Shown: positions 1 to 64,000 of the stretch, in pieces | Numbering within the stretch: the first letter of the stretch is position 1 | Layout of the letters: each line of letters begins with the position of its first letter | NCBI GenBank assembly: GCA_963829055.1 | Contig: CAWHHI010000004.1 | Span: 448,001 to 512,000, forward strand | Origin: an uncultured Gemmatimonadaceae bacterium | GTDB lineage: Bacteria > Gemmatimonadota > Gemmatimonadetes > Gemmatimonadales > Gemmatimonadaceae | DNA length: 64,000 bases | Direction: 5' to 3' | Program-made: the position numbers and the translations under genes | Notes under the pieces: model-generated | Databases searched by the model: none | Told to the model about the DNA's origin: nothing | What the model saw: only the letters and a program-made list of their open reading frames with translations

Positions 1-1512
1 GGTTGGCCGAGCCGCGCGACGAGCTGGGCGGTGCGCGGCGTCGCGTCAGGCGGCGCGTCGAGCGCGCGCATCGTGCTCACGACGACCTCGAACGGCGACT
101 TCACCTTGGCGCGGAATGCGGCCCGCGAGAAGAACTCGGGCGACGTGACGATCGTGCGCACGACCTCGCGAATGTCACCGTTCGTTCGCGTGAACGTCGC
201 CGCGGCGCGGTCGACGAGCGCCTGCGGCGGCGTGTCGCTCACGAAGCGAACCGCGAGCTTCCGCGCAATGAACTTCGCGGTGGACGGGATGCCGCGCGAG
301 GATGTCGAGCACTTCCTCGCCGTCCTCGATGCCGCGGCCCGCTTTCAGCTTGTGGCCGAGGACGACCTTTGCCTCGGCGTCGTGCACCTCGGGGCGGAAG
401 ACGAACTCGCCGGCGGCATCGGTGTCCTGCATGCGTTCGCGCGAATCCGACGGACACGCGGGTCCTGCGGCGAGCATCGAGCGAGCTGGCGAGGAGGGCG
501 GATGCTCCATCCGGTGAGCGCGCGTGCGACCTCGATGACGTCCTTCTGCGTGTACCCGCCATCGACGCCGAGCGTGTGCAGCTCCATGAGCTCGCGCGCG
601 TAATTCTCGTTGAGGCCACGGGGCCGGCGCGGCGCAGCCGGCACCGGGAACGGGAACCGGGAACCGACTTGCCAGCAGCTTGTTGTCCCCGACGACGGGT
701 TCCTCGCCCGGCTCTTCCCCGGTTCCCGGTTCCCGCTGCCCTGTTCCCGCCGCGCGGCGGACGCAGCGTGCTGCGTCCGCTGTCGGCGACACTCTGCGCA
801 TTGTCGAGATAGAACAGCATCGCCGGACTCTTCGCCACCGCGCCTAGCAGGTCGCGGAAGTGACCGAGCGCGTTAGGCCGGATGACGTCGCGGTCGTACG
901 ACGTCAGATACCAGCGCGTCTGACCCTTGCCGGCGAACACCGTGAAGTGATTCTCCCAGAAGTCGACCATGACTTCCTGGAGCTGGCGCTCGCTCATCAC
1001 CGCTCGCGCGACGCGGGACGACGTCAGCTCGGCCACGAACTGGTTCGAGCGCCGCGCCTGCTGCAGCAGCTGCAGCGAGTCGGCGAGCGTCGTCCGACCG
1101 GATCGCTGCATGGAGTCTCGGCGCGCGAGCGGCGCGAAGCAGCGCGGCGGGAGGGAACTGCTTGTAGATGCTCCGCGGAGCTCAGCGACAGCGTGCGATA
1201 GCGCGCGAGGAACTGAGTCCGTCGCGGAGTCGTCGATGCGCTCCGGATGAAGCTGCGCGTCGATCCACGGTCGACACCCATGGCTCTGCACGCGCGTCAG
1301 CATCGCCCGGACGCGCACCGAACGTCGAGTCGGCTCAGCGCCTGCGCCACCTGCTGCGCTGGCATCGAGCTCGCGCAGTACCGCTCGACGCGTGAGCCGA
1401 CACGGGGCGCGCGCGAGGCAGCCGCGCGGGAGGCGCAGCTCGCCGCGCCGTACACAGCGGCACGCACGTACGAACAGGCGAGCAGTGCGAGCGTGACGAG
1501 ACGTCTTCGCAT
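1..1512 (-). CDS. DUF1800 family protein (runs off window start; frameshifted)
   Basis: Motifs across frames: [87 protein letters not shown]; signal-like N-terminus [13 protein letters not shown]. Confidence 0.85.
646..748. repeat. Heptamer-type inverted repeat (GGGAACC units ... GGTTCCC units) inside DUF1800 gene
   Basis: gggaacgggaaccgggaacc at 646-665 and ggttcccggttccc at 721-734. Confidence 0.6.
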
Positions 1513-1677
1513 GAGAGCCGACGCGGTTGGATAGTCCTCGAGGTAGACGACTCGCTGGTGCAACGCTCGTTAAGCCGTCGCGGCCGTGCTCGGCCTTGGC
1601 CTTCTCCTTGCCCAACTCGACCATGCGCGCGCGAGATCGTCGCGCGCGCGTCGTCCGACTGCAGGAGCCCGCCACCG

Positions 1678-2956
1678 ATGATTTCCCCGATCGCCCGACC
1701 CGGTCACCGCACTCGCACGTTCGCTCGACGAGCAGCACGCGCGTGGTCGCTCCGGGCCCGTTCGCTGTGCCTCGCGTGCGTGCTCGCCGCCGCGTGTGAG
1801 GTCGTCGACAGCAAGTCGGCGCGACACGGAAGGCGGAGGCACGGAAGCAGGATACGACTACGGTTACCGGCCGCGGTTCCGGAAAGTGCGCGCGGAACCG
1901 TCGCGATCGACTCGGCGCCCGCGACGCCGGTGACGCCCGCTGACAGCGCTGAGGGCCGGCGTCGCGGACGACACCGGCGTCGTTCGCCTGTATCCGCCGT
2001 CGACCGCGACGCGGCGGCGTCGTGTTCGCGCTCGCCGAAGGCGTGGCCACGCCAACGCCCGCGGTGCACGTGGAAGAGCGCGCCGCTGCCGTGCTATCGC
2101 ACGAGCGATGGAACGTTGCGTCGACCATTCCGTTGCCGGCGGACGAAGACGCGGGGACGTTCACCCTAACGGTGGATCGCCCCGGCGGACGGATTGTGAG
2201 GCAGATCACAATCGCCGATCACGACTTCGGTCGTGAGCTCATCTTTCTCACGGACAGTCGTCTACAAGCGCGCGACGAGCACGCGCGAGATCGCGCGCGA
2301 CGCGAGAGCGGTCAGGGCATCGCTGTCGGTGGAGTCGCCGGACCGGCGGTGGACGCGGGCGGTGGCGCGAGCCGGTGCCGGGTATGAAGAGCACCGGGTA
2401 CGGCGTCGAGCGCTACTACTATCGTGCGACGGATTCCACGCGGTCCATCACCGCTGGACTACGCAGGCGAAGACGCGCGGCACGTTCGCGGGCGATACGA
2501 GCGATGCGCCGCTCACCGGCGCGCCGTCGTGGCGACATGCGGGCGTCGACCTCCCCGCGAAGCGCGGCGCGACCGTCATTGCGCCCGCGGCCGGGTCGTG
2601 GTCGCGATGTGGGCGAGTACGTGCTGTCAGGTCGCACGGTGCTCGTGGATCACGGCCAGGGCGTCGTGTCGGCCTACTTCCATCTCGACACGGCGACGGT
2701 CTCGAAGGGCGACATCGTGCGCGCCGGCGACCGCATTGGCCGCGTGGGATCGACCGGCCTCGCGACCGGGCCGCATTTGCACTTCGGCGTCTACCTCCAC
2801 GGGAAGGATGTCGACCCGGTCGCGTGGCGAGACATGCCGCTGGTCGTGGATGACTCGACAGACGTGAGAGACTCTGGCAGCTGGTGGCTCGGCGCTGATG
2901 GACCGTCAAAGGGGTCAGAGTCGCATCAAGCGACTCTGACCCCAGCTACCAGCTAG
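1678..2956 (+). CDS. M23 family metallopeptidase, probable lipoprotein (frameshifted)
   Basis: HAGVDL motif, GRTVLVDHGQGVVSAYFHL, GRVGSTGLATGPHLHFGV (HxH); lipobox-like LAAAC. Confidence 0.85.
2911..2943. repeat. REP-like hairpin GGGGTCAGAGTCGC-ATCAA-GCGACTCTGACCCC at convergent gene ends
   Basis: Perfect 14-bp stem with 5-nt loop read directly. Confidence 0.85.
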
Positions 2957-3672
2957 CGCCGCTCAGCTCGGTCCCGGTCTCGCGGAGCACGTAGCCGACG
3001 CCTCGCACGGTGTGCACGAGCGGCGATGCGCCGTCGGTCTCGAGCTTCTTTCGGAGGTAGTTGATGTAGACGTCGACGATGTTCGTCGTCGGGTCGAACG
3101 GCTGCTTCCACACCTGCTCCGAGATCTGCTCGCGCGTGACCGGAATGCCCGCGTGTCGCATGAGGTACTCGAGCAGCGCGTACTCCTTCTGCGTGAGCGC
3201 GAGCTTGCGGCCCGCGCGCGTGACCTCGCGCGAGATCGGATCGATCGACAGGTCGCCGACGCGCATCATCGTCTCGCCTGCGCGAATCGATGCGCGACGC
3301 AGCAGCGCCTTCACGCGAGCGAGCAGCTCATCGTAGTCGAACGGCTTCGCGAGGTAGTCGTCGGCGCCCGCGTCGAACCCCGTGACTTTGTCCGACACGG
3401 TGTCGCGCGCGGTGAGCATGAGCACGGGCGCGGTGAAGGCCCGATTTCTGAGCTCTCGGGCGACGTGAAGGCCGCTCCGCTTGGGCAGGCCAATGTCGAG
3501 AATGACGAGGTCTGGCCGATGGTCGAGGGCCATTTGCAGTCCGCTGTCGCCGTCATCGGCCGTCAGCACCGAGTACCCGTTGTCGGACAGTGTGCGCTGC
3601 GAGCACGTCGAGCACTTCGCGCCGGTCCTCGACGACGAGTACGGTCGCTGTTGGACGCTCGGTGGTTGCCAT
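2946..3672 (-). CDS. OmpR/PhoB-family response regulator (frameshift near N-terminus)
   Basis: VLVVED, PDLVILDIGLP, VLMLTARD, GADDYLAKPF, LTQKEYALLEYL, IVDVYINYLRKKL, TVRGVGY. Confidence 0.92.
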
Positions 3673-3828
3673 GCGGAGAACATTACGGTTAGCTGCAGCG
3701 CCAGCAAGGCGCGCTTTGGATAACCTCGAGCCACTCCTTGGTCTGATCGCGGACCGGTTCGCGCTGACGCGGTCCGCGACATCGCCCTTGAGCGGACTCG
3801 GCCGGGCCCGTTTCCTTTCGCGCGATGA

Positions 3829-4280
3829 GTGACTCGCGAATCGCGAGCTGGAATCCGAGTGGGGACCGTCGCCGCCGCCGCCACCATCGGCGCCGTGATC
3901 GGACTCGGGCTGCGACACGGCCTCGCGCTGCGGCCGTTCACGTCCGCGGGGCGCGCGCTGCTCGAGAAGCTCGGCGTGCGTCGGGAGCCCATCCGGCGAG
4001 CGCGCTCGTCGGGCTCGCGATCGTTGCGTGCGCGATCATCGTGTTGGGTGTGTGCTTCACAGTTGTCGCTGCGCCGCTACGGGGCTTCGGCTTCTCGTTG
4101 CCGCGATCGTGTTCGGCGCGATCGCGTGGAGCGTGTCCGCGTTCGTTGTGCCCTCCATTCTCGCGTGGAGCACGCGGCGCTGTGCTGGGCACCGCGCAAC
4201 GAGTGTTCATCTTCAGCATGCTCACGATCGCACTCGTGGTCGGTATGCGACTTGCCCGATCGAGCATCCAGATCGACTAG
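3829..4280 (+). CDS. Small hypothetical membrane protein (frameshifted)
   Basis: Several hydrophobic segments spread over two frames. Confidence 0.5.
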
Positions 4281-4452
4281 CATCGAGCTGGACGCACGGA
4301 ATCCAATTGGAACTCCGGAGCGTACACGCAGTATGTGTCGTCAGGCGCGCGCGCGGGGTCTGCCCTCAGTGCGGTGCGAGTCGAGGAACGATCGGCGCTC
4401 CGGACTCGACTTCGAGTCGAGCACCGCGGAGCTTCATTCACAGGGAGGGGTT

Positions 4453-4992
4453 ATGGACATCCTCGTGATGCTCGAGGACAACCCCGAACACTCGACAATG
4501 CTGGCCCACGTGAACTCGGTGCCGGCGCCGCTGAACTCGGAGCGGCCGCCGCGCGATGTGGTGACCCTCTACGGGGTGCCGAGTCCGGAGTCGCTGGCAT
4601 TGGCGCTCGCTGCCGCAGTGGAATCGCGGCGGTTGCCGGAAGAGCGTTCGGACACGATTCGCCACCTCGGCGTGTGGCCGGAGCGTGGCGCAGTCGGAGA
4701 TGCGGCCTGGCGGGATATGAGCACAGGCCAACTGCTGACCCGCGATCTCGAGATCCCGCTCGAGACGCTCGTCGACACGGCGCGGCAGCTGCTCGGCGAG
4801 TGCGGACAGACCATTCGCCGCCTGGTGGCCGGGCTCACAATGCCCGATTGGCCCGAAGGCGCTCGCCGCGCGATCAGCTTTTCGTTTTCCCCCATGGTCG
4901 CGGTCTCGCTGCCCGGGGCGATGCAGATCGACACGATGCTCGAGAGCTTCCGCGAAGCCGACGGGATCACCTTCGATAACGACGGAGACTGA
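4453..4992 (+). CDS. Hypothetical protein
   Basis: ATG after GGAGGGG RBS, protein-like composition, followed by terminator. Confidence 0.65.
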   Translation: MDILVMLEDNPEHSTMLAHVNSVPAPLNSERPPRDVVTLYGVPSPESLALALAAAVESRRLPEERSDTIRHLGVWPERGAVGDAAWRDMSTGQLLTRDLEIPLETLVDTARQLLGECGQTIRRLVAGLTMPDWPEGARRAISFSFSPMVAVSLPGAMQIDTMLESFREADGITFDNDGD

Positions 4993-5020
4993 GACAAGAA
5001 CCCTAATTGTCAGAGCAGTG

Positions 5021-5058
5021 AGAAGGCCGCCGAGCTGAGCTCTGGCGGCCTTTTTCTT
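5021..5058 (+). terminator. Rho-independent terminator
   Basis: AAGGCCGCC...GGCGGCCTTTTTCTT stem followed by T-run. Confidence 0.75.
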
Positions 5059-5188
5059 CGTCGACGGCTACCGGGCAGAAGCGCTGATGGCCGATAGCTG
5101 CCGGCCGATGGCTCACGGGTGCCGTAAGGCCCCTTGACGAACCCGCGACCGCGCGACAAATCCTCGAAAGTCTACGAACCCCAACTCC

Positions 5189-5448
5189 ATGCAAGAGCGC
5201 TCCACTCAGCAGTCACGCCGCCAGTCACCGGGCGGCGCTCGCGTCTTCGCGGATGATGCGGGCGATTGTGGAACGCGTCGCACGCCACTGGCACCGTCGA
5301 TGCGGCGGTCGTGTTCACGTGCATCAGCGACTCGCGGCAGACCGCACGCGCGATCGCCGTCCCCGTCGGCTTCGCCCTGACCGACACCGGCGACGAGTTG
5401 CTCCGCGCCTGGCTTCGCGAGGCACCGCGCATGGGCCTACTCACTTGA
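5189..5448 (+). CDS. Small hypothetical protein (frameshifted)
   Basis: MQERSTQ... joins AVVFTCISDSRQTARAIA...LLRAWLREAPRMGLLT. Confidence 0.45.
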
Positions 5449-5493
5449 GCTCCACCTGAGCTGGAATCACCCGAGCAGTCGAGGATACGAGCA

Positions 5494-7610
5494 ATGCGGG
5501 AGTATCGCAGCGCAGACATCCGGAACGTGGCCGTGGTCGGTCACGGAGCGAGCGGGAAGACCACACTGGTCGACGCGCTCGCGTTCGTTTCTGGCTCCAG
5601 CAAGCGCCACGGCTCGGTGAAGGATGGCACCGCGCTCACCGACCACACGGCGGAAGAGATCGACCGCGGGTTCTCGATCAACCTCGGGTGCGCGTTCGCC
5701 GAGTGGATGGACACGAAGATCAACCTGATCGACACGCCGGGGTACCTCGACTTCCAGGGTGACGCGCGTCGCCGGACTCGCCGCCGCGGACGGTGCACTC
5801 GTCGTCGTGAGCGCGACCGCCGGCGTCGAAGTCGGAACGGAGAAGATGTTCCGCGAGGCGGTGAGCCGCGCCGACCCGGTGCTGTTCGTCGTGTCGATGA
5901 TGGACAAGGAGAACGCGAACTTCGACGCGATCTACCAGCAGATCAAACAGCGCCTGACGTCGAAGGTGATCCCGGTCGAAGTGCCGATCGGCAACGGGCC
6001 GGAATTCCGCGGCATCATGAACCTGTTCGCGAAGTGCGCCTACATCTACAAGCCGGGCACGAAGTCGGGCGAGTACGACGAGGTCGACATCCCCGCCGAC
6101 GCGCAGGAGACGTACGATCGCTACCACCAGGAGCTGATCGAAGCCATCTCCGCGACCGACGACACGCTGCTCGAGCGCTATCTCGAGGGTGTCGAGATCG
6201 GGCGCGACGAGGCGATTCACGGGAATGAAGGAAGCGATGAAGCGCGGCGATCTCTTCCCGCTCTTCGTCGTGTCGTCGGAGAAGACGTACGGCATCTCGG
6301 CGCTGCTCACGGAGATCGTGCAGCTCATGCCGTCCGCGTACGAGATGGAGGAGATCCACGCGTTCAAGGGCGCCGAGGGCGACAAGACCGTCGAGATCCA
6401 TGCCGAGGACAACGGCCGTTCTCGGCCCACGTGTTCAAGACGACGTCCGAGCCGCACATCGGCGAGGTCTCGTACTTCCGCATCGTTCTCGGGCACCGTG
6501 TCGAACGGGCAGGAGGTGTACAACGCGACGCGCGACGGCGTCGAGAAGATGGGCCACCTCAGCGTCGCGCAGGGGAAGGACCGCATCGAGGTGCCGATCC
6601 TTCACCCGGGCGACATCGGCTGCGTGGCCAAGCTCCGCAACACGCACACGAACGACACGCTGTCCACGAGGGAGCATCCGGTCCGTCTGCCGCAGATCCA
6701 CTTCCCGGAGCCGATCGTGACGTTCGCGGTGCAGCGCGACGGCGCGGCACGACGAGGAGAAGCTGCAGCAGGGCATTCACCGGCTGCACGACGAGGACCC
6801 GACGTTCGAGACTCGTTATGTGCCGGAGACGCACGAGACGGTCATCAGCGGCATGGGCGAGCGTCACCTCGAAGTCGCGATGTCGAAGCTCAAGCGGAAA
6901 GGCGGGCGTGTCGGCGGAGCTGGCGCGTCCGCGCATTGCCTATCGCGAGACGATCACGGCGAAGGCCGAAGGGCAGGGCCGCCACAAGAAACAGTCGGGC
7001 GGCCGCGGACAGTTCGGCGACTGCTGGATTCGCATGCGGCCCGACGCCGCGCGGCAAGGGCTACGAGTTCATCGATGAGATCGTCGGCGGGTCGATCCCG
7101 AGCAAGTTCATTCCGGCGGTCGACAAGGGCATTCAGGAAGCGTCCGCGCGCGGCGTGCTCGCCGGCTATCCGATGGTCGACTTCGCGGTCGAGCTGTTCG
7201 ACGGCTCGTACCACTCGGTGGACTCGAACGAAATGTCGTTCAAGATGGCGGGCATTCAGGGCTTCAAGACCGTCGCGCCGAAGTGCCGGCCCGTGCTGCT
7301 CGAGCCGCTCGATGAGATCGAGATCTCGACGCCCGATCAGTATCTCGGCGACGTGATGGGCGACATCTCGAGCCGCCGCGGCAGCATCCTGGGCACCGAT
7401 TCACTCGGCGACGCACGTGGGACGCGCGTGCGTGCGGTCGTGCCGCAGGCGGAGCTGCACCTGTACGCGACGGACCTGCACTCGATGACGCACGGCCGCG
7501 GCACGTTCGCGCGGCGCTTCCACGGCTACGAGCAGATGCCGGGCGACGCCGCGCAGAAGGTGATCGAGGAATCGGCGAAGGTGAAAGAAGGCGAGCTCGC
7601 CGAGGTCTGA
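5494..7610 (+). CDS. fusA: Elongation factor G paralogue (EF-G2/FusA2-like; frameshifted)
   Basis: IRNVAVVGHGASGKTTL, INLIDTPGYLDF, GMGERHLEV, HKKQSGGRGQFG, DGSYHSVDSNEMSF, VLLEP, LHSMTHGRG. Confidence 0.92.
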
Positions 7611-7638
7611 CGAGCACAGACGACGGTGGTGGCGACGA

Positions 7639-9709
7639 TCAACGATCGGCAGCCATCACCGTCGCCGTTCCGCCCGACGGCGAACACTCGCGAGTCTATC
7701 TCGCCCGATAAGCCGAGCAGGATCTGCGTGGTGCGTGAGTCGAGCGCCGTCCACGTGCTGCCGTTGAAGCGGAACAGCACCCCGTCCTCGCCAGCGGCGT
7801 AGACGTCGGTGGGCCCCGTGCCCCACACCGCGCGCGAGTGCCTTCGTCGTCGGGTTGGGCAGCGCGTACCAGCGCACGCCGTCGTAGCGAAGCACGGTCC
7901 CACCTTCGCCGACGGCGAAGACATCGTTCGACCCAGCTGCCCCACACGGCGCGCAGCAGGAACGCCGTGCCGCTGGCCATGGACGTCCACCGCGAGCCGT
8001 CGAAGTGGATGATCGTGCCGGTGTCGCCAACGGCGTACACGTCGTTAGGCGCGCTGCCCCACACGCTGCGCAGGAACCGCGTCGTGGGGCTCGTCACGGA
8101 CGACACTGCCTCGCCGTTGGCGCGGAGGATCGTGCCTTCGGCACCGACGATGTAGCGTCAGGTCGCGATCGATCGTCCAGACTGACCGGAGCAGCAGCGG
8201 ATCGCGGGCTCGCGATCGACGACCAGCGCGACGCCGTCGTAGTGCAGCACGGTTCCTGTGTCACCGACGGCATAGACGTTCGTCGGCCCACTGCCGTTCA
8301 CGCCGTAGAGATCGTTCGCCGGAGGAACCGGGCTCCGGTTTCCAGTCCCGATGCGTCACGCCGCAGCACGAGACCGCCGAGGCCGACGGCGTACACCGCT
8401 TCCCGAGCCCGAGCCCAGACGGAGAAGAGCGTGGGCGCGGTAACGAGCGTGCTCCAGGTTCGGTGATGCCGCCACGCGCGACCGTGCCCGACCATCCGGC
8501 GACGAACGATCTGGCCACCAGCGCCCCACACCGCGCGGAGGTTCTGGCGCGATGGCGACGTTCGCGACCGTGGACCAGCGACGCGCCGTCGAAGTGGATG
8601 ATCTCGCCGGTGTTGCCGACGGCGTACACGTCGTTAGGCGCACTGCCCCAGATGCCGAACAGGTGCTTTCGTCGTCGGACTCACGACGTTCTGCCAGTTC
8701 GTTCCGTCGAAGTGAAGCACCATGCCCTCCACGCCGACGGCGTAGACATTGTTAGGCGTCGCGCCCCACACGCCGAACAGCGCGGTGGTCGTAGGGCTCG
8801 GCATCGCCGTCCACGCGGTTCCGTCGAAGCGAAGGATCGCGCCATTCTGGCCCACGGCCATGAGATTCGTCGGTGACCAGCCCCAGACGCCCCAGATCTC
8901 GGTATTGCCGTTGTTCGTCATCGGCGACCACTGCGTGCCGTCGAATCGGAGCATCGAGCCGCCGGCACCAACGGCGTAGACGTGGGTGGCGTCGAGCCCC
9001 CACACCTCGAGCAGCGTGTTCGGGCGTGCCGCTCGCCATCGCGGTCCACGCCGCGCCGTCGTAGTGCAGCATGAGACCGTTCGTGCCGACGGCGAACACG
9101 TTCGACTCGCTCGTGCCCCAGATTCCCGACGATGGTTTCGCGCGTGCCCGTCGCCATGGTGCTCCAGCCGCCACCCGTCCAGCGGAGGATGATGCCCTCC
9201 TGCCCGCCGGCGAATACGGACGTCGGACTCGCCGCCCACACCGCGAGCAGCGACACCTCGGTCAGTCCCTGCGTATCCAGCCCCCACGTCTTCACGGGTC
9301 GCTGGCCGGAGACGATCGTGACCGACGACGTCGATTTGAACGAGCCGACGCTGCCGGTGACCTGAGCGCTCCCGTTCGCGAGCGCGGTCAACACTCCGGC
9401 TGTGGACACGCTCGCCTTCGAGGGGTCCGAGACGGTCCACTTCGGCGTCATCTCGTCGGTGATGGTGCCGTCGGCTTTGCGGCCGAAGATCTGGAGCGGT
9501 GCGGTCGCTCCGACTTCGAGGTAGAGCGAGGCGGGGTGCACTTCGACGGCCGTAATGCCCGGGCCGACGCCTGCGGGCTCGTCGCCGTTGCAGGCCATTG
9601 CGCCGGTCAGAGCCGCGACGAGGAGGACGCCGAACGTGACGCGCGCGGCTGCCTGCAACTTCCGGCGGTGCGGCGACAGCGGCGACAGAGCTGGGGCCGG
9701 AAGCGTCAT
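7639..9709 (-). CDS. Lipoprotein with Ig-like domain and ~40-aa beta-propeller-type repeats (frameshifted)
   Basis: GAMAC lipobox; WTVSDPSKASVSTAGVLTALANGSAQV Ig-like segment; many L..VWG...NDVYAVG..G.ILHFDG..W repeats. Confidence 0.75.
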
Positions 9710-9903
9710 CGACGTCTGGCTCGACCGTGGTGCGTTGAATTCATCAATGCGGTAGTACAGGGAGACTCGGCGGCGGAGCCGAACGTCAAACCGCCGTGCT
9801 GGTACGGGAACGTATGTACCAGCACGGCGAAATACACCGCCTATCTCAAAGTAGCTCGCACCCGAGGCGAGCTCTACGAACGCACTGACCTATTGGACGC
9901 TCG

Positions 9904-10309
9904 TTATGACTTCTTGAGCCACTCCGCGACACCCTTGTGTCCCGAGCACGCACCCTGTCGCTCGGCTTTCGAGTAGAACGTCCCGTCGTTGCAACGCGCG
10001 GTTGCCCCCTTGGGTACGGCACTACTGGCGGTCGTGAGCCATTCGCCGACCCCACCGTGCGACGAGCACGCGCCCTGCCGAGAAGCGCCGCTGTACATCG
10101 TTCCATCCTTGCACTTCGCGCGTTGCGCCGCGGGCGCTGGAGTTTGAGCGGCGGTGCGGAGTCTGTGTCGCTGACGTCGCCGCAGCCGGTGTAGCCGGCG
10201 TGGCGTTCTTCGCGGCAGCGGACCCTTTGGCTGGAGTGCCCTGAGCGAACAGGGCGAACGGCGCTGTGGCGATCAGTGCGAGTACGAGTGAGATGCGGGT
10301 AATGCGCAT
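9904..10309 (-). CDS. Secreted DUF3761-type protein with two Cys/His repeats (frameshifted)
   Basis: Signal peptide; two copies of C.DGT..S...RQGACS.H.GV.EWL. Confidence 0.7.
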
Positions 10310-10410
10310 GTGATCTCCGGACGAGGGGATCGGGCGGGTTGGATCGACGGCCACTCGCACGGTGCACCAGCGCCCCTAACGACGGAATGAACGAAGTCCG
10401 GGTCACAATT

Positions 10411-10446
10411 GTAATTGGGGTCAGACTCGAGTCTGACCCCAATTAC
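10411..10446. repeat. Perfect 36-bp palindrome GTAATTGGGGTCAGACTCGAGTCTGACCCCAATTAC
   Basis: Read directly; shares GGGGTCAGA/TCTGACCCC core with 2911-2943. Confidence 0.9.
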
Positions 10447-10471
10447 GTAGGAGATGCCGGCCGCTCAGCTC

Positions 10472-10939
10472 TTACCGCTTGGTGAGCACCTCGATCACGC
10501 CACCGGGATGCCCCGATCCCCATTTCGTCTGCGCTTCCGACGCGCTGAAGTAGCGCAGCGCGGCGATCGATGACGCGGAGATCTGTCGGAGCTGCTCGAC
10601 GTCGCCCATTCGATTGTTATCCATGTAGACGAGCAGCTCGCCGGTCGCCTGTGCGTTCGCGGATGCGACCTGGCGCGGGCTCAACATCGCGGGACGCAGC
10701 TTTTGCACAGCCTCGTAGGCGTTCTGCACGCTCGCCCGCGAAATCTCATCGGCGGTGATGAGATTCGGGTTTCCCTTCGCGCCACCGCTGCCGCCGCCTG
10801 AGGACGACGCGCACGCGGCCACGCCAAGCACCACGATCGTGGCGACGCACGCGATGGTGAGTCGCGCGCCAGCGTGCCGACTCAGGGATGCACTCGGGAC
10901 TCGACGACCATCGCCCATCTCACCAGAGATCCCCGGCAT
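10472..10939 (-). CDS. Small lipoprotein with stand-alone TonB-receptor plug-like domain
   Basis: VAAC lipobox; NLITADEI..AYEAVQKLRP; LVYMDN; LRQISASSIAALRY...KWG..HPGGVIEVLT. Confidence 0.65.
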   Translation of the reverse strand: MPGISGEMGDGRRVPSASLSRHAGARLTIACVATIVVLGVAACASSSGGGSGGAKGNPNLITADEISRASVQNAYEAVQKLRPAMLSPRQVASANAQATGELLVYMDNNRMGDVEQLRQISASSIAALRYFSASEAQTKWGSGHPGGVIEVLTKR

Positions 10940-11130
10940 GATTCGCTCTCCTCGGCGCTCGGCGCCCGATGCACGCGCTGCGTGCTGGTCTGAACTTGCC
11001 ACACCTGACAGGCGGGACACCCCCGCCCGGAACGCCCTGACCCTACGACGCGTGCACGACGGGCGCAAGCATGAACGAGAACGGCCGCCGAATCGCTCGG
11101 CGGCCGTTCGTTGTGTGCGGGACGATGGCA

Positions 11131-12318
11131 CTAACCAGTCGCCGAACGACGACGTGGAACTTTGCCGTTCTTCCCAGTTCGCTCTTTGCTCTTCTGCGCC
11201 GACTGTCCGACGGCGATCGGCACGATGTCCGGTACGTCAACCGGCTCGTTGCCGCAGCCGCCACCCTGCTTCGGCTGCTTGTACACGTACCGCTCGCCCT
11301 GGTAGTTGCGGAACGTGACCGAGTCCTCGGTAATCTCCTCCACGTACTCCGGCAGCAGCGGCACCTTGCCGCCTCCACCAGGCGCGTCGATCACGAAATG
11401 CGGGACCGCGAGACCTGACGTCCAGCCGCGCAGTGCCTTGATGATCTCGAGGCCTTTCTGGACCGTCGTGCGGAAGTGCTCACCGCCCGCGACCTGATCG
11501 GCCATGTAGATGTAGTAGGGACGCACGCGCGCTTTGAGCAGCTCGTGCATCAACTTCATCATGATCTTGGGGTCGTCGTTCACGCCGCGCAGCAGCACGG
11601 TCTGGCAGCCGAGCGGGATGCCGGCCTTCGAGAGCATGTCGAGCGCCTGACGCACGCGCGGCGTGAGCTCGTCGGGATGGTTGAAGTGGGTGTTCATGTA
11701 CACCGGATGGTACTTCTGCACCATCTCGCAGAACTCCGGCGTTATGCGCTCGGGGAGGTGCGAGGTGATGCGGCTTCCGATGCGGATGATCTCGACGTGC
11801 GGGATCGCGCGCAGGTTCTGAAAGAGATACTCGAGGCGTCGATCGCTGAGCATCATCGGGTCGCCGCCGGACATGATGACGTCGCGGATCTCCGGATGCT
11901 GCCGGATGTACTCGAACGCCGACTCGTACTGGTTGAGTGGAATCTTCTCGGGGTCGCCGACCTTGCGACGCCGCGTGCAGAAGCGGCAGTAGCTCGCGCA
12001 GACGGGGCTCACGAGGAACAACACGCGATCCGGATACCGGTGCGTGATGTTCGGCACAGGCGAGTCCGCGTCCTCATCGAGCGAGTCGATGACTCCGTCG
12101 ACGATGTCGAGCTCCTGAACCGTCGGGACATACTGCTGCCACATGGGGTCGCCGACGCTCTTGATCTGGTCGAGCGCGGACGGCGTGATGCGCATCTGAA
12201 AGTTCTCGAATGCCGGACGCAGCGCTTCGACATCAATGACGTCGTGCCCGAATTTTTCCGCCAGCTTGTCCAGCGTAGCAACGGCGTCGTCTTTCAGGAT
12301 CTTCTGCCACTCGCTCAT
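11131..12318 (-). CDS. kamA: Lysine 2,3-aminomutase (KamA-family radical SAM/PLP enzyme)
   Basis: ITHRYPDRVLF, CASYCRFCTRRR (CxxxCxxC), SGGDP, THFNHP, QTVLLRGVND, RPYYIY..D, FVIDAPGGGGKVP. Confidence 0.93.
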   Translation of the reverse strand: MSEWQKILKDDAVATLDKLAEKFGHDVIDVEALRPAFENFQMRITPSALDQIKSVGDPMWQQYVPTVQELDIVDGVIDSLDEDADSPVPNITHRYPDRVLFLVSPVCASYCRFCTRRRKVGDPEKIPLNQYESAFEYIRQHPEIRDVIMSGGDPMMLSDRRLEYLFQNLRAIPHVEIIRIGSRITSHLPERITPEFCEMVQKYHPVYMNTHFNHPDELTPRVRQALDMLSKAGIPLGCQTVLLRGVNDDPKIMMKLMHELLKARVRPYYIYMADQVAGGEHFRTTVQKGLEIIKALRGWTSGLAVPHFVIDAPGGGGKVPLLPEYVEEITEDSVTFRNYQGERYVYKQPKQGGGCGNEPVDVPDIVPIAVGQSAQKSKERTGKNGKVPRRRSATG

Positions 12319-12926
12319 GCAACCGCTCCCCAGCCCTGTCGAGGGCTACCTGCCAACCGTTTGGTGAGGATGATCCGATCGTCTTCGGGCGCGTAGAACT
12401 CGCGAACGCGAGCTGCCTCGACGTAGCCGCGTCGGAGGTAGAATCCTCGCGTCGCGGTGTAATCGGATCGGGACGATGTTTCAACGACCAACATCCGAGC
12501 GTGCAGCGCTTCCAGTCTGCGTTCCACCTCTGAGAGCAACACGGTACCACACCCGGTTCCCTGCGCAGCGCGATCGACCGCGATCCAGTACAGGTCGAAC
12601 GTTCGATCAGTGCCCATAGAGGGGCCATAACAGGCAAACCCAACTAGCCGGGGACTGGGGACCGGGGACTGGGGACTCGGCTGGGACAGCGCATCGGCCC
12701 TAAGCGACAGATCCTCAGTCCCCAGTCCCCAGTCCCCAGTCCCGTGCTGTGCGGCAAAGGCGCCGCACAGCACGTAGTCCTCGCCGGCGAACGACTCGTC
12801 GAAGAGCTCGAGCGCCACGTCGACTTCTTCCTCGCGGAAGTTCTCCGTGCTGCGGAGGATCTCGGCGACACGCTCGCGATGACTCGCCGCGAGCGGACCA
12901 ACGATGATGCGACCGGCAGCGCTCAC
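12315..12926 (-). CDS. GNAT N-acetyltransferase carrying an in-frame repeat insertion
   Basis: GFACYGP, FDLYWIAVD...QGTGCGTVLL, VETSSRSDYTATRGFYLRRGY; GTGA and ATGA overlaps with neighbours. Confidence 0.88.
   Translation of the reverse strand: MSAAGRIIVGPLAASHRERVAEILRSTENFREEEVDVALELFDESFAGEDYVLCGAFAAQHGTGDWGLGTEDLSLRADALSQPSPQSPVPSPRLVGFACYGPSMGTDRTFDLYWIAVDRAAQGTGCGTVLLSEVERRLEALHARMLVVETSSRSDYTATRGFYLRRGYVEAARVREFYAPEDDRIILTKRLAGSPRQGWGAVA
12650..12743. repeat. (GGGGACT)n ... (AGTCCCC)n inverted heptamer element
   Basis: Four units per arm around a ~40 bp spacer; translated GTGDWGLGT...PSPQSPVPSP. Confidence 0.9.
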
Positions 12927-13945
12927 CCCACCGCCTCGACGCCTGAGAGTCGTTGCTTGCGAGCCCAACGGTCTTCGGACGCCACCCGCGGCTGCGTGAA
13001 CGCCTGCTCGCAGACGAGCCGCACGAGCGCCGGGTAGTCCATGCCGGCGATGCGCGCCATGCGTGCGAGACCCGCGGTCGGCGAGAAATCCGGATTCGCG
13101 TTCACCTCGAGAATCCACGGACGCATGGCTGCATCGATGCGCATGTCCACGCGGCCGTAGCCGGTGCCGCCGACCGCGCGCCACGCCGCGAGCGCGATGC
13201 GTCCGAGCTCAGCTATCAGCGCGTCAGGCAGATCCGCCGGACAACGCGGCACAGAGCCCATGTCCTCGTCGCTGCCCGTCTCCCACTTCGAGCGATACGA
13301 CACGATGCGCCAGTAGCGATCGGGCATCGCGGAGAAGTCGATCTCGGCGACGGGCAGCACCTGGTCGGCGACGATGCCGACGTTCACTTCGCGGCCAGAG
13401 ATGAAGCGCTGGACGATGACGTCATCCCATTCCTCGTGCATCTCGGCGACCCGTGCGTTGAGTGCGCGCACGGATCGCACGACGGAGCGCTGCTCGACGC
13501 CGAGCGATGCGTCTTCCGCGGCGGGTTTGCAGATCGCGGGGAAGCCAACGACCGGCAACGGTTCACCAACGCGGGCGACGCCCCATCGCGGCACGGGAAG
13601 CTTCGCGGCGTCGAGCAGCGTGTTCACGACGTTCTTGCGGAGGCACACCGACGTCGTGAGGCTGCCGCTGCCCGTATAGGGAATGCTGAGCAGCTCGAGC
13701 GTCGAGATGACCGCGGATTCGAGCGAGGCCACGCCGTCGATGCCTTCGCAGAGATTGAAGGCGAGGTCCGGCTTCGCGCGGCGCACGCGTTCGATCCAGC
13801 GTCCGTCGGGATTCACGGGAACGCGGATCGCTTCGTGTCCGTCACCCGCGAGTATGGCCTCGACTGCTTCAACTGTCTCGAGGATGGCGAGGTCAGGCGA
13901 CTTTCCAAGCGCCGAGATGCCATCGAAGAGCACGACAACTTTCAT
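12923..13945 (-). CDS. Ddl-like ATP-grasp ligase
   Basis: PDLAFNLCEG, IPYTGS, FPAICKPAAEDASLGV, FISGREVNVG, YRSKW, YGRVDMRID, ILEVNANP. Confidence 0.88.
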   Translation of the reverse strand: MKVVVLFDGISALGKSPDLAILETVEAVEAILAGDGHEAIRVPVNPDGRWIERVRRAKPDLAFNLCEGIDGVASLESAVISTLELLSIPYTGSGSLTTSVCLRKNVVNTLLDAAKLPVPRWGVARVGEPLPVVGFPAICKPAAEDASLGVEQRSVVRSVRALNARVAEMHEEWDDVIVQRFISGREVNVGIVADQVLPVAEIDFSAMPDRYWRIVSYRSKWETGSDEDMGSVPRCPADLPDALIAELGRIALAAWRAVGGTGYGRVDMRIDAAMRPWILEVNANPDFSPTAGLARMARIAGMDYPALVRLVCEQAFTQPRVASEDRWARKQRLSGVEAVG

Positions 13946-13992
13946 GTGGAGCTCCGTCCCAGAATTCCCAAGATTTCGTGTCGACGATCGAT

Positions 13993-15277
13993 TCACCGCC
14001 ACATCGCAGCGGTGGCGACGCCACTCGTTGCGATGCCCAGCTCGACGCCCTGCCGTTCCGCGGCGTGAAGCAAGCACGCCTGAATGAGCTCGTCGTAGCT
14101 CATACCGGCGGCACGCGCCGCTTTCGGAAAGCAGGAATTGTCCGCGGGGTTGGGGAGAATCCCGGGAAGGGGATTGACCTCGACCACGTTGGGCTTGCCC
14201 GCCGCATCCAGTCGGACGTCGATCCGCGACCAGTCACGACAGCCAAGCACGCGGTAGGCGCGGAGTACGACCTGTTCGATCGCACACCGCAACTCCTCAG
14301 TGATCCGCGCGGGACATTCGAAAATCTCGAGAGGCTTTTCGGGGCGATCCCAGATCCACTTCGCCTCGAAGCCGTAGACGGGAAGCGCGCCTTCGGGGAG
14401 CGCTTCGAAGTTCATGCCGACGATGGGCAGTACGCGTGCGTCATCGTCGTTGCCCAGCACTGCACAGGTGAACTCGGCGCCGGGGAGATACTCCTCGATG
14501 AGTACGGGTTGCTGGTAACGCTCGAGGAGAAACTCGACCTGCGCGTGGAGCTGTTCTGGTGTCTCGCAGTAATTCGCTTCCGTTATTCCCTTGGACGATC
14601 CTTCGTGGATCGGCTTAACAAAAACGGGGAATGGGGACTGGGGACTCGGGAATCGGGGACTGGATCTAGCCGCTCCGCGATGCGCGACCGGCGCGCAGCG
14701 TCGAGTCCCCAGTCCCCAGTCCCCAGTCCCCGCGAGTACGCACGACACTGAACGCCGCCGTCGGCACGCCGTGAAACGCGAGCACCTCTTTCGTTCTCGC
14801 CTTGTCGAGGCAGAGTGACAGCGTGAACGGATCGCTCGCCGAATACGGAATGCCGTAGAACTCGCAGATCGCGGGGATGTGTGCTTCGCGATTCACGCCG
14901 TTCAGTCCTTCGGCGATGTTGAAGACGATGTCGGGTCGTGCGTCGCGCAGGTTCTGCGGGAAGTCTTCGTTCGCTTCGAGGCGAATCACATCGCCGTAGG
15001 CGGCGAGGGCGGACGCGACGGCATCGATGGTGTCTGCGCTGTCCCACTCGGCGAACTCGTCATCGGCGGAGGTGGGGGGTGCGGGGGCGGCGAAGTCTCC
15101 CCCGACGGTGGCCGAGCGTGTGAGCTCGGACGACGCCGGTGCGGCGGAGTTCCGGGACGCGATGGCGTCCCGGCGACTACTGGGAGGCTCGTCGTCGCCG
15201 CGTGGCGTCTCGTCGTCGGGACGAGCGATCGCGGTCGACTCGGGCTTCTGGTTATAGGCGAATCCGATTCGCGGCAT
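13993..15277 (-). CDS. Ddl-like ATP-grasp ligase (frameshifted; internal repeat insertion)
   Basis: PDIVFNIAEG, IPYSASDPFTLSLCLDK, FPVFVKPIHEGSSKGI, EEYLPGAEFT, WSRIDVRLD, VEVNPLPG. Confidence 0.88.
14626..14731. repeat. GGGGACT/GGGAATC ... AGTCCCC inverted heptamer element within ligase gene
   Basis: ggggaatggggactggggactcgggaatcggggact ... agtccccagtccccagtccccagtcccc. Confidence 0.88.
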
Positions 15278-15494
15278 CCGGACTCCGAAGAGAGCGCAGC
15301 TCAGTCGAGCTTCGAGCGTGACACCGACATGGTCATTGGTCGGCGGTCGTATCTTCGCGGAGAAGGTCGTCTCTCGCGTCGGGTCGTGTGTGGATCGTCA
15401 CACTGGTCGGGCAAGAGCGATGCCACATCACGACGACGGCGAATGATAAGAACGGTGAATTTGTCGCGCAATGTCTTTTTGTCGATTTTCACGC

Positions 15495-15530
15495 TTGCAA
15501 TGATAGTAAGTGTGCTTATGATAAGTGCGC
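15495..15530 (+). promoter_or_regulatory. Sigma70-type promoter of marR with candidate operator
   Basis: TTGCAA (15495) -16 bp- TATGAT (15517) in AT-rich island; TAAG-tgtg-CTTA inverted repeat at 15507-15518. Confidence 0.55.
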
Positions 15531-15557
15531 AGCGTAATATTTTTTCGCTCCCCGCCA

Positions 15558-16010
15558 ATGCCGAAACGTCTCCCACCGCAATTCGCCGCGCCCGCCGCGA
15601 GCCCAGGCGTTCTCCTCTGGCAAGCCGTGAATCGCTGGCAGCGTGGGCAGCGTCGCGCGCTCCGCGATGCCGGGCTCTCGCATCTCCAGGTGATGCTCCT
15701 CGCGAGCGTGACATCGCTCACAGAGCAGGACGAGCCCGTGACACAGGTCATGCTCGCACGCCACGCGCGCACGGACGCCATGACGACGTCGCAGGTACTC
15801 CGTACACTCGAGCGCAAGAAGCTCGTGCGTCGCACCGATCACCCGTCCGACTCGCGCGCGTACGCGCTTCGCCCGACGGCGGCGGGTCGCCGCCTCGCTC
15901 GCCAGCTCATCCATCTCGTCGAGCGCGCCGATCAGGAATTCTTCGCGGCGCTCGGGGGAGACACCACGAGATTCACAGCAATGCTCCGCGAACTCGGGAC
16001 TGGGGACTAG
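15558..16010 (+). CDS. MarR-family transcriptional regulator
   Basis: SPGVLLWQ, GLSHLQVMLL, TQVMLA, MTTSQVLRTLERKKLVRR..HPSDSRAYALRPTAAG. Confidence 0.9.
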   Translation: MPKRLPPQFAAPAASPGVLLWQAVNRWQRGQRRALRDAGLSHLQVMLLASVTSLTEQDEPVTQVMLARHARTDAMTTSQVLRTLERKKLVRRTDHPSDSRAYALRPTAAGRRLARQLIHLVERADQEFFAALGGDTTRFTAMLRELGTGD

Positions 16011-16111
16011 GGACTGGGGACTGGGGGAAACGACGAACCCTCGGGATGTCACTCTCGCATTGAGAGGCATCCCGAGGGTTTTCCAGTCCCCAGTCCCTTG
16101 TCCCCAGTCCC
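15996..16111. repeat. Inverted heptamer element with internal hairpin between convergent marR and thyX
   Basis: GGGACTG units; aaccctcgggatg...catcccgagggtt; CAGTCCC units. Confidence 0.85.
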
Positions 16112-16118
16112 TAAGACA

Positions 16119-16869
16119 TCAGATCTTGTGGAAGCCCAGCCGCGCTGCCTCACGCCGATCCTCGGCCGTGTAGATCTCGAAGTCGGAGAACATCGCCGGC
16201 GCTTCCGCCTGCAGGAGACGCAGCGCCGTGATCGCGAAGCGGCGAATCTCCATCTCGGCGCCCTCGCTCGACCGTAGCTCGAGCATCGTACGCCATGCGC
16301 GAATGTTCGCCGTCGCGACGATCTTCGTCTCCGTCGCATTCGGCAGCACCGCACGCGCTGCCTCACGCGCCATCTTCCGGCGGTGGACCTTGTCGGCGAC
16401 CCACGCGTAGCGCTGCATCAACTCATCGACGAGCGACACGTAGCTTTTCTGCGCGCTCTCGACCTGCGTTCTCCACGCCGTCTCGAGGGATTCGTCGCCG
16501 ATGATCGCCGGCGGCATCACGAAGTCGGCAACCGACTCGTCGACGTAGCGCTGACTCAGTTGGCTGTACGCCCAGCCCGCGCGATGCCGCACCAACTCAT
16601 GCGTCAGCGAACGACTCACACCCTCGATCAGTACCGAGTAGTTGGCGTGCTCGAGTACGCTCCCGTGTCCCTGGCGCTTGATGTTCTCGAGGTACTCGCG
16701 CGTCGTGCGGTTCGCGGGATTGCGCTGGCTCATGTAGCAGAGACGGCCGGCGAACTCCGCGAGCCGCTCGCCATCGGTGCTCTCGCCAAGCCAGTTCACG
16801 GGAAGATGCGACGGCTCGGCGAAAGCGGGACGAGCGAGAAGCTGAGAGGCGAGGCTCTAGGTAGATCAA
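16119..16869 (-). CDS. thyX: FAD-dependent thymidylate synthase (start approximate, frameshifted)
   Basis: AGRLCYMS, GHGSVLEH, SRSLTHELVRHRAGWAYSQLSQRYV, REAARAVLPN, AEMEIR. Confidence 0.93.
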
Positions 16870-16873
16870 AGTC

Positions 16874-16902
16874 GGGAATCGGGAACGGGGAATCGGGAAT
16901 CG
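16874..16902. repeat. (GGGAATC)n heptamer run, single arm
   Basis: gggaatcgggaacggggaatcgggaatcg. Confidence 0.7.
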
Positions 16903-16927
16903 ATGACAGCGCTCGCGCCGCACAAAG

Positions 16928-18568
16928 CTATTCGGTCTGTTCCTCGCGCTCCAGCATCGCGAGGCGAAACTCCGCGTACGCGCGATCGCGCTCGACGCGC
17001 GCGAGCACGCGCGCCGACGGCGCGGGCAGAGGCGCGAGCGCGGGATCGTATTTGATGTCGCCGAGTGGCTGCTGGCCGGGCAGGGGAACCTTCACGCCAG
17101 GGTTGAGAAGCGTCATCGGATCGAATGCGTGCTTCACCCTGCGCGCGAGCTCGAGCACTTCGGGGCTCGTGGTACGGGCGAGCAGCGGTGCGCGTAAGGC
17201 ACCGTCACCGTGCTCCCCCGAGAGCGAGCCGCCGAGTCGCGCCGTGAGATCGACGACGTCGCTCAGCACGCCGGCGACGCGATCGCGCCAACCGTCACGC
17301 CGCACGTCCACGAGCGGATTCACATGCACGTGCGCGTCACCCGCGTGTCCGAAGATCACGCCGGGCACATCATGCGCGGCGAGGGCCGCGCGGACGCCAC
17401 GCACGTAGTCAGCAAGCCGCGCCGGTGGGACGACGCCATCCTCGATGAACTGCATCGACTTGAGCGACGGGTCGAGGCGCGAGAGGATCGGGCTCGCTGC
17501 ATGACGCAGCTCCCAGAGACGCTCTTCATCCGCGCGACCGAGTCCGAGTGTGACGTGCGTCGCACCGGTGTCTTCGAGCTTCGCCGCGAGACCACGAGCT
17601 GCCGCTTCTGCACTGGGAGCATCGTCGGCTTCGAGCTCGATGAGCAACACCGCCTCCGTTCCATCGGGAATGGGCAACGGCGCGCCTCTCGCCGCCACGT
17701 CGAGGAACGTTCGGTCGAGCAGCTCGCACGCGCTCGCATTCCCCTGCTGCGCTTCCGACGCTCCAGTGACGGCGACGTCGAGCGACGCGTAGCTCGCGAG
17801 CAGGCTCGCGGTCGCGCCAGGCAACGTGGTGAGCTCGAGCTCGATCTCGACGATGATCGCGAGCGTGCCCTCGCTGCCGACGAGCAGGTCGATCAGCTCT
17901 CCACTGTCGGCGTAGTCGGCGAGCGCGTAGCCCGACGAGTTTTTTCGGAGCGTCCGATTGTGCAGCGCCGCACCGGCCGATCGAATCGACGGGGCGACGT
18001 CGGCGAGAAACGAATCGACTACCGCCACGCGCGGCGGCGGAGCGCCGCGACGAATCGTCGCGCGCGAGCCGTCGGCGAAGACGCAGTCGAGCGCCGTCAC
18101 CCAGCGTCGCGTCGACCCATAGCGAAGCGTGCGAGCGCCCGCGGCGTTTGTCGACACCATCCCGCCTAGCGAGCAGAACGCGCCGCTCGACGGATCGACC
18201 GGGAAGCGAAGCCCGACAGTCTTTGCCCGGGCGTCCACGCGATTCCGGATCGCGCCCGGTCCCACGACAATCCGCCGCGCCTCGTCAGGCAGGCCGATCG
18301 CGTCGATCCTGCTCAGGTCGACGATCACGCCGGTGCCAATCGCTCCACTCGGCATGCTGCTGCCCGAGCCACGCGGCACGAGCGCCACTCCCGCCGAGCG
18401 TGCCCACGCGACCAGTCGCACGACATCGTCCGCATCCGCCGGTACGGCCACCGCGTGAGGCATGACGCGCGCGATACCTGCGGCCTCTGCATACACGGCG
18501 CGCGCGCGAACGTCGTCGCGGTAGGCGCCCCGGAATTCCGGGCCCGGTCCATTGCTGTTCGACGTCAT
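16928..18568 (-). CDS. FAD-linked oxidase/dehydrogenase (GlcD/D-lactate dehydrogenase family)
   Basis: VPRGSGSS, FPVDPSSGAFCSLGGMVSTNAAG, GSEGTLA, FGHAGDAHVH, SLSGEHGDG, FDP..LLNPG. Confidence 0.88.
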   Translation of the reverse strand: MTSNSNGPGPEFRGAYRDDVRARAVYAEAAGIARVMPHAVAVPADADDVVRLVAWARSAGVALVPRGSGSSMPSGAIGTGVIVDLSRIDAIGLPDEARRIVVGPGAIRNRVDARAKTVGLRFPVDPSSGAFCSLGGMVSTNAAGARTLRYGSTRRWVTALDCVFADGSRATIRRGAPPPRVAVVDSFLADVAPSIRSAGAALHNRTLRKNSSGYALADYADSGELIDLLVGSEGTLAIIVEIELELTTLPGATASLLASYASLDVAVTGASEAQQGNASACELLDRTFLDVAARGAPLPIPDGTEAVLLIELEADDAPSAEAAARGLAAKLEDTGATHVTLGLGRADEERLWELRHAASPILSRLDPSLKSMQFIEDGVVPPARLADYVRGVRAALAAHDVPGVIFGHAGDAHVHVNPLVDVRRDGWRDRVAGVLSDVVDLTARLGGSLSGEHGDGALRAPLLARTTSPEVLELARRVKHAFDPMTLLNPGVKVPLPGQQPLGDIKYDPALAPLPAPSARVLARVERDRAYAEFRLAMLEREEQTE

Positions 18569-18675
18569 CGACGATCGGTGCACATCATGCGGAGGATGTC
18601 CGGACACGCGGTCAGAGACAAGCGCTCTCGCTGCGGTCGTTGACACGACCGACCGCTGGTCGTCATCCATTCAGC

Positions 18676-19551
18676 ATGCCGAACACCGTAGACTCACCCG
18701 CGTCCGATTCGCCTGCGCCGCAAGCGCCGCCTTCGCCGGCAGCTTCGCCATCAGCCTCGGCGCGTGAGTTGGGCCTTCTCGTGAAGATCGAGACGGATCG
18801 CCGACTCGGACACGAATGGGATGAGTGGAATGGGCAGCCGCTGCCAAACGCGGGTGACTTCCGCACGACGACCGGGAAATATTTTCTCTTCACCTCGCTC
18901 GGAATAGGCGCGATCGTGATCACCGGCGCGGCCGCCATCTATCTACTGACGCCGCGTCTGGCGCAGCTCGCGACGTGGTTGCCGCGCGCGCTCTACGTCG
19001 GTGACGCCGTTCTCGCCGCGTTGGGCGCGCTCTGGTTGGCGCTGATCGGGCTCTCGTACGCGACCGACCGGGCATTGCTGCCGGGTCGATTCGCCGAGCG
19101 CGGTCTACTACTGAAGACGCTGCGACTGTCGTCGCGTGTGGGCGAAGTGTTCGGCGTGCAGCGCGACTGGACGGACAACGCGGCGCTCGCGGTCTACAAC
19201 CGTCTCGCCTGGGCGCGCGAGTGGCGCGTGCGCGCGAACGAGCTGCTCATTCTCATCCCGCGCTGCCTGTCGAGAACGGCGCTCGACGGCGTGATGGACA
19301 TCGCGAAGCGCTACGACGTCGCGACGTTCGTGGCGACGCGCGGCGCGTACGCGCGTCAGGCGATTCGCGAGCGTCGTCCGAAAGCGGTGGTCGCGGTTGC
19401 TTGCGAGCGCGACATGATCAGCGGCCTGCGCGACGTCGCGGGAAGACTCCCAGTCCTCGGCCTCACCATGCAGTTGCCCAACGGGCCCTGTAAGGACGCG
19501 TCGCTGGATCTGGTGAAGATGGAGCAGTTCGTGAGGAAGTACCTGCGCTGA
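18676..19551 (+). CDS. DUF116 family membrane protein
   Basis: Two TM helices; LLILIPRCL, FVATRG, RPKAVVAVACERD, PNGPCKD. Confidence 0.8.
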   Translation: MPNTVDSPASDSPAPQAPPSPAASPSASARELGLLVKIETDRRLGHEWDEWNGQPLPNAGDFRTTTGKYFLFTSLGIGAIVITGAAAIYLLTPRLAQLATWLPRALYVGDAVLAALGALWLALIGLSYATDRALLPGRFAERGLLLKTLRLSSRVGEVFGVQRDWTDNAALAVYNRLAWAREWRVRANELLILIPRCLSRTALDGVMDIAKRYDVATFVATRGAYARQAIRERRPKAVVAVACERDMISGLRDVAGRLPVLGLTMQLPNGPCKDASLDLVKMEQFVRKYLR

Positions 19552-19558
19552 GCCACCG

Positions 19559-19686
19559 TGTCATCCCGAGGAGCGCCAGCGACGAGGGACCTTCTGTGAT
19601 GTCATCGTAGCCGGCTGGCCACGAGTACTTCACACAAGATCCCTCGCTGCCGCTCGGGATGACACGTGCTGCCGCTCGGGATGACA
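19559..19686. repeat. TGTCATCCCGAG ... CTCGGGATGACA palindromic element (copy 1; right end duplicated)
   Basis: Arms tgtcatcccgaggagcgccagcgacgagggacc / gatccctcgctgccgctcgggatgaca between convergent genes. Confidence 0.9.
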
Positions 19687-19687
19687 T

Positions 19688-20521
19688 TTACTCCGCGTTC
19701 CCTCGCGCGACGACCACGGTCACGTTGTCGCTGCCGCCGCCCTCGAGTGCGGCGTCGATGAGCGACTGCGCGGCTGTCTCCGGATCGTTGGTGCCGAGTA
19801 GCTGCGCGATACGCTCATCGGGGACGTGCTTGGTGAGGCCGTCGCTGCAGAGCAGCAGCGTGTCGCCTTCCGTCAGATCGACGACGCCCACGCTCGGCAC
19901 GAGATCACCGCCAACGGCGCTCGAGAGCACGTTGTACAAGCCCGCCTTCTGCGCGTGCTGCTCCGTGACGGCGCCGATGTCGACGAGGTAGTCGCCCATC
20001 GTCTGATCGCGCGTGAACTGCTTGAGCGTCCCGTTGCGCAGGTAGTAGCCGCGACTATCGCCGACGTGCACGACGTAGGCACGCGGCCACACGACCGTGA
20101 CCATCGTGAGCGTCGTGGCGGGGCCACCCTGCGCCTGGAACATCGCCTTCAGCCGATCGTGCCCGCGCTCCACGGCGCGCGACAGATGATCGAGGAACGT
20201 CTGCTCGCGATCGACATCGAAGTCCTGCACGCAGCCGACGGCTTCGGCGAGATATTCGACGACCGACCGCACCGCGACGCCGCTCGCGAGCTTTCCACCG
20301 ATCGCGCCGCCGACGCCGTCGGCGACGACGAGGATGTTCACCTCCGGCCGGCGCAGTCGATCGAGGATCGTGGTGTCCTGCAGGTTCGTCGACCGAAGCT
20401 GAATCGATCGATGAAGAACCATGATCGCGAAGTGGTCCTCGTTCGCGGATCGCACCTTGCCGGCGTGCGAGAGCCCGACGGCATCGATGCGGACGGAGCG
20501 CGCGAGCGTTTCAGTTTCCAT
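19688..20521 (-). CDS. PP2C/PrpC-type Ser/Thr protein phosphatase
   Basis: SHAGKVRSANED, VVADGVGG, HVGDSRGY, LLLCSDGL, GGSDNVTVV. Confidence 0.92.
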   Translation of the reverse strand: METETLARSVRIDAVGLSHAGKVRSANEDHFAIMVLHRSIQLRSTNLQDTTILDRLRRPEVNILVVADGVGGAIGGKLASGVAVRSVVEYLAEAVGCVQDFDVDREQTFLDHLSRAVERGHDRLKAMFQAQGGPATTLTMVTVVWPRAYVVHVGDSRGYYLRNGTLKQFTRDQTMGDYLVDIGAVTEQHAQKAGLYNVLSSAVGGDLVPSVGVVDLTEGDTLLLCSDGLTKHVPDERIAQLLGTNDPETAAQSLIDAALEGGGSDNVTVVVARGNAE

Positions 20522-21047
20522 GACGCACCTGAGCCTGCGCGGCTGGCGCCGCGTCCTTCATTGTCGCGACGCCGATCCAGCGGAACGCGTCTTCGACACC
20601 TTCGCCCGTCTTCGCGCTCGTGGTCAGCGTGTGGAAGCCAGCCGCGATGAGCTTCGCGGTGTCAGCCGCCGTGAGCGTCCACTGATCCGTGAGGTCCACC
20701 TTGTTCAGCGCGACGATGGATGGAATATCACCGGCAGCCGAGCGCGTGAGCTCGCGGAGGTCGAACAGCTGGTCGAACGTTTCGCGGCGCGTGCCATCGG
20801 CCACGAACAGCACGGCGTGTGCGCCGCGCAGATAGCTCGCGGGAATCTCCTGCTCCGCGGTGCGACCCTCGACGTCCCAGAGCAGCAGGTTCACGTCAGT
20901 CTCACCGACGCGCACCTGCTTGCGATCGATCTTCACGCCGACGGTGCTGTGATACTTCGATGAGAAGAGCGAATGCACGTAGCGCTGCACGAGGCTCGTC
21001 TTGCCGGTTCCGAACACGCCCACCATGCACACTTTTTTCTGGATCAT
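20511..21047 (-). CDS. Rab/Ras-like small GTPase
   Basis: G1 GVFGTGKT, G2 STVG, G3 WDVEG, G4 NKVD, G5 SAK. Confidence 0.92.
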   Translation of the reverse strand: MIQKKVCMVGVFGTGKTSLVQRYVHSLFSSKYHSTVGVKIDRKQVRVGETDVNLLLWDVEGRTAEQEIPASYLRGAHAVLFVADGTRRETFDQLFDLRELTRSAAGDIPSIVALNKVDLTDQWTLTAADTAKLIAAGFHTLTTSAKTGEGVEDAFRWIGVATMKDAAPAAQAQVRHGN

Positions 21048-22796
21048 CGCGCACGCTCCGCGCCGTTGACGGAAGCAGATGGCTGCGCCCGCACGACGAA
21101 CGATGCACTTCGGTTGAGCCGAGCACGCTCGGCGGGCGAATCGGCGGGTAGTGGATCGTTGTTGCCAATGGCGTCGGTCGTGATGCGCGCGGCGCCGATG
21201 CCGAGTGACACGAGGCGATCGCGAACGGCGAATGCCCGTCGGCGGCTGAGCGCGAGGTTGTCGCTCTCGGCGCCAGAGGGGTCGGCGCGGCCCACGACGG
21301 TCAGGCTCACGTTGTAACGGATCGTCGTGGCGGCGTCGAGGAGCTCTCTGATCTTCATCGCGACGAGGGCGGTTGCCGCAAGCGCTGATCTGTCGAGAGA
21401 GTCAGCACCTGGCGCGAAGAACGCATGCGAGCGCTCGATCTCAGCGGCGATCGCTTCCAGTGTCGGCCGGCAGCCCGGGTGCGACGCGCGAGAAATCGAC
21501 GGAGCCGACTCCAGCGAGGGCGGGGGCGACCGACTCTGCGCGCACGATCCAGAACGCCGGCGCGCGGCCGGCGACACTCAGGGTATCGCCGTTCAATGAG
21601 AACGTGACACCGACAGGCGGCGCCAATACTCGTCGAGCGCGCGCGAGCAGCAGCGCGGGCTCGGTCGATACATACGGCTCCCAGTGTGCGACGACGTCGT
21701 TGGTGTCGACGCCCCTGCTCGCGAGCAACAGCGATGGATTGCGGGCGAGCGGATCTCGCATGCCGGTGAGGTGCCACTTTCCGCCGTCGCGCTCACTGCG
21801 AATCACGACGATGCCTGGTTCGGCCTCGAGGCGCGTCATGGCCGTGTTCCACTGTCGACCGCCGCGCGTCGCCCACCAGGACAGCGCGGCGACGATGAGC
21901 AGAACGGGAATGGCCCACGCGAATTTCCGTAGCCCAGGCTTCGATGCCGCACGGTCCGTCGACAGCACCGTCTCGATGCATTCTTCGAGCAGCGGCTGCG
22001 TGGATGTGAACGCGGTCGCATCGCCATTGAAGGATGCGAGCGGATTCGACCACTGCAGGTGAATCCTCTCGACGGTCGTCTGCAACTTCACGGGCAACGT
22101 GTTCGGCGGCGTTCCACGCACGACCGCGGCGATGTACGCCTGCGGTCCGGGCTCCACGAGCACGGTGAGATCGCCAGCCGCGAACGCGCGCAGCTCGCCG
22201 GTGTGCTTCGGCTCGAACGAGTCATTCACGAAATCGCCGATCGCCGTCAGCATTCCCGAGATGAGATCGGCGTCGCCTGACGAGTCCTCGGGTACGTGCG
22301 CGAGCAGGAGCCCCGTCTCTGCATGGACGAGGAAGACCTGCTCCACGCGATACACGAGCGCGTGACGCATGACGATCTGCGCGAACGAGACGCCCGTGCG
22401 CCACGACTCGATGCGCCATCGAATGCCCTGCGGCGAGAAGCTGTGCTCGATGGCGCGATTGATCGTGTTGACCAGCCCCGCCATCGTCTCGGCGATCGCC
22501 TTGCGGATCGATGGGCCGAGGACCGGGAAGATCGCGGTGGCGATCTCTTGCGGGTTGCGGCGCACCGACTCGCTGATCGCGCATTCGACTGTCGGCGCGA
22601 GCGCAATGCCGAGCTGTCGATCACGATTGGTGCGCTGCATGATCGCCTGAGGCAGATGCTCGGCGATCTCGTCGGGCGTCAGCTCGAACGTGTCGAGTCG
22701 GCGGCGAAGCTCGTCGAGTTGCCGCCGCTCGCCGCCGAACAGCAGATCGCGGAGTTCGGTGAGCTCGCGAACGCTTAGATCACCGTCATCCGACAC
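21044..22796 (-). CDS. Membrane protein with N-terminal cytoplasmic domain, TM helix and C-terminal OmpA-like domain (frameshifted)
   Basis: VEQVFLVHAETGLLL, DADLISGMLTAIGDFVNDSF; TM FAWAIPVLLIVAALSWW; GRADPSG...NLALSRRRAFAVRDRL...LNRSASF. Confidence 0.82.
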
Positions 22797-22798
22797 GG

Positions 22799-23440
22799 TC
22801 AGCTCCGCGGAGCCTTCGCGGGCGTGCGTGAGTCACCACCGAGTCGCGTTGCCATCTCGGAGAATACGCTGACGATGGCGGAGACGTCGGTCTTGTCGGT
22901 GCGGAGCGAGGCGACTTCGCGATTGAGATCGCTCGTGACGCGCTGCGAGAGTCGTTCGATCTCGGCGGTGATGGCGCGCGACTGCTGCATGATCTGATCG
23001 CGAATTTCCGCATCGGCCATGCCGGTGAGCTCTTCGAGCTTCACGTGCCGCTTCTCGAGTGAACGCAGCACTTCCTTGAGCTCGGCCGACAGCGCTTTGA
23101 GCTCCTCGGTGCGCTTCGTCCGCTCGGCGACGAGTCGCTCGCCGAGCACCTCGGCTTCGTGCTTGGCGCTGGCGTCGACCTCGGCGAGTTGCTGCGAGAA
23201 GTCGGTGCGCATGGACGCCTGCTCGCGCATGAGGCGCTCCTCGAGCCCTTGCAGGCGCGACTCGACGGCGCGCATCTGTCCGCCGAACAGGATGTCTCGG
23301 ACCTTGTCGAGACTCTCGGGCGCGGTGTCGTTAGGCGGAAGGTCCGCTGGGCGAGTCACCGCCATCACCACCGGCGCCGGCGCGGCTGGCGCCGGAGTAG
23401 TCCGCCCGTTTCCGGGACGGTTGTTCTCGATCCTGGCCAT
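22799..23440 (-). CDS. Coiled-coil protein
   Basis: SLDKVRDILFGGQMR followed by long helical E/R/L-rich stretch; 2 bp from next gene. Confidence 0.75.
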   Translation of the reverse strand: MARIENNRPGNGRTTPAPAAPAPVVMAVTRPADLPPNDTAPESLDKVRDILFGGQMRAVESRLQGLEERLMREQASMRTDFSQQLAEVDASAKHEAEVLGERLVAERTKRTEELKALSAELKEVLRSLEKRHVKLEELTGMADAEIRDQIMQQSRAITAEIERLSQRVTSDLNREVASLRTDKTDVSAIVSVFSEMATRLGGDSRTPAKAPRS

Positions 23441-23660
23441 GCGTTGAAGCCTCACGTCGGGGTGGAACGACCGACTCAATTACATCGACGCCGCTCAGGC
23501 CAAGGTAGGGACTGAAACGGCAAGCGGAAGTAGGGAAGTCGCTGCGGGCTGCACGCTGCGCTGCACGCTGCTTTTGCCGACGGCTGCAAGCGCGGCAGCT
23601 ACGCCGCCATCGCGCCATCAGCCATCAGCTGACGCGCAGCGTCGCCCAGCCCCAGCCCGC

Positions 23661-23710
23661 CAGTCCCAGTCCCCAGTCCCGATTCCCGAGTCCCCAGTCC
23701 CGATTCCCGA
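23661..23710. repeat. Mixed (CAGTCCC)/(GATTCCC) heptamer run just after the peptidase stop
   Basis: cagtcccagtccccagtcccgattcccgagtccccagtcccgattcccga. Confidence 0.8.
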
Positions 23711-23711
23711 C

Positions 23712-25760
23712 CTACTGGGCCACCGGCTTCAGGTATCGGTCGTACCACTTCAGGTATCGATCCAGCCGATCCACCCGATAGCTCGGCAGGGTGATCCCGT
23801 GGAAAGAGTTCGGGTAGATCACGAGCTGCGTGTCGATTCCCAGTGACTTGAGCGCCTGATACATCTGCTCGCTGCCGGCCGTGGGGACGTTGAAGTCCTT
23901 CTCGCCGCTCATGAACAGCGTTGGAGTCTTGATGCGGTCGGCGTGGAAGAACGGATACGAGACTTTCATCCAGGCGTCCGGGTTCTTCCACGGGGCGCCG
24001 AGCTCGGTCTCGTACTGCAGGATGTACTGATCCACGCCGTACATGGACGTCTGCAGCGCGCTTCCGGCGCCGCTGATGGCCGCCTTGAAGCGCGGCGTGG
24101 TTGCGATCGTGTAGTCCGTCGTGATCCCGCCGTAACTCCAGCCGCCGATGCCCAACCGGTCCGGGTCGGCGATGCCCTTCGAGATGACGTAATCGGTCGC
24201 GGCGAGGACATCGATCACTTCCTTGTTTCCCCAGTCGCCGGAGATGGCGTTCATGAACTTCTCGCCGCGGCCGTTGCTACCACGGTAGTTCGGCGACACA
24301 ACGACGTAGCCGTTGGCGGCGAACAGCTCACGCTCGAAGTTGAACGAGTACTGATCCTGCCCGGTCGGACCACCGTGGATCCGCAACAGCGTCGGCATCT
24401 TGCCGCTCGAGCCCGCGGGGCGCGTCACCACGGCGTGCACGTCGGCGCCGTCCGGCGTCTTGAACTCGATGCCTTCGGTGGTGCCGAGCTGAATCTCCGA
24501 AAGCCACTCGTCGTTCTGGTGCGAGAGCGGCCGGAGCGTGCCGTTCTCCAGGGCGTGAATTTCCGGCATCTCGGTCGACGTCGATGCGAGAACGGCGAGC
24601 TTGCCCGCCCGGGCCCATGGAGACGTTCGAGACCACGCGTGGTCCATTCGTGAGCTTCTCGACCGGGCCGCCTGTCGCCTTGATGCGCGCGACGTACTGC
24701 GTGCGATCGTCGGTCACAATGAAGAGCAGGGAAGCGCCATCGGCCGTCCAACGTGGAGACGTCACGGGCCGATCGAGCGATTCGGTGAGGAGGCGTGGCT
24801 CGCCACCGGCCGCCGGAATCACGGCGACGCGATACTGGTCGTAGATGGACATCGTCTTCGACCCACCGCGAACGTACGCGATCGACTTTCCGTCCGGGCT
24901 CCACGCCAGCTTGCTGCCGCTGTTGTTGTCGTCGCCCTCGAACATCGTTAGGCGTCGCATCTCCGCGCCCGGGACGTGCGTCGATCACATAGATGTCCGC
25001 GTTGATGCTGCGATCGGGATCCGGCGAGCGGTCGCTGACGAAGGCGATCATCTTCCCGTCCGGCGACCACGACGGGTTGGACTCGTCATACTTGCCCGCC
25101 GTGAGCACTTCCGACTTCTTCGCCGCGACGTCGAACAGGTACAGGTGGCTGCGCTGGTTGCCGAGGTAGCCCTGGATGTCCTGCTTGAAGTGGTAGCGAT
25201 CGAGGACGATCGGCTTCGGTGCCTTCGCCTTCGTGGAGTCAGCGGTGCTGGCGGTATCTTCGGGGTCGTCGACGCTGAGGACGAGGCGCGTGCCGTCGGG
25301 CGACCATTCGTAGGCGCTGACGCCGCCCTTGATCTCGGTGAGACGCGTGGCCTCGCCACCGCGGCGATCGAGTAGCCAGACCTGGCCGCCCTTGCCGCCG
25401 TCGCGCGATGAGATGAAGGAGAGGTAGCGGCCGTCGGGACTCCACCGCGGCTGGCTCTCGCCGTCCTTGGTGGACGTGATGCGCAGATTCTCCTTGCCGT
25501 CCCAACTGGCCATCCACACGTCGGTGTCGTTCTTGTCGCGTGCGGAATCGGCCACGGTGACGGTGTAGGCGACCCACTTGCCATCAGGCGAGATCTGCGG
25601 GTCGCGAACATCGCGGACGCGGAAGATGTCGGTGGCGCGGAGCGGCCGCTTGGCGGCGCGCCGGGCGCGAGGCGTTAGGCGTGGTGGGCGACGTCCTCGG
25701 CCCCTGGGCGATGGCGGCGCTCGCGGCGGCGGTGACAGCGATGACTGACAGAATGCGCAT
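23712..25760 (-). CDS. S9-family serine peptidase (frameshifted)
   Basis: Signal peptide; WSPDG propeller repeats; IHGGP, NYRGS, GGWSYGG nucleophile, GEKDFNVP, YPNSFHG. Confidence 0.92.
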
Positions 25761-25821
25761 GGGTGCGGAGGTCACGAGAGTCAGACGAAAATCGGCGCTC
25801 GGCGCCGGTTGAGTTGGCGGA

Positions 25822-26274
25822 TCATGCGTTAGGTGGCACGACCGCGGTGGCTTCGATCTCGATTTCGGCGCCGGGCTCGAGCAGCGTCGAGACGACGACG
25901 ACGGACATGGCAGGGTAGTGGCGGCCGAAGATCTCGCGGTATGCGGCCCCGATCGCTCGCGCTCGCGGAGGTACGCTTCGCGACCTGTGACGAACCAGGT
26001 GAGCCTGACGAGATGTGCGGGCTCGGCGCCAGCCGGCGGCGAGCACGGGCCACGATATTCACGAACGCCTGACGCGCCTGCGCGGCCATGCCACCCGTCG
26101 ACGACGCGCTCGGTGATGGGATTCCACCCGATCTGCCCGGACAGGAACAGCGTGCGCCCTTCGGCGGAGACGGCGTGAGAGTAGCCCGAGCCGCGTGGCC
26201 ATCCGTCGGGAATCGGGAATCGGGAATCGGGAATCGGGCGCGGGATCGATCTCCTCGGTGGGCTCCTCGCTCAT
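25822..26274 (-). CDS. RidA/YjgF-family protein (frameshifted)
   Basis: [52 protein letters not shown]. Confidence 0.8.
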
Positions 26275-26370
26275 GGCGCCTCCCGATGGGCGTCGTTCCG
26301 CGCGACTGCGTCTTCGATTCCCGATTCCCGCCGCCCGGTTCGCCGGGCCCCGCCGATTCCCGATGTTCCC
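26208..26370. repeat. (GGGAATC)n ... (GATTCCC)n element spanning ligase/RidA junction
   Basis: Four GGGAATC units at 26208-26235; gattcccgattccc at 26316-26329. Confidence 0.8.
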
Positions 26371-28013
26371 GCAAACGAAATCTCTGCAACTTCCCCGTGT
26401 CGGTTCTCGGCAGCTTCTCCACGAACTCGATCCGTCGCGGGTACTTGTACGGCGCGATCTCGGCCTTCACGAAATCCTGCAGCTCGCGGGCGAGCTCGGG
26501 GGTGGCGGCGCACCCCGGCGCGCACGACAATGAATGCCTTCACGACGTGACCGCGGTCCTCGTCAGGCGCGGCGACGACGCCGCACTCCTGCACCGCGCG
26601 ATGCTCCAGCAGCACGTTCTCGACCTCCGCGCCCGACACGTTGTGTCCGCCCGTAATGATCATGTCGTCCGTGCGCGCGACGTACCAGAAGTAGCCCTCG
26701 TCGTCCTGACGGAACGAGTCGCCGGTGACGTTCCAGCCGTTCTCGACGTAGCCGCGCTGACGCTCGAGATCGCGCGAGGTAGCGGCAGCCGGTCGGACCG
26801 CGGACCGCGAGCCGACCGATCTCGCCACGCGGTACCTCGGAGCCGGTCTCGTCGACGCAACGTGCCTCGTACCCGGGCACCACGCGACCCGTCGATCCCG
26901 GGCGAATGTCGTCGCCGCTGGCCGAGATGAAAATGTGCAGCATCTCCGTCGCGCCGATGCCGTCGATGATGCGCATGCCCGTCGCCTTTTCCCACGCCTC
27001 GAACGTCGCGCGCGGCAGATGCTCACCGGCGGACACGCATTTCGTGAGCGACGAGATGTCGTACCGGTCGAGCATGCCGAGCATCGCGCGATAGGCCGTC
27101 GGCGACGTCCAGCAGACGGTCGGCCGTGCTCGTGAATGCCGTCGATGAGCTGCGGCGGCGCGGCCTGCTCGAGCAGAAGCGACGCTGCGCCCACGTCGCA
27201 TCGGGAACAGCACGAGCCCGCCGAGACCGAACGTGAACGCGAACGGCGGCGACCCGCAGCAGAATGTCGTCGGCGAGACAGCTTCGCCACCGACCGCGGG
27301 AAAGCAGTCGCAGATCGCCAGCACGTCGCGATGAAAGTGCATCGTGCCCTTCGCGTTGCCGGTCGTGCCTGACGTGAACGCGATGAGCACGGTGTCGTCC
27401 GCGGCGGTGTCGCAGTTCGCGAACGTCGCGGGCTTACCGACCATCATCGTCTCGAGCGAGCCGGGCATCGTTGGACGCGAAGTGAACGGTGCGTCCACCC
27501 GGTCGCGGCGCGCCCGCGCTCGTCTGACCTCATCGCGGTCTCGCACTCCGGCGCGAACCGCGCGTCGCATAACGCGAGCGAGATCTCCGCCTTGTCCGCG
27601 ATGTACGTCAGCTCGCGCACGCGCAGCAACGGCATCGTGCACACGACCACCGCGCCGACCTTCACGATCGCGAACCAGCACGCGACCATCATCGGCGAGT
27701 TCGGACCGCGCAGCAGCACGCGATTGCCGGGAACGACGCCCAGGTCGTCGACGAGCACGTGGGCGATGCGGTTCGACATCTCGAGCACGTCGCGATACGT
27801 CCAGCGTCCGCCGGGGAAGAGAAACGCCGTGCGGTCGCCGTCGCCTGCTTCCACCATGCGGTCGAGCAGCTCGGTCGCGCAGTTGAGCTGTGACGGGTAT
27901 GCGAGCTCGGGCAGCGACGCCGAAATCCATCGCGGCCACAGATCGGCCGGCGGCAGCTGGTCGCGGCAGAACGTGTCGACGTGCGCGGACACGCCGTGGG
28001 GCGCGTTAGGCAT
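26271..28013 (-). CDS. abmG: 2-aminobenzoate-CoA ligase-like AMP-forming ligase (frameshifted)
   Basis: [86 protein letters not shown]. Confidence 0.82.
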
Positions 28014-28025
28014 CGTCGAGCGGGC

Positions 28026-28141
28026 TGTCATTCCGAGCGGACGGCCGTAGGCCGGAGTCGAGGAATCGCGATCGTCGAGAGGGCCCTCTGTCGGGAGTCG
28101 CGATTCCTCGACTGCGGCTTCGCGCTCCGCTCGGAATGACA
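28026..28141. repeat. TGTCATTCCGAG ... CTCGGAATGACA palindromic element (copy 2, variant)
   Basis: Terminal arms plus gtcgaggaatcgcga / tcgcgattcctcgac inner stem. Confidence 0.88.
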
Positions 28142-28148
28142 GGCTCAC

Positions 28149-29353
28149 TCACCCTGCTCCTCCGCTTCGGCAATGATCTGGCCGGCGATCACGAGCTTCT
28201 GGATCTCGCTCGTGCCCTCGTAGATGCGCAACGCGCGGATCTCGCGATAGAGCCGCTCGACCGGTTCGCCGACCACCACTCCGCGGCCCGCCGAACAGCT
28301 GCACCGCGTCGTCGATCACGCGCTGGGCGGCCTCGGTCGCGAACAGCTTGGCCATCGCCGCCTCACGCGTCACACGCTCGGCGCCGGCGTCCCGTGTCCA
28401 CGCCGCGCGGTAGACCAGCAGCGCGCTCGCGTCGACCGCGGTCGCCATGTCGGCGAGCTTGGCCTGCGTCAGCTGAAAGTCCGCGAGCCGCTTGACCGAA
28501 CGCATGGCGCGAAATCGCGTGCGCCGTCGCTTCCGTCAACGCGCGGCGCGCGAAGCCAAGCGCCGCGGCGCCCACCGTCGACCGAAAGATGTCGAGCGTG
28601 CCGAGCGCGACGCGCATGCCCTTGCCTGGTTCACCGACGATCGACGCTCGCCGGGACGCGGCACTCGTTGAGCTCGAGCGTGCCGAGTGGGTGCGGCGCG
28701 TTGACCGCGATACGCTCGCTGACCGTCAGCCCCGGATTGTCGGCGTCCACCACCACCGCGACGAAGCTCGTTCTCGGCATCCATCGAGCCGCGCGAACAC
28801 GACGTAGAACTCCGCGATGCCGGCGTTCGAGATCCACGTCTTGCGACCGTCGAGCACCAGATCGCCGCCGTCGCGCCGTGCGTGGTTTGCATCGCCGACA
28901 CGTCGCTGCCGGCGGCGGCTCGGAGAGCGCGAACGCCGCGATCGCCTCGCCGGACGCGACACGCGGCAGATAGCGCTGCTTCAGCTCGTCGCTTCCGAAC
29001 TGAGAGATCGGACCGGAGCCCAAGCCCTGCATGCCGAAGGCGAAGTCGGCCATCCCGGACAGCTGACCGAGCGTCTCGCGAGCGAGGCAGATCGTCCGGA
29101 CGTCGAGGCGGGCAGGGCGCGAGGCCGTACGGCTCGGGCACCGACGTACTGCAGCCACCCGCCGGCACCGAGTCGCCGGACGATTTCGCGGAACGTGCCG
29201 TCTACGTCCTCCGGCTCGTGCGGCCACGAGCGGCGCGATTCGATCGGCCGCCCACGACCGAAGCTCGAGCGCGAACTCGCGATGCGCGTCCGTGAAGAAC
29301 GGCCACGCGAGGTGGCCGAGCGCGGACGGAGGGCGCGCCACGCTCGTGCTCAC
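28149..29353 (-). CDS. Acyl-CoA dehydrogenase (frameshifted)
   Basis: [75 protein letters not shown]. Confidence 0.9.
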
Positions 29354-30194
29354 GCTACTCGCCCGTGAACGCGGGTGTCGACGCGGTTCGCGAACGCGCG
29401 ATAGGCGCGCACGAAGTCATCGGTCTGCATGCAGATCGCCTGCGTCTGCGCCTCGGCCTCGATCGCCTCGTCGATTCCCATGTTCCATTCGTGGTGCAGC
29501 GCCTTCTTCGTCATCGCGTGCGCGAACGTTGGGCCCTCGGCCAGCGATTGCGCTAGCGCTCCGGCCTGTTCGGCGAGCTGTCTGCCGGGTCGACGAGGCG
29601 ATTGTAGAAGCCCCACCGCTCCGCTTCCGCACCGTCCATGAAGCGGCCGGTGTACAGCAGCTCCGACGCGCGTCCGTGGCCGATCACGCGCGGCAGGAGC
29701 GCGCATGCGCCCATGTCGGCGCCGCTCAGACCGACGCGCGAGAACAGGAACGCGACCTTGCTGCGCGACGTGCCGAGGCGCATGTCGCTTGCCAGCGCGA
29801 TAGCCGCGCCGGCACCGGCGCAGACGCCGTCGATGGCGGCGACGATGGGCTGCGGGCAATGACGCATGGCCTTCACGAGGTCGCCCGTCATCCGGGTGAA
29901 CGCCAGGATGTCGCCCGTTCGCCCGGACTCCTTCATCTGCACGAGCGGTCCAATGATCTCGTGCACGTCGCCGCCTGACGAGAAGTTTTCGCCGGCGCCG
30001 GTGACAATCACCGCGCGCACGTCGGTGACGTAGGAGAGGACGCGAAACGTCTCGGTGAGCTCGCCGTACGACTCGAACGTCAGCGGGTTCTTTCGCTCGG
30101 GCCGGTTCAGCGTGATGGTGGCGACGCGACCGGCGAGGTCCCAGCGAAAGTGGCGGGGACGAATGGTGGTGACGTCGATGCCGATCGGGGACAT
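29350..30194 (-). CDS. Enoyl-CoA hydratase/isomerase (frameshifted)
   Basis: [53 protein letters not shown]. Confidence 0.9.
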
Positions 30195-30327
30195 TGAGTG
30201 TCGAGGTGTACCACGGTCGCGGTGAAGTTCAGGGCACTTACGGACGGTCGAGTGTAAGAGTCTAGCTGGCGACGCTCCCGTCGCGTAGGGTGTCGCGAGC
30301 GCGCGAGAATCCATTCGGGCGAGGGCC

Positions 30328-31797
30328 ATGCAGCTGATGGTGCGGGTTGCAACAATGCTGTCCGTCGTCATCGCGGCACACGCGCTGAGCGCGCAGGGTC
30401 CGCGGTCGACGGCCTCCGCGACCGGGATCGAAACCATCATCACGCGGCGTCGTGTTCGACAGTCTCGCCAATGCGCGGTCTCGCCGGCGCGACCGTGCAG
30501 ATCGCCGGATGCGACCGGAAAGGCGTGGACGAGCACCAAGGAAACCGACGGAACGGCCGCTTCGAGTTCGCCGACGTTCCCATCGGCACGTACCTGCTCG
30601 GGTTCTTTCACCCGAAGCTCGATTCGCTCGCGCTCTCGAGCCGACGTGCTGCGCGTGGACGTCCGGACGCGAGCAGCCGATGCGTCGTGCGGCTCGGCGA
30701 TCCCATCGGCGCGGACGATCGTCGCGTTCGATCTGCGGTGCGAAATCGGTCACCGATTCGACGGGCCTCTTCCTGGGGTACGTTCGCGGCGCGGACAACC
30801 TCAATGCCGCGCCCGAATGGCGTCGTAAGCGTTCGGTGGACCGAGATCGTCATCGAGAAGAAGTCGATTCGCTCGCGAGCTTCCGAGCGCGAATGCGTCG
30901 ACCGGACCAACGGGGCTGTACGCGATGTGTGGCATCCCCGCTGTCGACGCCGATCGTGCTTCAGGCCGCGAGTGAGGCCGACAGCAGCGGATCGTTCGAG
31001 GTCACCGTGCCCGCGACCGGCCTGCTACCATCGCGATGTGTTCGTCGCTCCGTTCACGCGCACGAAGGTGGCGATATCGGACTCGGCGCCGGCAGTGGAG
31101 CTGCTCCGCGGGCACGGGGCGGTTCGCGGCCGCGTGATCGGAACGAATGGTCGTCCGGTCGCAGGCGCGCGTGTGATGGTGTGGGGCACCGGCCTCGAGA
31201 CGGCAACCGATGGCGACGGCGAGTTCGCGCTCCAGCGGTCTTCCGGGCGGCACGCACACGCTCGAGGCACGCGCGGTGGGGTTCATGCCTGCGCGGACGC
31301 CGGTCGACATCGTGCAGGGGACGCCGGGCGCGACGGAGGTCGAGCTCACGAATTTCGGCATCACGCTCGACACGGTGCGAGTGTTCGGCGCAGCGCCTGT
31401 ACACGTCGAGGCGTGAGGCGGACTTCGAGCGACGTGTGCAGACGGGCACCGGCCACCTGATCGACGAGAAGGAGATCGAGAAGCGAAAGCCGATGGTCCT
31501 GACGGATCTGCTTCGCAACGTGCCCGGCGTGATGATCCTGCCGGACCAGCACTCGTGGGACGTCGCGTACATGCGTGGAGGGCAGAGCGTCCTCGGGAGC
31601 GGTCTCTGTCGCCCGGATCTCATGGTCGACGGCATTCGCGTCGCGAATGACGAATGTTCCCGCTCAACTCCATGGTGTCGACGACGGAGATTCGCGCGGT
31701 GGAGGTGTACGCCCACTCTGCCATGGTCCCGGCCGATCTCGCGTCCGCCAGCGGGTGCGGAGTGATCGTGATCTGGACGGGGGCGCGACGGAAGTAG
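30328..31797 (+). CDS. Secreted protein with carboxypeptidase-regulatory-like domains and C-terminal plug-like domain (frameshifted)
   Basis: [74 protein letters not shown]. Confidence 0.7.
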
Positions 31798-31839
31798 CGG
31801 CGGCCAGTTTGCGAGCAACGTTAGGTATTCCGCAGTACG

Positions 31840-32081
31840 TGTCATCCCGAGCGCCAGCGAGGGACCTTCTGTGAGGTCATCGTAGCCGGCTGGCGTTCCT
31901 GCGACTCGGACCGGCGGAACGCAGAGCGCTCTGAACGCGCAGAGAACGCAGAAGAGAAATGAACAAATTGCTCTTTGCCGTTTTCTGCGTGGTCTGAGCG
32001 CTCTGAGCCGTCTGCGTTGCGTAGTGCCATACTGACCACGATGACCGTCGAGAAGGTCCCTCGCTGGCGCTCGGGATGACA
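31840..32081. repeat. TGTCATCCCGAG element (copy 3) with nested ACGCAGA/TCTGCGT inverted repeat
   Basis: Outer arms tgtcatcccgagcgccagcgagggaccttct / agaaggtccctcgctggcgctcgggatgaca; inner aacgcaga ... tctgcgtt at ~31918-32018. Confidence 0.9.
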
Positions 32082-32086
32082 GCCAT

Positions 32087-34478
32087 TCACGTCTGCTTGC
32101 GACGTTCCACCAGGCGTTCGAGCTGCTGCTTGCCGGACCGATACTGCCACGGCCACCACTGGTCCGTGTAGCCAAGCTCCGCGGCCGCGTGCAGCGTCCA
32201 CGCGGGGTCGCTCAGGTGCGGGCGGGCGAGCGCGACGAGGTCGGCGCGGCCCGCGGCGATGATCGAGTTCACCTGATCCGGCTCGGTGACGTTGCCGACC
32301 GCGATCGTCGGGATGCGCGCCTCGTTGCGAATGCGATCGCTGAACGGCGTCTGCCACATGCGGCCGTAGACCGGCTTTGCGTCGGGCGACGTCTGGCCCG
32401 TCGAGACGTGAATGATGTCGGCGCCCGCCGCGATGAACGCGCGCGCGATGTGCACGGCGTCCTCGCCGGTGACGCCGCCCTCCACCCAGTCCGTAGCCGA
32501 GATGCGAACGGACATCGGTCGCTCCGCCGGCCAGACGGCGCGCATGGCGGCGAACACCTCGAGCGGGAAGCGGATGCGGTTCTCGAGCGAGCCGCCGTAC
32601 TCGTCGTTGCGTTGGTTGGCGAGCGGCGTGATGAAGCTCGAGAGGAGGTAGCCGTGGGCGCAGTGCAGCTCGACCATGTCGAAGCCGCAGCCGATCGCCA
32701 GCTCGGTCGAGCGCGCGAACTGCGTCGCGCACGCGTGTCCATGTCGGCGCGGGACATGTCGCGCGGCACCTGCATGGTCGGACGATGCGGGAGCGGCGAC
32801 GGGCCCATGACTTCCCAGTTGCCTTCGTCGAGCGGGATGTCGGTGCCCTCGAGACCGAGCTTCGTCGAGCCCTTGCGGCCGGAGTGTCCGAGCTGGAGGC
32901 AGATCTTCGCGGGCGAGCGCTCGTGCACGAAGTCGACGATGCGCGTCCACCCGCGCACGTGCTCGGGCGCGTACATGCCGGTGCAGCCGAACGTGATGCG
33001 CCCTTCCGGCGACACGCAGGCCATCTCGGTGAACACGAGCCCGGCGCCGCCGAGCGCTCGCGCGCCGAGGTGCACGAGATGGAAGTCGTTAGGCACGCCG
33101 TCGACGGCGCTGTAGACGTCCATCGGAGAAACGACGATCCGGTTGGGGAGCGTCGAGATCGCGTAGACGGTAGGGCGTGAACATTGGCGGCGGAGCCGCG
33201 GGAATCGGGAATGGGGAATCGGGAATCGAGGCTGCACGCTGCGCACGAGTCGCACTCGTATTCAGGTCCCCGATTCCCGATTCCCGCTTCCCGATTCCCG
33301 ACTCGCGAACCACCGCTCTACGCCCTTCGAGATACGTCCTGTCGCGCAAGCGCAGGTTCTCATGGCTCACCCGCTGGCTCCGCGTCAGCAGACTGTACGC
33401 GAACTGCTCCGGCGGCAGGTGGATGTAGCGACGCACGTTCTCGAACCACTCCATCGAGTTGCGGGCCGCGTTCTGCAGTCGCAGGGCTTCGGTGCTGCGC
33501 TCGTCCTGGTACCGCTGAGAGCGCAGGCCGTGCAGCGCGCCGTCGTCGTAGGCTCCGGCGCGGCTCGTTCAGCACACGTGACAGCGCGATCGCGTCCTCC
33601 ATCGCCAGCTTCGTTCCCGAGCCGATCGAGAAGTGCGCCGTGTGCGCCGCGTCGCCGATCAGCACGACGTTGTCGTGGAACCACGACGCGTTGCGCACGA
33701 TCGGGAAGTTGAGCCACTGCGAGCCACGGAGGTGGCGCATGTTCGTGAGCAGGCGGATGGCCGTCGAGCCACGGCGCGAACATGCGCTCGCACGTCGCGA
33801 TCGATCTCGTCGGTGTTCATCCGGTCGAAGCCGGCGCTCGACCACGAGCGCTCGTCGCACTCGACGATGAACGCGGACTGTGTGCTCGTCGAATCGGTAC
33901 GCGTGCGCCTGGAAGACGCCGCACTCGTTCTCCACGAACGCGAACGTGAACGCGTCGAACAGGCGCGTGGTGCCGAGCCAGAATGTACTTCGCGTGGCGA
34001 ACATCGATCTCGGGCCGGAAGTGCTCGGCGAATCGCTTCCGGATGCCGCTGTTCACGCCGTCCGCGGCGACGAGCAGGTCGTACTCGCCGAGGTCCCACG
34101 GCGGCGACGTCGGCGGAGTACTCGGTGCGGAAGCGGACGTCGACGCCGAGCTCGATCGCGCGTCGCGCGAGGATCTGCGAGCAGCGTGCGCCGCGCGATG
34201 CCGCTGAAGCCGTGGCCACCCGACGTGATCGTCACGCCCTGCACGTGCACGTCGATGTCGTCCCAGTGCGCGAAGTGATCCGTGATCGCCTGGTACGTCT
34301 CGGGGTCGGCGTCGCGAAAGTTCTCCATCGTCTGATCGGAGAACACGACGCCCCAGCCGAACGTGTCGTCGGCGGCGTTGCGCTCGATCAGCGTGACGTC
34401 GTGCGCCGCGTTCGCCTTCTTCATGAGAAGGGCGAAGTACAGGCCAGCCGGCCCTCCGCCGATGACGACGACCTTCAC
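32087..34478 (-). CDS. abmA: Anthraniloyl-CoA monooxygenase/reductase (bifunctional salicylyl-CoA 5-hydroxylase family; frameshifted)
   Basis: [71 protein letters not shown]-like domain [21 protein letters not shown]. Confidence 0.9.
33200..33302. repeat. (GGGAATC)n ... (GATTCCC)n element in the abmA interdomain linker
   Basis: Four units per arm; translated [13 protein letters not shown]...IPDSPFPIP. Confidence 0.88.
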
Positions 34479-34714
34479 GCAACCTCGCAGGGGAGGGAGG
34501 GGAGATGGAATGGCGTGCTTCCGGTCGCATTCTAGCCGGGGGAGCCGGCCGGGCAAGGAGGGCACGCGCGCGAGCAGCTCGTCCCGTTCGGCTCGCCCCG
34601 GCGACGGCCGCGCTGTAGTGTGGAGTAGATCACGCTTCGTGTTGGCGTCGGGCGATGTGCACGATCGCGTGCGCTGTGCGTCTTATATGGAGTCGCTGCT
34701 CGCCTCAGGTCTCC

Positions 34715-35383
34715 ATGAATCGCCTGCTCTATCTCGCTGGATTCGCCTACATCGCGTTGTGCGCGACGCTGGTCGTGCGCGCGGTTCGCGATCGCCGAGC
34801 CGCCTCCGGCGCTGTGGTCGCGGTGGCTCACACGCCAACTCCCGCGCCGCCGGCGCCGTCGGACCGGCACGTCAGGCGAGCAGTGGTTCGCGGCGATGAA
34901 GCCGTACTGCAACCCGGTCGAGGTCGACGTGCGGACGCGCTATACACCGCCGCCGGCACGGCAGCGAGGGTGCCGGCTATTCCGCCGCGTGCTTCGCCCT
35001 CGCCGGAAAGATCGAGCGCGCTCGGACGATCATCGACGACATGGCCGCCGGCGACCGCGGCGCCGCGGCGAACGTCCTGTTCAACGTCGCCCATCCCGTG
35101 GCCGACGCCGGCGACGATCGCGCATCCGGACCGATGATGGAGCTCGTGCTCGACTACTGGCCGAACAACTACATGGCGCTCTATCACGCCGGCATGTCGG
35201 AGTACTCGCTCGGGCAGACCGCGCTCGCGGACAAGCACCTGCGCGGATTTCTGTCGATGTACACGCGAAGCGGACGGGTTCACCGGCGCCGCGAAAGCGC
35301 GCTGGCGAAGATCGAGGCTGGCACCGCGCCCGCGCCGGACGTGAAGCCTAACGCGGAGCGGGAACCGCACGGCCCGGCCGTGA
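34715..35383 (+). CDS. Hypothetical membrane-anchored helical (TPR-like) protein (frameshifted)
   Basis: N-terminal TM MNRLLYLAGFAYIALC; MELVLDYWPNNYMALYHAGMSEYSLG. Confidence 0.55.
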
Positions 35384-37220
35384 GCGGCAGCTACCTCTCG
35401 GCCGGTTCGCTGTTCGCCGGCCGATTCGAGATCGGCCGCGAGCTGGGCCGCGGCGGCGTGTCGGTCGTGTACGCGGCCCGTGACCGAACGGTCGGGCAGG
35501 ACGTCGCGCTCAAGCTGCTCGTGCCGTCGCCCGCCACTGCCAACCAGACGCGCGAACGCATGCGCCGCGAGGTGCACGCGGTGCGCGGCCTCGTGCACCC
35601 GAACATCGTGGCCGTGTACGACTTCGTCGAGGACGGCGCGTACGGCGCCGTCATCATGGAGCTCGTGGACGGCGAGGATCTCGATCGTCGCGTCCGGCGA
35701 CGGCGGGCCGCTCCCATCCGAGGATGTCGCACGCCTCGGTACCGAGGTCGCCGGCGCGCTTGGCGCCGCGCATCGACGCGGGTGTGCTGCACCGCGACGT
35801 GAAGCCGCAGAACATCCTGCTCGACCGCGACGGTCGCGCGCGGCTCGCGGACTTCGGCTCTGCGCGAATGGACGGCGATGCCACCATCACGCGCACCGGC
35901 GGCATGGTCGGAACGCTGGCGTACATGGCACCGGAGACGGTCGCGGGCCGCCGCGGCGACGCCCGCGCGGATGTCTTCGCGTTAGGCATGACGCTGTTCT
36001 ACGCGGCGGCCGGGCGTCTCCCCGATCGGCCGTCGCCACACCTGCCGCTTCCTCCGTCGGCGTCCGGCTACACGCCGATCGCGCTCGGCACCGACGTGCC
36101 CACGTGGCTGTCACATGTCATCGCTCGGGCGACGTCGCGCGGACCCGGCCGACCGCTATCCCACGCCGACGGCGCTCGCCGACGCGCTCACGAATCGCGA
36201 TGCGCGCGCCGCGGCAGCGCTGGCCACGCTGTCACGAGGCCGGTGCGTGCTCTGCGGTGGCCTCGACGTGCTCGGGGCCGGCGTGTGTCCGGCGTGCGCG
36301 AGCGCGTCGCAGGTGACGGAGACGCTCGTGTTTCTGGAGCGTCCGCGGAGCGCGTTCGAGCGTGACGCAGCTACTCGAAGCCACGGCCACGCTGCTCGGT
36401 AAGGACGTCCAGCCTGAGATGCTGGCGTGGTCGCGACTGGTGAGCGGCCGCTCATGACGCGCACCACGCGCGGCCGAGCGAGAACGTGCTTCGCTTGTTA
36501 GGCGAGCGCGGGCTCCGCGCGCGAACGCTCTCGGATCGCGATGTGTGGCGCGCGCTGCCGCCGGCGTACGTCCTGATGGTGGGCGGCGTCGTCCTGTCGG
36601 GCATCGTCGGGGGCCTGATTGCCGACAATGCGTTGCTTCGCCGCCGCCGGTCCGGTTGCGCGCTGGTGCTGCTGGTGGCGGCGCGTTGTCGATTCGACGG
36701 CCGATCCTGATCGCGGACCGGCGCCCGTCCGCATTCTCGGACCGGACGCGTGCGCGAGTCGTGGAGACGTTCGCCGCCATGCCCGCCGGGCGCGGCGCGT
36801 TCGCTCCTCGCGGACGTCGTCCGGCGAGGCCAGGCGGTGCGTCGCGCGCTTGCGTTAGGCAGGACTGCGTCAGGCACTGGCGAGACGGTCGATGACCTCG
36901 TGGACGCGGCGTGCGCGTCGGCACGCGACCTTGCGGCGCTCGACGCGAGCCTCGCGCAGTTCGACGCGCGAGCGGGACCGCGACGATGGCGACCCGAAGT
37001 GGCTGGACAGCCTCGTCGAGTGCGAGCGGACGCGCGACGGCGTGGTGCAGCGTCTGCTCGATGCCGTGACGGTGCTGGGTCAGCTCGACATGCAGGCGAT
37101 TCGCGGCACCGACGAGTACAACGGCCCGGCTCGGCGAGCTCGTCGCCGAGATTGGTGAGCGAGGTCAAGGCGCGCTCGGCGGCGCGGGAGGAGATGGAGA
37201 TCCTGTTGGACAGGCCTTAG
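35380..37220 (+). CDS. Hanks-type Ser/Thr protein kinase with CxxC pair and TM region (frameshifted)
   Basis: LGRGGVSVVY, VALKLL, HPNIV, HRDVKPQNILL, ADFG, GTLAYMAPE; CVLC...CPAC. Confidence 0.88.
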
Positions 37221-37249
37221 GAGCGGAGGCTTGGGCAAGGAGGCAGCAG

Positions 37250-37355
37250 TGTCATCCCGAGCGGCAGCGAGGGACCTTGCGTGCGAACGCGTAGCCGAAC
37301 TGGCTACGATGTCATCACGCAGGTCCCTCGTCGCTCAGCGCTCCTCGGGATGACA
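37250..37355. repeat. TGTCATCCCGAG element (copy 4)
   Basis: tgtcatcccgagcggcagcgagggacct ... aggtccctcg...ctcgggatgaca between convergent genes. Confidence 0.9.
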
Positions 37356-37362
37356 CCCAGCG

Positions 37363-37798
37363 TCAGTCCGTTTTGCGGTTGTACGGCACGATGTTCTCCC
37401 ACTCGGACGCGTCCGAGCGCGCGACGACCGCGATGACCGGCTCCGTGTCGCTCATGTTGAACACTTCGTGCGGGCACGCCCGGCTCGATGAAAATGAAAT
37501 CGCCCGCCTCGTTCTCCACCGATCTTCCGCAGCCCCGGGCCGTACTCGTGGCGCACGCGCCCCTGGAGGATGTAGAGCATCACCTCGAAGTCGACGTGGA
37601 TGTGCGCGTACGCCACGCCGCCAGGCGGAATCGTCGCGACGTTCATGGAGAGCTTCGTCGCCCCGACGTTCTTCGCCGACAGGCCAGCGCGGTAGCGAAT
37701 GCCATTCCAGCCGCGCAGCGCACCACCACCGCGGATGACGGAAATGCCCTCTCCGCCTTCGACGAATTGCTTCAGATCAAGTCCGTCTCGGTAGCCAT
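37363..37798 (-). CDS. Cupin-domain protein (frameshifted)
   Basis: MNVATIPPGGVAYAHIHVDFE, EAGDFIFIEPGVPH. Confidence 0.8.
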
Positions 37799-37856
37799 GG
37801 CGTTGGCCCTCCCCACGTTAGGCGTGCCGCTGTCCGGTGCGTCGCTCATACTTCGC

Positions 37857-38637
37857 TCACGGCGCGATCGCGATGACGCGCAGCGGACTTCCGCTTCCGT
37901 TCACGATCTTGAGCGGTGCGGCGATGACCACCGCCCCCGTCGCTGGAAGCTGGTCCAGATTGCACAGGCTCGCCAGACCGAACTTGCCGGCGCCGTGCAT
38001 CGTCGTGTGGTTGGGGAACGGCGGGTCGAATCGTCCGGCCTGACCCGCGTCGGTGCCGATCGTCTCCACGCCGACGCCGAGGACGTCCCGGTCGTGCGCG
38101 AGCAACTTCGACGTGTCCGTGGTGGAAGCCGGGCGCGTGCGGCCCGTCCTCGGCGACGTTCAGGAATTCAGCCGCCGTCTTTCGCTTGCTCCAGCCGGTA
38201 CGCAGCAGCACCCACGCATTCCGTCGGCACGCGGCCATGCTCGCGCTCCCACCGCTCGAGATCCTGTGGCGTGAGCAGATAGTCCGGGTTGGCCTCGACC
38301 TCGCGCGTGACGTCGATGACGCACGCCGGCCCGACGAAGCGGCGCGGCCGGGATCGTGTCGCAGGCGTTGTTAGGCAGGTCCTTGCCCGTCACCCAGTGC
38401 ACCGGCGCGTCGAAGTGCGTGCCGGTGTGCTCGCCCATGTGGATCGTGTTCCAGTACCAGGCAGGCCCTTTGTCGTCGTAACGCGAGATGACGTCGATCG
38501 TCACGCCGGGCGACGGCCGCGAAGATCGGCGGCAGCCCGATCACCGGCGTGTCAGGCCCGAGCGGCTGCGTGAGGTCGATGATGCGGAGTCGGCCGGCAT
38601 CGAGCTCGGCGACGAGTTGCTGCAGGATGGTGGACAT
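37857..38637 (-). CDS. Cyclase-family amidohydrolase, isatin-hydrolase-like (frameshifted)
   Basis: GEHTGTHFDAPVHWVTGKD, ISRYDDKGPAWYWN, IGTDAGQAG..DPPFPNH, FGLASLCNLDQLPATGA, APLKI..GSGSPLR. Confidence 0.85.
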
Positions 38638-39230
38638 CAGGTGGCGGGTGACGAGGAACGGGATGCGGCTGCCTTCTTGAGCCAGCGCTGGAACTCGAAT
38701 CGGTTCTCGAGCAGCGCGAGGTCGGTCACGAAGCCGGCCGGGCCCTTGGCCTCGACCTTCGCGACGATCGTCGTCAACTCCTGCGCGGCGAGCGCCGCGT
38801 CGAACGCGGCGACGAACTCGTCGAGCGTACGAACGGTGACGGTGCGCGGAATGCCGGCCGCGGCGGCCATGCCCGCGATGTCGCTGCCGGTGGACGTCGC
38901 CGTCGGAAATCCGCCCACGGACAGCAGGCTCTCGTTGTCGAACACGACGTGCACGAGATTGCGCGGGCGATAGCGCGCGAGCGTCGTTAGGCCGCCGAGG
39001 TTCATGAGGATGGACCCGTCACCGTCGAAGACGACGACCGAGAGCTCCGGCCGCGTGAGCGCGACGCCGAGCCCCATGGACGACGCGAGTCCCATGGCGT
39101 GCTGCAGGTAGAAGAAGTTCGGCCGGTGCCCGATGGCCTGCAGCTCGGCCGCGACCGCGCCCATGATCGTGATGACCACGCGGTCGGTGAGCTGCTCGTA
39201 GACCGATTTCAGCGCGTCGAGTCGGAGCAT
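38637..39230 (-). CDS. ThDP-dependent decarboxylase beta subunit (ComE/phosphonopyruvate decarboxylase-like)
   Basis: MGLASSMGLG, FDGDGSILMNLG...VVFDN ThDP motif. Confidence 0.85.
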   Translation of the reverse strand: MLRLDALKSVYEQLTDRVVITIMGAVAAELQAIGHRPNFFYLQHAMGLASSMGLGVALTRPELSVVVFDGDGSILMNLGGLTTLARYRPRNLVHVVFDNESLLSVGGFPTATSTGSDIAGMAAAAGIPRTVTVRTLDEFVAAFDAALAAQELTTIVAKVEAKGPAGFVTDLALLENRFEFQRWLKKAAASRSSSPAT

Positions 39231-39244
39231 CGATGCGGGTCTCG

Positions 39245-39340
39245 GGGAATCGGGAATCGGGAATGGGGACTCGCGACTCGGTCGCTGGATGGCGTCGATG
39301 TCGGTTCCGCCGATTCCCGATTCCCGATTCCCGATTCCCG
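39245..39340. repeat. (GGGAATC)n ... (GATTCCC)n element between decarboxylase subunit genes
   Basis: gggaatcgggaatcgggaatggggact ... cgattcccgattcccgattcccgattcccg. Confidence 0.88.
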
Positions 39341-39342
39341 CA

Positions 39343-39915
39343 TCATTCTTCCCACATCAGATCGCGACACAGCAGCAAGGCTACCGGCTTGTTCGACGAG
39401 TACGCGAGCGTCTGCGCTTTGCGGATGCGATGCGCGACGTGACCGGGCGCATCGAGATACGCGAACGGAATGCGCAGCGCCTGCAGCACGTGCTCGGTGA
39501 CGCCACCACCCTCGGTCTGCCACGGGTCGCGCTCGCCGAACTCGCCGCGATGACTGATCAGCATCAGCAGCGGAATGCGGTAGAGCTGCGCGCACGAGAC
39601 GATCCCGTTCACCGACGCGAGAAAGCCGTGGTTCTGCATGAGCATCGCGGACTTCGTCCCGGCGAGGTGCGCGCCCGCCGAGATGCCGACGCCTTCCTCC
39701 TCTTTCGCGAGGCGCACCAGCACCATCTCCGGATCCTCCTCGGCCATCCGGATGAGATGCACGAGCCACGTCTCCGGCAGCGCCGAGACGAGACCGATGC
39801 CGCACTCCTTCAGCGCGTCGTAGATGAGACGGGAGCTGTCGACGGAGACGGGCAAGGTGAGAGCTGCGCTGGTTGCTGGGTGGTCGTGCTTGTTGCTGGG
39901 TGACGCTGGGTGCAT
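39343..39915 (-). CDS. ThDP-dependent decarboxylase alpha subunit (ComD-like)
   Basis: IYDALKECGI, KEEEGVGISAGAHLAG, MLMQNHG, IPLLMLISHRG. Confidence 0.85.
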   Translation of the reverse strand: MHPASPSNKHDHPATSAALTLPVSVDSSRLIYDALKECGIGLVSALPETWLVHLIRMAEEDPEMVLVRLAKEEEGVGISAGAHLAGTKSAMLMQNHGFLASVNGIVSCAQLYRIPLLMLISHRGEFGERDPWQTEGGGVTEHVLQALRIPFAYLDAPGHVAHRIRKAQTLAYSSNKPVALLLCRDLMWEE

Positions 39916-40100
39916 GCGTCCCACCGTGTGCGTCTAGCTCATAGCCAATACGCCACCGCGCGTCCAGACCGGCGAGAGAACACGAAGCCGTCGGATACGG
40001 GCCTGATGCCTGACACTCGTACTGAGTGACTGACGCACTGGAACTGGCCATGCCGCCGCCGGATGCCCAGCCCTGTACACGCATCGCAGCACGCAGCAGT

Positions 40101-41479
40101 CTACGGCGCCCCAACCCGATGAAGGACGTCGGTCAGTAGCCACCACACGCCCACGAGCAGCAGTGCGCCGGGGATGACCCACCGAATCCACAAGTACAGC
40201 CAGTTCGGCACCGGTCGCTCGCCGCCCGCCGAGAGCGCCTGAATGGCGTCGCTCCGCTTCATTGCCCAGCCGACCGTCACCGCCGCCACCAGCGCGCCGA
40301 GCGTCTGCATGCCCGAGCCGAATGTCAGGTCCCACGGTACGAAGATCTGGTTGTTGATCATCGGCGGGATCGCGATGAGGAACGCGACGATCGCGACGAG
40401 CCACACGACGGTTCGTCTCGACAGTCGCGTGTTGTCGGTCAGCGCGGCGACGAGCACCTCGAACGCCGCGAGGCCCGACAGGTATCCTGCGCCGAGCAGG
40501 CTGACGAAGAACAGCAGGCCGAACAGCCATCCAGCTGGAATGGCCGCAAACACCTTCGGCAGCGTCGCGAAGATGAGCCCGGGTCCGCTGTTCGGCTCGA
40601 GGCCGAGCGAGAACACCGCGGGGAAGATCGCGAACCCGGCGAGCAGCCCGGAGAACGTGTCGCCGAACGCCGTCCACCACGCGTTCGCCGTGAGGTTGTC
40701 CTTGCTCGGTGAGGTACGAGCCGTACACGACCATGAACGTGCCGCCGAGCGAGAGCGAGAACACGGCGTGGCCGATGGCGGCGATCATCACGCGCGGCGT
40801 GAGGTCGGCCACCTGGAACTTGAGGATGTACCACTCGACGCCCGCCCAGGCGTTAGGCAGCGTCATCGCGCGGGCGATGAGGATGACGAGAATGACGCAC
40901 AGCAGCGGGATGACGATCCGCGCCGCGCGCTCGATCCCCCGGCGCAGCCCGCGCAGCAGGATGAACGCACACGAGAGCGTCACCGCCGCCGTGCAGCCCA
41001 TCTGCAGCACGCAGCGACTTGGCGGAGACTCCCGTGTCGGGCGGCAGCACCGCGGACGCATCGAACCCGACGTGCACGGCGCGAGCGATCTCGCCCAGGG
41101 CGTAGTAGACGACCCAGCCGATCACGTTGATGTAGTAGCCGGTCGCCGCCACGACGATGACGAAGAAGAACCACCCGACCGCCTTTCCCGCGGGCAGCCC
41201 TGCGCGCTCGAACGCACCCACCGTGCCGCGCCGCGTGTACCTGCCTAACGCCGTCTCCGCCATGAGCCCCGGCACACCGATCACCAGCACGACCAGTACG
41301 TAGAACAGGACGAACGCCGCGCCGCCGAAGCGGCCGACCATGTACGGGAATCGCCAGACGTTGCCGAGCCCGAGCGCGAAGCCGATCATCGTGATGATCG
41401 CGCCGAACCGCGACGCGAACGTCTCGCGCGCGCCGCCCGCGTCCGTGAGGCCGGAGATCGTTGTCGTCGTGTCGGTCAT
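40101..41479 (-). CDS. Sodium-dependent transporter, SNF/NSS family (frameshifted)
   Basis: RETFASRFG, GFALGLGNVWRFPY..G.FGGAAF, FSLSLG, GPGLIFATLP. Confidence 0.9.
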
Positions 41480-42654
41480 TCGCGGTCCGACGGCGTCGTG
41501 CAGCACCGACGCGAGCGTGTCGAGCGCCTGATCGACGTCGTCGAGCGTCGAATAGAAGTGCGGCGACAAGCCGGATCACGCTCCCGCGCGCGGACGGGAT
41601 GATGCCGCGCGCGCGCATCCGCCGCTCCACCGTCGCGGAATCGGCGCCGACCCAGAACGCCGTCGTCGGCGCCTTGCCCTCCGGCGTTGGGCGTGCCGTG
41701 CAGCACGAGCCCACGCGCCGCACCACCAGTCACCAGTCGCTCCGACAACACGCGCGTCCACTCTGCCACGTCGCGCGGGGCCGACTTCGTGAATGATCTC
41801 GAGCCCCGCGCGCGCGATGTACGCGTTGATGATGGGCGGCGTCCCGCCGTCGAAGCGGCGCGCGCCGGGCGCCCAGTCGAGCGCCGTCGCGTCGAACGCG
41901 AACGGATTCACGCGACCGAACCAGCCGGTCACCGTCGGGCGAAGCTGCTCGGCCAGATCACGCCGCACGTAGAGGAACGCGATGCCCGCGCATGCCATGA
42001 GGTACTTGAGCGTGCCGCCGGCGAGCGCATCGACGCCCAGCGCTTTCACGTCGATCGGTTCGGTGCCGAGCGTCTGGTAGGCGTCGACGAACGTGAGCGC
42101 GCCGCGTGCTCGTGCGATGCGCGCGACGGCGCCGATGTCGTGCTTGAAGCCGTTCACGAAGTACGCGTGACACGCGGAGACGACGCGCGTTCGGTCGTCG
42201 ATCCTCGCTTCGTACTCGCTCGCGTCGATCGTCCCGTCGTTCGACAGCGGCACCCAGTGCACCTCCGCGCCGCGTGACTGCTGCGCGAGCCACACGTGAC
42301 CGACGGTCGGGAACTCAGCGGCGCTCGCGAGCACGCGGTTCGCGCGGTCGGGTCGAACCGCAGCGCGCTGGCCAGCGCACTCACCGCCTGCGACACGGAG
42401 CTCGTCACGGCGACTTCATCGACGTGCGCGTTGATCAGCCGAGCGAACGACTGCCGCGCTCGCTCGACCTCGGCGACCCACGCGTCCCAGTCCATGCCGT
42501 CGCGCCCCCACGAGTCGAGGTACGCGTCGGCCGCCGCTCGCGTCGCGTCAGTCTGCGGCGCCTGCGAGCAGTTGTTCATCGGGATCGCGTGCGCGAGCAA
42601 CGGAATGCGCGAGCGCCAACGGGCGAGGTCGTACGCGGGCGTTGGTGATGTCAC
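41476..42654 (-). CDS. Class V PLP enzyme, kynureninase-like (frameshifted)
   Basis: EFPTV, VDAYQTLG, GGTLKYL, AFLYVR, TGWFG, RRFDGGTPP, SPHFYST. Confidence 0.75.
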
Positions 42655-42892
42655 GTCGGAGATGTCACGTCGAGGAATCCGCGTCTGGTGGTGCTCGGAG
42701 TAGTCGCCGCGTTGTGGCGATGCGAGGGCTGGTCGCGAGCCGCGCAACGTTGCAGCACGCGCTGGCGGGAGGGAAGCCCGTTGCAGCCGTTGCCACTTGG
42801 CCGCCTCGGCGACTGACACTAGCTTCGCGGGCCTGAACGGCCCGCTCGTCGATTCGCGACTGGCGGTGCCAGCACCTCGACCCAACTTCCGA

Positions 42893-43865
42893 ATGCACGC
42901 TCGTCCTGCCGTCTTCTCACTTCTGCTCCTGGCACCGCTCACCGCTGGCGCGCAGGCGATCGGAATCGGCCCGGTCGTGTTGCAGCTTCCGGCGAGCACG
43001 CGCGCCATCGGCTTCGGCAACGCGTACGTTGGCGTGCGTGAGCCCGAGGCGGTGTTCTACAACCCGGCGCAGCTCGGCGTCCGGCCGGGCGTCGCGATAT
43101 CGGCGGAGCGATACGGTTCAGCGTCGACGGCGGGCGCGTTCGCGAGCACGTACGTGTTCGGCCCGATCGGCTTCGGAGTCGGCGTGCAGATGCTCGACTT
43201 CGACTCGGGAAGCCCGGGCTATCCGGGCGCGTGCGCCTAACGGGGAGCAGCTGCTCGCACGCCGGCCAGTTCTCCGCGTCGAGCCTGGTCGCGGCGGTCG
43301 CGCCGAGATGGCGTACAAGGGCATTCGCTGGGGCGTCACTGGGAAGGTGGCGCGAGGACCGGGTGGCGGGCGAGCGCGATGGCGTGCTGCTCGCGGACGT
43401 CGGCGCCGCCAAGGAGATCGGACCGGTGACGGCCGGAGTGACGGTGCAGAACCTCGGCACGAACCCGAAGATGGTCGGCACGTCGGCCGAGTTGCCGATG
43501 CGCGGCGACGCTCGGCGTCGCGAGCGGTGGGCTTCCGGTGGGCCCACTCGATCTCGCCCTGAGCACGGCGGTGTCGGTCCGTCGCGGCGGCCGAGTGTCA
43601 CCCGCGGGCGGCGTGGAGCTCGGCTACATGCCGATCGAGGGCGTGACGTTCGCGGGCCGCGTCGGTGGCCGGCTGCCGGAGAAGAACGCGGAGGCGCCGA
43701 TCACGCTCGGCGCGATCTTCACGTTCGATCGCGTGTCGATCGACTACGGGTTCGAGCCGTACCAGGGGCCGGCAGTGGGCATCGGTGGGCGTGAGGATTC
43801 GACTTCGGGACGTCGTGCGGATTCACAGCATAGCGAAGGCAACGGATTCGTCGATCTCGGATTGA
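42893..43865 (+). CDS. PorV/PorQ-like outer-membrane beta-barrel protein (frameshifted)
   Basis: Signal peptide; LQLPASTRAIGFGNAY...AVFYNPAQL; ADVG, GVTVQNLG, GGVELGY, IDYGF. Confidence 0.6.
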
Positions 43866-43887
43866 TCGAGATCCCATGTGCCTGGCA

Positions 43888-43958
43888 GAGGGACCTGGAT
43901 GCTAGATGACGTGAGGATTCCTCGCTGCGCTCGGGATGACAACGCGCTCGGGTGACAG
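43888..43958. repeat. Degenerate TGTCATCCCGAG-family element (right arm, duplicated end)
   Basis: gagggacc ... gattcctcgctgcgctcgggatgaca-acgcgctcgggtgaca. Confidence 0.7.
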
Positions 43959-43980
43959 TTCCGCCTTCCGCCCTGAACGC

Positions 43981-45937
43981 TTACGCCAGATACGCCGGAT
44001 CGATCGCCGAGAATCCGATGTCGTCGACGACCACCTGCCCGACTCGCGTCCGGTCGAACACCAGTCGGATCGACGTCACTCGCGACGCATCGAAGCTGCC
44101 GTGCCACGCGCGAATTCCTTCACCGGCATCACGTACGTCTGCAGCACCAGCTCGTACGGATTCGGAAACGCCGTTTTGTCACGTCCCTTTCGACGATACA
44201 CCGTGATCTCGAGCGGACGGCGCGGCTTGCCGAACTGACTCAGCGCCACGCGCGCCGTCCCGCCCGACGCGTCGACGAGCTCCACCGATCAGATCCATCG
44301 GTGTCGTGTCCGGCGTGGCCTTCTTTTCGTCCGGCTTCTTCTTGTTCGCCGGCGAGCTTCGCAGCGGGCTTGCCCTTCGCGCCTGACGAGTCGGCCTTTT
44401 TCGTCGTGTCCGGCTCCGTCTTGCGCGGCCCCGGCGTGGCCGGTGTCGGCGCCAGCGAGAGCACGACCGACGAGCCCTCGCCGACGTTCCACGCTGAGCG
44501 CAGCGAATCCGAGATCGTCACCGAGTAGCTCGCTGGAGCGCGCGGCTTGGTCGTGTCCTTACCCACCGGCTTGTTGTTCCAGCCTAACCAGACCGCGTTC
44601 GTCCCGAGGTCGCTGTTGCGCGAGCGGATCGGAATCGGCGCTTCCTTCCAGCCCGAGAGGCTGTCGGCGGAGATCGTCACGCCCGGCACCGAGCCGGTGG
44701 TGACGTCGACATCCTCGTCGAACCCGGCGAGCGCGCGGAAGCCGTTCTCCGAGAAGCGCGTGATGTACATCGTCTTCGGCAGCCACTGGCCGATCGTGCG
44801 GTGGTCGCGGAACATCGGGAGGTACTCCTTCTTCCCCTTGAGCGTCGCCTCGAGAAAGCCGCCGATGTACACGCGGCCGAACTGCCGCTGGTCCTCGGGC
44901 GGAGATGAGCGCGTCGAGCGCGAGCCAGCGACCGCTGCGCGGGCCGTTGTCCTTGTTGCCCCACACGGTGTTCCACTGCCCGTGATTCGCGCGGTACACG
45001 TACACCGCCGATTTGAACCACGGCCGGCCGTCCGTGAACTTGATGCGCTGATACTGCCGGAGCCCCGAGAACGCGGAGACGTCGCCGTCGTGCGAGCCGT
45101 GGAACACGAGGTAGTTCACGTTCTCGACCGGCGTCGGCTTGCCGGCCGGCTGATACTGCCCGTCCACCGGCGCGATGGCGACGATCGACTTGATGTCGAA
45201 GTTGTAGTCGAACTTGATCGTCGCGTCGTCGGGATAGTGCGACAGCCGGTTGAACGCCGCCGCGACCGGCGACGGCTTCGCCGCCGCGCGAGTGGCCCAT
45301 GAGCGCGATGTTGCTCATGTCCACCTTGTGGTAGAACGGGCTGCCTAACGAATCGTTCCACGTCCGCCAGCGCTCGAGATGCTCGAGCAGCAGCCAGCCG
45401 CGCCCGTCGTTCTCGCCGCGCAGATTGCCGTTGATGAAGTTCTCGTCGACCGACACGAGAATGAACCCGCGCGACGCCAGGTGCTGGCCGAGGTAGCCGT
45501 AGCCCGGGTCGGAGAAGTCCTTCATGTCGTGGTTGCCGTGCACGATGAGCACGAGCGGAAACGGCCCGTCGCCCTGCGGATACCACACGCGCCCGTTGAT
45601 CGGCAACTTCTTGAAGTCGAAGCCCCAGTACTTCGACCGGCTCTTCGCGATCTCCGGCGGCGCCGACACCATCGGCGATCCGTCGACCGTTTGCGTCTTG
45701 AGCGTCACCGAGTCGCGGAACGCGGCTCGGTGCTTGTCCGTGCCGCTGCCGTAGACGAGCGTGCGGACGGTGAACGTTCCGGGCTAGGCCGGGATTCGGC
45801 GCGCTGATCGTCTGATGCGACAGCACGACGGGCGAGTCGTCCGTCGTCAGCTTCATCGGCTGTTTGATGCACGCGCTGACCATGAACGCGAGCGAGAATC
45901 CGGCAAACGAAACCGCGGCGCGGCGGTTGAGCGGCAT
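43981..45937 (-). CDS. Alpha/beta-hydrolase lipoprotein (frameshifted)
   Basis: VSAC lipobox; GPFPLVLIVHGNH, YLGQHLASRGF, LMGHSRGGEA, HGSHDGDV, ANHGQWN. Confidence 0.8.
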
Positions 45938-46140
45938 GATGAGGAACCCGGTGTCGGGATGAATAGCGAGGAGTCTGGTGAGTCTGTCCGCAATGACGCT
46001 GCGAACGCGTGATTCTATCATAGGACGCGTTCGGCCGCACCGGCAGCCTTCCACCCAACGGCGCGCGCCACAAATATCTTCCACGGCGAAAGTGGTCGTC
46101 GCGCATCTGCGGCGCCGCACACCAATGCTCGGAGGTCCCA

Positions 46141-46725
46141 ATGCGCAGATTCGTCTTCCCCTGTCTCGCCGGCCTGATCGCGGCGAGTGTGCTCACCGCC
46201 GTGTCGGCGACCGCGCAGGCCCCTGCGGTCGCAGCGCCGTCGGCAGCGTCGCCAGCGCCGGAAGTTGGCCAGGCCGCGCCCAACTTCACCGCCCGCGTCG
46301 CCGATGCGTCCGGCATCAAGACGACGCCGATCTCGCTCGCCGACTACAAGGGCAAAGTCGTCGTGCTCGCGTTCTATCCGCTCGATCGCTCGGGCGGCTG
46401 CACGGCCGAGCTCACGAAGTTCCGTGACGAGTACGCCAGCCTCTTCGGTGACGGCGTCGTCGTGCTCGGTATTTCCGTCGACAGCCTCGCGTCACACGCC
46501 AGCTGGGCGAGCGACATGAAATTCCCGTTCGCGCTCGTGTCTGACCCCGACCTCTCGATCGCCGCGCAGTACGGGTCGTTCGTTCCCGGGCGGAAGTACG
46601 CGTCGCGCACGGTGTTCGTCGTCGGCAAGGACGGCACGCTGTTGTACCGCGAGCTCAAGTTCGGTGCGTTGAGCGAGGACGCCTACAAGGCGCTCGCCGC
46701 CGAAGTCGCCAAGGCGAAGGCCTGA
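46141..46725 (+). CDS. Exported peroxiredoxin (AhpC/TSA, BCP-like)
   Basis: Signal peptide; GQAAPNF, VVLAFYPLDRSGGCTAE, GISVDS, FALVSD, RTVFVV. Confidence 0.88.
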   Translation: MRRFVFPCLAGLIAASVLTAVSATAQAPAVAAPSAASPAPEVGQAAPNFTARVADASGIKTTPISLADYKGKVVVLAFYPLDRSGGCTAELTKFRDEYASLFGDGVVVLGISVDSLASHASWASDMKFPFALVSDPDLSIAAQYGSFVPGRKYASRTVFVVGKDGTLLYRELKFGALSEDAYKALAAEVAKAKA

Positions 46726-47075
46726 GCGAGCGCGGGCAAGGCACCGATAGCGATCGCGGCCGCGAGCTGTTAGGCGCCTAACGCCACGCGGAGGGCCCGG
46801 GTCCACCACCATCCACACGAACCGCTTCGACCCGACACCCAGAACCCAGCGTGTGAACTGATTCGACGGAAACAACGGACATGGCCTGATCCCATCGCGA
46901 CCCGGATACATCACGGAGCCTGGGCCGGTTGAGAAAAGAGGGAACGGCCCTCCGGGACGCATTAGTCGCAGGCAACAACTCTCTCGGCATCAGGCCGATC
47001 GGCACGATCCGGTGTTTCCGGCCGTTTCCGTACGCACACTCGGTTCTGGATGCGTGTCGAAGCAGTTCTGGTTTA

Positions 47076-48321
47076 TCAGAAGTGCGCGTTGATGAGCGGG
47101 AGCCAGCGCGTCGCGCGCGGGTTGTTGTCCGCACGGTTCAACAACCCGAGCTGCACGCCATGCAGCCGGCGTGCGTCGTTGAAGATCCCGATCGACAGGC
47201 CGTGCTGCTCCCGCACGGAGTTGTACGCCGCCACGGACGCACCGCGCAGCCGAATCGTTCGCAGCTGCAGCGCCGACAGCGAGATGCCGGACACGCTCGG
47301 GCTCCGAACGCGATAGAGCCCCATGAGGAGACCCGCGGCAGACGATCGCGCGAGGAGCGTCCCGGCCGTGAGCGTCACCCACCGTACATCGCCGTCCGCG
47401 ACCATAGCGAGCCCCGCGACGGTGACGCCATGGACGTCGGCGCCTGACGTCAGAGCGCCACCGGTGATGGTCAGCCCCTGCACGCCGCCGGACGACACGA
47501 CCCCCAGGCCACCAACCGTGACGCCACTGATGCCCGTTTCGCCCAGGACGGCAAGCCCGCCGAACTGAACGCCGCGCATCCGACCCGACGAGAACGTCGC
47601 GAGGCCGCTCGACGCCGACGCCAGTCATGTCACCGCGCGCCGCGACGCCGAGGCCGGCCGCGGTGAAGCCGGTCGTCGGCCCTTCGCTCACGACCGCGAG
47701 ACCACCCACCGTGAAGCCAGTGAGCCGCGTCTGAATCACGGCCGCGAGACCGCCGACCGTCACGCCGCGCGCCCCGTTCGAGGCGGTCACCGACGCGCCC
47801 GCGATGGTGATGCCGGTGAGCGCGCCACGCGACAGGACCGCGAGCCCCGCGACGTTGATCCCCGTGACGTTGCTGTCAGCAGTCACGGCGAAGCCGCTCG
47901 CCGTCACGCCAGCGATGCTCCCATGCGACATGACCGCGAACCCGCCAACGCCGAGTCCCGTTAGGCTCCGATCCGCGCGGACGGCCCCCACGCCCACCGC
48001 AATCCCGTTGAGCCGCGCCGCGCCCGGCGCGATGAGCCCGAGCGCGAGACCGTTGATCTCGGCTTTCGGGTTCTGGCCCGGAGCCCACAGCGTCACGTTG
48101 ATGCCGTTGATCCGAACGACGTTCGCGTCCCGAAAGTTCAGTCGGATTCCTGTCAGGCGCGGCGAGTTGCCGATGCTCAGCCCGACGTGATTGATCGCGA
48201 GGTCCAGGCTCGGCCCCGTTGTAGAATCGGGACGGGCAGGTGCCTGTGCTGCAACGAGACGCGGTGAGCCGAGCGCGGCGATAGCGACCAGACCTGCAGT
48301 GAAACGAAGGGCGTGGCTCAA
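47076..48321 (-). CDS. Secreted Gly-rich ~15-aa repeat protein (LA_2272-like; frameshifted)
   Basis: Repeats G(V/I)TVGGLAVVS; C-terminus GLSIGIFN...LHGVQLGLLN...LPLINAHF. Confidence 0.65.
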
Positions 48322-48349
48322 TCGATACCGTCTGCTCCCAGGCGCACCA

Positions 48350-51076
48350 TTACTCCCTGCGCAATGCGACCAGCGGATCGAGTCGGCTTGCGCGACGAGC
48401 CGGAAGATAACACGCGATGGTGGCCACGGCTCCGAGCACGAGCGGGACAGCCGCGAACGTGACCGGGTCCGATGGCGTCACGCCGAACAGCTGACTTGGC
48501 GAGGAGTCGCATGGCGCCCGATGCCGCGATGAGCCCGATCACGAGCGCGATCGCCGTGAGTCTGAAGTCCCTGCCCCACGATGAGCCGCAGCACCTCGCC
48601 GCCTCGCGCACCAAGCGCCATGCGGACGCCCACTTCGTGCGTCCGCTGCGTCACCGCGAACGACATGACGCCGAAGATGCCCACGCCGGCCAGCAACACG
48701 GCGACGCGTCGCGAACGCCCCGACGAGCCCGAGCAACACGCGCTTCGAGCCGAGTGCGTCATCCACGAGCGACTCCATCGTCGCGGACCTTCCACACAGG
48801 CTGATCGCGATCCACACGCCAGATGGCCTCGCGCACGGCGGGCGCGAGCGCCATCGCGTCGCGATTCGCGCGGACGACGACGCTCGTGAAGATCTGCGGT
48901 GCCTGCATGTACGGGATGTACGCCTGCGGGCGCGGTTCGTCCGATGGCCCGAAGTGCTTCGCATCGCGAGCGACACCGACGACGGTGAGCCACTGCTCGC
49001 GAGTCGACGAACCGGATGCGCTGCCCGAGTGCCGACGCGTTCGGCCACTCGCGCCGCGCGAACGTCTCGTTGATGACCACGACCGGCGGCGCGTCGGCGC
49101 CATCGTGCTCGTTCACGTCGCGCCCGCTCACCAGCGGGAGGCGCAGCGTCCTGAAGTAGCCGGGGCTCACGGTGTTGAGCTGAAGCGTCGGCGCGCGCCC
49201 CTTCTCGGGTGCCGGCGCGCCGGCCACGGCGTACGCTCTGGCGTCGGAGTTGCCGCTCAGCGGAACGGCTCGCACGAGTGCCGCGTTCCTGACGCCCGGC
49301 ACTGACCGGATCTCCGTCGATGGCGCGCGTGAAGAAGTCGGAGATCTGTCGCGGCTCCGTGTACTTCGTGGCGGGCAGTCGGAACTCCATCGTGAACAGG
49401 TTCGACGTGTCGAAGCCGAGGTCGACCTGTTGGAGCTTCACGAGCGTGCGGGCCAGCAGACCGGCGCCGACGAGCAGCACGACCGACAGCGCGATCTGCG
49501 CGACGACGAACACGCCGCGGATCTCGACCCGGCCAACGCGCGCCGCGAGACCTCCGGTGCGCGTCGCCAGTGCGTCGTTGAGATTCGTGCGCGACGCGTG
49601 AAGCGCCGGCGCCAGGCCGAACACGACTCCCGTGCCAGATCGACGACGAGCGCCGCAAACGCCATCACGCGCGCGTCGACGCTGATCGGGCTGAAGAACG
49701 TGAGGTCGATCGGAATGATCTTGACCAGCACGGCGACACCGCCGTACGCGACGACCACACCGAGCAACGCCGCCAATGGCCGACAGGATGACGCTCTCGG
49801 TGAGCAGCTGTCGCGCGAGGCGCTGCCGGCCGGCGCCTAACGCAGCGCGGACCGACATCTCACGTCGTCGCGCGACCGCGTGCGACAGCTGCAGGTTCGC
49901 GACGTTCGCGCAGGCGATGAGCAGCAGCAGCGCGACCGCGCCCATCACGATATAGAGCGGCGCGCGCACGTCGCCGACGAGCAGCGTGTGCAGCGACTCC
50001 GACGTGCGCGCCGCTCCCGCCGTTCTCCGCCGGGTACCGCTCCGCCAGCCGCGCTCGCGATCGCGCGCATCTCCGACTCGGCGCCCGCGACAGCTGACGT
50101 CGGGGCGCAGTCGGCCGACCACGATCATGCTGTGGTCCTTTCGCGTCAGCCCGGCGGTGTTCGGGTAGTACGTGATCGGCACCCACACATCGGTGCCGCC
50201 GAAGAATGTGAACGTCGACGGGATGATGCCGATGACCGTGAACGGCTGTCCGTTGAGCACGATCGCGCGGCCGACGATTCCCGGGTCGGCGCCGAACCGC
50301 CGTCGCCATACACCTTCGCTGATGACGGCGACGGGCCGTGCTGTCCCGATCTCGGTCTCGTCAGGCGAGAACACTCGTCCCGCGAGCGGCTCGGCGCCGA
50401 GGAGCGGGAAGAGGCTCGCCGAGACGAAGTTGCCGCTCAATCGCTCGGGCGTGTCGCGGCCCGTGAGATTCAGGCTCTGAAAGCGCACGCACCGCGAGCG
50501 ACTGGAACGATCGCGATTGCTCGCGCCAGTCGAGGAAATCGGGGTAGGCGGGCGGCTCTCGTAGCGACGCGCCGCGCGTCATGTTCACGACGACGATCTG
50601 TTCGGGCGCGGGATAGCGAAGCGGCCGGAAGAGCATGCGCGTCGATGACGCCGAAGATGGCGGCCGTGGCGCCGATGCCTAACGCCAGCGTGATCGCCGA
50701 GACGAGCGTGAAGCCGGGACGCCGACGAAGCGTGCGCACGGCGTACCGCACGTCGTGGATGAGCGTGACCATGATCTCCTCGGGCGGGTAGGCGTCGGGC
50801 AGCGGGTAGGACGAAACGCTCGAGGCGGCCGGTGCGGCGTCGTGGCGCGGCCGGCGAGCGATCGCGCGTTCGCGCACGGCTCCGGCGAGTCCGTCCGCGA
50901 GCACGTGACATCCAGAGATGCGCCGCACCCCACGGCGATCGCATAACGCGATTCGGCGGCGCGCGCTCGCACGAACGCGCGCATTTCGTCGGCGAATTCG
51001 GCACGAAACGACTCGGGTAGAGCCGCAGCACGACCTCGAATGCCCACTCGATCAGGCGGGCTGCGCGGAGACGCAT
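48350..51076 (-). CDS. Duplicated orphan ABC permease (ADOP/MacB-FtsX type; frameshifted)
   Basis: [13 protein letters not shown] leader, [62 protein letters not shown]. Confidence 0.88.
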
Positions 51077-51445
51077 CAGGCGAGCTCCGGCCGGCGAAGC
51101 ACGTTCTTCGCTCGGGCGAGCGCGACGACTCGCGCGAGACGCTCGGTCTCGGACTCGAGGACGCGTCGGCCAAGCGTCGTCAGCCGGTAGAATCGACGTC
51201 GTTCGTCGTCGGCCGCCTCGGCCGCGCGGCGCGAGATGATTCTTCGATCAGCCCGCTCGCCACCATTCGCCCGATGGAACCGTAGAGCGTGCCGGGCCCC
51301 ATCCGAACCGTGCCGTCGGTGAGGGCCTCGATCGCCTGCGCGATGGCGTAGCCGTGCTGGTCGCCGTCGGCGAGCGCCAGCAGGATGTGGAGCACGGCTG
51401 GCGTCAGCGGAAGAAAGTCGGCGGGGCGGGGGTCTTTGGAGGCAT
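51076..51445 (-). CDS. PadR-family regulator (frameshifted)
   Basis: LPLTPAVLHILLALADGDQHGYAI, MGPGTLYGSIGRM; TGATG overlap with permease. Confidence 0.9.
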
Positions 51446-51460
51446 GACGATGGTAGCGTG

Positions 51461-51490
51461 TGTCCGTGCCGGATATATCCGTTACGGACA
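51461..51490. promoter_or_regulatory. Candidate tandem PadR operator
   Basis: TGTCCG-tgc-CGGATA-TATCCG-tta-CGGACA just upstream of the padR start. Confidence 0.6.
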
Positions 51491-51741
51491 TAGTACGCCC
51501 GGAGTTTCTCCGTTGCCAGTGGCCCGTTTTCGGTGCAGCAGTCGGTGGGTTCGCGTTGCGCTTGTCCCTCACGGTACGCGTCGTGTCCCCACGAGACGCT
51601 GAGACAAGCACCGGCGTCTCTCGCGCGGCGTTTGTACGGGGGCTACTATAAGATCGTCTGCCATGCGTGAACCGCGTGTTGGGTGCACACGACGGTGTGT
51701 GCGTCCAGGCGTCCACGTCTCGACGCGCTGAGGAGGCCAAC

Positions 51742-52897
51742 GTGTTTACCAGGCGTTTCTCTGCCGCTCTGATCTTCGCCGCTTCACTCGCGGCGCTGCC
51801 GCACCACGCCTCGGCTCAGGATCGACTCCTGCCGGCGTGGTGTCCATCAGCGTCGCACGATTCCCTCGGTCGATCGATCTCCGGCGCCGAGCTCACGGTG
51901 GACGGCACAACGGTTCGCGGCGTGACCGATGAGCGCGGCGAGGTCCGCTTCAACGCCGTGCGTGGCGGACCCGCGACGGTGCACATCCGCCGTCTCGGGT
52001 TCCGGCCGACGACCCTGGATATCATCGTCGATCAGCGCGTGCCCGCCACGTGCATCGTGACGCTGACGTCGATTCCGCAGCGCGCTCGCGACAATCGTCG
52101 TGAAGGGCGGCACGAACTACACCGGCCGTATGGCGGGCTTCTATCAGCGACGGGATCTGGGCATTGGCCACTTCGTCTCGCGCGAGCGGCTCGAGCACGA
52201 CAATCCGTCGCAGCTCACCGACATCTTCCGCCGACTGCCGGGCGTGCAGATCACGTCCACGCGCTTCATCCGGAACGCGATCCGCTTCCGCGGGAATGGC
52301 GGCAGTCTGCTGGCCGCTCGTGTGGCTCGATGGCGCTCCGCTTCCGACGGCGGAGTTCGATCTCGACTTCCTCTCGCCTCAGTCGATCGAGGGCATCGAG
52401 GTCTACAGCGGCATCTCGCAGATCCCCCCGCAGTTCATGGGCGCTCGTGGTTTGGGCTCGTGTGGTGTGATCGTCGTGTGGTCGCGTGAGGGCGAGCGGC
52501 GGCAGAAGAAGTCGCAAGAAAGCCGTCACCGCCACGGAGCTCGCTGACATGGTCGCGTCGCTCAAGGTGTACACGCCGGACCAGGTCGACGTCCCGGCGC
52601 GAGGCGACAGCCTGTCGCGACCACAGCCGCTCTATCCCGAGACGCTGTTGTTCACCGGCGTGCCGGGCCAGGTGCTCGCCGAGTTCGTGGTGGACACGCT
52701 CGGCCACGTCGAGCTCGACACGTTCGGCGTCATCTCCTCGACGAACCCGAAGTTCACGCAGGCGGTGCAGCGCGCACTGCCCGACTGGGCGTACGCGCCG
52801 GCGATGCTTGGACGGCAAGCGCGTGCGGCAGCTCGTGCAGCAGCCGTTCACGTTCGTGGTCGACTCCGCGGTGCTGCGACGGGCGAACCGGCAGTAG
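51742..52897 (+). CDS. Carboxypeptidase-regulatory + plug-like + TonB C-terminal domain protein (frameshifted)
   Basis: TDERGEVRF..IRRLGF; LTDIFRRLPGV, PLVWLDG, IEGIEVY, CGVIVVWS; PLYPE...GQVLAEFVVDTLG...QLVQQPFTF. Confidence 0.72.
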
Positions 52898-52905
52898 CAG
52901 CCGCG

Positions 52906-53471
52906 TTAGGTGGTGGTCGGGCGCTCGGTGTGCGCCCGACCGCGACGCGACGTCGCGAAGCAATTCCGTGATCGTCGCCGAGATGGTGATCGTCGTGCTC
53001 GGCCACGAACAGCACGTGGTCGATCACGCGCATTGGCTGCTCGAGCCGAGGGTGCAGTGACGTGCGCACGACGAGGGCATTCGTCGTAGCGTTCGAGTCG
53101 CTCGCACGATCGCCTCGCGCTCGCGCCGGAACGCAGCCGAGCAGGTCGACGAGGCGTGCGACGCGTTGTGATTCGCGTCGTGCGTGCGCCGGTTCTCGAG
53201 GTCGGCTGCGCGCCAACCGTTCGGCACCGTGCTCGAAGTCATCGAGCCGCGCTGCCCACAGCGACTCGAGGTCGAGCAGATGGCCCGACGTTCTCCTGAA
53301 TCGACCACTCGCCGTCGACGCGCGTGGTCAGCACGGCTCGGCGTCGAGGTCACGAACGCGCTCCTCGAGTCGCGCCGGCGTACCGCGCAGGCGCTCGACA
53401 ATGTTCGGGAACGCCCACGGCTCGAGGTCGAACGCGAAGCGGCGCGAGAACCAGCGGGTGCGTTCGACCAT
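52906..53471 (-). CDS. DinB-family protein (frameshifted; end approximate)
   Basis: ERLRGTPARLE, WSIQENVGHL, LHPRLEQPMRVIDHVLFVAEHDDHHL. Confidence 0.72.
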
Positions 53472-53502
53472 GACGTTACCCGATGCCGAGGCGGAGTGCC
53501 CG

Positions 53503-54055
53503 CTACCAGCCCATGCGCTCGCGCAGCCGGGTCACGTGCGCGATGTGGTGCGGCCCATGCCACGCGTACAGCGCGAGCATCTGATCGAGGCGTCTGACGG
53601 CCCGTCTCCGGGTGAACGAGTGGCCGCTCGAAGTCGGACGGCATTCATCGCGCGCAGGATCGCGACCCATCGCTCGTGAACGGCGTCGAGCAGCGCCAGC
53701 GATGTCGCGATCGGAACGACCTTGCACGTCGACAAGCACCGCCCAGCGGCCTTCGTCGTACGGCTTGATCGTCGGCTCGTTCTCCGTCAGCGCGAGCTTG
53801 AAGCGGATGTACGCGTTCAGGTGACTGTCGGGCACGTGGTGCACGACCTGCCTTACGGTCCAGCCGCCTGGCCGATACTCGCGTGTCGATCTGCTCGTCG
53901 GTGAGCCCGCGGACGGCCTCGCGAAGGCGCGCCGGCGTGGCGGCAATGACGTCGATCGCTCGCGTGCGGGCGTCGGCATCGAGCGAGGCGGGGCGCTGAA
54001 ATCGGCCGGTGGGGAAACTGAGGTCTGCCGAGGAGTCCTGGACTGAAGCAGTCAT
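53503..54055 (-). CDS. yfiT: YfiT/BstA-family thiol transferase (frameshifted)
   Basis: YRPGGWTVRQVVHHVPDSHLNAYIRFKLALTENEPTIKPYDE, LYAWHGPHHIAHV. Confidence 0.88.
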
Positions 54056-54179
54056 CGTCGAGACGCTCCTGAGATGCGGAGAAGGGGAGGCTCGGAAGAT
54101 GAACGCATGGATCGTTCGTATCCAGTGCGTACGCTATGCGCGGCGCGCATGCCGGGTGTGCACATCAGCCGGAGCGAGT

Positions 54180-54258
54180 TGTCATCCCGATCGGCGTCGG
54201 TGTCATCCCGAGCGACCGCGAGGGATCTCCTGTGAGGACCGTGTAGCCAGTCTCGCGT
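54180..54258. repeat. TGTCATCCCGAG-family left arm (duplicated start)
   Basis: tgtcatcccgatcggcgtcgg-tgtcatcccgagcgaccgcgagggatctc. Confidence 0.8.
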
Positions 54259-54280
54259 CAGTTACGGTTGGGCGCGCAAT

Positions 54281-54542
54281 TCCAACAGCGACGCAGAATA
54301 CGCAGGCGGCCGCTCGGCGGCCGCAACGCAAAAGGACGCAGAAAACGTCAACACCTCTGCGGGCAGGCTCCCTCTCGCCGGGCCGTGAAGAAACGGGGGA
54401 ACGTCCTCGGGCGGACCGGTGCGTCCCGAGGCGGTTCCCCTTCTCCAAGGCTTGGCGCACCGCCGGCGTCCCGAGCGGCCGTTTTCTGCGGCCTTCTGCG
54501 TTGCGCGCGAAGCGCGCCTGCGTATTCTGCGTCGCTGTTGGA
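54281..54542. mobile_element. MITE-like element with perfect 28-bp terminal inverted repeats
   Basis: TCCAACAGCGACGCAGAATACGCAGGCG (54281-54308) and exact reverse complement (54515-54542); second imperfect IR pair inside; no convincing ORF. Confidence 0.6.
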
Positions 54543-54589
54543 CCGCGAGATCCAGCTGTATTGCACGAAGCGCGATGGAGAGATCCTGA

Positions 54590-55282
54590 TCAGCTGAAGA
54601 ACTCCACGAGCGACGCGGCAATGCGGTCGATCGACGCTTTCTCGAACGCGTGCGGCGTTCGCGGGTGCACCTCGAGCTCGCCATTCGCGAGCTGGCGAAC
54701 CGCTGCGATGCACTCGTCGAGCGTCACCGTCGCATCGCGGTCGCCGACACCGATACGCACCGGCTGCGTGACCGAAGCGAGAAGCTCGGGAGTGATGAGT
54801 GGACGCGTCCCGAGCTCGCGCAATAGCTCCACCGTGTGCGCGAGCAGCGTTTCCCAGCCAGCCGCCGTGTGACGCGCCTCCAGCGCGGCCGCGAACTTCG
54901 GGACCTTCGCGCGGATCGTCGCCGCATCGAGCATTGCCGTTTCCCGCGCGGCGACCTCGGGCGTCCACGCGAGCTTCGTCGCGAGCGTCGCTACACGCGC
55001 GATACGATCGGGCGCGGTCGCGGCCAGGAAGAGCGCGACGTAGCCGCCCATGCTGTAGCCGAAGAAGTCCGCGCGGGAGATGCCGCGCCGGTCCATCTCG
55101 TCCACGACTGTCGCAGCGAACGATTCGATCCGGAGCGGGCGACCGCGCAGTGGCGTCGTCCCATGTCCCTCGAGCTCGAGCACCGTGACGCGTCGCGCTC
55201 CGCTCAGTCGGGCGGCGAGCGGGGCGAGCTGCGTGGCGTCACCGAGCGCGCCATGCAACAGGATCAGGTCCGTGTCTGCCAT
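54590..55282 (-). CDS. Alpha/beta hydrolase
   Basis: LLHGALG, GHG, FGYSMGG, VGDRD, TPHAFE. Confidence 0.88.
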   Translation of the reverse strand: MADTDLILLHGALGDATQLAPLAARLSGARRVTVLELEGHGTTPLRGRPLRIESFAATVVDEMDRRGISRADFFGYSMGGYVALFLAATAPDRIARVATLATKLAWTPEVAARETAMLDAATIRAKVPKFAAALEARHTAAGWETLLAHTVELLRELGTRPLITPELLASVTQPVRIGVGDRDATVTLDECIAAVRQLANGELEVHPRTPHAFEKASIDRIAASLVEFFS

Positions 55283-55412
55283 GACGGCGTGTCGAATGTG
55301 GAGTGCGGGTGCCTAACGACGATCGGCCGACGGCTGCGGCCGTGCCGGTTCGTGGCAGCGTGTCTGTTCGCCTGCTGGTGTGCGCGCCGGCGTCCGTGGC
55401 GCGCAACGTCGG

Positions 55413-56021
55413 TCAGCGGCCGACGGACCCGCGCCGGCTCGCCGACGCGGACTGGCGCGGCATCGCCGTGTTCTTGTAGCGCGACGGTAGCACCGCGATG
55501 TGGAAATGCGGTGGGCGCCGCTCCTCGGTCGCCTCGATGACGCCACGATTCTCCGCCGTGAGCAGCGTGCGACGGAGCCACGTCAGGCAGCGCCCCGATG
55601 GCTTGCGCAGATCGATCGCGATCCCAGCCGGATGCACCGTCAACGACGAGCTGTTCACAAGCTTCCGCGACATGGGCCGCGTCGCGCTCGTGACGACCAT
55701 CGGCTCGCGGCACGCGCGCTTGTAGTCAGCCGCGAGCTGGATCACGAACGACCGCGTTTCCGGCCGAACGTATGGCGTCCGCACGTTTGCCACGGTGTAG
55801 TTCGCGTTGCCGTTGAGCCGTACCAGCTCTCCGCGGACGACCGCCCGCTTGAGCTGCGTATTCGTCTCGTAGAAGTCGAGCCCACCGCGGACCGCGCGTC
55901 GATACATGAGACTCACGCTGGCGTGAGACCCACGGAGCGATTGGGCGGATAGCGGCGCGACCGCGGTGACGAGCGACGCGGAAGCGAGCGCGATGATGGC
56001 GAGGCGAGACGAAGACTTCAC
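55413..56021 (-). CDS. DUF5715-like secreted protein (M15/MepA-type fold)
   Basis: Signal peptide; VTSATRP, SLTVHPAGIAIDLR, ATEERRPPHFHIAV. Confidence 0.72.
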   Translation of the reverse strand: MKSSSRLAIIALASASLVTAVAPLSAQSLRGSHASVSLMYRRAVRGGLDFYETNTQLKRAVVRGELVRLNGNANYTVANVRTPYVRPETRSFVIQLAADYKRACREPMVVTSATRPMSRKLVNSSSLTVHPAGIAIDLRKPSGRCLTWLRRTLLTAENRGVIEATEERRPPHFHIAVLPSRYKNTAMPRQSASASRRGSVGR

Positions 56022-56156
56022 GGCAGAGACGACGGTGAAACGTGGAGAACGTGAAGAAACGCAGCAAGGGGAATGAACCGGGGCCGCGCGAGCGATGCTT
56101 GCGGCCCCTGTGAAAGGACGACGAAGCGCGCCTTGGCGTCAGCGCGCCAGGAGCGA

Positions 56157-56622
56157 TCAGCGGTGAGCGTAGACTTTCGTCTTGCCCGCCTTGTCGAACG
56201 CAGACGACGTCGTATTTCTCGGCCGTGCCGCCCTCCATTCCTGGTGACCCCTGCACCATTCCGGGCACCGCGAGCCCGATGACGTCCTTGGGCGCCTGGG
56301 TGACGAGCTTGTCGACGAGGTCCGCCGGCACGTGGCCCTCGATGATGTAGCCGCCCGTCACGATGGCCGTGTGACATGACGCGAGCGCATCGGGTACGGC
56401 GTACTTCTTCTTGATCGGCGCGACGTCGTCGAGGTCGTGAACCGTGACGGTGTAGCCGCTCTTCTGCATGTGGTCCACCCACTTTTTGCAGCACCCGCAC
56501 GAAGGGCGTCTTGTAGACGGTGGCTTTTTCGCTGGCACGAGCGCGAACAGCCGCGTCGCGCTCGTCGTGCCGAGTGCGAGTCCACCAGCGGTGATACGAA
56601 GCCAATCGCGGCGGGAGATCAT
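56157..56622 (-). CDS. DUF411 metal-binding protein with Tat-like signal (frameshifted)
   Basis: SRRDWLR; PSCGCCKKWVDHM, SCHTA, IEGHVPA, GLAVPGM..GSPGME. Confidence 0.85.
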
Positions 56623-56687
56623 CGGTCCTCCGAAGATGTATTAGAATGCCTGAACCGGCAACGCGTACGCGTCGGCCGGGTTGCGGT

Positions 56688-57377
56688 TCAGGGACATGCA
56701 CAATAAACGGGGTGGCCCCGCGGAGCTACCCGGCTGGTACCGATCTCGTTGCCGTCAAAGGTCCGCGACGAGCTGCGGCGAGTGACTCGCGTCGGTCGAG
56801 CTCGGCCGAGGTGACGATTCTGGAGAAAGTACACATGGCCGGCGAACAGTGAACCGACGGCGATCGCGCGCCACTCCGAATTCCGGGATGTACTGCGACG
56901 CGCACTGACGAAACCGGACGCACCGCCTCGCTCCGTTCCCGTGGCAGAGGACCGGCTCGAACAGGAACTCGTCACCGCCCCGTCGAAACAGAATCCACGC
57001 GTGCCGACTGTTCTCGGACTGCCGGCGGCACTCGGCGCCCGATCACGAGATCGGCGTCGATTCCGATCTCGATCAGCTTGCGCCACGCCCATAGCGCGAA
57101 GTCCTCGCAGTCGCCGCGCCGCAACTGCTCGAACGTGTGTGGGTGCTGCCAGTAGTCCGACTCGCGGAAGAGGCTCGCGTCGCTCTCGTAGCTGACAGTC
57201 TGCCAGCCATGCGAGGATGTCGTCGAACGTCGACACCGCGCACTCGGTCTGGCCCTCGAAGACCCAATCGAAGCCGTGCCGTGCGCCGTCACCGAACGCC
57301 GCCAGCGGCGCCTCGTATGGGAGGCGCATCCACGGATCACGCACAGGGAAGAGACGCAGCCGCAGCTGGTGCAGCAA
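56688..57377 (-). CDS. Transglutaminase-like cysteine peptidase domain protein (frameshifted; end approximate)
   Basis: DYWQHP..FEQLRRGDCEDFALWAWRKL, HAWI. Confidence 0.65.
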   Translation of the reverse strand: MLHQLRLRLFPVRDPWMRLPYEAPLAAFGDGARHGFDWVFEGQTECAVSTFDDILAWLADCQLRERREPLPRVGLLAAPTHVRAVAARRLRGLRAMGVAQADRDRNRRRSRDRAPSAAGSPRTVGTRGFCFDGAVTSSCSSRSSATGTERGGASGFVSARRSTSRNSEWRAIAVGSLFAGHVYFLQNRHLGRARPTRVTRRSSSRTFDGNEIGTSRVAPRGHPVYCACP

Positions 57378-57419
57378 CGCGGCGGAACGGCGCGAACAGC
57401 GCGGCCGCGCCCCGCAGAC

Positions 57420-57683
57420 TCACCTCGCGCCGGCGCCAGCCGCGATGGACTCGGACCGGCGCAACTGTTCGCGGAGATCCCACACGGTGGAGTCGCGCGA
57501 GTCCTTCGGCGCGAACGTGTACCGCTTCTGTTCGCCGCTGTCGCTGACGAACAAGCGGTAGTGAACGGTGGTCCCGGTCGCGGCGGTCTCGGTGAGGTCC
57601 TTGTGCTTCCATCGCTCGCCGGACTCGGTGTGGAACGCAACCCACCCCTCGGCCAGCGGCTCGAGCTTGTCTCGCTTGTTCAT
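57420..57683 (-). CDS. Hypothetical protein
   Basis: 87-aa ORF with GGAGG RBS. Confidence 0.6.
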   Translation of the reverse strand: MNKRDKLEPLAEGWVAFHTESGERWKHKDLTETAATGTTVHYRLFVSDSGEQKRYTFAPKDSRDSTVWDLREQLRRSESIAAGAGAR

Positions 57684-57805
57684 GTCGGTGCCTCCAAGCG
57701 TGACGGACGTGACAGCAGCGTCGCCGTCGTCTGAGGATAACGACGGCTCCGGCGCGTGTCGAGCGCGGCGGCTCGGGCTCGGGACCTACGGCTGCGCGGG
57801 TCGCC

Positions 57806-58693
57806 TCACAGTGCGAGCGCACTCGGTACGGGCGGATCTACCGAGTGGTCGTAGAAGCCGCGCCCAGCTTTGCGGCCCAGATGCCCCGCGCGCACGAGCC
57901 GACGGAGCAGCGGCGGCGGGGCGAACCGTTGTTCGCGGTATTCGTCGAACATCACCTCGGCGACGCGCTCCACCGTATCCAGGCCGACGAAGTCGAGCAG
58001 CGTGAACGGGCCCATCGGGTGGCCCGCGCCCAGTTGCATACCAGCGTCGATGTCCGTGATCGTCCCGACGCCGTTCTCGAGCGCCCGGATGGCGTCGAGC
58101 ATGTAGGGTATGAGCAGTCGGTTGACGACGAAGCCGGAACTGTCGCGCGCAACGACCGGCTGTTTCCCTAGTTGGCCGCACGAGCGTCATTGCGCGATCG
58201 AACGTCGCGTCGCTCGTCGTGATGTGTGCGAACGACTTCGACGAGCCGCATGAGCGGCACGGGATTGAAGAAGTGCAGCCCGACGAGACGATCCGGCCGG
58301 CCGCTCGCGGTCGCCATCGCCGCGATCGTCAGGCTGGACGTGTTCGACGCGAAGATCGTGTCGGCGGCGCAGTGTGCGTGCAGCTCGCGCCACAGCGCAT
58401 TCTTGACGTCGAGGTCTTCGACGACCGCCTCGATGACGACGTCGCAGGCGGCCAGGTCATCGAGGCGGGTCGTCGTCGTTAGGCGCGACAGGGCGGCGTC
58501 GCGAGCGTCTGCGGTGAGCTTGCCCTTCTCGATGCTCTTGTCCAGCGACCGTGTGATGTTCGCACGGCGCGCGTGCAGCAATGGCTCGGTCAGCTCACGA
58601 AGCGTGGTCGTCGAGGCCGGCCTGCGCTGCCACCTGCGCGATGCCGCTCCCCATGAGCCCCCCGCCGACCACGCCGACCCTGGCGATCGACAT
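57806..58693 (-). CDS. hbd: 3-hydroxybutyryl-CoA dehydrogenase (frameshifted)
   Basis: GVVGGGLMGSGIAQ, VIEAVVED, FASNTSSL, GLHFFNPVP, GFVVNRLL, HPMGPFTLLDFVGLD, LGRKAGRGFY. Confidence 0.9.
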
Positions 58694-58725
58694 GCGCTCG
58701 GCGTTCGGACCGATCGCCGGTGTCG

Positions 58726-59567
58726 TCACCGATTGATGACCGACGACAGCACGTCGAACAGCGACTTGTTGCGAGGAGGCTCGCCGTGCTCCAGGCGATC
58801 GAGCGCCTGTTCGAGCGCGAGCTGCGCACGCTCCACGTTCGAGCGATACGACTTCGCGACGGCGGCGAATCCCGCGCCACCTATCGCGGCCCAGACGCCG
58901 CCGATCACCAGGGCGATCGGCATCGACGATCCAGGCATCATCGCCGCCACGGTGACGAGCCCGCCGCCGCCGACCAGGCCTGCACTCGCGATCGCGCCGC
59001 CGCCGATCACACTGCGGTGTCGCGTCTCGCCGAACGATGCGTCGAGGCGGACGAGCACGCGCGCGTCGTCGACGGGGACCACCGTCGCGCCAACCTCATC
59101 CGCGCGCGCGAGCGCGTAGCTTCGGCCTCCGACGCCGAATCCGCGCTTGATGCTGCCGACGAATGTCGCGACTCGCCTCCCAGGTGACACGCTCGGTGAA
59201 CCGACGGCGGACGCGAAGCGACTCATCGCTCTGCATGTAGCGGTCGATACGAGCGAGCACGTCAGCCTGCGAACCGGTGATCACGCGCTGCGCCCACGCC
59301 GACGTCGGGCCGAATACGCCGGATGACACGCCCTGCGGGCTCGGTCACGGCGACACGCGTCGCTTCCTCGGCGATGGCCTGCCTAACGTGTTCCGGCGAG
59401 AGCCCGACTTCCTTGCCCAGCTCGACGAGCTGGTCCTCGGTCATCGATTCTGTGGCGTCGCCGACTCCCGCCTGCAACTCGCTGGCGCGCGCGAGCACAC
59501 GCTCGAGCGCGGCGCGGTCGAGCGAGCGGCCCGGAGGAGGAGTTGGTTTGTCAGGCAAGTCAGTCAT
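58726..59567 (-). CDS. Hypothetical membrane protein (frameshifted)
   Basis: ALERVLARASELQ...LVELGKEVGLSPEHVRQAIAE; two C-terminal TM helices. Confidence 0.6.
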
Positions 59568-59590
59568 AGAGCCATCGTCTCAAACGGCGA

Positions 59591-59698
59591 TTGTCATCCC
59601 GAGGAGCGCCAGCGACGAGGGATCTTCCGTGAGATCATCGTACCCGGACTAGCCACGCGAATTGTACAGAAGATCCCTCGCTGTCGCTCGGGATGACA
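59591..59698. repeat. TGTCATCCCGAG element (full copy)
   Basis: ttgtcatcccgaggagcgccagcgacgagggatctt ... aagatccctcgctgtcgctcgggatgacaa. Confidence 0.9.
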
Positions 59699-59718
59699 AC
59701 ACGACGAGTCCCTGCATT

Positions 59719-60845
59719 TCAGATTCCACCCATCACGACCTCGATCTGACGCTGGATGCCATCACGTATCGCATCCGGCAGGGGGAATGCCGCGGCGAGC
59801 GCCGCCATCGCGTCGCCGCTCGTGAACGGCACGCGCGCCGATCGCAGGTAGTAGCGCGCGTAGCCATCAGCGAGCTCCGGTGCCGCGCGCTGGAGCATGA
59901 GTCGCGCCACCGCGAACCAGCGCGTTGCTCGCGTAGCGGTCTACCGTGCCGTTTCGCTTGTCCGCGGGACTCGTGTTGTCGTCGATCGCGATCGTCGTCA
60001 CCGAGCTCACGATCTCGTGCACGAACGTGTACAGCGCCTCGCGCGCGTTCGCGGGCGTGTCAGGAAAGTTCACCGTCACGAGACGCGTGCGCTGCCCCAC
60101 GTCGAGCGTCCGCCCTTCGCCGTCGAGCGGTAGCGAGAGCAGGATCGAGCCGCGGTCCGCTCCGGAATTGTTCAGGAACCGCGCGAAGCGCTGGCGGTAC
60201 GTCGTGCGCCACAGCGAGTCGACCACAGCTCGCGCGGCCGAGCGGCGGAGTCTGCTCCTGCGCGCCAGTAGCTCGAGAAGAACTTGACGCGCTCGTCCTC
60301 CACCGCCTGAACGAACAGCCGCAACCACTCGCGATCGGCCGGCGTCGGAAAGTAGCCCGAGAACAGTTGAATGATCTGCTGCGAGTGCAGGTCGCCGGCG
60401 TTGCGGTCGTCGCCGTTGTTCCGCAGGAACAGCTCCGCGCTCTGCCGCGTCTCTTCCCAGGTCCCGAAGTACAGCGGGACGAACTGCGCCGACACGAGAT
60501 TCGGGAACGCGACGAAGCGCGCCGACGAGCTTTCGCGGTTCGACGTCGATCATCGACAGGACGTTCGCGCGCTTACGCGCCGCGACCACGGAATCGCGAT
60601 ACCCGCGGCGGAAGAACGGGACGCGCGTCGAATCGCCCTGGAGCATCGCGAACGCGTGCAGCCAGAGGTCGACGTGCTCGCGCGTGTCGACGATCCATGG
60701 CCCGGCGGCCGGCTGCTGCGCCGGAGCCGGCGCTGGCGGCGGCGCCGGTGTTGCGCCGCCGCCAACAGTGCATGCAGCCCGCGACGGCGACCAGCGCCGC
60801 GGCCAGGCACACAGTGACGCCGGCGATGCGAAGTCGCGGGCGCAC
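59719..60845 (-). CDS. Hypothetical lipoprotein (frameshifted)
   Basis: VAGC lipobox; continuous protein-like segments across frames. Confidence 0.55.
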
Positions 60846-60847
60846 GC

Positions 60848-61637
60848 TTACCTCAACCCGCTGCCCGGCCGCATGTCGTGCAGAACTTCCAGCCGACATC
60901 GAGCTCGGTGCCACACGCCGGGCAGTTCAGGCACCGTGAGGTTCTGACCGCAGTGCGGGCAGATAGGTGATGTTCCGTCCCTCGGGCAGCTCGCCACCGC
61001 AGTAGCGGCAGTCGCCCGACGCGACGATCGAACGCTGTCCGGTGGCGGACGAGCGTCGGTTGCGGGGCGGTGATCGGCGGCGGCGCAGCCGAGCGAGGGG
61101 CAGCGACGCCGGCGCCAGCCATCGCGCGCTCCGGAACGCCTAACGTTGGTCGATCCGCCATCGTAGCCTGCGGCGACCCGACCTGCGGTGCTCGGCCGCC
61201 TGCGGTGCGCCCGTCTGCGGTGGAGCAGCAGCGGCGGGAGCGGGTGCCGAGCTCGGAATCGCGGCGGTGCCTCCGCTGCCGGGACGCCGCAATACGGGCG
61301 AATCGACCGGTCGCGCACCCTCAGGAGCGAGCGACACCATCGTCGTCGCGTACGCCCGGAACTTCGTGAGGTCGGGGTTCGGCGCTTCGATCTCCGAGCG
61401 GAGGTCAGCCTGCATCTGAGGGTCGCCGATCAGATAGCCGCGCTCACCGGACAGGAGACGCAGCAGCGCGTGCTCGTAGTCCTGGTTCGTGTCGAGCTCC
61501 AGCTCGCGCCGGTTATGCCGGTACGGGATGAGCGTCGTGTAGAGCTCGGCAATCTCGAACGGGCGGCCCATCAGATCGGGAAAGCCCGTGCGAATGTTCT
61601 GCACGAGCCGTCGGTACATGCGGTCGAGTTCGTCCAT
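60848..61637 (-). CDS. Protein with C-terminal double zinc ribbon (frameshifted)
   Basis: CRYCG, CPHCGQ, CPACGTELDVGWKFCTTCG. Confidence 0.75.
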
Positions 61638-61814
61638 GCGAGGAAAAGAGGGGATCGTGTTGGCGAAAGGCAAGATCGCCGGAGCCGACGCGACGCACCG
61701 ACCTCACTCGTACAAACGAAGACGGGACGCCGTTCCATCTTCTGGAAGCGGCGTCCCGTGTCGAGCGCAGTCGAGCCGGCGGGCCAGGAGCCGGCGCTGC
61801 GTACTCCGCGAGCG

Positions 61815-61999
61815 TCAGCGACGCTCGGCGGACTCCATCTGCTTGTCGATGTCCGTCGCGGTACTTGCCGCGATTGCTGCCACCGCACGCGATCCACGAC
61901 GCGCTCGACGACATTCTCGTCGTTCTTCTTCGCGTCGTCGAAGCCGTAGAAGTAGCCGATGGAAATTCCGACTACGAGCACGAAAATGAACTTCAACAT
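61815..61999 (-). CDS. Small single-TM hypothetical protein (frameshifted)
   Basis: MLKFIFVLVVGISIGYFYGF then charged tail. Confidence 0.55.
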
Positions 62000-62028
62000 G
62001 GTTGGCGGGATCCCGAGAGGGTCTAGCT

Positions 62029-62689
62029 CTAGAGACGCCCTGTCGAGACCGCCGGTAACGGCGCCGCCGGCTTGAACGACTCGATGCTGCGGAAACGCCA
62101 TCCACCGACATGCGCATTGCGCCACGCTCGCGTTGTGATGCGAGCCACTGATCGAACTGCGAGGGAACGAGTCCGTCGGAGTGACGTCTGCTTCGCCGCG
62201 GCCGACGTCGCGAGGTGGTTCGCGTACTCGTTCTGCGGGTGCCCGTGGTGTCCGCGCACCCACCGCCACTGCACCGCGTGTCCGTTCACGGCATCGACCG
62301 CCGCGTGCCACAGCTCGAGGTTCTCGATCGGGCCGCTCTTCCGCGTCCACCCGCGTTTCGCCCAGTCGCGTACCCACGACTGTCATGCCGTCCACGAGAT
62401 AGCGCGAATCGCTCGTGAACACGACGCTGAACCGCTTGCCCTTTCGAGACAGCATACGAAACGTCTCGATCACCGAGCGCAGCGCCATGCGGTTGTTCGT
62501 CGTCGCGGGCTCCGACACCCACACGTCTCGGCGCACGATCTCCGTGGACTCCGGCCGCATGTACTCGACGAGCGCGCCGGCGCCTCCTGGGTTGTCTCCT
62601 TCGCGACCGTTGCCGAGGCAGGACTCGTCGGCGTAAACGGCGACGAGCGAGCGAGCAGCGGTCTCACCCGATGCTGATGCGCCGCTCAC
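62029..62689 (-). CDS. rnhA: Ribonuclease HI (frameshifted)
   Basis: VYADESCLGN..PGGAG, TTNNRMAL, FTSDSRYLVDG, WRWVRGHHGHPQNEYANHLA. Confidence 0.88.
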
Positions 62690-62902
62690 TTCACGACCTC
62701 GATCGATTGCAGCTCATCGATGAAGAACAGCATGACGTTCCCGCCGGGATGCCGCGCCTGGATCGCCTCGCGGCCTCGCTCGACCAGGAGACGCGTCGGG
62801 CACGATGACGTACTCCGTGCCGCGTCGCATCACCGCGATGCGGCGCTTGTCGATGATCGCGCGCTCGAGCTGATCGTACTGGTCATGTGTCAACTGCGCC
62901 AT
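62686..62902 (-). CDS. Small hypothetical protein (frameshifted)
   Basis: MAQLTHDQYDQLERAIIDKRRIAVMRRGTEYVIVP; overlaps both neighbours. Confidence 0.55.
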
Positions 62903-63882
62903 CGCCGCGTGATCTCCATCTCGAATCCGGTTTGCAGGTGAGGCCGCGCTCGTCGATCTCGACGGGGACGGTGTTGGGCGCGAGCTCCGTTACCGCAGCG
63001 GTCACGCGCGTCGACGTTGTCTTCGCCCGCGATGACAAGCACGCATCCGCCGCCCGACGCGCCGAGCGCCTTGCCGCCGCGTGCGCCGGCCGCGCGCGCT
63101 CTCTCGAGGATCGCAGTCGATGAGCGGCGTGGGAATCGACGGATGCAGTGAGCGCTGATATTGCCAGTGCTCCCCGACGAGCGCGCCGAGGTCGTCGAGA
63201 TCACCTTCGCGCATATCTCGTCGGCCATCGCGCTGGCGAGCGCTTTCATTCGGCCGAGCGCATGCAGCACATGCGCGATCGCGCGCACGATATGCGCCGA
63301 CCACGGCGGTGATCGTGTCGCCCGAGATACGCGACTGTCCGGTGTACACGACAATGCATCGTCGCTCGAGCGATGACTTGACTGCTGGCGAGAGCGACAG
63401 TCGCCGCACGCGCGTGTCGTCGCCGAACGTGAGCGCCAGCGCCCCGCCGTACGCGGCCGCGTAGTGGTCCTGTCTCCCACCGGGGACCGGAGATCCTCGA
63501 CTTCGATCGCGCGGCTCTGTTCCGCGAGCGCGGCACGATCGAGCGGCACACCCCGCCACGCGGCGAGAGCCCCATTCACGGCGACACCGGCGGCCGACGA
63601 CCCGCCCAGCCCTGCGCCGAGCGGAAAGTCGCTCGTGACAGCGACGGTGATCCCCTCGATGCCAGCGCGCCGCACGGCGGCCTCGGCGAGTGCGGTGTCG
63701 GTGGCGCGTCGTGTGTCGATGGACGCCTCGTTGTTCTCAGCCGCGCACACGCGAACGGTCGCGTAGCGGGCGATCGCGATGTTGCAGACGAACCCGCCTT
63801 CCTCCTCGCTGTACGGCGGGACGTCGGTCCAGCCGCCGCCGAAGTCGAGTCGAGTGGGTGCGCGCGCGATGAGGGCGTTCAT
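62890..63882 (-). CDS. GHMP sugar kinase, HddA-like (frameshifted)
   Basis: RAPTRLDFGGGWTDVPPY, PLGAGLGGSSA, GGRQDHYAAAYGG, GGKALGASGGGC. Confidence 0.85.
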   Translation of the reverse strand: MNALIARAPTRLDFGGGWTDVPPYSEEEGGFVCNIAIARYATVRVCAAENNEASIDTRRATDTALAEAAVRRAGIEGITVAVTSDFPLGAGLGGSSAAGVAVNGALAAWRGVPLDRAALAEQSRAIEVEDLRSPVGDRTTTRPRTAGRWRSRSATTRACGDCRSRQQSSHRSSDDALSCTPDSRVSRATRSPPWSAHIVRAIAHVLHALGRMKALASAMADEICAKVISTTSARSSGSTGNISAHCIRRFPRRSSTAILERARAAGARGGKALGASGGGCVLVIAGEDNVDARDRCGNGARAQHRPRRDRRARPHLQTGFEMEITRRWRS

Positions 63883-63956
63883 GACGAGGCGATCTGCGCT
63901 GAGTTCGACTGGCGGGTGAGGGCAGAAACCTAACCGTCCGTCGGAATGAAGCGAGG

Positions 63957-64000
63957 AGTCATTCCGAGCCGGTGTCATTCCGAGCGGAGCCGCGAAGCCA
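63957..64000. repeat. TGTCATTCCGAG-family left arm, cut by window end
   Basis: gtcattccgagccgg-tgtcattccgagcgg. Confidence 0.7.

Follow-up and report, generated by a model that had tools for sequence, protein, structure and literature searches.

Why should a stretch of bacterial DNA repeat one short, asymmetric word through its genes, in either orientation and in several reading frames? The window, by which we mean the whole 64-kb stretch of Gemmatimonadaceae DNA that was analysed, contains 30 exact copies of GTTAGGC, 19 on the plus and 11 on the minus strand, and 25 of the 30 extend to CGTTAGGC. A preliminary description of the window had listed these copies and about 25 extensions, and on recount every coordinate and strand matched. 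Its GC content of about 69% is corrected here to 67.2%, and its chance expectation (about 7 for the 7-mer, 2-3 for the 8-mer) was too high: an order-2 Markov model gives 1.06 and 0.53, and under this model each word ranks first among all 7-mers or 8-mers of the window. As had also been stated, the copies are mostly coding, with 21 of 30 inside called coding segments, where they are read as Pro-Asn (9), Leu(TTA)-Gly (7), Leu(CTA)-Thr (4) and Val-Arg (1). The five near variants named earlier are real, but their list was incomplete, a further GGTTAGGT near 63929 having been overlooked. A search for structured RNA returned no Rfam match in the window. The features are the following, with stop codons assigned by reading the sequence:

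871..61145, both strands: dispersed copies of (C)GTTAGGC, which form part of a set of 5,630 in the whole genome
872..40858: copies read as CCT-AAC (Pro-Asn) at 872, 8044, 8751, 23330, 28005, 33088, 35346, 38370 and 40852, the frame at 40852 being uncertain owing to an assembly frameshift
35981..50683: copies read as TTA-GGC (Leu-Gly) at 35981, 36497, 41243, 44582, 45343, 49835 and 50677
24947..59387: copies read as CTA-ACG (Leu-Thr) at 24947, 38986, 47960 and 58478
59381: copy read as GTT-AGG (Val-Arg)
8632..8639, minus strand: copy forming the TAA stop of the minus-strand ORF that ends at 8634
43235..43242, plus strand: copy read as GCC-TAA-CG, the stop of the plus-strand ORF that ends at 43240
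61138..61145, minus strand: copy read as CGT-TAG-GC, the stop of the minus-strand ORF that ends at 61140
46769..46782, both strands: inverted pair of 7-mers, back to back, just downstream of the gene that ends at 46725
2164..52911: variants CGTTAGGG (2164 and 10374, minus strand) and CGTTAGGT (25827, 31819 and 52904)
11740..23328: site-free gap of 11.6 kb, the third-largest in the genome

Is the word selected as DNA or as protein? The 7.78-Mb genome holds 5,004 perfect copies of CGTTAGGC, and the broad set of sites numbers 7,684, or one per 1,013 bp. A codon-preserving null had been proposed as one of two refuting tests, and the enrichment survives it, with 3,647 coding copies observed against 92-102 in three synonymous shuffles. 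The word occupies four reading frames as well as stop codons in both orientations, accounts for 72% of the genome's TTA codons, and is about as dense in coding as in non-coding DNA (0.90 and 1.07 per kb). Its imprint reaches the protein sequence: relative to the reversed order, the tripeptides ALG and PN[VADEG] are raised 1.57- and 1.61-fold, the shift being weak for [CRSG]LT (1.06) and absent for PLG (0.85). Among five congeners, compared over one 55-kb region in which positions are not independent, 24 of 35 filled positions permissive in both genomes carry the site, as against 7 of 70 unfilled ones, at a four-fold identity of 0.47-0.49 that amounts to saturation. Site positions are not common to other high-motif genera (3/10 versus 10/39). 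The shuffle excess, the use of four frames and of stops in both orientations, and the retention at saturated synonymous divergence together support the earlier proposal that selection or drive acts on the word at the level of DNA, and the pattern points to a protein that reads DNA itself.

Several trivial origins can be set aside. A basecalling artefact, the other refuting condition named earlier, is contradicted by two foreign segments of the same assembly that hold no copies, and by the presence of the word in short-read MAGs and in the plasmids of a finished isolate; the assembly is probably chimeric at its two large site-free segments. Contigs from four runs, each of a different study, cover the stretch piecewise and reveal single-base indels in this assembly, among 40 listed of about 1,750 differences. 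Spread as a REP or MITE repeat or with a mobile element was rejected because fewer than 2% of copies have common flanks (the 12-nt upstream flank is common to 88, the downstream one to 78, of 5,002 copies). Nor does the word resemble a promoter element, as no partner word stands at a fixed offset within 70 bp, save in one 18-copy repeat. Along all contigs the fill of permissive positions is near-uniform (0.19-0.32), core contigs being no richer; it is lower in low-GC3 genes (0.14 versus 0.31), and the rRNA stretch of contig C16 has no site at all.

The word is a property of part of the family. At least 100 copies per Mb occur in about 68 of 251 family genomes, and the word is absent at such density from 62 genomes outside the order. 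Densities among relatives range from below 10 to as many as about 1,300 per Mb. Single genera can be heterogeneous, as in g54 (5 high, 4 low) and in the gradient within g16, and g102 contrasts with other members of its family. Lineages differ in their motif dialects, and carriers are scattered over a XerD tree, a quick version that was used only to judge this scatter. The cultured Gemmatirosa kalamazoonensis carries the word, its plasmids holding 101 copies of GTTAGGC in 150 kb. As to habitat, the list of runs gives shares of at most 0.26. Our searches found no literature description of the motif.

How might such a word be read? The most telling evidence lies in the mutual exclusion of sites. 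Of the positions that could synonymously hold a site, 3.4% are filled at distances of up to 50 bp from another site, and 37% at distances of 600-1000 bp. This ramp is seen in all four frames, is the same for pairs in the same and in opposite orientation, and is fitted by 1-0.89*exp(-d/193 bp), that is, with a scale near 190 bp. Its shape is exponential and shows neither a hard core nor a peak at a footprint length nor, for spacings of up to 3 kb, a 10.5-bp phasing. The cost of rare codons was rejected as its cause, because the ramp persists for sites read as CCT-AAC and for pairs that face in opposite directions. Exclusion behaviour also delimits the working variants, YGTTAKGH with CGTTAGGC as the best form; CGTTAGGG and CGTTAGGT exclude like the main word and hence count as working sites. 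Gaps of 300 bp or less are scarce in Gemmatirosa plasmid DNA (7 versus 17.9), in g54 (11 versus 20.4) and in g9 (40 versus 50.7); in the small samples of g67 and g53 the deficit is non-significant (18 versus 23.5) and not seen (5 versus 5.4), respectively. The back-to-back pair at 46769..46782 is an exception, close pairs being rare across the genome.

Orientation itself carries little information. The two orientations are equal per 50-kb bin (chi2 129.8 on 130 df), strand polarity on C16 is weak (55:45 in summed bins), and orientation correlates with GC skew at a Spearman coefficient of 0.18 (p 0.045). Chi and KOPS are over-represented non-palindromic octamers with a strong polarity relative to the direction of replication. 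The present word shares the former property with them; it differs in its weak polarity and in that sites of opposite orientation are redundant rather than complementary, so that the analogy with Chi and KOPS drawn in the preliminary description fails. Its analogy with HIP1 (GCGATCGC), the cyanobacterial octamer, holds in part: both occur about once per kb within and between genes, are conserved beyond neutral expectation and suffer patchy losses, but HIP1 is palindromic and linked to two methyltransferases, whereas the word here is asymmetric and has no co-occurring methyltransferase. Of the analogies then offered, the uptake sequence fits best. Like the DUS of Neisseriaceae and the USS of Pasteurellaceae, the word is short, non-palindromic, close to one per kb, present in both orientations and more evenly spread than random; it favours tolerated reading frames, shifts tripeptide use, forms lineage dialects, may be scarce in rRNA and atypical genes, and belongs to a host with a type IV pilus and Com genes. 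USS and DUS densities of 0.80-0.89 per kb are given in PMC2817400, and in Haemophilus influenzae a second USS within 100 bp brings no increase in uptake, according to PMC7811141. There are differences as well: the word has 7-8 bp instead of 9-12, uses rare codons, is about equally dense in coding and non-coding DNA, is patchy within the family and even within a genus, and lacks the inverted-pair terminators typical of DUS and USS, with only 2 inverted pairs within 30 bp among the 5,004 copies. The exclusion scale of about 190 bp is also short in comparison with neisserial conversion fragments of 0.6-1.7 kb.

We therefore favour, with confidence about evenly divided, the view that the word is a self-tag of the DNA-uptake type, read on double-stranded DNA, for which one site per few hundred bases suffices. 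We envision that YGTTAKGH would be recognised by a putative sequence-specific receptor belonging to the machinery of natural transformation (type IV pilus, ComEA, ComEC, DprA). Site-bearing DNA would be taken up and recombined more often, and site-bearing alleles would spread and be retained where protein coding permits. If one site covers a few hundred bases, by a sliding range or because fragments are short, then a second site nearby would add almost nothing and would not be gained. Two steps of this view are inferred, namely a reader within the uptake machinery and a bias of uptake towards the word.

The machinery is at hand: ComEC occurs in 40 of 41 genomes, PilM in 45 of 46 and DprA in 5 of 5, and a ComEA-like gene stands beside pilB. 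ComEC, PilM and DprA are equally present in genomes without the motif. In Neisseria, a minor pilin of the ComP type is the sequence-specific DNA receptor. Here, a comparison of 12 high with 9 low pil loci yields neither a gene nor a residue that segregates with the motif, and pilin counts do not track it. A standalone pilin was rejected as reader for want of segregation, as was a secreted multi-HhH protein (9 of 27 high and 6 of 25 low genomes). A PilX-like protein has no solved relative by sequence, and within the retrieved XerD, ComEC and methyltransferase loci, which make up a small part of each genome, no gene tracks the motif. We found no report of natural transformation in Gemmatimonadota.

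Alternatively, a cytoplasmic chromosome protein, such as one that organises the nucleoid or a loader with a sliding or spreading range of some 200 bp, may read the word. About one loading site per kb would then be selected, and neighbours in sliding range would be redundant. This predicts the same orientation-free exclusion and conservation, accords with the near-uniform fill along all contigs, makes terminator pairs unneeded and has a counterpart in the nucleoid role argued for HIP1 in PMC5861425. We nevertheless consider it rather unlikely, as the ramp lacks the hard core, footprint peak and phasing, native DNA tolerates site gaps of 6-11.6 kb, and the majority of family genomes lack sites. 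No candidate protein emerged; XerD was rejected because its residues do not track the motif, and the dif-like site bears no resemblance to the word. Conceivably, the site might instead bias mismatch or heteroduplex repair over about 200 bp towards the site-bearing strand, such that sites arise and stay until most DNA lies near one. The methyl-directed model for HIP1, as set out in PMC4390886, predicts saturation near one site per kb, as is the case here, and repair tracts could yield an exponential scale. MutS is present in all five genomes tested; as reader it was rejected, since it does not track the motif. Such a ratchet requires a strand mark, and the published SMRT methylome of Gemmatirosa lists only RGATCY, ATGCAC and CCAGN7TCA and not the word, despite the 101 plasmid copies. 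This argues against a methylation site like HIP1. A standard SMRT report does not exclude 5mC or phosphorothioate. A 5mC methyltransferase was found in one of six high-motif genomes, and neither the 5mC nor the N6/N4 methyltransferase families track the motif, which makes the earlier suggestion of a methylation site unlikely. Moreover, there is no specific drain on one-off precursors: TTAG words are rare to the same degree whether they lack one core G or both (O/E 0.16 and 0.13), and the low counts of several one-off words reflect generic avoidance of TTAG. We thus regard the ratchet as improbable. A defence mark, by which DNA lacking a nearby (modified) site is attacked, appears scarcely credible: even spacing and both orientations would suit it, as would a conserved Eco57I-like methyltransferase that adjoins an SNF2-like helicase gene, but this enzyme occurs in 70 of 75 genomes irrespective of the motif, with residue differences explained by kinship, and both the Gemmatirosa methylome and native gaps of many kb speak against it. 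For mimicry of the mark by phages, no prophage or phage-like element was obtained, a portal gene being found in none of five genomes.

A last pair of readings concerns integrons, whose attC and attI cores follow the consensus GTTRRRY. The letters of the word are identical to the attC ends of Gemmatimonadales, including the variants GTTAGGT and GTTATGC, and attC-like hairpins bounded by these words are found in G000 (C20:119-206 kb) and in low-motif relatives. Might an integron integrase or a derivative read the word, with the dispersed copies serving as secondary sites of recombination or binding? An IntI-like gene is present in G000, although its catalytic Lys and first His are replaced. This reading is nonetheless very improbable: true attC-like sites amount to a handful on C20, and the bulk of copies are single, intragenic and free of hairpin or partner site. 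Abundance does not follow IntI: of 41 genomes, 24 have an IntI above the family cut-off, among them the low-motif G007, G008, G009, G011, G012 and G016, while the high-motif G004 and G120 give only Xer-level matches; and the other attC cores GTTAGAC and GTTAGCC are not enriched genome-wide (O/E 0.23 and 0.26). In a more specific form of the uptake view, to which we assign a low probability, the receptor would have been tuned to the integron core site in part of Gemmatimonadales, with cassettes captured from environmental DNA. Because attC ends carry the word, cassettes would be taken up preferentially, and chromosomes would have been filled as a by-product of this bias. If true, uptake sequences would have evolved independently a third time, here for the first time outside Proteobacteria, and natural transformation would be linked to the harvesting of cassettes.

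Bacterial motifs iterated across whole genomes are, to our knowledge, few (DUS, USS, HIP1, Chi and KOPS), and each revealed a mechanism of DNA handling. In about a quarter of the sampled genomes of an abundant soil family, the word described here leaves its mark on codon use, on stop codons and on protein sequence. Its wide range of densities, with contrasts within genera, allows comparative genomics to test how the motif is gained and lost. Its carriers include a cultured type strain, and the spacing law provides a quantitative prediction for uptake or binding assays. If the word is an uptake signal, it may open the phylum, for which we know of no genetic system, to genetic manipulation.

The heptamer GTTAGGC occurs 30 times in the window, at exactly the positions given in a preliminary description of this DNA, and 25 of the 30 copies extend to the octamer CGTTAGGC; an order-2 Markov model predicts 1.06 and 0.53 copies of the two words. 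The window spans positions 448001-512000 of contig C4 of the source genome, G000 (7.78 Mb in 20 contigs, with a XerD whose closest named relatives are Gemmatimonadaceae). Throughout this genome, the two words number 5,630 and 5,004, rank first among 7-mers and 8-mers, and are spread at 57-93 sites per 100 kb with no contig lacking them. An Rfam search of the window gave no match. A basecalling artefact can be rejected, because foreign-looking segments from the same platform are site-free and because short-read MAGs and Gemmatirosa plasmids carry the word: the count reaches 17 in 20 kb of named short-read MAGs, and three 50-kb stretches of Gemmatirosa kalamazoonensis KBS708 plasmids, the 150 kb to which the count in that strain is confined, hold 101 copies among 114 TTAG. 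The two site-free segments of the source genome, C6:5-55 kb (5440-55037) and C11:7-44 kb (7376-44054), are probably chimeric contig starts; both carry foreign-looking genes, many of those on C6 duplicating core genes at 40-65% identity, and can be used as same-platform controls. The motif is real and belongs to the class of iterated motifs. Literature searches, mostly outside subscription papers and for a broad survey among the best 20 of 709 matches, found no description of it, in line with the initial statement that none was known for this lineage; the cyanobacterial octamer HIP1 was compared through PMC13756078, PMC5861425 and 10.1101/2024.09.10.611283.

The preliminary description had also proposed a pressure at the DNA level that cuts across reading frames, and the codon-preserving null that it suggested bears this out. 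Genes were called with our own caller (9,264 segments, 79% coding) on an assembly with many single-base indels; those at window 33982, 39342, 40038 and 42860, seen against contigs of several independent runs, imply that the many broken window ORFs are largely assembly errors. Coding DNA contains 3,647 copies, against 92-102 across three synonymous-codon shuffles, distributed over four frames (1,468, 1,018, 693 and 468). Within GTTAGG lie 2,122 of the 2,955 TTA codons, and 331 of 5,805 called stop codons are written within the word; near stop codons, sites of either orientation are four to five times as dense. Among the 15,493 coding positions at which the word could be reached by synonymous change, 23.5% are filled.

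Placement is conserved at synonymous sites, as shown by a 55-kb region around xerD in five non-independent congeners whose four-fold-site identity (0.47-0.49) is at the level seen between genera. There, 24 of 36 aligned sites are unchanged, and at positions permissive in both genomes the congeners fill 24 of 35 where the source genome is filled but 7 of 70 where it is not, a large contrast despite the small region and the related congeners. With four high-motif genomes of other genera, no shared placement was found (3 of 10 vs 10 of 39). Sites persist where they are over long periods, and different lineages acquired theirs separately. All six congeners tested hold 2,500-5,100 copies each. Among 251 Gemmatimonadaceae genomes, with density classes counted by hand, 68 in 21 of 64 genera hold at least 100 copies per Mb (high-motif genomes), about nine hold 30-100, and the others fewer than 30. 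Genus g54 is mixed: five of its members are high-motif and four low-motif. In the sister families, copy numbers are elevated in three of eight f3 genomes and, among 97 f2 genomes, only in genus g102 (181-1,061 copies); outside the order, each of 62 genomes has at most 70. In several low-motif genomes, many of what few copies there are sit in same-strand arrays ~600 bp apart, like integron cassette arrays. Dialects exist: g54 additionally tolerates CGTTGGGC, genus g9 is relaxed at both ends of the word, and Gemmatirosa strictly keeps the final C. The low-motif genomes G013, G042, G063, G086, G260, G279, G344, G371 and G440, flagged as unpublished, entered tallies and control sets only and underlie no positive claim.

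Sites exclude one another at short range. Only 69 pairs lie less than 100 bp apart, where the plateau value is about 325 per 100 bp, and the deficit is equal across all four orientation pairs. In every frame, the share of permissive positions that are filled climbs from 3.4% within 50 bp of another site through 15% (150-200 bp) to 37% (600-1000 bp). The pair correlation is described by 1-0.89*exp(-d/193 bp) and shows neither hard core nor peak nor helical phasing. This exclusion identifies working variants, a deficit near perfect sites (observed vs expected) being read as repulsion: TGTTAGGC (28 vs 82.5), CGTTAGGT (59 vs 145), CGTTAGGG (33 vs 74) and CGTTATGC (47 vs 106) are repelled, whereas CGTCAGGC (323 vs 313), CGTTCGGC (323 vs 307) and a reversed control word (67 vs 63) are not. 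The working site is thus approximately YGTTAKGH, found once per 1,013 bp. Close pairs are likewise too few in Gemmatirosa plasmid DNA, g54 and g9; genus g67 shows no significant deficit, and the small g53 sample none at all. No partner word at fixed offset was found, fewer than 2% of copies have flanking sequence in common, and inverted pairs hardly occur.

Other elements and regions of the source genome include the following, besides two kinds of repeat present in the window and genome-wide: tandem heptamers ACTGGGG (100 doubled units) and ATTCCCG (178), which resemble cyanobacterial STRR repeats, and 456 copies of a REP-like word, TGTCATTCCGAGCG.

Window 11740-23328: 11.6 kb, site-free at normal GC, perhaps a recent acquisition; genes for a KamA-like radical SAM protein, D-Ala-D-Ala ligase-like protein, FAD oxidase, PP2C phosphatase and Ras/Roc-type small GTPase
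C20:363154, C11:145356, C3:334091: example copies of a MITE-like intergenic element (~250 bp, inverted ends of CAGGAT/ATCCTG units, 18 places), each of the 18 copies retrieved by a motif-anchored search having one internal CGTTAGGC
C16:560791: dif-like site at a GC-skew switch, the apparent terminus, only ~50 kb from the 16S rRNA gene at C16:610131-611677

What might read the word? Strand balance (chi2 129.8 on 130 bins) reveals little polarity, with a strand-to-GC-skew correlation of 0.18 (p 0.045) and 367 leading vs 298 lagging copies in the summed bins of C16. Because the signal ignores orientation, it must be read on double-stranded DNA, and the suggested Chi-like role, along with single-strand signals, is set aside. 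Methylation, another early suggestion, is unlikely: none of the methyltransferase families examined tracks the word, and a 5mC methyltransferase was found in none of one and one of five high-motif genomes. Weak 5mC or phosphorothioate signals can escape a methylome report of the Gemmatirosa kind. That report lists RGATCY, ATGCAC and CCAGN7TCA and not the word (PMC3974934). An Eco57I-like adenine methyltransferase (~1,070 aa; C8:73551-78306, followed by a SNF2-like helicase gene; also L174, L191-L220) is common to high-motif genomes, yet is conserved irrespective of motif abundance, in 70 of the 75 Gemmatimonadales genomes, and was rejected. A defence mark seems very improbable. An integrase-derived reader gains from the finding that attC-like hairpins end in the same word, in the source genome and in low-motif relatives; IntI presence, however, does not follow the motif, other attC cores show no enrichment, and we hold this origin to be quite improbable. 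Divergent IntI-like genes occur at C20:208008-208985 (L109; substitutions at the catalytic Lys and the first His) and in genome G001 (C73:356-1192); in G001 and G019 the divergent copy adjoins an intact intI.

Most likely, a second site adds almost nothing at short range and its full value beyond ~500 bp, so that the reader acts a single time on each stretch, like a capture step limited by search. Native site-free gaps of 6-11.6 kb show that sites help but can be dispensed with. This pattern suits an uptake sequence. That the word is read by a cytoplasmic loader or nucleoid protein is a rather unlikely alternative, and a repair ratchet such as has been proposed for HIP1 (PMC4390886) a more doubtful one. 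We give an even chance to an uptake-type self-tag, by analogy with the USS/DUS of Pasteurellaceae and Neisseriaceae, which are even, in both orientations, at 0.80-0.89 per kb (PMC2817400); in H. influenzae, adding a USS less than 100 bp from another gives no uptake gain (PMC7811141). The uptake analogy drawn initially stands for density, even spacing and orientation; the word departs from it in terminator pairs, which the source genome lacks, in core contigs, which are not favoured (compare PMC2397512), and in the short distance scale of exclusion. The word appears to behave like a DUS; it cannot be classed as one, because one typical feature failed and the likeness is of sequence pattern rather than of the defining assay. 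A complete type IV pilus locus is encoded in the source genome, as are ComEC, DprA and, next to pilB, a ComEA-like protein; such pilus and Com genes are near-universal across the order, and nothing in 21 pil loci segregates with the motif, nor do two further reader candidates, a standalone pilin and a secreted tandem helix-hairpin-helix protein. The latter (L185, L267-L278) is patchy (15 of 52 genomes) and unrelated to the motif. For the Gemmatimonadaceae, motif density can serve as a binning check.
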